NCBI GenBank assembly: GCA_037379345.1 | Contig: CM074511.1 | Span: 30,448,862-30,512,861 of the forward strand | DNA from: Perna viridis | Lineage: Eukaryota | DNA length: 64,000 nucleotides | Direction: 5' to 3' | Part shown: positions 1 through 64,000 of the stretch, piece by piece | Layout: each line of letters starts with the position of its first letter | Numbering within the stretch: position 1 is the first letter of the stretch | Position numbers and translations under genes: made by a program | The notes under the pieces: generated by a model | The model's database searches: none | The model's input: only the letters and a program-made list of their open reading frames with translations | Told to the model about the DNA's origin: nothing

Positions 1-1582
1 TCAATCTAATAGCACTTAACTACATTTTATAAATAACAACTCAGCAGGAACTTATTTTCACACATAATAAGTCAGGGAATTTATACTGAAATCTAAATTC
101 AATAATATTATCTATTTCCATGCTTTCAATTGTGATATCGGAAATTAGTCATGCATGTACATGGAGTCCTGTGAGGTAACTTAAATTCCCTAAACAGAAA
201 TAAAGTAATTATGTTCATAACACTAAAAATAAACAAAATAAATCATTTAAAAATTAGAAAATGTTGACAATCATACGAACTAACAACAAAATATATGACA
301 AAAAACCATAACTAATGTACTAAAATGTTTACAAAGCAGAAAAAAACATTTTGTATACCAGTAATTACTATAATAACAATAGCATTAATAACAGAAGTGG
401 ATCCGGAAATTTTAAATTGGGCAGTTCCAGCTTTTATTGCTCATTTTCGCCCATATTTGGCACAAAATCAACAGCATTATTCAAGGACTGAGCAATACAC
501 TTGGATCTGCAACTGAATAAAACAATATTGTACACAAAATTCTAAATTTTGCTGATTTTATGTACTGAAAACCAGAAAAAAATTCACGAAAGTTTTATCT
601 TGGTGATTTTTGAATTATGACTTCTTCACATCAAAATAAACCTGTTGTAATACATGTAATTTCATCAAAACAAATAACATTGTATAACAATCAACAATTT
701 AAGACCTAAAAATAAGTAAATTGATTCTAAAAACCATGAATAAAAATAAAATGAACAAATTTCCTGCCACCTGGTTTACATTAGTCCTTTGATTATTCAT
801 GACAGTAAAATTATTCTCAGTATCAATTCAAGTGCATTGTTGTCCATAAAGACTAGAATAGAAAATTATTCATAAGCTATATCATGAGTAAATGAAGTTA
901 ACGACAATAGAGCATATAAATTAAAGTAAAAGAGTGGAATTGTTTCTAAACAAATCAATTTTAGGTAGACCTAGTGAATCTCATTCTTGTTTAATTTTGT
1001 AATTCAGAGTTTCCTATGTAAATAAGTAAATGTAATTTAGTGGGACTCTTCGATCCAAGAAAGACCTTTTTGTGGGTAAGATACCATGAAGGAAGCAGCA
1101 ACACCAAGTTGCACACATTGTTGTGCATACTCCCACTTGTACAGGAGATAATAGAGAGAAATTAAAATTGCTAATAACATGTGCCTTATTTATATTATGT
1201 CACACACCGAATTCGAAATCAATCTATCCCTAGGTAAGGTTTGTGTGACAAAAATTTCCTCTATCATTTCATATTATAGTGAAAAATGGCAAATACCCAT
1301 TTAACAAATTGCTTACAATGTATGCCTCATCTATATGAAGACACACACCAAATTTAAAATCAATCCATCCAATGGGCGCCCAGACAATTGCGAAGAAAAT
1401 TACGGACTGACATATGGACAAGGTGATTCCAATATACCACACACTTACTGATTGGGGATATAAAAAACTCCTCAACTCTTAATCTTGATACCAATAAATA
1501 ACAGTACTTTACAAGTATCCTAACAAGTACATGTATAATAAAACAATCAAAACTAAACTTAAAAATCAAAATAAAAAGACGA

Positions 1583-1902
1583 TCAAATTTCACTTTCATT
1601 AAATTGTAGTGTTATCTGATCTCTTACTAAGTAATTCCTTGCAGAATTATGAACAACAGGTTTAGGAGCACTGGTCAATTGATTTTGTTCCGGAGGAGCA
1701 ACACGTGTATAAAATGCAACATTGTCTTTCTCAGGGGTCTGTGGTGCATGTATGGGCTGTGGTAGATGAACTGGTTGTGGAAGTTGTTGTGGTGTATATG
1801 AAGGAGCACTGAATTGTCCTTTAGATGGGGATAAAAATGCAGGATCCATATTACAGTTGTTTTTCAATTGCTTTGCTGCAGAAAATGTCATTTGCTGTAA
1901 AC
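1583..1902 (-). CDS. Gene A last coding exon (P/Q-rich, ends NESEI*); full model join(9387-9327,7227-6986,6225-6093,5170-3185,1902-1583) = 913 aa type I membrane protein
   Basis: tttcag acceptor gives a phase-1 join into ORF 1583..1891; summed exon length 2742 nt is in frame with no stops. Confidence 0.82.
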
Positions 1903-3184
1903 CTGAAATGAGTTAATGAAATAATGAATGAGAAGTAAAATTACTATTCTAAATCAAACTTTGAAGATAACTAGTACCACTGTGAGCATATGATAGCTTA
2001 CAGACAGATAAACTGCCACATATTCTTGTGACATGCATATACACTAATACTTTCTGTAACTTCTGTTTAACTCAAATCCTGAACCCCCTTTTTTAATCAG
2101 ATTTTTAAAATAGCATTATACCCATGTAATAATGCCTTGAGGCAAAGTCTGAGCAAAAAAAAAAAGAAAAACCCCTGGGATCCCCAAAATCAATCACCTC
2201 AGCATTTTAAATACCAAGTGCACACTGGCATTACCTTCACGTATGGAAAAAATCAGGAAAATGGGTGTAAGGTCTAGGAAAAAACAATGTTTTGGTCTGT
2301 TCAGACAAAACTTTTTATACTGATATTTATGAAAAAAAAAATGAATTTTTACTTAAATAAGAGAATCATGCATATCACTCAGACAAAGTCAAAGTTTTAC
2401 TGATAAAACCCGCTAATTCATTCAGATCTGATAGAAGACTTAACAGCAGATGTACACGGCCATTACTTGATAATCATCATTGGTATCTGTTTACCATTTT
2501 GGAAGTTGTTGTGAATTGTAAATGGATATTTCATACATCATATAAGTTCATGGCAAATCACATTGTGTAATGCTTATTAATGGAAACCTTCTTGGGATTC
2601 TTTTCTTGAATCAAAATGCACTGGGAATGTAATTATCTTGTACCAATAGTTATTTCTACAACAAAATTTCATAAAAATCCATCAAGATGTTCAGAAGGAG
2701 AAGTAATATCTAACAGACACCTCCTACTATTCATCTGAGTAAATGACAAAATCTATGTTACATGTATCCAAATGGAAATTTCCATCTCCTTTCAGATAAA
2801 AACTCAAAATAGATGATAATAGTACATGTACCATTAACATCTCTCAACTCTGACTTCCACATTGGATTATCTCTTCTTGCAGAGGATGTGATAATAAGCA
2901 TATGATGGCCAATTTTCCTATAAAATTTCATTAAAATTAGTCTTATGGGCTGAGCTTACAAGATACATGTCAGTTGGATTATCTACCCTTACAAGCATCC
3001 AAAAACAAAAATTTTCCTTCAAGCACAACTCAATATGGTGCCTAACATTCCAAAAAAATTTCATCAAAATCAATTGAGCTGTATACGATATAGGTGTTGC
3101 GCTTAAAAGATATGAAGACAGACTGGCAGACAGACACTGTGATTTCCATATACATGTACTCTAAAATATTCTTGTGTGACTTAC

Positions 3185-5170
3185 TTGCACTAGGTGGTTG
3201 TGGTAGCTGTCCATCCTCTGTATCCCTGGCTGTAACACGGACAATAGTCTGTCTGGTGATCTGGGGGTTATCTCCAGTTGGGTCAGTAGGATCAGGATTG
3301 GCATCTGTCCACACAACCTGGGAGGTCTTAACTCCTGTACGAGGATCAACTCCTGAGTTCATCAATGTAGTACCAGGAGGAGGTATTCTTGGCTCATCTA
3401 ATATGTTACCTGTGGGTAAAATAGGAGATGGTGCTCCTGGGGTCACAGCTAAGGCATCATGTGGGGTTGACTTGGTTCTCTTCTTGCGTCCATGATGAGG
3501 GCTGTGTTTACTGATGTGGTTTGATGGTGTGGAAGTATACCCAGGCATACCAGGGTGAAAATCTGTAGGACTTTGGAACTGTATAGGAATCATTGGTTGT
3601 TGCTGCTGCTGTGTATTTACTGGATAACCATGCTGGTCCACATAATAACCTGGCTGAGAATAGGCCACAGATAATGGAACAGGATTCCCATAAACTGGGT
3701 TCCCAAATGCATCATAACCAACAACAGGATAAACCAGTTGATTCTGAGGCTCATATTGGGTTTGTGGGTAATACTGTTGCATAGTAGATTCATCAGTAGC
3801 AAATATTGGTGCCATAGCCTCTGGCGGAAGAGGAGTATCCTTAATTGGCCCAGTTTTAGGTAATCGGAATGAATCATTGTACATGGAGTCTCTGTCAAAG
3901 GATTCATCAATGTCTGTTGGCTTTTCTGTTGAGGTTTCATCACCAGTTCGATAAGGGTCAACCTTGCCAGAAACAGGGTCAGCTTTGACATACTTTTTAT
4001 GTGACTTTCTCCTTTTCTTTTTACGTGTACCAGGAGAGGTTGATCCCCTCAATTCACTCACTGATGCTCTGATGGCAGGGTTATTTCTATTAAGAGGATT
4101 ACTTATCATTTCAGGGTCTCCTATTTCACTCTGCTGATCTATAGCCTTATACTTCTTGTCAATGGTACCCGTTTCAGGTAGAACAGACTTTTCTTTAGAA
4201 CTTTTTACATCTGGCTTAGAAGACGGAGCTCCTGGGGCATCATCTGACTTTGTCTGTGAATTTGTTCCCTCCTTCTTTACTTTCTCTTCATTTTCACCTT
4301 TCCCTTCTTTTACGCTTTGTCTCCTCTCCAATTCTCTTTTAAGTTCATTTAGCATTTTGTTTTCTTCATTATTGTTTCCTTCTGAGGTAAGTTTCTTTAC
4401 TCCGTCATAATCATACATATAACCCTCCTTGTCAGGGTTTTCAAATATTCCAGAATTTGGCCGTTTAGTGTCCCCTTTTTCCTGGTTCTGATTCATTCTC
4501 TGTTTACGTCTTTTAACTCCTGACATTTCTCCATCATCATGCTGATCATTTCTGTGACGATCATTCCTATCAACATTTGGACCATTCCCTAATCCATTTA
4601 TTGGAGGAGGTGGAGGAACAACTCCAGGTCTGCCCAAATCCTCTCGTCTACGTCTTCCTGGTGAGTCTCCAACTGACTGTATCCTTCCTCTACTGTCATT
4701 CTTGAGGTACTTCCTCTCTGTTTCAACCTCAGAATGATAACGACCTCTTCCTTTATTTTGACAGTCAAAATCCTCATTTTTGCCTGTATGAATATTCCAG
4801 TTTGCTATGGGAGCCTTCTTTGAATATAGACCAGTAGCACTTCCATTTAATGAATTATTCTGTAATGAATCAATGCTAGGAAAAATTCCTTGGTCTTCTA
4901 AATATAACTTTTTACTTGGTGCGTCAGAAACCAAAGATGGCTCCTTGGAGTAATTGTAATCAGAATTTGTATACCCATTATGGCTATGTGCCTGTTTTAC
5001 AGGTTTCTGATGCCTATATTTTGACATCCCTGGTAGTTTGCGCTCCTTAAAGCACCAAAACAAAATAATTGTGAAGGCAATTAAAACAACGATTCCAACG
5101 ACAATTCCTACTATTGTTCCAGCTGACACACCAGAACCTCCTTCAGAATAAGCAGGGGCATCAGGGTCAC
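3185..5170 (-). CDS. Gene A coding exon 4: TM helix and long disordered cytoplasmic tail
   Basis: 1986-nt open exon inside ORF 3042..5213; ctacag acceptor, GTAAGT donor, phase 1 to 1; TM GTIVGIVVGIVVLIAFTIILFWCF followed by KERK. Confidence 0.9.
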
Positions 5171-6092
5171 CTGTAGAAAAAAAATATGATAATTCATTGA
5201 AAACAAAAAACAAGAAAAAACATTCACCATATGCTCTGTAACAGAGATGCCAATTTCATAGTGATGATCTATATGAAGTACAGGTATAAAATGGTCTGTT
5301 TTTAACACTAAAATTATTTAAGTGTAATAGAACTTCTTAAACAAGTCTTAATTAAAGATATTGGATTTCTTCAAAGAGTGTGACAAATTTCAATTGTTCA
5401 CTAAATGATTGTGGAATGATAAACAATTGGTTTAACATCTATTCTAAGTATATGCATGCAAAATGTCAAATGGAGATGTAAGTTTTATTTAACAAAGGAA
5501 TCTTTAAGAAACTGTCCATCTAGAAACCAGTTCCTATGATATGGGTGGCACATGATAAATTTGATCCCACTGAATATTTTGTTCCAATGTAATGTTATAT
5601 AATATGTATGTCAAATAGTACAAAGATTTTTTTAAATCAACAATGAATGACTCCAGAAATGATTTTACAATTCCCTAAGAAAGCAACCAAAGTTTACACA
5701 AAATGAAAGAGTTATCTCCCTTTTTCAATGAATTTCAATGCTTTCTATGTCATTTATTTCTCTTTAAGCACTGCAGTTAATCATAAACTAACATACAACT
5801 TTGAGAAAGCATGCATTTGTGATATGAAATACCGTAAATGAAAACTTTTTGAAAAAAATTTTCATCTGCTACCCAATGCCTGAATTTTGCATGGATGCCT
5901 TCTAAATTATACCATGAAATTTTCACAGCAGTTGCAACAGCTGTAACATGATTACTTTTAAGGAACAACATTATAATATTGGGACTTCGGGAAACTGTAT
6001 GAAAGTAGATTGAAAATACATGCAGAAACTGCAAGAAAGACAATTTGAATGTGATAATAAATCGGTATAGGGTAAATCTGGCTAATACTTAC

Positions 6093-6225
6093 GAAAAGCC
6101 CTAACATCAATGGTGAAGTCATTCTTAGTGTTGTAAAGAACTTTAGGGGTGATGAGCTCAAATGTAATGGTGCCTCCTTTAGAATACAGTACTCCAGTAT
6201 TTTTTGTGGTACAGGATAACTGTTT
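6093..6225 (-). CDS. Gene A coding exon 3: second half of CUB-like ectodomain
   Basis: 133 nt, phase 0 to 1, KQLSCTTKNTGVLYSKGGTITFEL...DFTIDVRAF; canonical splice sites; paralog at 30661-30793. Confidence 0.88.
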
Positions 6226-6985
6226 CTGAAAAACAAATAAAAAATAAGTGATTATAATTACAAAGAGATCCATTCACATTCACCAAACCATAAGATATCA
6301 GAAAAATGCCTGTTTCTGGTGGCCCTAACTTCTTTTTCGCACCCCAACCCCCAAAATCAATCCAAGATTCGTTTTATCATATTGCACTTTGTTGAGCAAT
6401 TTTTTTATGAAGATCTATACACTTATAATCAGAGTTTAAGCCAGGGTTTTAAAACCATTTGTCACTTTTGCGTTACCCCTTTTTCATGTGCCAAAATTTA
6501 ATCCATATCATAAAACTACTACTTTAGATGAGATAGACATTTATATATTTTGACATACTGAGAATAATATTTAGTGGTCCTATGATTTACATTTGCTGAA
6601 AAAAGAATTCGATTTTGTATAGTCATGTACAAATTTTCAATATTAATCTTCATTCTTTTCATTCAAGGGATTAAAAGCCAGATTAAATTTCTAGCAATCT
6701 TCATGAACCATGTAGCATTTGCCTCATTGTTTCATGTAATTCATAAATTGCTATTAAAGTTGAAAACTGCAACCTAGCTGTGATGGTTCTCTACTGGAAA
6801 ATAAAAATATTTTACCATTTCTGTTATCATTTTATTCTATTACTACAAATGTACATGTAACTCTCTGCTTGGTGTAAGGATTAATATAAGGACATACTTG
6901 TATTGATTGAGTGTATGCAGTCTTATAATATTTTCCTCCATATTTCATTATCATGTGTGCAATGATTTGTTTTGAAAAATCTTAC

Positions 6986-7227
6986 CACAGATGCCCCTCC
7001 AGTCTGAGACCCCTCATAAATACTCAATCGGACACCACAATCATTAATATCAATCATTTTCTGTGTAATTTGAATAGCATAGAATGAATCTGTATATCCG
7101 GAATGAATAACTATAGTACATCTGTAGTCTGGATTAACAGGAGTAACATCAGCTCTGGCCTGTATTGTGTAGGTGTGGTCAAATATTGAGATAGTCCTTC
7201 CACAGCTGACTGGACCATCCATGTACA
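6986..7227 (-). CDS. Gene A coding exon 2: first half of CUB-like ectodomain
   Basis: cag acceptor and GTAAG donor, 242 nt, phase 1 to 0; YMDGPVSCG...YRCTIVI...DINDCGVRLSIYEG; paralogous exon of the same length at 32995-33236. Confidence 0.88.
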
Positions 7228-7284
7228 CTGCAAAAAAAAGTTTTATTAATTCCAGTCAGTGGTGTAGGAGGAGTAATGGATAAG

Positions 7285-7782
7285 TTTGTTTGTTTGTTGG
7301 GGTTTAACGTCCGAGCAGCAATATTTCAGCTATATTCAGACGATGAACATGAAATGGATGATTAAATGAACATGAAATGAAAAAACGGATGGGACACAAG
7401 GATAATAGGGTCGACAAATTTTGATTGCCACTGGAAAAAGGGGGGATGGGTAAGGTCGGGCAATTTAGCCTCCTGTGGCGGAGCGCAAAGGTTCCTACTC
7501 CTATCGAATACCACAGCAGGGTTCTTTAACGTGCGTTGAACGTGGCATCTTTCCCAACACGGTGCACCACCATGGTTTGCGGTCAGGTTTTCCGTATTAT
7601 AGCCTGACAACCCCAACACGTCAGGGGTACCCCATTCCACCACCTGGGGCACACATCCCAGTTGCTCTGTAGGCAGAGCGCCTAGCCCCTGGCTAGGTTT
7701 CTGAGCACTATTTAGTCGCCTTTTACGACAAGCTTAGCGCTGCTGCAGGCCTATTCTTTTAACACCCGGACCTGCACGGGGC
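7285..7782 (-). mobile_element. ~500-bp SINE-like retroposon in gene A intron
   Basis: Perfect 12-bp TSD GTAATGGATAAG (7273-7284, 7783-7794); (AAAC)n 3' tail; Nin-domain-like GCACGTTAAAGAACCC; GC-rich relative to flanks. Confidence 0.85.
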
Positions 7783-9326
7783 GTAATGGATAAGAGGAGG
7801 GTAGCTCTCTGTTTAACAGCAGTATGGAAGGATGTCCCTATGAGTATGTATTAAACCCATCCCATGCATTTCATAAGTAGGGTTTAAAAATAGTACATTC
7901 AGCATTAATTTAACATTCTAAATTAGAATTAATAATTTTCTGACTTTCATCATAATGATAATCCCATGAGAACTATCAGCTATTTCAAAATTTTCCTCTA
8001 CCAGTATGTAGACTATAGATATGAAAGTTATATAAATATACTAGCCTGAATCCCATTCTAATAGACTTGAGAATATGGCTAATGGCAAAAAGAGAGTGAT
8101 GTGAAGAGGATTAGAAACTTTTTTTTTTATTTCTTATGGTACATTGCAAGATAAATGATGTTACTGGTAACAGAAAGTAATGAGGCTGGGCAAATTCTTA
8201 AAATTTCTGTTCATATAAAATTAGTGCTATTATTAGGACATGCTATTTCATATCTATTCCTCTTTTATGATATACAATTTATGAGATATTTTCCACATTT
8301 AATCAGAAAAGTTAAACAATGTTAAGTTAAATAGATATCTCAATAAGGTGTTTCACAGAGTGCAGCATGATACAACTGCAGTGGTCAAACCCTGATGGGA
8401 AAAAGTTTTTGGGGTTGTATAAAAATACATATCAAATATCTCAAAAACTTTATAAGATATCTTGTCTATTACGAGACATCTTGTAAATTTACTCCTGTAA
8501 GATACCTTATTGAACTTCATATAATATCTCATTAATATTATAAAAAAATATAAGATATCTAAAATGTTTTACACAATATCTTTTAAAAAGTAAATTAATT
8601 ACATCGGGTATATTTTGCCTCAATCAGCAATGATTGCCCCTTCACATGTGATTATTTTTTAGCCAATCAGATAAATTCTTTGTATTGATGTGGTCTGTAA
8701 AGGCACCCGTTTCCTAAATAGCTTGCAAGTGGCAAGTTACATGTATTATCCATTTACCCTGTAGTCTGAAGATCACATGATCAATTTTCTACAGTCTTAA
8801 TTTAGGTTTTCTTTATTATTATGGTACAAATGAAGGTATGACATTTATAAGATAACTCATTAAAGTTTTCAGATATCTTATGAACTATCTATTATAAGGC
8901 AGGTATCTTATAAAAGTTATAAGATTTGTTATAAAGTTCATAAAATATCTTATATTAAAAGCATTTAAAAGATATTAAAAATATTAAAAGCATAAAGTTT
9001 ATGTAATATCTAAAATACCATAATAGATATCTCATATATTTATTGAGATATCCTATTAAGAAAAAATATTATATCTATCAAAAGACCTCTTATAAAGGAT
9101 ATAAGTCATAAGATAGCTAAAATCTTACAACCTTTGTAAGATATCTCATGAAGTTTATGAGATAACTTTAATAATTAATAAATACAAATATGTTACAGCT
9201 TAAGGTTCAAGTATACCCATAAAATATTAAATAAATTCATCTGAGGATTCAAACTTGAGAAATACCTTATTACGCAAATTAATGTTTAAACACAAGTCAA
9301 AAGAAATGTAAAATTTAATGACTTAC

Positions 9327-9387
9327 AGTTGTACTGCCCATGAGCTGAGCTGATCGCCAAAGCAATAACAAGAAATGAAGATGTCAT
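9327..9387 (-). CDS. Gene A coding exon 1: signal peptide MTSSFLVIALAISSAHGQYN
   Basis: accaccATG start at 9387, hydrophobic leader, GTAAGT donor; 61 nt, phase 1; acceptor tttcag before 9414; homologous exon in gene B. Confidence 0.85.
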
Positions 9388-10272
9388 GGTGGTTCCTCTT
9401 AACTTTACACCATTCTGAAATATAAAGAATGGAAAAGTTTTCAATAGGTTTTAATAGTTCTTATACACAAAATGTTGGCTTCTATTCATTCACATTTTCA
9501 ATGTTAACAGTTTTACTAGTGTCCTTTTTAAGATTTAGAAAGATAAAATAACTCACCACAATCCAAAACACAATTTTGTAAGCATTTTAAGAAATAAAAG
9601 TAATTATAGTTATCTCCCTTTGCTGGTGCAAATTCCTTACAAGGTTGGACAGCTTACATGTATGCACAGTTATTAAGCAGTTTTTTTTGTGCTTATTAGT
9701 TTGATGGCCACAGTTGAAATATCATAAAAGGAGGATTTAAACTTTTTTGTAAAAAATAATTTTACTTGCCCTATTAGACAAGCTACATTCATATGGTTTT
9801 ACTTGTCAGACTGTTTTTTACTGATATTGAACATTTGGACAAGCATTAATATAAAGCCCTAGATCTTATAAAAAATGAAGTTAAATAGTTACATTTAGGC
9901 TTGTTTGCTAGGCTAAATGCTTGATCAAAACATACCAGTTTTCATCAGTTTTTTACTTGAAAACCTTGTATTTTTTACCATTAAAAGTGATGTCTTCATG
10001 CAGTTTTAAGCAATGGTTCAGAAGCATTTCAATCACATATTTAAATATAAGATATCATTACTATTTCTCAATGGATACACCACATGAATTTTTAGTACAA
10101 AAAAAGTAAATATATAGCTTATCTTAAGATATAAGGATTGTATTCTACTCATATTATATAGAACATCATCCTTTAATCTTTAAATAGGCTATTTCTTTCC
10201 ATTTTTTTTTACTAAAGTTCATTTGACTGTCGTCACACATACCCACCAAAAGAATTCAAACCATAAAAAAAT

Positions 10273-10958
10273 GGCAGTGGCTGCTCGTCCGCGCATTCGT
10301 GGACGGGGAGTCTCTAAAGGCTGATCGTCCACACATTCAGTTATATGTCAGTAACACATGAAATCATGACAGAAACAGTTTATTTACATTAGTAAATTGG
10401 AAATAGTGAGATTCTCTTTATACAAATATATACAAAATGATACAAATACAATTTAAATCGTCACTGTTGTAACAAATAACAATTAAAATTCATTCATAAT
10501 TAATACAAAATACACATTTAAAAAACTTGAAAAGCTATTTTAAACTAAGTTTGCACATCGAGAAAGATTCTTTTGGCACATTTTAAATCATAATGCTGCC
10601 ATTTCAGATGGCAGATGTGAAACACATCCATTCACACTGGTCCTTCTTTGAAGCGACTAAAATTTTAAGAATATTCCATGCATTTTTTAACATGTAGGAT
10701 ATTTATATTTTCAGCCAAAATTTAAACATATTTTTTTTTACATCTGGTTAAGACGATGCATCGACTTTGGCACCAGTGATTAAATATGAACACAGTGCAA
10801 AGACATTAATAGTCGTATGTTAGCGGATAAGTTCAACAAATTCGGTAACAAATCAGGTGTTTCGGTTACGATTCCATGTTTTAGACGCAAACCAGACATG
10901 TGGACAATTAGCCTGAAGAGGCTCCCGTCCACCAATGCGTGGATGAGGAGTCACTGCC
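10273..10958. mobile_element. MITE with ~65-bp imperfect TIRs
   Basis: GGCAGTGGCTGCTCGTCCGCGCATTCGTGGACGGGGAG... versus ...CTCCCGTCCACCAATGCGTGGATGAGGAGTCACTGCC. Confidence 0.75.
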
Positions 10959-11137
10959 CAATTAACGACAAATTGTATGGATTTAGCTGTAACTAAATTT
11001 GTGCTCTGGCAATTGGCTAATCAGTTTTAGATGTTTTCTGGCAAGCTATTTTTCTGACTTAAGCTAACCTTGATCAGCTGTACTGAACAAGGGGTACGAT
11101 CAATACAAAATAAACAACAAAGTAGGAAGAGACTTAC

Positions 11138-11335
11138 TGAGTTACTCTGTAGATTTGTGAAAGGAATTGCTATAAAGCAATACATGGAAACAATTGTATT
11201 TAATTTTAAGATCGTTCCGATCTGAAATGTAAGATACTTTTTTATTTGTCACAAATAACAGAACGACATAGAAATTTTGTTGTGTTCAGGTTGTTGTTTA
11301 CCTTGTTAAGAACTACTATGTCGCCATATTGTTAG
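11138..11335 (-). other. Probable non-coding 5' exons of gene A (about 11335-11302 and 11221-11138)
   Basis: AAG|GTAAAC donor at 11301, tttcag acceptor at 11224-11222, GTAAGT donor at 11137; first exon conserved in gene B at ~38834-38865. Confidence 0.6.
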
Positions 11336-11530
11336 TTTATTGCTTTGACCTAAAAATAACCCAGGTAAAATCAAAGTAAATGATCAAACGCTTATGCTCA
11401 CCTGGTTCACTGGTTCCGGTGTGGTAAACAGGAGCTAACGGTAGTATTAGTGATAGTTACCTGTACAGGTAACAATTTATGTTATCGTTTACTTTCTACT
11501 AAAATTTGTCATTATACTGCTACATATATT
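11320..11530. promoter_or_regulatory. Putative bidirectional promoter, copy 1
   Basis: Left part aligns with 38830-38885 (gene B start) and right part with 43345-43520 (gene C start); YY1-like AATATGGCG; palindrome GTTACCTGTACAGGTAAC at 11456-11473. Confidence 0.6.
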
Positions 11531-11796
11531 TCTAACTGTACTTATATTAGTATACAATTCGGTATAGCTACATTGAGTGTATATAGATCTTCATAAAAAA
11601 ATGCACTTACCTGTAATTTGGTTTGGTTGGCAAAAATCCATTTTGTGATACGGGACATCAACAATAAATCACCATTACTTTTTCATTTTTTAAGATAAAA
11701 GAAAAAAATGTTTTGGATTGGCAAATTCCAATCAAACTTATTTTCTACTTTTCGGTTATATTTTTTTTTCTAAAATTTTGAAATACGTATAAGCAG

Positions 11797-11890
11797 TAAT
11801 CCCTTCTGGGATTCGGCGCTGGAGATATTCTTTGTTTTGATCACCACCGAAACAAAAAATATCTCCAGCGCCGAATCCCAGAAGGGATTA
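11797..11890. mobile_element. 94-bp fold-back mini-element with 10-bp TSD
   Basis: Near-perfect palindrome TAATCCCTTCTGGGATTCGGCGCTGGAGATATT...AATATCTCCAGCGCCGAATCCCAGAAGGGATTA flanked by GTATAAGCAG / GTATAGGCAG. Confidence 0.8.
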
Positions 11891-13312
11891 GTATAGGCAG
11901 TAAAGGCAAGGATAAAATTTCTGACAATTATTTATTTCGACTGTAAATCATGATAGGACAAGACATGCCTGCCCTTCCGAAGCACCTGATGTCACGTTCA
12001 TTTTTTGTTGGAGTTCATATTGCTAGCGGTTAATATTAAGTCTTTGTGACGTCTTGTTTTCTTTATTTTTAGAATTTATAGGTAATGGTTCGGTATATTT
12101 TGTATATATCGTCTTCATTTTCTGTTTCCACGTTCAGGTTTTGGGATTAATTTTGACGTATTTGAATCATCCCACTGCTGACGGTTCGGTACTTTTTTGC
12201 CGAATTATATCAGGTAAGTTATGCATAGAACGCCCAATAATTTTTTGGTGTCTTCTTATATTTTTTATGGAATGTCTACTAGTTCAAAAGTCCCAACGAT
12301 GTTATAGAACTGTCAAATTTGCGATGCATATGTTTGGTCGTTCCCTCCGCGGGACTAGAACTCGTACCGCTGTGACATTTATACGTTTTACGGTATCAAC
12401 ACTCTCAGTACATTACATTCATTTTGGCGCCGTATAAAGGAGTAAAAACGCTTTTTAAGAAAAACGGCCCTGCAAAATCCTGAATTTTACGCCCTTACCA
12501 ATAGAAAAGATAACTCAATAATTATGAACACAATATATCATAGTCTTCAAATATGCCAAGAAGTCATATTGTCTGACCGTTAAAGACGGTTATTATATCA
12601 TAACGGGATCAACGTCGGTAACGGAAAAGTGCGCATTTTAGATTAAAAAAGGTTTTATTTTATTAAAATTCAATGTGGTTGCATGCAAGGACCATAATTT
12701 AATTTTGTGAATTTATTTTTAGATGTATTTGTCTTCGAAAATAAAGCTGTTAAACCGTGGTCGAAAGCTGCGGACTTATCGTAATTCTAAAAATAAACAT
12801 CTACATCGTCTGCTGCTGAAATCCGAAAAAAGATGTTCAACTTAATTCACAGACTTGATCATTGAAGATAAAGTGGTGATACATGTACATATTTGTCAGA
12901 ACTTTCTTAATCAGTTATTTTTAATCATCCGAATCATGTTTTAGTGTGATGAAGTGCATTTTACATGGTCCGGAATCCATATTGTTGTCAGCGAATTTTG
13001 TCTGTAGACCACGATATGCTAGACCCACAATAAAACAATTATTAAAATAATTTTCAATTTCTACTGTTTACTTTTACATGTTATGTAAATAAAAATATCA
13101 AAGTCGGAAATAAATTTGAGGTTGAAAGTGGAAAGAATGAACGACAACACGGAAATCACAGAGAAAAACGTTTTCATAATCAAGGGTAGTATACTATATA
13201 TGAGCGTTCGTATAACTGAAATGATCCTGAAAATTTTCAGTCATAACAAGAATATGTTGAAAAAAAAACCAGATACATTTAGCAGACGAACACCCTGTAA
13301 TTATATATTATA

Positions 13313-13355
<43 letters not shown>
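13313..13355. repeat. (ATT)n microsatellite
   Basis: Direct reading. Confidence 0.95.
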
Positions 13356-14050
13356 TAATCTTTTGTATGCATGTAAATACGTGTTACTGTATGATTATAA
13401 GCCAGACGTAAATGAAAAAACAGGATATATTTAGCAGACGAACACCCTGTAATCTTTTGTCATTCCCGACCGCGTTGATATAAGACTATCGATTACAGAG
13501 CTACCGTGGTCTAGTGGTTGCGTGTCTAGTTTTTATGCAGTTGAATGTTAAAATCTAGTTTTTATTATTTTTTTTTCAGTTAGTCTTATTTTAATTGTTT
13601 AATATTTAACATATGCCTATACAAATATACGTGTTACTGTTTGATTATAAACCAGACTTAAATTGTCCTTGTGTTGATTTAATATATTAACCATACACAC
13701 CTTTTTCTGCGTTTCCAACAAATGCTACACGTGTAGCAGCTGAAACACTGCGATTTATTTACAATTCTGAATATGATTTTTTAACACATAACTGGCTGTC
13801 AAAAGCATTGTTACATTTTTGCCACATGTAAATATATGCAGATAAGGTCATCGTGGTCGAGTGGTTTTGTCGGCGTTAACATGAACATATTATTTAAAGT
13901 TCAAATCTCGTTGTGTTATTTGTTATTATTATTTTCTCTTTCTTTCTTTCTTTTTTGTTACTACCATAATTATTCGGTTTTTACTCGAATAAGAATATCG
14001 TTTCTTATATGTCTTAGTTTACGGTTGTAAAGGTATTCTTATTTTGATAG

Positions 14051-17000
14051 GATGCCTGGTTCTGATCCTCGTCAAAGATTTGACAAAATTACTGAGAAAA
14101 TATTTTCTACTAGACAAACCAGAGGGAGTAATTTGTAATATATGTAGGCATAAGTGCTATAAGATCAAAGACCACACAGCTAAAAAAATAGTCCAAGTAA
14201 CACCGAATCTGTCACACCAGAAAACAAGGTTGGATAAAATGATGTCAAATGCTGTTTCAAGTCCACCATCAGTCAGTTTACCAATACAAAGCACAGCAAA
14301 ATCTCATGCTTACTGTATTATATGCAGGAAACCAGGTCCAAAAGTGATAGTTGTTTCTGCTGATGTCAGATTTAAAGTGTTCATGATATACAATATTTTG
14401 ATTCCTAAAGGTTCTCGGTGTTGCCCTTGCCATGTCACGAATGACATCATTGAAGATGTAAAGAATGTCCAGTCTTTATTTGATCAGTCTTGTGTCAACA
14501 AAACCACAATAATGGAACTGATACAACAACTGAGAGAAGAGGCAAATGCTAAAGGTGAAAAGCGTTTAGACTTTGATTCACCCTATGGATTGTCCAATGA
14601 AGAGTATAAGACATTGACTGGTTTACCCAAAGAAGAATTTGATGATCTGATGACCTACGTTGCAGATATCAACAATTCTAGTTCTAGAAGTACACGAACT
14701 TGTGTTGCAGTATTGTTAACCAAACTGAAATCTGGGATGGACAACAATTTATTGGGTGCAATGTTCAATATGACAAAAGAACAGGTAAATGCAAATTATT
14801 TTATTTCATTTTTATGCATGTTCCGATTACCTAAAATATTCTATTATAAATTTTTAATTCTTTCAGGCAACACATACATGTATGAGGTGTATTTAAGCCA
14901 CTTCTGATCATACCCAGCTCAGTTTGAAAATTGATGTTTTCTGTCTCTGTCCGTTTATCAGTTCATCATTCGTCCGTCTGTGACAAAGGATTTCGTCAAA
15001 TTTTCCAAAGAACTGTTTCTCATCCCACTGTTGTAATTGGGTATGTGTTGCGCTTACAGATTTCAATTTTCTGTCATGCAATATGTCTTTATCAACCAAC
15101 TTGTACGTATTAGAACGGGTGGTACTTCTGTATGCTTAAGCAAGTTGTAGCTTAGTGACACATATTTGCGAATCTTACTATAACTGATAAAGTTTATGTA
15201 CAAGTTCATATCTTCAGTCTATGTAATGATATTTTACTTTCTAAGTCATGATTTTGTTCATCTTTTGCAGATACTGAGGGCTATTTCCTCTGCTCGACGT
15301 TCTTTGAACACCAGCTTTGTACCGAAATATCTCGGTTTCAATCATATGACACGGGAAACTGTTATTAACAACCACACACGGCCATTAGCAAAGGAGTTAC
15401 TTACACCAGGAACTTCGCTTGATGACGAAGCAATACTTGTTCTTGACGGGGCGTATGTATATGTGCAGAAAAGCGCAGATTTTGAATTTCAAAGAAGATC
15501 ATACAGCATGCACAAGCATCGCCCTTTGGTGAAGCCTTAATGATCGTGACTACAACGGGTTATATAATAGCCGTTTTAGGGCCATATCTAGCTGACGGAA
15601 AATACTCAGATGCAAATATTCTTAAACATATTATTTCAACAAATGTGCAAGAAATGAAATCCTGGTTGCATGAAGGCGACGTGTTTGTGGTCGACCGCGG
15701 GTTTAGAGACTCGGAGGAGATACTTGAACAAATTGGGATCAAAATGGAAATGCCATCATTTCTACAAAAGGGACAAAAACAGCACTCGGTAGAAGATGCT
15801 AACAATTCAAGATTAGTAACTAATGTAATTATTCAAAAAAATATTTAACCCAGTCCATTAGTGTTATCTCTACATTGTATTAAAAATCAAGAAGTAGTTT
15901 CTATATGCTTTGTTTGAAGTTTTGTTGGCGCATTAATTGTTGTAGGAGACAACTATACTGATTTGATTTTGACAGGGTAGCTTGGAACAATTTCAAAATA
16001 AGTATTTTGAACTCGAACTTTTTTTTATATAAATATTTTTATCATGATGATGATCCGAACATTATGCTTTTGTATATTTTGAAATATAAACATTGGATCG
16101 ATGTATGCTAAAAAATATTTTATCGATTAATAAGGTGAAAATAAAAATTAATCCGAATAAATCTACCGAAAGTCGTCGTACCCTTATTTTCTCTACCGGT
16201 TTTTGTTTAAAATAGTGAATGATATTACTGTATACAATGTATACTATATTATGTCTACAAGGCAAAATCACATCACTTAAAAAAGGTTTCATGTACATGT
16301 ACAATAATTACTTTCAGTATGAAGACATCTCTTTCTCAAACTACTTGCGATTTTTCTACTGGGTTGTAAACATGCATCTGCCAATACACGTCCTTTCGTA
16401 AACTAGGTAAATCCTTAAAAAGCAATTCTTAGAGCAGTGAATTCCATGGCCTTCAATCATTATAGCTCTTTTTGGTTGTATATCAGATGGGTGGTTGAAT
16501 CCGTCAATGGAAGGATAAAAACCTGGCGATATTTAGACAAAACACTACCCAATACACAGCTACCGTATATTGGAGAATATGCCAAAATAATTAGTGCCAT
16601 CTGCAACAAGTACAGGTAATTAGCTGTGCTTCATTTGTTGTCATGTTTTTTGTTTATTTGTTTTTGTTTTTGTTTTTGTTTTTTTTGTCTGTCTTAGAGC
16701 AATTTTCTATACCAAAGCTGATCTTTATATGATCTATTAACAGTGCTAATAATTATGAAAGCGTATATTGACAGTCTTTGTAGGAATAAATTACATACCC
16801 ATAGATTTACGATTGCCTTATATAATTGTAAAGTATATCTTACTAAAACGGGAAGTTTTACATAAATCGGAAATGGATAGGATAAAGACATTTTCGCAGC
16901 TTTTCTCACTTGCTATATTTGAACAAGATCCTCGATTACATGTATACAATCTACATGAATAAGGTGACGAACATCGTGTTTTTTTTTCAATTTTAGACCA

Positions 17001-17582
17001 GCGCTCAGCGTAGGAAGCGATGAAGATATTTTGCTGGCAACAAAAATGCTTCACCTTTCATCTCAAAGAAATACATTGAAAGACCAAGTTATTGAGTTAG
17101 CTAAAAAGCCGTCACAGTGGAAATCAATAGATAATACAGAGGAACTTAATGATTTTCCAGTATATACAGAAGACGAAATAAGAGCTTTAACATTAAGCGT
17201 GTATCAAGTAAAGTTGGCAAAAAGTTACACCCGAGAACATTTAAAAGAAGATGGAACTTATGAAATAAAAGTATGTAAACAACAACAGGATTTGTTGTCA
17301 GCGAAAATCCAGAGTAGGCATGTTACAAGCAAACAGTATCTTTGCTGGATAAAATACGCCGAGGGTACAGTTTTGGCCTGGTATTGTCAATGCAAAATGG
17401 GAGCAAGAGTCGTAGGATCTTGCGCTCATATTACAAGCGTCATATGGTACCTTGCTTATGCCAGACATTCTGGTCTCAGACTTGATGGTAGTAAAAAGTC
17501 GTTAGAATATATTGACGATGCTTCAAAAATTCCAGATGCTGTGGATGCCAATGACAGTGAGGGCGAATTCACGGAAGAATAA
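14051..17582 (+). pseudogene. Spliced DDE_Tnp_4-like transposase with N-terminal Cys motifs, HTH and C-terminal SWIM zinc finger (exons about 14051-14784, 15271-15824, 16482-16615, 16997-17582)
   Basis: Catalytic motifs [33 protein letters not shown]; SWIM CQCKMGARVVGSCAH; 1-nt frameshift at ~15538; probable dead acceptor at 16480-16481. Confidence 0.85.
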
Positions 17583-18574
17583 CTTACAAAATGTTTAACT
17601 TCATATTCTATTTGGTCGAATTGCACATTTAGAAATAATTGTCTGTATTAATGATTTTTCAGTTATCTCAAAAATACGATTTTGAGAAATATCCCATACA
17701 AAACATATTGTAAATGTATATTTGAATTCAATAAAGCGAATGTTAATTATTGTGATTTTAAGTAAACCGCTGTTCTTAATTATTATTTTTTTAAAAAGTG
17801 ATAGTAATGTAGAATTTACAGTGGCGTAATACTTCATGTACGACCACCCTTTTTGAAATGACGTTCCTTATTTTACGGCACCATATAAGATCCCCCAGGT
17901 ATAAAACTTCTAAATTTTACTCAAAAACATATTTTTTGAAAATTTAAGATCAGGGCCGATTTTCGTCTATACATCAATTTCATCTCATATATTAAATATT
18001 TTAAGTCTTTTGCCCTCACACCTTCGTTCGAAGATATTTTTACATAGATTTATTTTCGTAGCTAATTGACTTTTTTACTTAACCAATTCTTATAATTGGC
18101 AAACATTTAACTGAAACCTAAACAAATGACGTGTGTGACACCGCGGTACTTTTTAATATACATTTTAATTAAGTAAGTGGGAAGGCAAATTTTGCAGATC
18201 GAGAGAACTACCCGACATGGCATGGTATTCTCCGTTAGAAACTAAATTTGTGTTCCACGAAAGGAAGGAAAAAAATCAAAACATGACATAATTTCGCAAC
18301 AATAGTTAAGAATGGTTTCTTTGAAACATTTTGACTTGGGAAATTAAGTCTAGCCTACACATTTAATTGTTTGTAGAGAATTTAAAGGTATCACTATTTT
18401 CTGAAAAGATATTTGAAGAAGATATGACCTTTTCATCTAGTTCCAGTGCCATTTCCGAGCATTTTTTGCGATGTGTCTACAATGGTTTGAACTTTCTCAA
18501 CCCTCTGATACCAAAATATGAAATAAAGACGCCTTAACGCTAAATAACATGATAAACGATATCAACTCAGTACA

Positions 18575-19450
18575 AAAATAATCTCTGCATTCTTTTTACT
18601 TAAAAAAAAAAATGAAATAAATCACTTTTCATCGCCGCTTCTGTTACATGTCTCACAAATTATGTGACTTTCATTGTTTAAAATAGTTCGCTACGTATTG
18701 AAATTAAACAGAACCCGTTTTTGGATTTCTTACATGTTTTTAAATATGTTTTCCTGCCGTGTTTTTTCGAAGATAGTTTTTATCTGAGTATTACCAATCA
18801 TTTGTGTTTCAATCATTTTAAATATTGATTTTAGAAATTAGCGGTAGTTATAGTAACATTACATTAATCTTTCAAATTCATATTTTTATATAGACTGTTA
18901 ATATATGATTGTTTAATATTTACGTCTCACGATCAATATAAAAATAAAATACACATGGCTTATAAACCAATAGAAATATATTGATACCATTCTTAAACGT
19001 ATTATGAAAGACGATTTAAAATTTGAATAAAACTCTTAAAAATGTTCAGTTAAAAAATCAAGAGAAAGCTGTATTTAAAAATAAAACTGGGAGTTTAACA
19101 AACTTTAAAAATTCTAGTTTAAAAGGAAGTGATATTAAAAAGATTCTGACGGAAAAGAGGCTAAAAAGTTAAAAAAAAAATAATAAAAACTACATGATAT
19201 CAACACAAAGGTAAGGTAATGCACAAATTTCCATATAACAAAACATCACATATGATTATGAAATCAATTCAATACAAAAATTAATCTGTATTCTTTTTAC
19301 TGTTTTTTTTTGGAAAATGAAATAAATCACTTTTCATCGCCGCTTCTGTTACTTTTCTCACAAATTATGCGACTGAAATAATTTTCTGTGTATTGAAAAT
19401 AAAAAAAGAACTTTCTTTTAGATTTCTTCCATTTTTAGTATGTTTCCTTA
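18575..19450. repeat. Diverged direct repeat of ~170 bp (about 18575-18760 and 19282-19450)
   Basis: Shared AAAATGAAATAAATCACTTTTCATCGCCGCTTCTGTTAC...CTCACAAATTATG. Confidence 0.75.
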
Positions 19451-21564
19451 CTGTTATCAACCCAAAGGCAAGGTAATGCACGAATACAAAACATTGCATA
19501 TGATTATGAACATAGCACATAAATAAATTGCTACAAAACCCAACACCTACACATTTATAAACCGAAAGAAGTGACCGTAATGAAAGTTTTCTAATACAAG
19601 TTCTAATTCTGTATATAAACTGTGCAAGAAAATAAATATATCTTGTTATAATTGAATAATATCAATTACATACATAAGTTTTTCATGAAATAAAAGAGGA
19701 ATTCAGCAGAGTAAGTATAATAATATATATAATAATAATGCAATTCCAGAAATGAAAGGCAATTAAACTGCATATAAATTCACATTAGCCAGGGAAATAA
19801 AAATATGATTTCTGTTAATGCCTGCCCTTCATATTTAATGCTTTTCAGTGAAATTTAACTCATTTCACAGTAAAGATACAGAAAATATTTTTTTTCTTAA
19901 AAAAGGATGGAACCATTCGTAAAATCAACCTGCCAAAGATTTGTTGTTGTTTTTAACCATGTTTCATTGACTGACCAATTTTCACAGAGAAATACTTGTT
20001 ATAGCAAACAACAAAAAAAGTTGTTGGGAAACATATCCTTTAACACCAGAATGAATGATGATTAATTTGAAAAATTGATTAAAATGAAAGTCGTTGGTAT
20101 TGCCAGAGTGGATAAACTGGAGCCACCTGATGTGTCTGGTAGAAAGGTTTTTGTGTTATGATCATCACCTACAAAAGATATTCCATTAATATTTAAATAA
20201 TTTGACTTGTAACAAGATTTCTGGTTGGCTTGTTCTCTTTGAGCAAACCAAGATATTTTGTATAATTTGGCTTGGAACTATGACGCCATCAAGGTCAATT
20301 AGTCCACACTCGTCGATCTAACGACATAACATTTTGAATACGTATCATTATTATTTATAATTGGAATGTCATCCATTAGAAATGAAATCATAAGGAATTC
20401 TACATTTTTAACAGTTTATACTCAACAACTAGGTCTGGGTAAATTTACACTTGTTATGAATTATTTTGAATAACCTGTTCAAAAATTAGAAACATTAATC
20501 CTGATGAAGATTGAATTCGCCACTTATCTCGTTTCACAGTGAATGCACAAGTATTTCATTTTATGTGGTCATACGTCCCCCCCCCCCACCCAAAAAAAAA
20601 AAAAAAAAACAAAACAAAAAAAAAAACAAAACAAAAAAAAAAAAAAAACAGCAACAAAAAACAAAAACAAATACGAAAAAACTTAGTTATTTAAATGAAA
20701 AATAAGAAATATTTCTGCTTTCTTCTCAACACTTACTAATATTTTGTGGTACAAGTCTCGTTTTAGAACGTCAAGATAAGAACTAAGTAGATTAAATAAG
20801 GAATGTAACTTTCAAAAGATAAATACAACCTCAGTATCTTGATACTTGCTAATCACTATTGGGTGGTAGTGTGTTTACAAAATAAAATTTGTATTAAATG
20901 CTTAGAAATTATTCAATAACTCTCTCGCTTGAGTTGATATACGCATATGTCAGGAATCGAAAAAATTCTAATGTATGAAAACTACATTTTTTTGAATGAC
21001 GATATGCGATTTTATGATAAAAGTAAGACACCATTGATTTTAAGTAATTATTTGAATTACCATCGCTACGAACAGAGAAATGAGCGAGTTTCTATGATCT
21101 GAAATTTTATCCATTTTCAAACGCAAAACTATATGAAAATGAAATTCTATATTAAACTAATGTATTAATTGTAGTTAACATATTTTTCATTTTGTTTTAC
21201 GAGTTTTAAAACCTAATGGTACAAAATGTATTTCGTTAAGGGGTTGTTTTTTCCAGCTTTACTGCCTCCAGACATTTATAAATGTTATAATGTTTATACT
21301 CATTTGAAAGCAGAAACTCTAGGAAATAGTTTGCGATAGACTAATTGGAATTTTATCGATGAGATGTAATAGATGATGAATCCAAAACATCCAAAACTCA
21401 CTGAGTGGTATATTTTAAGGCTAACTTTTCATACATTGCAGTAATTGCCAGTTGGTGACCAGGTCCATTCTCGTTCTATAGATAATAAAAAAGTAAAAGA
21501 ATTCCACAAAGGGGGAGTTGTGGTCATCTGGGGTGTATTTGACCCATGGACTATAGTAACTTAC

Positions 21565-22443
21565 CTGGGACAACAACTGCTCTGGGCTCAATCTGATAAT
21601 TGGCATCATTAATGGACCCCCTAGAAAGATAGAGTGTGGCTGATCCTCCTGATGTCATGTATTTCCTGGTTTGGTCTATTGGTGATTCCTTAGAGATAGT
21701 AAACTGAAAAAAAGGAGAAAAAGATAAGTATTTACATATGTATTATGTATGTCGAATAGATTTTGCCATCTTCTGGATGAGTTACATACTAGCAATTGAA
21801 GGCTTTTGCCTGTCTGTCACAGATTGATTGATTGATTGTGCTTTTACGTCCTAGCTATAGCAGGTGAAATCTATGACAAATAACCCATATAAACATTTGT
21901 AATTTTTTTTTATAAAAATAAAAATAAGAAAACAAATGGAAATACGGTAGTTTCCAATCTCATAAAAAATCCAACCCAATTTTCATTTTTAGACTAAAAG
22001 TTTTTTTTTTTTTTTTTGTATTCTTTGTTACCCTGTTGAATTTGTTCAGCCCGTTGTGTTGTACTAGTAATTTGTCAAACATGCTCATTGACAATGCATG
22101 AAATCAGGGAATGACGTTAGAAGTTGTCCTAAGGAAAAGTTCAATTATACTTTCCGTAAAGGTAACCAAAGCTCCTTTATTTTTCTTTGCCTTACAATTC
22201 TATTTCCCGTGTTATCTGGACCGTCATACATATGGAATTAAATGCCAACATCATATACTGAAGCACGAACTATTTCCACCTGAAACCGTCTCATCTCCCC
22301 AAAACCGAGTATTGGTAAGAGTAATCATACATTCTCTTGTTGTTCCTGGGTTTGTTTGAAATGCATCTCCCCCAAGAATTGTTGCTGAGTTTTCCCCACT
22401 TCAAATTTCTTTGCTGAACATTGTGAAGCACTATCCATATAAA
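21565..22443 (-). pseudogene. C': inverted pseudogenised copy of gene C ectodomain exons (22443-22196 and 21703-21565)
   Basis: Reverse complement of 53527-53774 and 54296-54434; same exon lengths (248, 139) and splice sites; first exon has a -1 and a +1 indel and a CAT>TAA change; no signal or TM exon found. Confidence 0.9.
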
Positions 22444-23859
22444 CTAAAATTTTTGTCTGGAGTTAGTATAGAATAAAAATGTATTCTCACGTCATTTTAT
22501 TGTACATACTTTTGTTATTTGTTATTTGTAACATCATTTTTTTACATTTGTGAAAAGTGTGGAAAAAATCAACAAAGCAAAGGAACCCAGCTTATTTACT
22601 TGTAGTGACGATGATGGCTTTAATATATAACTAATTTTATCCTGAGTTGACATTTGTTATATTCCTTATTTTCTTTTTCTTGTTGAAATTTGAAAACATC
22701 GCTGCACGTGTTAACTTGCACATTTTGAATTTCTATTTTCCTTTTTTTTCAGTTCACATAACGAGAATAATAATGGTGATATCTCAAAGAGACAAAAAAA
22801 ACCCACCAGCATAAAAATGTCAGCCCAAGGCTAACCATTAGTCTTCAATGAACGGCGAGGAAATCCTCTTATCACAGGGAAGGTTGCAGCTGGCCCCAAA
22901 ACATCATTATATAAAATGTACAACGAAAGAGTTGCCCTCATATACTAAGTGTAACATAAAAATAACTACACAAGACATAAAGAGGCCAGAAATTTCTGAC
23001 AAGGGACTGGCGCAAAAAAAAATGAGGCAGGGATAATGTACTTTGGCGTGATCATAACCCTCCCCCTCTAAAATCTGGCTACTGTGGAAAAAATATTACA
23101 CACTGAAACACACTTTAATTTCAGTACAAAAAGGTCTGTGTCCCTTGTTACAACAGAAATAAAGAAATTACAAAAATGTGCAAACTATGAGGACTACTAT
23201 CAGTTAACGGACATGCCAGCCCCAGACCATTTCAAATCTGTAAAAAGTTATGTGCATTAATGAATATGCATTTAAACTAATTTTGATGTATAGTAAGAGA
23301 TTTATAGATAATAATAATAATTGTTACAATTGTTAGATTGTTAGATTGTTAGATTTGTAGTGAAAAAAATAATATTGACATGTATAGTATTGAAAAAAAA
23401 CAGCAGTTTAATCATGCGTGTTATGAAAGTATTTGGTAAAACTAAAAATATAACGAATATGGCCTTATCCGAGGGATATATAATCATGCGTCAAAGCTAC
23501 TCAAGTGTTGAATTCTCAATAAAAATATAGGACAGCTTTACAATTTATGCCCAAGAATATTGCGGTGAAGATATAGATTGTGTAAAGCATCCAATGTGGA
23601 TCAACACTGAATGAATAAATAACTTAGGTTTCTTACCTAATTTATGGAATTATGATTTGTATCTGAAGTGTTACATGTAAGGACTTCATTATGCAAATAC
23701 TCATTTACATCATTCTTCATTAAGTACTGATGTGTCCGATATTCGTTGCATTTTGTTGCACTTTGCAACAGTTAAGCTACAGAAGGAATATGAGATAGGT
23801 GACAGTAAAGCTTAAAAAGCTAGGTATCTACCAAAACCGTGTGCCTCATTGACTACAGC

Positions 23860-23980
23860 TCTGATGATATTACTTGACTGAAGTGGCCATTCTTTCCTAA
23901 TACGACGGGAGACTGGAACAAACTGTCACCGGTCATCGCCAAGGCCAAGTCACTTGAGATGTCCAAAGCTCAAGTGACGA
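23860..23980 (+). mobile_element. Short 3' remnant of a CR1/L2-type LINE ORF2
   Basis: Translates as FFPNTTGDWNKL, matching the FFPxTxxxWNxL C-terminal motif. Confidence 0.45.
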
Positions 23981-24879
23981 AAATGAAAAAAAAATTACAC
24001 TTTGGACAGTATTATTTGTAATGTTTTTTTAACAGTGCTCGATATCCGCGGGTAGCAAGTTGAATGTGGGCAGTATACAAAAGAAGAAGAAATATCACGC
24101 ATATTGAGGTTGATTTGGCGACATTTTCATTATATCGAAGCTTGGCCAGTTTTAAAACTAACATTAAACTGTAAAGAAGGAAGTAGAGTGATATAACTAA
24201 AAGGGTATACATTACAGCATATTTAATTGCTGAGTGAAAAGGGTATGCTAATTTATACTATATACCACAACATTACAAACACTTTGAAAATTAAATATTT
24301 TTCTCACAATTTTGTACTTCCGAAATAACAAGTAACACGGTCGCAACTGCGGATGGGTTTGGTGCTGCTGCGCTTAGCAGGAAGCTAAATGCTTATGTGA
24401 AGGGTTACTGACATTCACCCATATCGCGTTGTTATTTTAAAGACTATAAAAAATAAAAGACTATAAATATAATTTTAATTTCTACTTTCATTGCTGTTCA
24501 TCAAAAACTCTAACAGCGGTTGGTTTTGAAAAGGTTACGATTTAAAAATGAGCATGAAACACAAGGAGCCAATACTTCATAATATATGGGTAACATATAC
24601 AAATACCTCAAATTTGACTCGTATTTTATGTTTCTTTGCCACCAGACACGTGCGTAGATCATGTATAATTTACTACATGGATTTTTATTATTTCTATTAT
24701 TTTTACATAAGGAAACAAGGAAGTCTACTATCAAAAATAATTAAATTTCTTCCTTTGATCTAACCCATCCCCCTATTGTATATTTACAAAATGCACACGA
24801 GACTGAATCATAGGATCATTGTCTCGGTAGTTTTCTCTTAAATTCCACATATAAAAGCTTACACACGCACATAATTTAT

Positions 24880-25630
24880 GTATGAGTTACCACGACACTT
24901 GTTACTCCCGTATTGGTATTAGTTCAATGCGTATCCTGAAAGATTCAAAAGACCTTCTGGAAACCTCCAATTCAAGATTATTATCAGCATACAATACCAT
25001 TAAAACCTATGATTTTTTCAACTCTATATACTTCTATTCCCCACCCAAAAACTCAAAAACAGTAAAATCGTTGTTACTTCAAAAAGACGGTTTACCTAGA
25101 AACAGATATATAGTACTTGGTAGAGATTCTTCATACTTTGTAAAAACCGATTCCAAAGCATTTTCCAAACATACTGAAGAATATGTTTTTAAAAATGCTG
25201 AAATATTTGATCAACAACATATTTATCCAGTGTGATGGATGTGTTTTTAACCAACGCCCGGCATTACAATGGGAACAGATTTAGATCCTCGTCTCACTAA
25301 CCTATCCCTACAATCTAATGTAATGAAGCTGACTGTATAGCTGATACAAAATCCATCTGCACCATCGGAACCGGCTTGTTTAATTGTCAGTTTTCCTTTC
25401 CTCTTTCGTACCATGGAATTGACTTTTTATCGGCGGGTGTTTCTAGAAAAGCAGAGGACACTTTACCTACCGGTGCACCTGGTCCATGCTAACCGTTTTA
25501 AGTGGAGTCGGAGTTGCTCATTTACTTTTGTTGTTTTGTACGTATTATTTTGGTTATTTTATGTTGTTTGTTCTGTGTACCTGTTTTCTACGTCTGGTCT
25601 TTGTCCCTGGATTACATTCTGTTGATTTCC
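24880..25630 (+). mobile_element. Degenerate Penelope-like retroelement fragment (RT remnant plus 3' repeat)
   Basis: ILKDSKDLLE...IKTYDF; decayed GIxMGT motif; followed by the same terminal sequence as 30838-31417. Confidence 0.75.
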
Positions 25631-25689
25631 GGGAGAATCATAGCAGATTGGAAGATTCAGATTGCATTTTTTCACAATTAAAATGGTAT

Positions 25690-26210
25690 TTCTGACATGT
25701 TAAAAACGGATAAAAAATCTCAACATAATTCTATGCAGGATACCTCTAGAAACATTCATATCAAGTTTGGCTCCAATTGGTCAAGTAGTGTCAAAGGAGA
25801 CGATTTTGGAAAGAAATGACATTAAATTAAATACCAAAAACAAACGTCGAAAAACTCCAACATGGCTTAACAGATTAAAACGAAAGGTTCACCACAAATA
25901 GATCTTTTCATGCTGAACACTTTTATCATGGCTAAATCTAACTGTTTTTTTATATTAATGCGAAAAACAACTGCTGTCCCACCTCTATGATTAGTTTTAT
26001 TGTTAGTTACCATGGCCATGCTTTTCGGCGGATAAAAAATCACCACATCAGTTATATACAGGATACCTAAATGAATATCCATACCAAGCTTATTTTAAAT
26101 GGGTCAAATAGCGTCAGGGAAGAATTTTGAAAAATTGTTAACGACGATGATGACGACGGACGCCAAGTGATGGCACTAGCTTACTTGGGCTTCGGCCATA
26201 TGAGCTAAAA
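25690..26210 (+). mobile_element. Helentron/HINE-like non-autonomous element
   Basis: Internal CCAAGTTT/GGCCATG-type repeat units, (GAC)n microsatellite, terminal hairpin AGCTTAC...TGAGCT followed by AAAA; related copies at 27530-28510 and 62990-63350. Confidence 0.55.
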
Positions 26211-27529
26211 ATCAAGGATCTCATTTTCTCGAAATAAAAAAGGCTGCATCAAAACTATACCTGACACATGTATTCATACAGTTGCATTGATTATCATAAG
26301 ATATGATGAATCATCCCCTCTGGTTTTTAGGCAGAACCATAACTTAAATAACTGAAGGTTTAAGATGAGTTTCCGAGATATCTAGATAGACTAATATTTT
26401 GGGGGGCCCACTTTCAATAAATATGGTGATAGGACATGCCATGAATAGGTGGGGAGAAACAAACATAATTATATGATAAGTCAACAAGATTTACATTACA
26501 AATTATACAAATAGTAAAAAAATCATCTGTGTCCTATCATCTGTTGTACGGGTTAACATCAAACAAACAGTTTTCTATAATGACTAAGAAGACAGGGGCA
26601 ACTCTTCTTCCTCCTTTAACACAATACTCATGACACTTAATTTACTTTGAAGAAACTTGCACTTGTAGGCATTTAAAAATAAACAATGATTTTTCCCTCT
26701 CTCTATAAATTATTACAAAGAGTAATCAAGGGAACCAAGGTTATAGCGGTAATCTGGGGACAAATACCAGACATGGAAAACAGACATTCACAAAAATCAA
26801 GGATCTCATTTTCTCGAAATAAAAAAGGCTGCATCAAAACTATAATCCTAGCCCTCCCATAGATATAGAATGACCGCTCCCTTACTCTGGTCCTATTCAA
26901 TTAACAAAACCGTCTATAAGATACCTCGAAAAAACTCAGAAAATCGATCCGTTACAATGTACATTTGTTCACTTTAATTCTTGCAATCAAACCAAGAAAT
27001 TTAAAAAATTCTCCAATAACTCAAATTATTCCGACGCAGTCGGTATAGTTTCGTTTTTTACCCTTTGACCTTATAGACGCTATTCCATGATCGCAATTAT
27101 GTTTCCCAATTGGCCAAATACTGATAACTTCGTTGCGTTCGAAAAAAAAACTATCGGAACTAAAATTGTGTGTGTCATGTGTTATTTCCTGTATGAAATG
27201 TAGAAAATTATAAGTAAAAAGGACAAATTTTACTGCACCGATTATCTTTATTTTTAAAGATAGTTCTTGTTTTGTCTAGTGCAGTACGATTGTTCCCTGT
27301 AATGTGAGCGTGAAATAAAGATGAACTACTAAAGGATATTTTTTCAAAACGTTTGAGTGTTAGTATATGGTTCAAACGACTTATCTTCTTAATATAAACC
27401 AACTTTTCATTAATGTATATAATATCATCCAATTTATTACATGGAGATACAACATGTGATAACTGATAAACTAAAAATGTGAAGAAAATAAAATGTAATG
27501 AAAGTCATGGGCCTTGCTAACTAGAAGTC

Positions 27530-28510
27530 TCTTAAGGGCCTGAATCTCTCACCTGGTTTGATTTCCAAAATTCTATTTTTGTAAAGGTGGCCATGTTTAT
27601 TATTGGCTAAAAATTCCTAATGCTCATATCAAGGGAACAATCATATCATTTTTCATTGAATTCTGTCTAGAAGTTTCTGAAAAGATTTTTGAAAGAAATT
27701 ACATGAAAATAGTGAAATCAAGTTAAAAGGGCAACAGCTTGGCTTCACAAATTGACACCCAACAATTGACCAAAAATACTTACAGTAGATCCCATCATGC
27801 TTAAGCTTTTTATACCATGTAATAAATTAGCTAAAGCTAACAGTTTATGAAATATATGCCGAACTTCTGACTGGCCCCTATGTTCTATGTTTGTGACGTC
27901 GGCCATGTTTTTTTCGACGGACCAAAGAATTTTCACATCAGTTCTATGCACAGTATACTAAGGAACATTCATTCCAAGTTTAATTCTAATGGGTAATGTA
28001 ATTTCAAAGGAGTTTTAAAGAAATGGCAATAGAAATAGCGAAAGAAACGTAATAAAAAGGCATTTAATCCAACATGACTTAACTAATTAACTCGAAAATT
28101 TGACCACAGATAGATCTCATCATGCTGAACTTATCCAAGTCAGAATTTTGCTTAACCTAACGGTTTTTGAGATATATGCAATTAAAAACTTTTAACTGAC
28201 CCTATATTCTATTTTTAGTAAAGGCGGTCATGTTTTTCGACGAATCAAAAATCCACATTTCAGTTCTATGCAGAATATCCCTAGGTACATTCATACCAAG
28301 TTTGGTTCTTATAGGTTAGTTAATGTCAGAGAAGGTTTATGAAAGAAATAACATTAAAAATAGCGAAAACTTCGAAAGAATAATCAAGGGAACTAAGGTT
28401 ATAGCGGTAATCAAAAGAATGTAATCGAAAAGAGCCAATAACTCCTAAATGGCTTAACAGATTTACACGGAAACTTGACCACAGAACCACAGATAGATCT
28501 CATTGCGTCT
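27530..28510 (+). mobile_element. Helentron/HINE-like element with ~330-bp internal tandem units
   Basis: Repeated GGCCATGTTTT...CAGTTCTATGCA...CATTCATACCAAGTTT...GATCTCATCATGCT blocks. Confidence 0.55.
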
Positions 28511-28937
28511 AACCCTTTACACTTATTGAAGACCTTCTGGTGAACTTTATAAATAATTACTATTTTCATTGGGGTTACACGATGGTGAATTTGTTGCGTT
28601 TCACCATATCCTTCCTGTTTTAATTTAGTCATAATTATATTTACAGACAATGCCATAAAAAGCGATAATCTCATTAGATAATTGGCTTTATAAATGATGC
28701 TTCATGAGTCGATCAAACATATTTTGCCATTTATATAAGCCACGCCCATGCTACTTCGGTTGAAAACAGCGTAACATTGAGAAAATCAAATGTTATTTTA
28801 TGAATTGAATGTTCATTTGTGATGTTTCAATTGTGTGTAAAAGCGTTGACCGGTAGAACATTCAATTCATAAATAATACCTTATCTAAGATATTGTTAAC
28901 GGTCTAAAGAAGATTCACATTTTTTTATTTATAGTAT

Positions 28938-28954
28938 TCATCCAACTAGTCCTC
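28938..28954 (-). CDS. Candidate terminal exon of gene B (RGLVG*), giving a 150-aa secreted protein
   Basis: Strong acceptor ttttttgttcatttcag, phase-1 join, TGA, then AATAAA 8 nt downstream; very short, so uncertain. Confidence 0.45.
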
Positions 28955-30267
28955 CTGAAATGAACAAAAAACTCTGTTGATACAAATAATGTAAGATGTG
29001 GAATAAAAAAAACCAGCCTAATATTCATACACAGGTACACAGTTCGGAATATCTGCATAATTTTTCAAGGGTGGTTTATGGTGAAACTCTTTGATGAACT
29101 TTTCGATCAATGTCAGCTTCGTTATTTAATGCACTCAGTAGGATTAAGTCAGTGTATAACGAAGCTCCTATATCTCGATTGACAATTAAGTCCATTGTAA
29201 AGTTAAAATGACCCTGTAGTCAGACAGTATAATGGTCTGAGCAATCATCCCATTAATATTTTTAATCAAGTTATCATTATTTTTCAATATAAGAAAATAT
29301 CTAATCAGTTACCATTATTTCATTTAATGTCATACTCTCAATAAAGTATTTGAATTTTCTCTGCTGATAGCTTCAGTATTGCGAAATATTATTTCGGTAT
29401 GCATTTTTCTTCGTTTTATAAACATGTATAACTTGTATTTTTGCATTTAAGTGCAAGTTTTTCTAAGAAACAGGCAAAATGGGAAAAATCAGAAACATGC
29501 ATGTCAAAACCCCACCTATCTGACAATGAAATTTCATTCAATGAAGCTTACTCTATTTGAAAAGACCATTATTTGATCACTGTGCTTACTCAGAAAGTTT
29601 TCAAAATAATGTTAAAAAGAAAAGGTTTTTGACAGAGTTATCTGCCCTTGAAATGTTCACTTTCATTTTCAGTGTATTTCAATGAAGTTGTAAATCAGTT
29701 CACCAATATGATATGGAAGATCTTGTCTTTTTCCTTGATGATTCTGATGTTGTAAATAGCCAAATTAAATTTTCAAAATGGTGTTTTTTTTTCATTCCAT
29801 GTTTCACCAAGTGCCTAATTCTTACAGATACTGACACTTAATACAACAGTTACGTTGTCACTTATTCATTTCTTCTTAAACAAATTTAACCAACAGCACC
29901 CTTTTCCAGTGTTTTGTTATGTGATAAATCATCAAAAGTTAACGTGACTAGCCGTCCTAAGAGTAGCCTTTTAGAACAATAATTTTGTAATTGTGATATT
30001 TGGTCCCATTTGAACGTAATATATTTATTATGATGATTATTGAATATAAAACAAATTGCAAGATGCCAATCTTAAAGTTATGACCTACTTTAAAGTACGT
30101 GCGTAAAACGGTGTCTTGTAACCAATTAATTTTGAAAGTCTTTTTTTAATAGTCTTTATTGGAATTTCTCCCATTCTTAGCCAGTGATTCAAAATGCATG
30201 TAACTTAACCACAAGGCGGTGATTAATTTTCTTTTACATTTCCGAGTTTTCTACAGATGTCACGACG

Positions 30268-30393
30268 AAACAGATTCTCCTCCAATGGTCTCGGGGATTA
30301 CAATATTACTCCATTTTCGATAGTTAAATTTTAGATTTAACTATCTCGAGTGGAGAAATATTGTAATTCCCTCGAGACTGAAAGAGAATCTAT
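30268..30393. repeat. ~125-bp imperfect fold-back element
   Basis: Centre GATAGTTAAAT-tttag-ATTTAACTATC; outer arms ATTACAATATT/AATATTGTAAT and AGATTCTC/GAGAATCT. Confidence 0.75.
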
Positions 30394-30660
30394 TTATCTG
30401 ATTGCTTTCACGAGTGGGAGAAATTGAAATGTAAATACATGTACAATTTACCTTTAAACAATGTCAATGCTTTTGTACATATCTATTCTTGTATGAGGAA
30501 GACGTAATATATAATTCACTGAAATTGCGGTTCATAATAAGCACTAATTTGTCAATATAACAATCAAAGAAAAGACAGTTTTGAATTTTAATTGGTTTAA
30601 TCAGATGTATACAAACTGGACTTGTAAGCGTTATTAACTCAGTTTTGTAAAAATACTTAC

Positions 30661-30793
30661 GATAAGCTTTAACCTCGATGTCAAAATCATTTCTTTGAAT
30701 ATAAATTAATTTTGGGAAGATAAGCTCAAGCGTTATAGTACCACCTTTAGAATACAGTACTCCAGTAAATTTTGTGGTGCAGGAAAACTGTTT
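30661..30793 (-). CDS. Gene B coding exon 3 (KQFSCTTKFTGVLYSKGGTITLELIFPKLIYIQRNDFDIEVKAY)
   Basis: 133 nt, open, tag and GTAAGT sites, paralog of 6093-6225. Confidence 0.8.
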
Positions 30794-30837
30794 CTAGAAA
30801 AAGTAAAACCAGCAAAAATGCATGAAATACTTGTAAA

Positions 30838-31417
30838 GTAATCAAGGGAACCAAGGTTATAGCGGTAATCAAAAGAATGTAATCCAGGGACAAAGACCAG
30901 ACAAGGAAAACAGACATACACAACAAAGAACATGAAGTAACTAAAATCATACATAACAAGTAACAAAAGCAAATGAGCAACTCGGACTCCACTGAAAACT
31001 GGGAGCATGGACCAGGTGCACCGGTAGGGTAAGCGTCCTCCGCTTTTCTAGAAACACCCGCCGAGTTGCTCATAAAAAGTCAAGTCCGGGGTAGACAAAC
31101 GAGGAAAGGAAAACTATGACCCGTTGAATAAATCACTTTTCATGGTGCTGATGGATACACCATAATGATCCACGAGTTCATGATGACGACCACAAAACTT
31201 CTGTAGTGATGACTTCAATCTTGTAGCAACATAACCCTATTCCAGAAACCTATTTGTTAGAGTTCGAGCGCGATACAAAAAGTCTGCGTAGTTTCGGCAA
31301 GCTCTGGCATAACGATTGAGTTGTGATATGAACACTCAATACGCAGGTGCAGGAGTGGTCTTTGTCCCTGGATTACATTCTTTTGATTACCGCTATAACC
31401 TTGGTTCCCTTGATTAC
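30838..31417 (-). mobile_element. 5'-truncated Penelope-like element with inverted copy of its terminus
   Basis: RT C-terminus (ISQLNRYARAC...LKSSLQKFCGRHHEL) plus 3' repeat; 31353-31417 is the reverse complement of 30838-30900. Confidence 0.8.
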
Positions 31418-31764
31418 GCCTTAATAAAGGAATATAATTAATATCTGTATAAAGAACGTTTGTTCGTTTTATAAATAAAGACGACAGCATTATTTGTAAA
31501 TATGGTTATATTAAATTATTTGAAAATATCTTTAAGCCTTTACATTTGTATGAGTGATCACGCACAAGTGGCATATCAATCAATGAGGCATCTCCTAAGT
31601 AAAACCATCCTCAGCTAGTAAACTAATTCTTGTCCTAAAATTTGGATGACTTGGGATATACCTATACATAAAATATGCAGACTTAAGACAAGGACAATTC
31701 TTAGGCTATTCTTTGACAAGTCCTTAGATGTTTTCGTTAATGGGCCGTGCATTCCATGATATAT

Positions 31765-32420
31765 ATATATATTCAAACGTTTCAGAATGTGACGACTCTA
31801 TTCGTTACACTGCTCCATCAGATAAAATTGATACAGGGAAGATACGTAAACGTATCGAAAGGTCTGAAAAATTCCCAACGATGTTGGAACTGTCAAATTT
31901 GTGATGCAAATTTTAGTCGTTCCCTCCACGGGACTCGAACTCGTACCACTGTGACTTCTATGGCAACACCGCCTGCACTAAGTCCAGCGCTCTAGACCAC
32001 TCGGCCAGCTAGGCTATATAAAAATATAGCTTTCGCTGGCCAAGTCATTCCTCCTCGTAGGATTTATCTAGGGCTGTAACTTAGTACACGATGTATGGCA
32101 GTACGAGACAGTTCATTTAGATGTTATTATGTAGGATAGAGGATCAAATTAATGATGCATGTCACAACAAATCAATATTATACAAACTTCTCAGAATGTG
32201 ACGACTCTATTCGCTACACTGCTCCATCGGATCAAATTGATGCAGGGAAGATACGTAAACGTATAGAAAGGTCTGAAAAATTCCCAACGATGTTAGAACT
32301 GTCAAATTTGCAATGCAAATTTTTAGTCGTTTCCTCAGCGGGACTCGAACTCGTACCGCTGTGACATCGTTCTAACATCTTTGGGAATTTTTTTCAGACC
32401 TTTCTATATGTTTACGTATA
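31765..32420 (-). repeat. tRNA-derived, (TA)n-associated repeat with a ~420-bp unit; other pieces at ~12280-12380 and 35890-36110
   Basis: A box TGGCCGAGTGG and B box GTTCGAGTCC on minus strand; unit recurs at ~32185. Confidence 0.7.
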
Positions 32421-32994
32421 TTCTATGCCAACAGCAGCATTAACACCAAATTTGATAAATATGTACATTCTATAGATATCGGAAAATTATATGTTTTAAA
32501 AATGTTAAAAAAGGTGTCATCGAAATTGTTGCTCAGGAATTCTTTTCTCTTTGAAACAGGTTTTAGTTGGTTTTTAATAGAAAAGGTGAAAAAAGACACA
32601 AGTATAAGACTTTCACTCATTTTATTTTAAACTCAAATCTAGAAATATGTTGTATTTTTTCAAACAATAATCTACGAAAGACACACAAACGACATTACAT
32701 TCCCTGTGAAAATCAAATTACTCAAACAAAAATTACCAAATCAAATGACATGAAGCACGTACTTGTACGTAAGAATTACAATTGGTATTGATCAGATACG
32801 AGAACTGACCGACCTAAAATAAAGTCCCTGTGTTTTTTTAATGCATTGGGCATATTGGAATTAAAGTTGGGTTTAGACATAACGATTTCATAAAAAAATA
32901 TTTACCTTAAACGCGGATTTCATAATATACAGAATGCATTATTTTAATCTACAATCCTTGCCCAAAAATCGTGTCAGCTAATAAAAAAACATAC

Positions 32995-33236
32995 CAAAGA
33001 AACTCCTCCTGTATGGGATCCCTCATAAATACTCAGTCGGACACCACAATCATTTATGTCAATTACTTTAGTTGTAATTTGAATAGAATATAATGATCCT
33101 TCATATCCAGAGTTAATGGTAATGTTACATCTATAATCTGGGATATAATCTGTGGCGTAAGATCGGCTGTATATTGTGTATGTTCTGTCGGATAATGAGA
33201 CAGACCTTCCACAATTGGCTGGATCATTCATGAACA
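32995..33236 (-). CDS. Gene B coding exon 2 (CUB-like)
   Basis: 242 nt, open, 51/81 aa identical to gene A exon 2 by hand alignment, no indels, Cys retained. Confidence 0.82.
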
Positions 33237-34904
33237 CTACAAAAGTAACGGTGTCTTTAGTATGTATAACTAGTACTTCATCATTTAATATATATTCATC
33301 ACCGTGAGATGTGCGTCACTTTCTAGCACAGACGGGCTATTTCAATATTTTGTATTGTAGCCCTTATGAAAATTTCATAATTCAACCAGTCGGAATCCAT
33401 TCATAACAGATGTGGGCTTTGGTTTGCGCCTCCGGTTGGTGGAGTTGAATTACAAAAACTTTTTAAATTTTTATTTTATGTAACATATACAGTTGACAGT
33501 AAACAAAAACACCTTGTTTAATTTTAAATAACATAGTGAAGTTTTTCCGATGGTTTCTGTTCGTTATGCAAATAAATCTACAAGTTCAAAATAAAGTCAT
33601 AAGTGTTTGAAGCTAAAGTCTTTTGGTTTTAAATCTGAGAAATGTTTTGTTTACGTATTTTAACACATTTGAAAAATATGAAGTTCAGTAACATTCTGTT
33701 TGATATATTGCCATCTTAGAACGACTTTATGTTAAAACGAACAAATAATATGAATAACAACACATTGTAAATGTACTGCTACAGGTCCAAAGGCACTGAT
33801 AATGCATAATTAAGGAAAATCGAAGATTGATTTAAGGAAAATTTGAAACGAATTACGAAGGCATTGGTAACGACTATTAATCGAACACAAAGAGTGGGTA
33901 GTGAATGGCGAATTCATTAAAATTATCTTAATAATATATGTAATATAAATAGTAACTCTATTAAAAAGACGTTATATGGTTAGACGCGTTCTTATTTGTA
34001 AAGTGTGAAAACAGGTATCCTTATAAATTATCATTTTTATTGGTTCAAAGTCAAGTTTTGAAACAAAATTTGTCATTTCCAAATAAGAGGTTTTGAAGTT
34101 ATAAAAGATTTTAAAATCAAAATCAACTGGGTAGCATGACATTGGTACTAAACTTTTAAGTTATTTTTTTTTAGAAATTTTCGCGCCATCACTAATTGAA
34201 GCTTAAGTTAAGATCTTTCCAAAATGTTTTAAAAAGGCTAGTGTAAGCCCACTTTCCAAAGGGAAAATGTCACTTCTCTAGATTATAACAGGCCAATCTT
34301 TGAATTACCTAAAATAGTAGAAGAACACCTATTAGAAATCAACTGCGTGAGTATTTATAAACTAAATGTAGTGGGCTTTAGTAAACCATGCTCTTTTGTT
34401 GCATTAACTGCAAAGGTGTAGGGGCATGAAGCTATGAATATTGCATAAAAATATCAACTATGTTGTTATAACATAAAATTTGTTCATAACACAAATATAT
34501 AGAAAAATAAAATTTTGTGGCAATAGTTCATTGTTATGAGGCCATAATGGTGCCATAAATTTGCATTATCAAGAAAAACTGCTGAGAATTGTAAATGTTG
34601 TTGTTGTTTGTGTGGACATATTTACATCCAAAAAACTATGTCCACACCCAAGAAACAACTTTATATTTTCACATATGATGAAGTTTGTAATAATAAATGT
34701 ATTCACTAAATATCTCAGGGGTGGACACCATTTCCGTGCCAAAAATATGACCAGAAAATGACAAAAAAAGTACAAACTTTGACAGTATATTTGAATATTG
34801 GTCAACTTTGAGCAAATTGTCAATGCAAGAATAATATAGTCAAAAATCTTTTTTGTTTTCTCAGTTGTGAAAGATTCTAGTCTACAAATTCAAAATTGAA
34901 TCAT

Positions 34905-35882
34905 TCAACACTTTGTCCAACTCTCCAAAGAAGAGATGGTGAAAAACCATAACTAAATCTGTGCTATCCTCTTTTGGTATCTCTACCAAAGACGATAATT
35001 ATGATATGCCGAATATGTACTGGATTCCTAAACTCTACAAGAATCAAACAACGCTAGTAGCTGGATCTAGCAAATGTACCACGAAACCTTTTTCACACTT
35101 TTAACTTCTATACTCACAGCTTTCTTTCAAAGAGGGTCTCCAGGCCTACCACTATACTTATTACTTTCGTAGGGGTATTAATTAAATGTGGATTATTAAA
35201 AATTTGAAGATCTTCTGGAAACCCTCATTTCAAGATTATTATCAAAATTCAATAGCATAAAATTTATTAAAAAAATGATTTTTCAACTCTTTATACTTAT
35301 ATTCCCCATACTCACTTAAAATCCCGACTCAAAAACATTATACATCGTTATTACTAAAAAAAAAAAGACGGTACACATGAATACAAATATGTAGATTTCT
35401 CATACTTTGTAAAAAAGCAAAACAAAAAATGCTGGAATTTTATATCGATTTGTTCAGTGTGGTGGACGCGTATTTCAACAATCGATCGGCATTCCAATGG
35501 AAACAAATTATGTTGCACTACATGCTGACCCATTCCTTCACTTTTATGCGGCTGAATAGCTGCTCTGGTCCAAGCTAGATCCTTTATTCTCCGTTTCCGC
35601 TATATATTATCGTTAAAAAATCCTAGTTATGGGGTTTTCATACACAGCATCTACCCCAAAAAAACTGGAGAAAAAGGCCACTACAGACACTGTGAAGTCA
35701 GCAGGATATCTAGACCTACACTTAGAAATCAAAGGGAAAGGTAAAGGAAAACTATTGACCAAACTATACGACAACCGCGATGACTTTTCATTCCGTATTG
35801 TAAACTTTCCTTTTCCCTTTCATATCACAACTACACAGACTTTTTGTATCATGCTAGAATTCTTACAATTAGGCTTTTGGAA

Positions 35883-35936
<54 letters not shown>

Positions 35937-36497
35937 AACGTCTCAGAATGTGACGACTCTATTCGCTACACTGCTCCATCGGATCAAATTGATATATAGC
36001 CTAGCTGGTCGAGTGGTCTAGGGCGCTGGACTTCCAAAAATTTGCATCGCAAATTTGACAGTTCTAACATCGTTGGGAATTTTTCAGACCTTTCTATATA
36101 TATATATATACACAAAAGTTTTATGGTCGTCATTATGAACTCGTGGTGAAAACTAATTTGTTCAAAGTATCATTGTTTCCTTTCCTCTTTCGTCTATTCC
36201 GGACTTGTTTTTTTATGAGCAACTCGGCGGGCGTTTCTACAAAAGCAAAGGACGGTTACCCTACCGGCGCACCATGTTCCTGTTTTTAGTGGGATCCGAA
36301 TTGCTCATTGACTTTTGGTACTTTGTATGTATGATTTTAGATATTTATGTTCTTTGTTGTATATGTCTGTTTTCCATGTCTGGTCTTTGTCCCTGGATTA
36401 TATTCTTTTGATTTCGGCTAGGATTTTAGTTCCCTTATTTACAATTAGGCTTTTGGAACAGGGTTATGTTGCGATAAAATAAGTCTATACTACAAAG
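34905..36497 (+). mobile_element. Degenerate Penelope-like RT element interrupted by (TA)n and tRNA-derived repeat
   Basis: MYWIPKL, DFSTLYT, GIPM, FRYI, YLDLHLEI...TKLYDNRDDFSFRIVNFPF motifs with many frameshifts; 3' repeat at ~36170-36440. Confidence 0.8.
35888..35930. repeat. (TA)n microsatellite
   Basis: Direct reading. Confidence 0.95.
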
Positions 36498-37614
36498 GTG
36501 TTATTGCGATATTTTAACTTACTTTTTCATTTTCCTATAGACATATTTTGAAGTGAAGTTTAAAAATATCCAAATCCTAGCAAAAAATATAAGTTGTTTT
36601 TTTTTATACTTAATGACATCACCAAATACTGCTTCTATATGTAGTTTTAAGGGATTTTGTATGAAAATGAGAAGTGAAGGGTAGTTTTTTTTATCCTAAA
36701 ATGTAGAGCACAAGCTTGGAACAACAAAATATTTTGCCAGAAGTTGTAATAATAAAGATATTTTTTGTGTGAATACTGCGTATTAATGAGTTCAACATGT
36801 GAGTCGTATGTTCCTATTTTTTAATAATTTGCCTAAATTCTCTAAATTCACTCAATTTTCGTCTTCAGGTTCAGTGGAACTCGTGCAAGAACATGAATAA
36901 AACTTTGTTTACAAAGCAGACGCATATTTAACAAGCGAATTCCCAAAGAGAGTTTTCGTTTGGGTCTTATTTTGATATATTTTTTAACATACTCCTTTAG
37001 AAGATTCAAGATAAATGAAAGTTTCTTAATTCCTGATACCGAGTCCTAACAGCAGGACTATGATATTAGAGGACTGTTCGTAATCCAAAAAAAAAAGCAA
37101 GAGTCAAATTTGCTAAAAATAACTACAAGGAGATCCTGACAAGCAATCGACATAGTGTTGGACTCTTGCTATTAGATAAGCCCTTTTATTTTTAAATATA
37201 TACATGTACCTAACTGAAAAAAATAGCAATATTAGTGAGAAAATTCCGTGTGATTATATATAGATTTTCAGTCTACGTGAAATGCGTGAAAGATCCTGAA
37301 ATTTTGTTCCTCTTCTAAAAAAATGACGAGGTAACTTTTTTACTTTCTTTAAATTGTGTTTTTTTCTCGAATTAAAGTACTATTTGTTTCTATACTTTCT
37401 TTTGAAAAAAATACAATGTAATTTAATTAAATTGAAACTCGCTTTTATATATGCATTCGCTTTAAAATCAATTCATTCCTTTCTACTTGTTGTCAATGCG
37501 TAAACAATACGCTGGTGTTTGTTCCTTATTCGATTTCATGTTCATTATTCATTTGTTAAAACGGACGAAATGCTCTTTATTCATTGCATATAGGAACATT
37601 TAATATGTACTTAC

Positions 37615-37675
37615 AGTAATCCATTCCATGAATTGTACTTATTACAAATGCAATAAAAAGAACTGACAATATCAT
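37615..37675 (-). CDS. Gene B coding exon 1: signal peptide MILSVLFIAFVISTIHGMDY
   Basis: gccaccATG Kozak context, 61 nt, phase 1, GTAAGT donor; same size and 5'UTR context as gene A exon 1. Confidence 0.82.
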
Positions 37676-38194
37676 GGTGGCCCCTCTTATCTTTAGTGAA
37701 ACAATCCTGAAAAAAAAACTTTTGACAAGTTAATGGAATGGCTTTTAAAAATCTTCCTTTTTTCTGATTTTGGAAGAAAAGTTCCATAAAAGGGGCAAAT
37801 GAAATAAAGATGGTAAAAACTGCCAAAGCAGGATTTAATTTTCATTATGATAAATAAATTGCACTCTTGAAAAAAGTTTGTGTCCCTTTAGCTTCTATAA
37901 CTTTTTTTTTTTATTTTACTTGAGTATTAATTAACAAAATTGACTTTTCATTTAGAATATAAGGTTCTTTTTAAGAAATGTCTATACATTGACATCACGT
38001 TTCACTTTACTTAAGTCTCTGAAATTTGGCAGGCTTGTTTGATACTATATACTATATCGTAATGATAACACATAAATATTTCTATTGTTTTAATATGCTG
38101 ATAAAAATGTAGTTTTTTTCTTGGTTCTTGGAGTCCAAACTGGCAGTTTTACAGAGTTGGTATGCTATGAACTAACATTTTGTACCATACTGAG

Positions 38195-38395
38195 GCCTCT
38201 TTAGTTTTCCTTTCCTCGTTTCTCTGCCCCGGACTACACTTTTTATGAGCAACTCGGCGGGTGTTTCTAGAAAAGCAGAGGACGCTTACTCTACCGGTGC
38301 ACCTGGTCCATGCTCCCAGTTTTTAGTCGAGTACGAGTTGCTCATTTACTTTTTTCTTTGTATGTATGATTACCGCTATAACCTTGGTTCCCTTA
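38195..38395 (+). mobile_element. Penelope-like 3' terminal repeat copy
   Basis: Homologous to 30838-31120. Confidence 0.8.
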
Positions 38396-38829
38396 ATTGA
38401 TTATTCTTTAATACCAAGCTTACTATCTCACTAGCCAAGGTACTATAAGGACCATACTTGGTCCCCTGTTTTACGAAAAAATGTTTGAAGTATATGACAA
38501 AAATGTGATATGCATTGTTTAATGGGTGATTAGGTATTTTCAAAAGTTTCAAAATTTCATCATTTTTTGTAATCTTATAGTGATTTGTTACAGAAGAGAT
38601 GATTGTTGAGGATGGAGAATATTTACGATGACAGACCATGGCGACCGACTTTCATATAGAGCTTAGTAGGAGTTGTATTGAAAGAGTAATCACGGGAACC
38701 AAGGTTCTAGCGAAAAAAAGTTTACGAATTAAATAATTAGTTAATCCCATTAGATTTATAGAATTGAAATGTAACAAAACTTTAAAGAGTGGAACAGATA
38801 AATTCTAAAAAATTAATATAGTTTATTGT

Positions 38830-38885
38830 TTACCTTTAGAACTACTGCGTCGCCATATGTAATAGTTCACATCATTTGACCTAAC
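38830..38885 (-). promoter_or_regulatory. Gene B first exon / left half of promoter copy 2
   Basis: TTTACCTTTAGAACTACTGCGTCGCCATATG...TTTGACCTAA matches 11297-11352. Confidence 0.6.
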
Positions 38886-39242
38886 CTTACAATGGTTTAT
38901 CAGCACATAATATAGAGACAAGATTAACTTTTAAAAAAATGAAGTCACTGAGTGTGAATGAACAAAATCGTAAAATTGGAACTAAAATAAACAAATAAAG
39001 GGTTAATTGAATAAAAACCAGGCTCAATATGCTGCAAACGCAAGTGTCATGCAGAAGTTTCATTGATTCGAGTAGGAGAACGATAGTGAGTAAGATGCTG
39101 CTGAGTGGAAGCTTTTTTTTTTTACTTTGTGAGAGTATTAAAGGCAAACGTAAATGTCGTAAATTTGTAGGTTGAAACATTACTTTATCTTGTAGCAACA
39201 AGTAAACAAAACTGATTTCTAAAACATATGAAAATAAAGTAT

Positions 39243-39690
39243 AAGAGTAATCAAGGGAACCAAGGTTATAGCGGTAATTAAAAGAATGCAATCTAGGGAC
39301 AAAGACAACATGGAAAACAGACATACACAACAAAGAACATAAAGTAACTAAAATCATATATACAAAGTAACAAAAGCAAATGAGCAACTCGGACTCCAGT
39401 AAAAACTGGGAGCATGGACCAGGTGCACCGGTAAGGTAAGCGTCCTCTGCTTTTCTAGAAATACTCGCCGAGTTGCTCATAAAAAGTCAAGTCCGGGGTA
39501 GTCAAACGAGGAAAGGAAAACTATGACCCGTTGAATAAATCAGTTTTCATGGTGCAGATGGATACACCATGCATACCGATCCACGAGTTCATGATGACGA
39601 CCATAAAACTTCTGTAGTGATGACTTCAATCTTGTAGCAACATAACCCTGTTCCAAAAGCCAATTTTTTTTAGAGTTCTAGCGCGATACA
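39243..39690 (-). mobile_element. Penelope-like 3' fragment
   Basis: Highly similar to 30838-31275. Confidence 0.85.
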
Positions 39691-53526: not shown

Positions 53527-53774
53527 TTTATATGGACAGTGCTTCACAATGTTCAGCAAAGAGATTTGAAGTGGATAGAAATTCAGCCACAATTCTTGGG
53601 AGGGAGGCAGTTCAAACCAACCCAGGAACAATAACAGAATGTATGATTACTCTTACCAGTAATCGGCCTGGGGAGATGAGACGGTTTCAGGTGGAAATAG
53701 TTCGTGGTTCAGTATCTGATGCTGGCGTTCATTTCCATATGTATGACGGTCCAGATAACACAGGGAATAGAATT
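53527..53774 (+). CDS. Gene C coding exon 2 (CUB-like, first half)
   Basis: 248 nt, phase 1 to 0, YMDSASQC...TECMITL...DAGVHFHMYDG; GTAAGG donor. Confidence 0.87.
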
Positions 53775-54295
53775 GTAAGGCAAAAAAATTTAATGAAATT
53801 TGGTTGTCCTCTGGGCAAGACTAATTGTACTTTCACTGTTGTCCAAATAGTAGTTTCACTTGTCCTGGGTAATAGTTAGGACAGCCTTTAATGTCATTCC
53901 CTGATTTCATGCATTTTCAATGAGCATGTTTGACAAATTACTAGTACAACACAAAGCTGAACAAATTCAACAGGGTAACAAAGAATATCAAAAATCACTT
54001 ATAATCTAGTAAAAAATGAAAATTGGATTTTTTTGAGATTGGAAACTACTGTATTTCTATTCATTTTCTTATTTTCACTTTTATAAAAAAAAAATGTACA
54101 AATGTTTGTACAGGTTATTTTGTTATTGATTTCACCTGCTATATCTAGGACATTAAAGTACAATCAATCAATCAATCTGTGACAGACAGGCAAAGGCCTT
54201 CAATTGCTAGTATGTAACTCATCCAGAAGATGGCAAAATCTATTCGACATACATAATACATATGTAAATACTTATCTATTTGTCCTTTTTTTCAG

Positions 54296-54434
54296 TTTAC
54301 TATCTCTAAAGGAACACCAGTAGACCAAACCAGGAAATACATGACATCAGGAGGATCAGTCACATTTTATCTTTCTAGGGGGTCCATTAATGATGCTAAT
54401 TATCAGATTGAGCTGCATGTAGTTGTTGTCCCAG
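54296..54434 (+). CDS. Gene C coding exon 3 (FTISKGTPVDQTRKYMTSGGSVTFYLSRGSINDANYQIELHVVVVP)
   Basis: 139 nt, phase 0 to 1, ttttcag and GTAAGT; not in the ORF track. Confidence 0.87.
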
Positions 54435-54842
54435 GTAAGTTACTAAACTGAGGGTGGACTTGATATCAATCAACTAGGTTAGCCTTAATGATTAAAAAAA
54501 ACTATGACCACAGCAGTTTTGGAGCTAAGCACCTAAATTCAACTTGGTTAAACTAATTTTGCAAATAAATGTGGTAAACCTGTTGATAAGTACCTGTGAG
54601 TTCATCTTTGGAATTATTGATGAATATGCTGTTTTAATACCATAATTATTGTGAAAATAATTACTGCTGAGTGGTAGAGAATTATACATGTACATATATA
54701 TAACATTTTGGGGGGTTCATTTTTTTTCTTGCAAATTTTAAGCTAGTATTGGCATAAAAATTTCAGACATACCATCATTACTCATAGCAGAAAATTATAA
54801 AGCAGTAAAGAAATCAGACACTTGGTAAAAGGAAATAATTTT

Positions 54843-55043
54843 TTACCCTACTGATGCACCTGGTCAGCATGCTCCCAGTTTTAAGTGGAGTCTTAATTAC
54901 TCATTTACTTTTGTTTCTTTGTGCATATTATTTTGGTTATTTTATGTTGTTTGTTGTGTGTTTCTGTTTTCCCTGTTCGGTCTTTGTCCCTGGATTGTGT
55001 TCTTTTGATTTCCGCTGTAATCTAGGTTCCCTTGATTACTCTT
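54843..55043 (+). mobile_element. Penelope-like 3' terminal repeat copy
   Basis: GCACCTGGTC...TTGGTTCCCTTGATTACTC family sequence. Confidence 0.8.
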
Positions 55044-55287
55044 TATAGATAAAAAAATTCAGAGGGTTGGGATTTTGTTAGTGTTTTTGACTGGCATGTA
55101 TATTTCTCAAATTTCAAATTAGCATTGCAATTACTTGTACATTGATTTGCATTAGTTTTTGAATGCACATGTAGAAAATGTACTATAAATGCTAGAATTC
55201 AAGTTGGTATGCATATTGAAATACTTTAATTTTTTCCTGATGCATTGCCTTTTATTGCATTTTTAATCATGGTGCGATTCCTTTTAG

Positions 55288-55662
55288 GTGACCCTACAAC
55301 CAATGATGAATGTAAAACTGGTAATGAGTATGGCTGTATCCACTATGGCTATCAGCAAGTTGTCGACAAAGAAACAGTTATTGGCATCGTAGGTGGCGTG
55401 TTTGGATTAATCCTTTTTATTGTGATCCCAATTATTGTCATATGTTGTTATCGTAAAAGCAAAGGTGTCAATAAGAAGTGGGATGAGTTTAGACTTGCTG
55501 ACAAAGTAAACACAGCTGCAGATATACATGCCTCAAGTGCAAGTTTAACCAAATCTAAGAAGGAAATGTGGACTTCACAAAGCTCTAAGGCTCCATACTC
55601 TGACATGAAGAGGTCACACAGAAGTAGATATAGTGATGGAAGTGCTAGTGAATTTAGTGCAA
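55288..55662 (+). CDS. Gene C coding exon 4 (GDP linker, Cys loop, TM helix, juxtamembrane)
   Basis: Phase 1 to 1; TM VIGIVGGVFGLILFIVIPIIVICCY then RKSK; starts GT GAC CCT like gene A exon 4. Confidence 0.88.
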
Positions 55663-55711
55663 GTAAGTCATTGAAATATAAATTGAGGGGGCAGCGGGTC
55701 CAAGGGTTGAA

Positions 55712-57140
55712 CCCCCCTCCTCCTTGTTGGAAACTTTGTTAATTTTGTGGAGAATTTGCTCTAAAATGAGCAAATAATAGCCTTTAGCTTCTCCTTTTCA
55801 TATTCTCTAGATCTGCTTATGAGGGGGCACATCTGCCTACCTATGTATCTATATAAATAACTAAAATAAGAAAGGATTTGTTTTCTTTATACCTGCATGA
55901 GTGTATACAGTATAAAAACCTGTGATAATCATATGACCAATGTCAAAGACATATGACGGTCTTCTTTCCCACCTAATAGAACATTTTTATCAGTGTCACT
56001 TGAAAATTTCATGCAACACATAGTATGTGACTTTCCATAAACATAAAGAAGCTAGTTCTATTAGAATCAAAATAACTCTTGGAGACTCCATTTTATCATT
56101 TTTTAACACAGATTGGCCATTTATGATTACCATGTTTTAATGCTTGGGGTAAAATAAGGTGTTTAATGTTTTAAGTTGCATTCTTTCTAAAAGTCAGATA
56201 GAGGGTGATTCATGCATATCAAAAACCTTCCAAATTCAGTTTTTTTTCTTGTCTTAGTTTTTCATTTGGTTGTTGCGCTTTTGAGATAAAAATTGTATAG
56301 ATTGTACATAACATTGGCACTGTTCAAGAGTAGTCATTCTTGATTCAGTTTCATTTGGTTGATTTGTATAAGTTTATAAATGTAGGGTTTTCTGAAAAGT
56401 GCATATCTGATGCAGAAATGATTATCCCCCCTCCTCCTTGTTGGAAACTTTGTTAATTTTGTGGAGAATTTGCTCTAAAATGAGCAAATAATAGCCTTTA
56501 GCTTCTCCTTTTCGTATTCTCTAGATCTGCTTATGAGGGGGCACATCTGCCTACCTATGTATCTAGATAAATAACTAAAATAAGAAAGGATTTGTTTTCT
56601 TTATACTTGCATGAGTGTATACAGTATAAAAACCTGTGATAATCATATGACCAATGTCAAAGACATATGACGGTCTTCTTTCCCACCTAATAGAACATTT
56701 TTATCAGTGTCACTTGAAAATTTCATGCAACACATAGTATGTGACTTTCCATAAACATAAAGAAGCTAGTTCTATTAGAATCAAAATAACTCTTGGAGAC
56801 TCCATTTTATCATTTTTTAACACAGATTGGCCATTTATGATTACCATGTTTTAATGCTTGGGGTAAAATAAGGTGTTTAATGTTTTAAGTTGCATTCTTT
56901 CTAAAAGTCAGATAGAGGGTGATTCATGCATATCAAAAACCTTCCAAATTCAGTTTTTTTTCTTGTCTTAGTTTTTCATTTGGTTGTTGCGCTTTTGAGA
57001 TAAAAATTGTATAGATTGTACATAACATTGGCACTGTTCAAGAGTAGTCATTCTTGATTCAGTTTCATTTGGTTGATTTGTATAAGTTTATAAATGTAGG
57101 GTTTTCTGAAAAGTGCATATCTGATGCAGAAATGATTATC
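55712..57140. repeat. Near-identical tandem duplication, 714-bp unit
   Basis: 55712-56425 repeated at 56426-57140 with about 3 substitutions seen. Confidence 0.95.
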
Positions 57141-57390
57141 GCTATGGGAAGGTAAAGAATATGTAGACAAAAAAAAACATTGTTTGTTTTGTGGGTTTCT
57201 CTACACCATGAATCACTTTACCATTAGCAGTGTCTCTTAATTTTATGTGGACAGGTATTCAAATGTGTACTTATTTGAATTTGCAAGAAATTTCTTATAA
57301 TAATATTTCAGGATAAGAGGTATGATTTCATAATTAATTTAATTTATTGAGGCATTAAAATAAATGAAAATCTGTGGTTTTTTTTTTCAG

Positions 57391-58499
57391 GCATTGACTT
57401 ACCACCTAAGCATAGACCTCCACCCCCACCATATGATGAAAGTGAAAGGCGATATAGAGATGAAAGATATAGAAATGATCGCTACAGTGATGATGGACTT
57501 AGAAGTGACCGTTTTCGAAATAATCGCTACAATGACCGTGAAAACAGATACAATGAAAGAGTTGACAGAGATTATCGAGCTGAGAGAAATGGAAGAAACA
57601 GATACGAATCTGATAGAAAGTCTTATTACAGCTCATCTGATGATAATTCATTTGTACAAGCCAGGGATGACCATCCTCAAGAGGTTTTTGTAGAAAGGGT
57701 CATAGAACCTAGAGTCAAGCCAACTACTAAATCAGGGAGACAACAGATGGCTAAATATTATGAAGATGATGAGGATACCTATGACACAATTGTTGATAAA
57801 GAAAGTCCAAAGTTAAAGGTCAAGAAAAAGGAAGTGAAAGAAAGTGCCATACAGGCTGATTCATCTGAAGACAATGAATCTAACACTGAAAGTGACAATG
57901 AACCTCCATCTACAGATGAAACAGATGATGACGACATAATCAGGAAAAAAGAAAAGGAGGCCAAAAAGTCCGCTTTATATGCAAAGCCAAATAAATCAAA
58001 AAAGGAAAAATTAGAAAATAATCAACAAGCACAACCAATACCACAGCAGCCTGTCCCAGGGCCATACCCCATTCCTCCTGGGGGTGTACACATGGTCCCT
58101 GGTCAAGCAATCATGTATAATACACAACATCCCATGATGCTGCCAAGACCTGTAGCTCCAATTCAGCAGCCATACTTTACACAGCCTCCTCATCCAAGAC
58201 CATTGATGACAATGTCAGCAATACCTCAACAGCCTGTAATGGGTCAAGTGTATCCTCAGCCCCCTGTTTCAGGCAGACTACCAGCCCCAGTTCACCGACC
58301 ACCAACATATTCAACATCACAGAACCATCCACAACAACCAGTGTTTACACACTTAGTGCAGAGAGGTTATGGTCAGGATTCGGCAAGTGTAGATGGATCA
58401 GATGGTGGAAGATATCACACAGACGAATCAGATGTTATGGCTAATTTAGGGAGTGGTGTGGAATTCATGAAAAGAAACCAAAATGAATCCACAGTATAA
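57391..58499 (+). CDS. Gene C last coding exon (PPPPPY, R/D/Y-rich, acidic, P/Q-rich, ends NESTV*); full model 657 aa
   Basis: ttttcag acceptor; phase-1 join reads open into ORF 57747..58499; summed exons 1974 nt. Confidence 0.88.
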
Positions 58500-58844
58500 A
58501 CATCTAGCATGATGGTATTGGAGAACCAAAGAAAGTAAATTTACTTACATTTCTCATAGAAGTCTAAAATGAAATCTTCAATTATTTATTTACAATGTAC
58601 ATGAACAGAAACTGGTCCCAGGACAAACCAATCAATCTATTGTTATTTTTGAATTGACTTCTTTATATATATTAGGCTTGTGCCTTCAAGTATAGACTGA
58701 GAGTTGTTTACTTTAAATGTATTTGTTGATAAACAATACATATACTGTTTTTTTTTCATGCATATTGCATGATAGGTGCCATGACCTTAGATAAGTGATA
58801 AAACAACACTGATGTTGATGTGAATATATAGTTTCTAGCAACAT

Positions 58845-59944
58845 GTAAATGTAGTTACTATCAAGACTTTGAGAATTTTGTTTCTACAATGTAGTTGTTA
58901 TTCAGTGAATACTGTCTAAATCAAATCGTATTTGGGCTGAAGAATTATTTGGTTTTGGCAGGTAAACACTGGTTTGATATGATTTGACTTTCGTATTCTC
59001 TAGATCTGCTTATGAGGGGGCACATCTGCCTACCTATGTATCTAGATAAATAACTAAAATAAGAAAGGATTTGTTTTCTTTATACTTGCATGAGTGTATA
59101 CAGTATAAAAACCTGTGATAATCATATGACCAATGTCAAAGACATATGACGGTCTTCTTTCCCACCTAATAGAACATTTTTATCAGTGTCACTTGAAAAT
59201 TTCATGCAACACATAGTATGTGACTTTCCATAAACATAAAGAAGCTAGTTCTATTAGAATCAAAATAACTCTTGGAGACTCCATTTTATCATTTTTTAAC
59301 ACAGATTGGCCATTTATGATTACCATGTTTTAATGCTTGGGGTAAAATAAGGTGTTTAATGTTTTAAGTTGCATTCTTTCTAAAAGTCAGATAGAGGGTG
59401 ATTCATGCATATCAAAAACCTTCCAAATTCAGTTTTTTTTCTTGTCTTAGTTTTTCATTTGGTTGTTGTGCTTTTGAGATAAAAATTGTATAGATTGTAC
59501 ATAACATTGGCACTGTTCAAGAGTAGTCATTCTTGATTCAGTTTCATTTGGTTGATTTGTATAAGTTTATAAATGTAGGGTTTTCTGAAAAGTGCATATC
59601 TGATGCAGAAATGATTATCGCTATGGGAAGGTAAAGAATATGTAGACAAAAAAAAACATTGTTTGTTTTGTGGGTTTCTCTACACCATGAATCACTTCAC
59701 CATTAGCAGTGTCTCTTAATTTTATGTGGACAGGTATTCAAATGTGTACTTATTTGAATTTGCAAGAAATTTCTTATAATAATATTTCAGGATAAGAGGT
59801 AAATGTAGTTACTATCAAGACTTTGAGAATTTTGTTTCTACAATGTAGTTGTTATTCAGTGAATACTGTCTAAATCAAATCGTATTTGGGCTGAAGAATT
59901 ATTTGGTTTTGGCAGGTAAACACTGGTTTGATATGATTTGACTT
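58845..59944. repeat. Copy of intron segment 56510-57321 (at 58989-59800) flanked by ~146-bp direct repeats
   Basis: 58845-58990 equals 59799-59944; insert nearly identical to the upstream intron sequence. Confidence 0.92.
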
Positions 59945-62900
59945 CAAAACAAACGTCTAGTTTTGAGAAATTTTCAGTTTATTCTGAGTTCAATAGTCCT
60001 TTTTCATTTTTACAGAATGCAAGCCATTTTAAAAATTTTGTCAAAGGAACGTAACCCGCTGCTGACGACCTTGTTGGCAGTCTCCTTGGAAAAAGGAAGA
60101 ACTCTATTAATTTTTATTGGATATTTTAACTATTTTCACTTTGGTAAATTCCTGAAAGATATCTGAGTACTTACCACAGTTCCAATAAATTGAATACATT
60201 CGAATTTGAAGTCTTCTGCTGTCCATTGCTCAATTGGGACAGTAAACCAGTATGTTAGCTTTGAAAGTTACATACCTTTGCTTAATATTAAAAAAAATGA
60301 GGTTAAAGTCTGGAATATAAAAAAGAATTATTTAGGCATATTTCTGTACAATAGTTAGTAGGTTTCTTTTTAACTCTTCTTTTGCTTAAGCAGATTAACC
60401 CTCAATTCTTGAGGGGGTCTGATACAGTTAATTTGTATACATGTATTTAAAGTGTTTTATACTTTGGCACTATCAAATACATGGTTCTTCTATTTTTTTT
60501 AGAATGTAGTTTTACTCTGTAAAATAAATTTGGTTTTACTGCACTTACATTTTCGGAATGTTTTATAAGTAGATGTACATATTTCTATCATTATGTAGCT
60601 GTATATATTTAAAGTGTTTCTTTTTTCTTGTGTTGCTGGGTATAATGTGATATGCCCTCCAAAAGTTGTGTATTTTTCTTTTGATGGTTTCCAGTTTGAT
60701 CGGATTATTTACACACACAATATCTGCCATTTTAAGCTGATTATTTTTATTCATTGGGAGTAATCTTTCTTCGAATATTAAAAAATTGAAGTAGATTGTG
60801 ATGATTGTCAATACGGCACAAGAGGGGATATCATTTAAAATGTACCTTTAGATGCCATATTTTTTTTTTCTCAATTGTTAAGCATATAAGAATTGTTACA
60901 TTGTTTATGGTTGTGATTTTTTATTTGTAAACATTCCTTTTTTAGTGTCCTGTTTTTAAAGCTATGATTTGTATTATTCATGTGTGCGTATATTTGTATA
61001 CTTATACCCAAGATTCAATTTAGTATGGACAGGTCAGAGCATTTTAAATTTATGTGAACGAACATTTGGGCTGCATAAGAAAATCTACCTGTGAAAAGAA
61101 AATGCATTTAAGCAATGGAAAAAGTGTGGTAAAAAAATAAATAAGTAATAGAATAAGTTTTAAAAAGTATAATTAAATATCTTTTCTTAGTTTAAAAGAA
61201 ATAATTTTCTCTGATCCTCCACCTCCTTTTAATGATACCGACACATGTAATAAAACAATAGTATTGGAGACTTGGACTACAGTGTTTGATTTTCCAAAGT
61301 CTACAGACTTCAGTTAATAGTTGCTGAAAGTGATTCTGTGTGTAAGAAAACTATTAATGTGGACAAGAAGAAGAAGAAATCTTTCACCTGAGTTAATGCT
61401 ACATTTAAATTGAAAAACAATTGAAGTAATTATGCTAAGAATTCTTGGAGGTAAATTTCATATGAGATAATTTATCTGCATTAATGTTAAGTAGATATGG
61501 TTATTTATCCTGATTAAATGGTAAGAACATGTAGATGTAGTAAAATGTTCACTAACTATTGATATTGTGCTCAATGTTCTGTGACCAGCATATTCAGTAA
61601 TGAATTGGTCCAAGGTAATTATTTGACAAAATTTCATTACATAATATGACATAGATTGTCGGTTTTTGAAGTACTGATCAAATATCAATTTCACTTTTCC
61701 TACATCAACATCTTCATTTTTTAGATTTTGCTATTGTACTGCTTTGATATATTAGGCATCAAAGAAATTAATTATTTAATGAATGGTAAAAGATACATGT
61801 AATTATTTTATATTATCTAGATAAACTGTGAGAAAGGTAAGTGAACTAGGTTATGCAATTTGTATATATGCCTGTCATCTGAGGAATACATTTCTTTGAT
61901 ACATTTCTGTTCACTTTTCCATTTCTACAGTTTTTGAAAGTTCAAACTCATTATTTGTTTGATGGATGTAATAATTTCATTTGGTGCAATGATAGTCTTC
62001 AGAAAGAAAGCTCCATTTTGATTTTATTATTATCTGTTTTATATTTAGAGTTATGGGACTTTAACTATTGTAAAAGTGGTGGGAGGGGTGAGTTCAAATT
62101 ATGTGCTTGAACACAGCTGTTCTTATTCTATAATGTCTATTGATTCCTTTTTGTATTATTTAATATTTTATCGTGTTTTATTGTTTTGTTTAATTTTTCT
62201 TTTATTGTATAGAATTTTACATCTACATATAATCTTCTCCTGCAAAGCAGTCTTATCAATACATGTATATTTTAGTCTATTACTATTATTTTGTACTAAA
62301 ATTTAATAAATGAAATTAGATATAATAAATGATTACATATTCATATTATTAAATTCATTGTGGACTTGACTAAAAAGCAATAAAAGAAATCTAAATAAAA
62401 AAATTATTACTTTAAACACTTTACATGTTTGCCTCATCCTTTTACAAATTCTAATCTTAAAATTTGCATTCATTTATAAAAAATAGTCTTAAAGTATGCT
62501 ACTTTCAGTTGACTAGATTTACATTAGAATTTTCAGAGTTGTCTTCCCTTTTTAGCAATTATCTTATAAGTGTGAGAACAAATTGACATTTATTTGTTTT
62601 TAATATTCTATATAAATCAGACTACCTTAGGAAGAACATATTTCTTAAAAAATCTTTACAGGATAAGCTGTATCTAAAATTTTCATGTTAAAAGTACATT
62701 TTTGTTGATTTTCTTTGTATTAAAAAAAAAATCATCATTTATTGATTATATAAAAATATAAGGAATCCCAAAGGCTCATATTTGATGTGCTCTAACATTA
62801 ACTTTACTACTACAAGTAAAATCAATGGAAATCTGAACAACAAAAACAATGATAGTACATCAAGTGGTGACATCAAACCAATTAAGCTGATGATATAACA

Positions 62901-62989
62901 TAAACCAAATAAAAGAAAGACAAAAAAATAAACAGGGAAAGACACCTAATATTACTTTAAACAATTGAAGAAAAAAACAAACTAAAGGC

Positions 62990-63350
62990 TCTAAAGAGAC
63001 TGAATACCTTACCTGGCTCCATAAGAAAATGTTCTAATTCTTGTAAAAGTGGCCATGTTTTTTCTTGAATAAAATTCCTAACATCATATCTAAGAACAAT
63101 CATATTAACTTTCATTGAATTTTGTCCAGTAGTTTCTTATGTGAAAATTAATAAAAGTAATAACAATAAAAAAGCAAAAAAAAAAACGTAAAGGGTGAAA
63201 CTCCAACAAAGCTAAACACATTTGTATGAAAATTTAACCACACAAAGATCTCATTATGCTGAACACTTTTACCTGGTCAGAATTTAAAAAAAATATGCCA
63301 AATTCTGCTGTCTGACCCTAATGCTCCATCTTTAGTAACAGAAAACATGT
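62990..63350 (+). mobile_element. Helentron/HINE-like repeat copy
   Basis: Aligns with 27530-27900. Confidence 0.55.
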
Positions 63351-64000
63351 TTTTTTTCATAAATCTCAACATTATACCCCCTGCAAGAAGTTTTTTTTTG
63401 CGGGGGGTGGGGGGAATATAGGTTTCAACCTGTCTCTCTGTCTCCATCTGTCCACAACTATTTTCTAAGCAGCTTGCAGCATTGATATGTGGGATGTAAT
63501 AAAGCCACTTGGAGATGTGCATACTGTCAGGAATTTTAAGTTTGGGTAAATAGTGTAAAAATGATGGCTGATGGTGTTTTTCAGTAATATTTAGTCTGAT
63601 GGGTTGTACACAACTCCTTAATGACATAAAGGATTGTAACTTAGTGGCATGTTAAATTACCATATTGGGATGTGAATGTTGTCAGGAATTTATGTTTGGG
63701 CAAAAATTGTAGAAATGAGGGCTGTTGGACTAGAGCATTTTTCAGCAAATCTTAGGCCTGATGTGTTGTCTGCAACTCCTCCTTAACCACTTGCAGGATT
63801 GTAATGAAACTCAATGGAGTGTTAGATTACCATAGATATGTGTGCATGTTGTCAGGAAATTATGTTTAAAGTAAATTTGCGGTCCTATTCTGTTATTGTG
63901 TTGTCAACAAAAAGATAGTACTGAATCCTTTTCAGAATTGGGTGTTTTAGAATGGCAGCAAATTTGTGTGTCAAAGAGCTTAGTCTATCCCTATAAATGA

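What the first reader, a model, noticed from the sequence alone, without database searches (positions are those of the whole stretch)
1583..58499. Cluster of uncharacterised single-CUB-like receptors with PDZ-binding tails
Seen: genes A and C are highly diverged yet share intron phases 1/0/1, a YMD...C...CxIxI...DxGV...YxG...GGxxT ectodomain, a TM exon starting xDP, juxtamembrane Cys, long disordered tails and the ending NES-x-hydrophobic. Known: S-x-[VI]-COOH is a class I PDZ ligand, and CUB-bearing single-pass proteins such as NETO, SOL-1 and LEV-10 are ion-channel auxiliary subunits. Inference: a head-to-head, probably co-regulated receptor or adhesion pair from a family I cannot name.
Basis: partly seen in the sequence, partly recalled or inferred. 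Interest (0 to 1): 0.75.

Follow-up and report, generated by a model that had tools for sequence, protein, structure and literature searches.

The report
Mollusc single-CUB membrane protein gene cluster
The window holds a small cluster of mollusc-only genes for single-pass membrane proteins with one CUB domain outside the cell and a long floppy tail ending in a scaffold-binding motif; they are real and ancient, but what they do is still unknown.

Summary
Gene A (minus strand, coding 9387..1583) and gene C (plus strand, coding 52192..58499) are real five-coding-exon genes with the same intron phases (1/0/1/1). Both have a signal peptide, a ~125-aa ectodomain on two exons, a TM exon, a disordered tail and an S-x-[IV] end.

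C's three downstream junctions are carried by one spliced contig in each of 4 of 4 runs from 4 studies. A's model rests on colinear orthologues and canonical splice sites only.

Profile-profile comparison joins the two families (99.4%, E 2.9e-21, CUB plus TM). Predicted structures of database orthologues hit CUB domains first (TM 0.7-0.8; Z up to 12.3). Pfam's CUB model matches 0 of 63 members.

Both families occur only in bivalves and gastropods among named hits, and all are uncharacterised. The A/C split predates the bivalve-gastropod split. A- and C-type genes have consecutive gene identifiers in an oyster and a limpet.

"Head-to-head pair" is only partly right. The start codons lie 43 kb apart, with a TM-less A duplicate (B), a C-like pseudogene and transposons between them. 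Co-regulation and any channel-auxiliary role were not tested. C also carries a conserved PPxY motif.

The scan's notes hold no earlier copy of this finding on other DNA.

The parts
9327..9387 (-). Gene A, ATG-bearing exon (signal peptide, 20 codons + 1 base, phase 1). An acceptor-like site about 25 nt upstream of the ATG suggests a further 5'UTR exon that was not located.
   Evidence: Found through 69% DNA similarity to the matching exon of gene B and read. Kozak-like ACCACC before the ATG and a GTAAGT donor. No RNA evidence.
6986..7227 (-). Gene A exon 2: first 80 aa of the CUB domain (YMD..C..CTIVI..DCGV..YEG).
   Evidence: About 65% identical to the Mytilus edulis orthologue P0003.
6093..6225 (-). 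Gene A exon 3: last 44 aa of the CUB domain (fourth Cys, GGTIT); ends in phase 1.
3185..5170 (-). Gene A exon 4: stalk (xDP), TM helix, juxtamembrane Cys and 661 aa of mostly disordered tail with conserved short motifs.
   Evidence: Disorder and TM helix are seen in the model of orthologue P0003.
1583..1902 (-). Gene A exon 5: last 105 aa, ends NESEI plus stop.
21566..22441 (-). C-like pseudogene fragment (psi-D). The exon-2-like part (22196-22441, 57% identical to C) has a TGA and a TAA. The exon-3-like part (21566-21703, 83% identical) is open. No TM or tail exon was found.
30661..37675 (-). Gene B, an A-type duplicate. Signal exon 37675..37615 and CUB exons 33236..32995 and 30793..30661 are all open with the same phases. 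No A-like TM or tail exon is detectable in the window, and its 3' end was not resolved.
   Evidence: Sister to window A in the tree (100/99) with a branch ten times longer.
52192..52294 (+). Gene C exon 1, coding part (signal peptide, 34 codons + 1 base, phase 1). The transcript contigs carry up to 219 nt before exon 2, so at least 116 nt of 5'UTR lie upstream.
   Evidence: The loose end of the spliced contigs before 53527 matches 52265-52294 exactly. Read.
53527..53774 (+). Gene C exon 2: first 82 aa of the CUB domain.
   Evidence: Junction 53774>54296 in 4 of 4 runs.
54296..54434 (+). Gene C exon 3: last 46 aa of the CUB domain (GGSVT).
   Evidence: Junction to 55288 (reported as 54432>55286, cut +2, GT..AG) in 4 of 4 runs.
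55288..55662 (+). Gene C exon 4: stalk with two extra Cys, TM helix, CC juxtamembrane, proximal tail.
   Evidence: Junction 55662>57391 in 4 of 4 runs. 77% identical to orthologue P0022, against 49% for exon 2.
57391..58499 (+). Gene C exon 5: 368 aa of tail with PPPPPY near its start, an acidic stretch, a Pro/Gln-rich stretch, LVQRGY and GVEFMKR, ending NESTV plus stop. The 3'UTR runs beyond 58650.
   Evidence: All 4 runs carry a 12-nt in-frame insertion after 58187 relative to the window.

Best explanation
SHOWN. The window carries the whole repertoire in this bivalve genome (four copies) of two anciently duplicated, mollusc-restricted families of type I membrane proteins.

Each protein has a signal peptide, one divergent CUB domain as its only extracellular module and a short stalk. 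It then has a TM helix rich in small residues with juxtamembrane cysteines, and a long disordered cytoplasmic tail studded with conserved short motifs.

A (about 913 aa) and C (about 657 aa) are the two functional founders. B is a young, fast-evolving duplicate of A that has no detectable TM or tail exon. Psi-D is a broken partial copy of C.

INFERRED mechanism. The proteins act as transmembrane adaptors or co-receptors. The CUB domain, possibly together with the conserved TM helix, engages an extracellular ligand or a membrane partner in cis. The tail couples that partner to cytoplasmic machinery: PDZ scaffolds through the C-terminal [S/T]-x-hydrophobic end (both families), and in C also WW-domain proteins such as Nedd4-type ubiquitin ligases through a conserved membrane-proximal PPxY.

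The outcome would be control of the localisation or turnover of the partner. No partner, tissue or binding event was tested.
For: - Gene models: see the parts list. C is spliced exactly as predicted in one contig per run in 4 of 4 runs from 4 studies.
- Homology of A and C over CUB plus TM: hhalign 99.4%, E 2.9e-21.
- CUB fold, A orthologue P0003: ectodomain pLDDT about 70-89. Foldseek top hits are spermadhesins (TM 0.79-0.81), TSG-6, C1r CUB2, neuropilin, Kremen and Neto2.
- CUB fold, C orthologue P0022: ectodomain pLDDT above 90 with 63 aligned sequences. Foldseek's top nine hits are CUB domains; clostridial enterotoxin and collagen-binding domains appear from rank 10. In the Foldseek-independent VIA search the top 23 rows are all CUB (Z 12.3 to 7.5), then Z drops to 6.0 or less.
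- Four Cys sit at CUB-like positions and are invariant or nearly so in 14 A-type proteins.
- Tails are disordered apart from short elements.
- C-terminal T/S-x-V in 12 of 15 C-type proteins. Membrane-proximal PPxY in 13 of 14 database C-type proteins plus the window's.
- A-type ends: S/T at -2 with V/I/L/F in 6 of 16, or 11 of 16 if a terminal Ala is allowed.
- Range: the 11 of 20 clusters looked up that carry names are all bivalves or gastropods.
- The A|C split has 100/100 support and both classes sit on each side.
- Only four copies exist in this genome, all in the window.
Against: - Pfam CUB (PF00431) matches none of 63 family members at E<=0.01, and none of the window's exons at E<=10. 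Sequence profiles of both families find no CUB chain in the PDB. CUB status therefore rests on predicted folds of orthologues, the Cys pattern and automatic UniRef names.
- Bivalve C-type proteins have lost the second CUB disulfide.
- The PDZ-type end is missing in Lottia, Elysia and one Mercenaria isoform of C. It is replaced by acidic-x-acidic-I in several A orthologues (Saccostrea, Tegillarca, Solemya).
- Short linear motifs such as PPxY and S/T-x-V arise easily in Pro-rich disordered tails.
- No binding, localisation or expression pattern was tested. A's transcription in this species was not shown.
Confidence: 0.55

Rival explanations
1. They are specifically auxiliary subunits of ligand-gated ion channels, working like NETO, SOL-1 or LEV-10. 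The CUB domain would dock on the channel's extracellular domains, the TM helix would pack against the channel, and the PDZ end would anchor the complex at synapses.
For: CUB plus a single TM plus a PDZ-type end is the NETO-like layout (recalled). Neto2 chains from GluK2 complexes are among the Foldseek hits, with alignments running on from the CUB domain (224-231 columns for the A model, 194-205 for the C model), but at rmsd 10.7-15.8. The TM and juxtamembrane exon of C is far better conserved than its ectodomain (77% against 49% to P0022).
Against: There is one CUB domain and no LDLa module (Pfam finds nothing), so the defining architectures are not met. No expression, neuronal or otherwise, was examined. 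The tails (500-750 aa) are much longer than those of NETO (recalled). The long Neto2 alignments have rmsd 10.7-15.8 and say little.
Confidence: 0.15
2. A and C form an obligate heteromeric receptor or an adhesion pair, through CUB-CUB or TM-TM contacts. Selection for their joint regulation is what has kept the two genes linked since before bivalves and gastropods split.
For: Consecutive gene identifiers on one contig for the A-type and C-type genes in Saccostrea cucullata (LOC134278256/57, 337,807-bp contig) and in Lottia gigantea (LOTGIDRAFT_238343/44, 636,676-bp scaffold). The TM motif is shared between the families.
Against: Tandem duplicates can stay linked by inertia. In this window the two genes are 43 kb apart with two other copies and transposons between them. 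No co-expression or complex prediction was run.
Confidence: 0.15
3. They are immune-type recognition receptors. The CUB module would be a fast-evolving binding domain, duplicated and shuffled as in other bivalve immune gene families.
For: The A-type CUB module has been duplicated into TM-less forms and fused to C1q domains in Mytilus (P0017; P0018 with Pfam C1q at 2.4e-8; P0098 and P0099 carry PF00386). Gene B and psi-D show local birth and death of copies. C's ectodomain evolves faster than its TM exon.
Against: The full-length A and C genes are single-copy here. They are conserved one-to-one across classes with highly conserved tails (68% A exon 4 identity to Mytilus), unlike expanded immune families. 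No known immune signalling domain was found in the tails.
Confidence: 0.1
4. The resemblance between A and C is chance, or the gene models are artefacts.
For: Pairwise identity of the exon-2 peptides is only 24%. tblastn of A orthologues reaches C only at E 0.098.
Against: hhalign E 2.9e-21. The same four intron phases in both genes. Spliced contigs for C in 4 of 4 runs. Full-length orthologues of both genes in many molluscs.
Confidence: 0.01

Closest known systems
NETO1/NETO2 (vertebrates) and Neto (Drosophila), auxiliary subunits of kainate-type glutamate receptors
   Same: Type I membrane proteins with CUB ectodomains and a single TM. NETO1 is recalled to have a PDZ-binding C-terminus. Neto2 CUB domains are among the structural matches.
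   Different: NETO has two CUB domains plus an LDLa module and a short tail (recalled). Here there is one CUB, no LDLa and a 450-750-aa disordered tail. No sequence-level relationship was detected.
SOL-1 and LEV-10 (C. elegans CUB-domain channel auxiliary proteins)
   Different: They carry four to five CUB domains (recalled). They were not recovered by any search here.
Neuropilin-1/2
   Same: The CUB (a1/a2) domains are among the best structural matches (Z 12.2). Neuropilin is a single-pass co-receptor whose short tail ends in S-E-A, a PDZ (GIPC) ligand (recalled). Several A-type proteins end in SEA, SIA or SYA.
   Different: Neuropilin also has two F5/8 domains and a MAM domain, and a very short tail (recalled).
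Spermadhesins, and the TSG-6 CUB_C domain (minimal single CUB domains)
   Same: Best fold matches (TM 0.73-0.81; Z 11.8-12.3).
   Different: Spermadhesins are secreted proteins consisting of the CUB domain alone, and TSG-6 is a secreted protein with a further module; neither has a TM helix or tail. Identity is only 8-22%.
Shisa/CKAMP-type and other PY-motif transmembrane adaptors (Ndfip, Commissureless)
   Same: By analogy only (recalled): small ectodomain, single TM, long Pro-rich disordered tail with PPxY motifs, and in Shisa6-9 a C-terminal PDZ ligand. This matches the layout of the C-family tail.
   Different: Their ectodomains are Cys-rich and not CUB. No homology was detected.

Membership tests
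CUB domain superfamily | Jelly-roll beta-sandwich of about 110 aa that superposes on solved CUB domains | tested here: met
   Tested on database orthologues, not on the window's joined models. P0003 (A-type): Foldseek 1spp_B E 8.5e-7, TM 0.79; 1sfp TM 0.81. P0022 (C-type): 1sfp TM 0.73, 1spp_B TM 0.77. VIA top 23 rows are all CUB, Z 12.3-7.5, and the next row is Z 6.0.
CUB domain superfamily | Four conserved Cys (two disulfides, C1-C2 and C3-C4) | tested here: inconclusive
   A family: four Cys invariant or nearly invariant at the expected places. C family: gastropod members keep four, while bivalve members including the window's C keep only the first pair. Disulfide geometry in the models was not inspected.
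CUB domain superfamily | Match to the curated sequence model (Pfam PF00431) | tested here: not met
   0 of 63 members at E<=0.01. None of the window's exons at E<=10. No CUB chain was found by sequence profiles in the PDB. UniRef's automatic name 'CUB domain-containing protein' is attached to at least nine members; its basis was not visible to me.
CUB domain superfamily | Ca2+-binding acidic triad of the ligand-binding CUB subclass | not tested
   No residue-level structural alignment was available.
NETO family | Two CUB domains followed by an LDLa module before the TM (recalled) | tested here: not met
   One CUB-fold domain only, directly followed by stalk and TM. No Ldl_recept_a hit.
SOL-1 / LEV-10 | Four to five tandem CUB domains (recalled) | tested here: not met
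   Single domain. In the library search every eukaryotic hit has one N-terminal stretch.
Class I PDZ ligand (motif class, not a protein family) | [S/T]-x-hydrophobic at the free C-terminus | tested here: met
   Window A ends S-E-I and window C ends S-T-V. Conservation: C family 12 of 15; A family 6 of 16 (V/I/L/F) or 11 of 16 (with Ala). Binding was not tested.
PPxY (WW-domain-binding) adaptors | A cytoplasmic PPxY motif conserved among orthologues | tested here: met
   Window C has PPPPPY at the start of exon 5. 13 of 14 database C-type proteins have a PPxY within about 110 aa after the TM (187 in the partial protein P0095); Solemya has only a distal one. In the A family a PPxY occurs in only 3 of 15 distinct database proteins. 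Binding was not tested.

The most novel reading that the evidence does not exclude
A and C are the two subunits of one heteromeric, mollusc-specific CUB receptor or auxiliary complex. Their genes have been held side by side for more than half a billion years because they must be expressed together. TM-less derivatives such as gene B, and the Mytilus CUB-C1q fusions, act as secreted decoys or ligands of that complex.
Probability: 0.12. Interest if true: 0.65.

Novelty: new variant of a known kind. Interest (0 to 1): 0.4.

Why it matters
CUB-bearing single-pass proteins are recurrent organisers of receptors and channels in other animals. Molluscs are major models for synaptic plasticity, and mussels and oysters for innate immunity, yet much of their membrane proteome is unnamed.

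This work delimits two sister families: single CUB, conserved TM, long motif-rich tail. It gives exact gene models and a fold assignment that the Pfam CUB model misses. It also lists testable tail motifs (a PDZ-type end, and PPxY in C) and points to A-C linkage that appears to be conserved from limpet to oyster to mussel.

That makes the families directly testable by expression atlases, peptide arrays and knock-downs. It is not a new principle, and the genes are already in databases as "uncharacterized" or "CUB domain-containing protein".

Tried and rejected
- Pfam on the single exons and on full-length orthologues gave only weak TM-type noise.
- Sequence profiles against PDB chains gave nothing relevant.
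- ESM Atlas on the CUB-TM part of P0003 gave CUB clusters at 0.87, which is a lead only. On the C tail it gave no usable hit.
- Three weak multi-stretch hits of the library search (P0060, P0066, P0071) were rejected as unrelated. P0060 and P0071 carry bacterial repeat domains (SprB; Big_13/FG-GAP). P0066's Pfam matches were incoherent.
- A simple scan for a signal-peptide exon upstream of A gave no convincing candidate. The exon was then found through its similarity to B's.
- No TM or tail exon for B or psi-D was found by tblastn. ORFs downstream of B's exon 3 were uninformative, so B's 3' end is left open.
- My first reading, that the PDZ-type end is not conserved (note, from five A orthologues), was too harsh. 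It was corrected after all ends were tabulated.
- The 16-nt identity around the exon-4 donor sites of A and C is probably splice consensus plus chance. The flanking residues are not conserved in A's Mytilus orthologue.
- The automatic names "MTB-like" and "mediator subunit 1.1-like" on pectinid C-type proteins were disregarded as low-complexity artefacts.
- Paper searches found nothing on these genes: six identifiers gave 0 papers, and two keyword searches were seen as listings only. I read no paper. Everything said about NETO, SOL-1, LEV-10, neuropilin, Shisa, PDZ classes and PPxY-WW binding is recalled. Supplements were closed and not consulted; gene lists there could mention these loci.

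Full report
WHAT IS THERE

The window is AT-rich (about 28-38% G+C). It lies on a 723-Mb, 46-contig assembly. Its best named protein matches are mytilid and other bivalve proteins.

Four related gene copies lie in the finding's range. A profile of the first ectodomain exon finds only these four in the whole genome; the tool warns that such counts are lower bounds.

Gene A runs on the minus strand. Its ATG exon is 9387..9327, followed by 7227..6986, 6225..6093, 5170..3185 and 1902..1583. All borders have canonical AG/GT and the phases are 1/0/1/1. tblastn of five bivalve orthologues is colinear with exons 2-5. The ATG exon was found through its 69% DNA similarity to the matching exon of gene B. 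An acceptor-like site just upstream of it suggests a further non-coding exon that I did not find. The exon lengths sum to about 913 codons. No RNA evidence was obtained for A.

Gene C runs on the plus strand: 52192..52294, 53527..53774, 54296..54434, 55288..55662 and 57391..58499. Its phases are also 1/0/1/1. The exon lengths sum to about 657 codons.

RNA evidence for C is direct. Twenty of 23 listed runs hold part of the stretch. I laid four of them, from four studies. Each has one contig of 2354-2477 nt that joins exons 2, 3, 4 and 5 at exactly these borders with GT..AG.

Each of those contigs carries a further 96-219 nt before exon 2. The end of that extra sequence matches 52265-52294 exactly, which located exon 1.

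The tool only guesses that these runs are RNA. However, a joined form needs either RNA or a processed copy, and the genome search finds no other copy. All four runs carry a 12-nt in-frame insertion after 58187 relative to the window.

Between A and C lie the following:
- ORFs at 14.0-17.6 kb (+) that look like a DNA transposon but have no Pfam match.
- A C-like pseudogene fragment on the minus strand. Its exon-2-like part (22441..22196) has a TGA and a TAA, and its exon-3-like part (21703..21566) is 83% identical to C.
- Gene B on the minus strand. Its signal exon (37675..37615) and CUB exons (33236..32995, 30793..30661) are all open and have A's phases. No TM or tail exon is detectable.
- Reverse-transcriptase fragments at 41.2-41.8 kb (-) and 48.4-48.9 kb (+).

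A and C therefore do point away from each other, but their start codons are 43 kb apart. The immediate divergent neighbours are B and C, 14.5 kb apart.

ARE A AND C RELATED, AND WHAT IS THE ECTODOMAIN?

The exon-2 peptides of A and C are only 24% identical, and those of A and B 63%.

A profile of the three peptides, searched against 1.84 billion representatives, gave 61 hits at E<=0.001. In 58 of them there is a single match at the N-terminus. The three weakest, multi-stretch hits are unrelated repeat proteins.

The full-length hits fall into two tail types:
- A-type proteins are 740-950 aa. Their tails carry motifs such as LPPEA..AP.F.TD, HYYP, PG.PGYTSTP, a QV.WTD...DPTDP...NPQITR block and FLSPSK.
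- C-type proteins are 530-680 aa. Their tails carry PPxY, FVER.IEP, LV.RGY and GVE.MKR.

hhalign of a five-species A alignment against a five-species C alignment gives 99.4% probability, E 2.9e-21, over 181 columns. Those columns cover the ectodomain, stalk and TM; the tails do not align.

I did not fold joined models of the window's genes. Instead I folded database orthologues:
- P0003 (Mytilus edulis, 68% identical to A's exon 4), with 5 aligned sequences, gives an all-beta ectodomain at pLDDT about 70-89 and a TM helix. The tail is almost wholly below pLDDT 50.
- P0022 (C-type, from a Logan contig), with 63 aligned sequences, gives an ectodomain at pLDDT above 90.

Foldseek against the PDB puts CUB domains on top for both models. 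The leading hits are spermadhesins (TM 0.73-0.81), TSG-6 CUB_C, neuropilin a1/a2, Kremen, PCPE-1, C1r/C1s/MASP and Neto2. For the C model the first nine hits are CUB domains, and other beta-sandwich domains (clostridial enterotoxin and collagen-binding domains) appear from rank 10.

The Foldseek-independent VIA search of 48,161 chains lists 23 CUB entries first (Z 12.3 to 7.5). It then drops to Z 6.0 or less for unrelated jelly rolls.

The A family keeps four Cys at CUB-like positions. Gastropod C-type proteins keep them too, while bivalve C-type proteins, including the window's, keep only the first pair.

Against this, Pfam's CUB model matches 0 of 63 members, and sequence profiles find no CUB chain in the PDB. 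The domain is thus a strongly diverged CUB, recognisable by fold. UniRef's automatic naming already calls at least nine members "CUB domain-containing protein".

AGE, RANGE AND LINKAGE

Of 20 hit clusters looked up, 11 carry names, and all are bivalves or gastropods. The genera are Saccostrea, Mercenaria, Mya, Pecten, Sinanodonta, Lottia, Elysia, Haliotis, Lymnaea and Patella. The word-indexed searches add Mytilus, Pinctada, Tegillarca, Solemya, Ylistrum, Argopecten and Mizuhopecten. No non-mollusc relative appeared, but these searches have limited reach.

A tree of the signal-plus-CUB part was built from 33 rows. The window's genes were represented by exon 2 only, and database proteins were cut to 175 aa. 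It separates A-type from C-type with 100/100 support, and gastropods and bivalves sit on both sides. The duplication therefore most simply predates their split.

In the same tree B is sister to the window's A (100/99), on a branch ten times longer. The Mytilus TM-less (P0017) and C1q-fused (P0018) forms group with Mytilus A, so they are independent derivatives (C1q).

A- and C-type genes carry consecutive identifiers on one contig in two species:
- Saccostrea cucullata: LOC134278256/57 on a 337,807-bp contig.
- Lottia gigantea: LOTGIDRAFT_238343/44 on a 636,676-bp scaffold.

In Pecten maximus, Pinctada imbricata and Solemya velum both families sit on a contig of the same chromosome-scale length.

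THE TAILS

The window's A ends S-E-I and C ends S-T-V.

In the C family, 12 of 15 proteins end T/S-x-V, mostly KR-TT[DTE]V. The exceptions are a Mercenaria isoform and the Lottia and Elysia models, which stop right after the conserved M[KR]R.

In the A family, 16 distinct ends were tabulated. Six have S/T at -2 with V/I/L/F, five more have S/T at -2 with a terminal Ala, and five do not fit: EEEI, EYEI, DDDI, SEVI and ITVT.

A membrane-proximal PPxY is present in the window's C and in 13 of 14 database C-type proteins. It is rare in A.

C's TM and juxtamembrane exon is much better conserved than its CUB exons (77% against 49-50% to P0022). A is evenly conserved, at 65-70% to P0003.

HOW IT MOST LIKELY WORKS

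Shown: two sister families of type I proteins with one CUB domain, a conserved TM helix, juxtamembrane Cys and long disordered tails bearing conserved short motifs.

Inferred: they are transmembrane adaptors or co-receptors. The CUB domain, and perhaps the TM helix, holds a partner. The tail links that partner to PDZ scaffolds and, in C, to WW-domain proteins such as Nedd4-type ligases, and so sets the partner's place or lifetime at the membrane.

The channel-auxiliary reading (NETO, SOL-1, LEV-10) is one special case. The defining architectures of those families are not met, and nothing here tests that function. An A-C heteromer and an immune-receptor role remain open.

COMPARISON AND NOVELTY

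The nearest known kinds are the CUB-bearing single-pass co-receptors and auxiliary proteins: NETO, neuropilin and, in layout, CDCP1. For C's tail, the nearest are the PY-motif adaptors with PDZ ends. All of these comparisons are recalled.

Membership in any of those families fails on architecture or was not detectable by sequence.

The genes themselves are already in public databases as uncharacterised or automatically CUB-labelled proteins. I found no paper on them: identifier search gave 0 papers, and keyword searches were seen as listings only.

I rate it a new variant of a known kind, of moderate interest.

Noticed in passing
window 30661-37675 (-): Gene B keeps an open signal exon and both CUB exons but has no detectable TM or tail exon. 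It sits on a branch ten times longer than its sister A. Mytilus has independently made TM-less and C1q-fused derivatives of the same CUB module (P0017, P0018, P0098, P0099).
   Followed up: partly
window 21566-22441 (-): A partial C-like pseudogene. The exon-2 copy has two stops and a probable frameshift. The exon-3 copy is still open and 83% identical to C.
   Followed up: partly
window 58187 (+): All four runs laid carry a 12-nt in-frame insertion, in two variants differing by one letter, in the Pro-rich part of C's last exon relative to the window. It looks like an allelic indel.
   Followed up: no
window 3170-3190 (-) and 55655-55672 (+): The donor sites that end exon 4 of A and of C share 16 identical bases and the same phase. 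This is probably splice consensus plus chance, since the flanking residues are not conserved in A's Mytilus orthologue.
   Followed up: partly
window 56510-57322 (+), intron 4 of gene C: Contigs of 513 and 356-371 nt lie here at 99-100% identity and low depth in all four runs. Neighbouring bins (54889-55087, 56083-56480, 56879-57276) show high summed depth from many short repeat-like contigs. This could be intron remnants, or repeats transcribed elsewhere.
   Followed up: no
window 14044-17582 (+): A run of ORFs (287, 114, 102 and 183 aa) that looks like a decayed DNA transposon. The last has a Cys/His pattern that I recall as SWIM-like. Pfam gave no match.
   Followed up: partly
window 30733-31073 (-) and 38887-39480 (-): Two copies of a repeat share an ORF start (MSNSAG/S..SRKAEDAY..TGAPGPCSQF). 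One abuts B's exon 3.
   Followed up: no
window 41206-42554 (-) and 45158-50557 (+): Fragmented non-LTR retrotransposon remains. Pfam RVT_1 matches at 41206-41785 and 48425-48946, with frames broken into many ORFs. They fill the space between B and C.
   Followed up: partly

Follow-up and report, generated by a model that had tools for sequence, protein, structure and literature searches.

Gene B, a paralog of a membrane receptor gene in the 64,000-nt stretch of Perna viridis DNA analysed here (the window, to whose positions all coordinates refer), raises the question of what a receptor ectodomain does once it has lost its transmembrane (TM) segment. The initial annotation proposed a secreted decoy or ligand.

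Gene B and its CUB-fold relatives

Our analysis showed that B is intact and spliced, and lacks the signalling tail of its paralog A, in agreement with the claim of an intact TM-less copy. Its coding exons lie on the minus strand: exon 1 (37615..37675, 61 nt, signal peptide, joined to exon 2 in contigs), exon 2 (32995..33236, 242 nt, the N-terminal two thirds of the CUB-fold domain, covered by contigs without differences) and exon 3 (30661..30793, 133 nt, the remainder of the domain, ending in phase 1). The annotated exon lengths, GT/AG ends, open frame, four cysteines and identity to A of 51/81 aa in exon 2 were all confirmed; the lengths are those of A, the four cysteines of each protein match in position, and identity is 91/145 aa overall and 82/125 (66%) in the ectodomain. 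The introns had been described as diverged and filled with transposable elements, and they are indeed largely non-alignable with those of A and carry repeats, for example a MITE-like inverted-repeat element of 580 nt with 62-nt perfect inverted ends in intron 2 (30838..31417, no strand assigned). Hydropathy at the N-terminus of B reaches 3.6 over 8 residues, with a small residue ahead of the likely cut, as in signal peptides. No processed copy of B was found elsewhere in the genome. The interval from 22.5 to 30.6 kb was searched for a TM exon, which would speak against a TM-less B, and contains none; at 20.2 kb, however, there is an anchor-like hydrophobic exon (see below). A genome search for TM and tail exons with the Mytilus orthologue of A (P0075) matched at A only, with no second copy for B.

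The parent gene A (1583..9387, minus strand; exons 9387-9327, 7227-6986, 6225-6093, 5170-3185 and 1902-1583) encodes 913 aa comprising signal peptide, CUB-fold domain, TM segment and long tail, and its ancient paralog D (52192..58499, plus strand) encodes 657 aa of A-like architecture. A putative head-to-head promoter region shared by B and D, recognised by homology only (43347..43521, no strand assigned), is matched at 66% by the sequence at 11353-11513, upstream of A, and B probably arose by a tandem duplication that would have copied A with its promoter.

The CUB domain is a beta-sandwich fold of about 110 residues, and calcium-binding members (cbCUB) carry a Tyr-Glu-Asp-Asp signature. Four conserved cysteines are typical of the domain (PMC9083331). 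B exon 2 scores 14.8 against Pfam PF00431 (E 0.037), below the gathering score of 21.4, and is the one match at E<=0.5 among ten family proteins. In a word-based comparison of B exon 2 with longer proteins, none of 173 candidates was a match; PDB sequence searches gave weak matches only (seven at E<=1, led by CD166 at E 3.4e-4), with no CUB annotation among them, and a domain-centred family alignment matched nothing there at E<=5. At the level of structure, a model of the Mytilus coruscus homologue P0004, used as a stand-in for B, folds as a CUB domain (Z 14.6, rmsd 2.1, 112 residues aligned), with pLDDT mostly >90 across the domain and a Foldseek E of 1.5e-7 to CUB chains. From this model and the sequence comparisons, A, B and D appear to be a divergent CUB-fold family.

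A and D are full members of an unnamed mollusc family of single-CUB type I membrane proteins, with relatives in Mytilus edulis (XP_071161226), Pecten (XP_033746044) and Haliotis (XP_046369555) and a D-type member in Lottia (ESP01139); the members found are annotated solely as uncharacterised, hypothetical or CUB-domain proteins. Exons 1-3 of B group with A, but unlike the family's type I proteins B has neither TM segment nor cytoplasmic tail.

Alternative 3' endings of B

Splice evidence came from eight of the listed runs, the others being X22-X24 (share 0.00) and 13 more. Seven of the eight are contigs without an RNA record, and contigs cannot rank isoforms; only X21 is recorded as RNA, and its raw reads (19% of them read) hardly reach B, at a depth of 0.24 in the exon 2 bin. 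The joint between exons 1 and 2 appeared in three of the eight runs (X5, X9, X20) and that between exons 2 and 3 in five (X1, X6, X8, X9, X20). From exon 3, splicing leads to three alternative last exons, which encode a secreted-type form, a form with a GPI-signal-like tail and a short hybrid with the neighbouring pseudogene C, and all B joints fall on predicted GT-AG sites.

The first ending, exon 4a (28919..28954, minus strand, 36 nt, single copy in the genome), contains RGLVG*, an AATAAA and then a GT donor. Its joint to exon 3 (30661>28954) was seen in three of the eight runs from three studies (X1, X13, X9), so that the last exon proposed by the initial annotation is in use; it is not the sole ending, however, and in X1 it is not a last exon but an internal one (28954-28919), spliced on to 24443. 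The non-coding exon that follows there (24308..24443, minus strand, joint 28919>24443, 3' end uncertain) is homologous in its distal part to D promoter-proximal sequence and ends at a matching GT. Since exon 4a splices on in X1, its stop could be exposed to nonsense-mediated decay. The 150-aa product has a hydrophobic N-terminus and no further hydrophobic segment, as in secreted single-CUB proteins, and is likely secreted, judging from its sequence. The description of B as secreted thus fits this isoform only, because at least three 3' endings are seen for B, of which one is GPI-signal-like.

GPI-anchored proteins have an N-terminal signal peptide, a small-residue omega site, a spacer and a hydrophobic C-terminus, and can be released by PI-PLC. 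The second ending, exon G (coding part 20062..20168, minus strand, single-copy in the genome), which falls beyond the range covered by the initial annotation, adds 35 codons ending in a tail of this kind, giving a 180-aa form, and its transcript continues to about 20025. The joint from exon 3 was seen in one of the eight runs (X8), with 30 letters shown; the loose end of the contig matches 20137-20166 exactly. The 180-aa form has a small-residue omega site at 157 or near, a KD11 of 2.0, an uncharged hydrophobic C-terminus and no cytoplasmic tail, and is predicted to be GPI-anchored. Exon G was the sole match to our GPI-signal rule among the 238 phase-1 open reading frames that follow the window's 1273 acceptor-like sites, the rule being self-made from general features of such signals after the tail had been seen rather than a trained predictor, and an earlier, stricter version missed even exon G. 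There is a somewhat less than even chance that exon G is what remains of A's TM exon, cut short by a stop, and otherwise it would have been recruited in another way; homology between the two was not significant (DNA-level rank 44/3173; profile E 5.6). Descent from D exon 4 was unsupported (p 0.08, rank 342/1500), and a presumed target-site duplication linking 30061 to sequence upstream of G proved to be the end of a dispersed repeat.

The third ending uses exon 2 of pseudogene C (22196..22443, minus strand), a copy of D exon 2. This joint (acceptor 22443) was seen in one of the eight runs (X6), with 30 letters shown, and the hybrid is 184 aa long in the reference allele. C also retains exon 3 (21565..21703, minus strand), with an open frame and intact splice sites. 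We infer that C is an inverted copy of the 5' half of D, which would have come to separate B exon 3 from exon G. Could B, C and G instead form a single gene whose GPI-anchored product carries an A-type and a D-type CUB domain in tandem, with the second domain represented in the reference by a broken allele? B exon 3 does splice in phase to C exon 2, C keeps all four of its splice sites while lacking a signal exon of its own, and C exons 2-3, taken as a block, resemble D far more closely (dS 0.14, intron 0.12) than their flanks do (64-69% alike), as after gene conversion. Against this, reference C exon 2 bears three lesions (-1 near 22392, +1 at 22304, TAA at 22240), dN/dS between C and D (0.65, 0.33-1.41) cannot be distinguished from 1, and no C2-C3-G joint was seen among the eight runs, which makes a tandem gene very improbable.

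In addition to the spliced forms, contigs in X5, X6, X8 and X20 read through into intron 2 (32619..32994, minus strand), where a possible intronic poly(A) signal lies at 32626, giving a 107-aa truncated product. This may be a lesser form that assembly has exposed; assemblers may also bring out minor forms when they clip short ends. The long read-through contig of X5 was considered as a major isoform and rejected, similar contigs in X6, X8 and X20 having depths of 4.7-7.3.

Constraint, drift and a possible binding role

The initial annotation took B to be under selection and to have a new function. The pairwise A-B dN/dS of 0.36 (0.21-0.59; 0.24 for exon 3 alone; dS 0.67) and the open frame agree with selection, but this low value is mostly contributed by A: on the B branch we obtained 0.59 (0.33-1.02, P(>=1)=0.03), against about 0.12 for A, assuming an equal split of dS and with 19 of the 43 differences left unpolarised. 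Polarised amino-acid changes were 20 B-derived to 4 A-derived (n=24, p=0.0015), and the B ectodomain is changing about five times faster than that of A. The A+B clade has support of 100/97, with end branches of 0.017 and 0.50, inside a mytilid clade with support of 100/99; this tree leaves out P0092, which was misaligned. We estimate that B is still constrained but relaxed or diverging, and that its binding specificity has likely drifted from A's. A new function seems plausible.

Several unrelated endings together with intron 2 read-through, a B-branch interval that reaches 1.02 and an adjoining copy C that is already broken would also be expected of a transcribed duplicate in slow decay, once constrained, which lost its anchor by rearrangement and now splices to any downstream acceptor. 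We regard such decay as improbable: frame, exon lengths, splice sites and four cysteines have survived a dS of 0.67, and in neutral simulations (5000 runs, 0.3 changes per site) the frame stayed open and kept its ATG in 1.9%, with frame, splice sites and cysteines jointly kept in none. Moreover, B exons showed zero differences among the contigs listed, from several studies, and in the full 21-row difference table, against differences at roughly 0.5% in intronic contigs, which is weak evidence as sites are not independent.

A soluble decoy receptor binds the same ligand as the receptor and dampens signalling. B could chiefly be of this kind, with the 150-aa form dominating and competing for A's ligand or pairing with A or D, and with G and C2 as minor splicing noise. 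Exon 4a is the ending seen most and has an AATAAA, short endings are the kind that assemblers clip, the promoter-like sequence common to B and A makes co-expression possible, and the domain is well conserved in its C-terminal half, as the exon 3 value indicates. At the same time, decoy and receptor binding domains must stay similar, as stated in PMC2832619, and the drift of the B ectodomain and its fivefold rate therefore argue against a faithful decoy; the GPI-like tail, unique in the window, is hard to call noise, and the splicing onward of exon 4a in X1 counts against the 150-aa form as well. The decoy proposal is thereby weakened and, in our view, unlikely, although B is, as proposed, an ectodomain paralog without a signalling tail.

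The reading that we prefer, and hold to be just on the probable side, is that B is a spliced, tail-less duplicate of A's CUB-fold ectodomain which, through its three endings, acts as a non-signalling binding protein with drifted specificity. Joined to exon 4a, G or C2, it would yield a 150-aa secreted protein, a 180-aa GPI-anchored protein or a short C hybrid. As B keeps only the outer CUB-fold domain, its protein likely binds partners, at a surface or in solution, and would pass no signal into the cell.

Escape from the membrane in bivalves and other lineages

The comparison of B with spermadhesins (PSP-I/PSP-II, aSFP), likewise made of a signal peptide and a single CUB domain, holds for the fold only. 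Spermadhesins bind carbohydrate or zona in seminal fluid. They occur in the seminal plasma of pig and cow (PMC10850435), and their chains are the top structural matches of the P0004 model (1spp_B, Z 14.6; 1sfp, Z 14.5; aligned from the first strand), but identity in these alignments is 12-19% and the family profile gave no sequence match to them. Grouping with A, in a tree from which spermadhesins were left out, B appears to derive from a bivalve membrane receptor and not from the spermadhesin family.

A parallel to the route of B is found in mammalian CEACAMs. According to PMC5856374 and PMC2832619, duplicates of CEACAM1 kept the ectodomain and became GPI-anchored when the TM exon acquired a stop, or secreted when that exon was skipped, a change that arose repeatedly (primate GPI-linked CEACAM5-8, secreted PSGs, horse CEACAM41). 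Both cases concern a duplicate of a signalling receptor turned GPI-anchored or secreted. CEACAMs, however, have Ig domains, whereas B is a bivalve CUB protein; one gene apparently makes both forms in B by changing its last exon, a nested pseudogene supplies a further splice acceptor, and the descent of exon G from a TM exon is only a candidate. The route from TM receptor to GPI-anchored or secreted paralog being known from CEACAMs, the surprise of B is limited; here it is met in an uncharacterised mollusc receptor family.

TM-less copies of the A-type ectodomain are also found in Pecten (LOC117341938, 168 aa) and Mytilus (LOC143047563, LOC127724044 and CAC5405797), known as gene models; in the Mytilus models Pfam places the CUB domain in fusion with C1q. 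These copies share with B an A-type ectodomain without TM, but they are lineage-specific, mostly on branches longer than those of their parents, and none passes our GPI rule. A single clade of the Pecten and Mytilus copies with B was rejected (p-AU 4e-79), so that loss of the TM segment recurs, with separate origins. We tentatively entertain a wider reading, possible though on the doubtful side, in which the CUB cassette (exons 1-3) of an uncharacterised pan-mollusc receptor is a module that left the membrane on at least three independent occasions in bivalves (scallop CUB alone, Mytilus CUB+C1q, and B). B would then switch between secreted, GPI-anchored and A/D-hybrid forms by its choice of last exon, some of these exons having been taken from a nested paralog, and selection would favour a novel recognition specificity.

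The B locus offers a compact case in which duplication and rearrangement supply new last exons. That the same ectodomain has left the membrane repeatedly, in one case joined to the immune domain C1q, points to binding as its role. B provides a small, soluble tool for the study of a receptor family found in both bivalves and gastropods, for which our searches returned no described function, and is a natural reagent for ligand pull-downs.

Gene B as a copy of the receptor gene A

Gene A (9387-1583, minus strand) encodes 913 aa with a signal peptide, one extracellular domain, a transmembrane (TM) helix and a long tail, and gene B (37675-30661, minus strand) is a copy of its coding exons 1-3. Among named proteins the nearest are from Mytilus (68% over the tail), which points to a mytilid-like bivalve. 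Comparison of the two confirmed the exon anatomy given for B in the initial annotation: lengths are the same as in A, GT/AG sites, the open frame and four Cys are kept, and 91/145 residues are identical (51/81 in exon 2). In searches of the species' own genome, A and B were the sole places with exon 2 sequence, and A alone had the TM/tail exons, which bears out the earlier description of B as TM-less. In intron 3, A aligns to B up to 75 nt from A's TM exon. Over about 50 nt of exon 2 (33000-33060 versus 6990-7050), A and B hardly differ even at synonymous sites, through either strong constraint or conversion over a short tract.

B meets gene D (52192-58499, plus strand; 657 aa, A-like architecture), a member of a second ancient subfamily, head to head across a promoter-like region (43347-43651), and 43347-43521 is 66% alike to 11353-11513 upstream of A. 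Pseudogene C (22443-21565, minus strand) is a copy of D exons 2-3 that lacks a signal exon and whose exon 2 carries a TAA along with one deletion and one insertion of 1 nt each; inverted D-like patches (24331-24199 and 23799-23567, 64-69%) extend it upstream, the one at 24331 starting where the homology between the promoter-like region and the sequence upstream of A stops. The C/D block (21554-22511 versus 53451-54445, 84%) has ends that hug exons 2-3 and is much younger than the flanking homology. Here dS between C and D is 0.14 (intron 0.12), far below the 0.67 between A and B; later gene conversion, between inverted copies, would be a likely cause.

Two degenerate LINEs with an RT domain (Pfam RVT_1) lie at 45100-50600 (plus), in the stretch separating D's first coding exon from the putative promoter, and at 40900-42800 (minus), upstream of B's first coding exon, the latter accompanied by a tandem repeat of 30 nt around 42080-42250. 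A 715-nt tandem repeat in D intron 4 (55712-57140, 99.6%), with a 99.7% copy downstream of D (58989-59801), is either a recent duplication or an assembly artefact.

Splicing and alternative endings of B

B is a real, expressed, intact paralog. Of 24 indexed sequencing runs, among which no matching run is recorded as RNA, we examined eight, none of them a DNA run; for seven the data are assembled contigs whose kind is either guessed to be RNA or unknown, and X21, the one recorded RNA run, barely covers B. Run counts are lower bounds, since the tables list 15 of 315 joints and 24 of 2557 loose ends for a first set of runs, and 15 of 18 and 24 of 256 for a second. Contig joints coincide exactly with the predicted splice sites, for exons 1-2 in at least three of the eight runs (X5, X9, X20) and for exons 2-3 in at least five (X1, X6, X8, X9, X20). 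The candidate last exon of the initial annotation (RGLVG*, 150-aa form) is used, exon 3 being joined to 28954 in at least three runs from three studies (X1, X13, X9), but it is neither the only ending nor always the last exon: in X1 it stops at 28919 and splices on to 24443, which places its stop codon 19 nt before a junction and means that the AATAAA need not be a poly(A) signal. The 3' end of B is richer than was first described.

Two further endings, one run each, are loose ends matched to the window by eye. A 449-nt contig in X8 holds exons 2 and 3 and 142 letters beyond; the 30 of these that are shown are identical to 20137-20166, which an AG at 20168 precedes. With its 35 further codons, this exon G yields a 180-aa form. 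In X6, exon 3 runs on for 168 letters; of the 30 shown, 30 agree with C exon 2 and 29 with D, which gives a hybrid of 184 aa in the reference allele. With such joins, B, C and exon G could be parts of one tandem gene, a reading to which we give very little credence. Read-through from exon 2 into intron 2 is seen in contigs of X5, X6, X8 and X20 (107 aa). Low-depth unspliced contigs cover 23100-26500 of the long intron 3 in X1, X6, X9 and X20, perhaps due to slow splicing or long 3' ends, and the unique parts of intron 1 had zero cover in the second set of runs. Because each contig has just one depth value, these data give no ranking of the isoforms.

In a GPI signal, an omega site with small residues is followed, after a short spacer, by a hydrophobic end free of charges; the exon G tail shows this pattern, its omega site being plausible and its hydrophobic end reaching KD11 2.0. 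On the two strands together, 1273 acceptor-like sites are followed by 238 phase-1 ORFs; our own rule, built from such features after the tail was seen, picks out G and no other. The coding part of G is single-copy. An in-frame alignment of it with the first part of A's TM exon (41/95 nt, offset -12) was equalled in 0/2000 shuffles, but among window stretches this alignment ranks 68/1500 and 44/3173, with a profile E of 5.6; given these mixed scores, descent of G from the TM exon via a stop codon is suggestive only. Between A and G lies a fragmented DNA transposon (13993-17582, plus; DDE_Tnp_4 weak, E 5e-4, below cut-off).

Selection on B

The earlier proposal that B is under selection held in part. 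Pairwise dN/dS between the A and B domains is 0.36 (0.21-0.59), and in neutral simulations at 0.3 per site, frame, splice sites and Cys were kept together in 0/5000. Their survival under neutrality is very unlikely, which argues against B being a duplicate in decay, a reading that we hold to be improbable. With dS split equally, dN/dS is 0.59 (0.33-1.02) on the B branch and 0.12 (0.03-0.27) on the A branch. A Mytilus outgroup assigns 20 changes to B and 4 to A and leaves 19 unpolarised (p=0.0015); two more distant outgroups agree. No exon variants were seen in the B contigs listed, against about 0.5% in intronic contigs (own tally), a weak sign of constraint. On these sequence comparisons, B is constrained but relaxed or diverging.

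Relatives and the putative role of B

A three-sequence profile found 61 proteins (E<=0.001), the named matches being from bivalves and gastropods and labelled only uncharacterised, hypothetical, CUB-domain or C1q-domain. The Pfam CUB score falls below threshold, the Atlas gives CUB clusters at 0.93, and the CUB structures that match a model of the homologue P0004 (not of B) are led by spermadhesins (Z 14.6, rmsd 2.1), with neuropilins next (Z 13.3). Among gene models, Pecten (168 aa) and Mytilus (CUB+C1q) have TM-less relatives; in P0005, P0090 and P0091, from three Mytilus species, a C1q domain is fused to the A-type CUB cassette. Grouping of the TM-less relatives with B was rejected (p-AU 4e-79) in a 16-row tree that omits gastropods except Haliotis, all D-type rows, P0091 and P0092. 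The D-type relative P0043 (217 aa) ends in a short hydrophobic stretch (KD11 2.6) with no tail, and fails our GPI rule. Literature searches gave no paper on this mollusc family among the matches listed; its members could still figure in proteomic supplements.

B would yield a tail-less CUB-fold protein, secreted or GPI-tethered depending on the last exon, that would bind a partner and send no signal; every step from translation onward is one that we infer. Work on CEACAM paralogs describes copies that become GPI-linked or secreted, and decoys that must stay similar (PMC5856374, PMC2832619). That B is such a decoy, as the initial annotation allowed, seems doubtful to us, since its faster evolution favours changed specificity over a faithful decoy. 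A non-signalling, tail-less binding protein of changed specificity, secreted or GPI-tethered, is the reading we lean towards, by a modest degree. A receptor duplicate turned secreted or GPI-linked is a known route, and B would place that route in an uncharacterised mollusc family.
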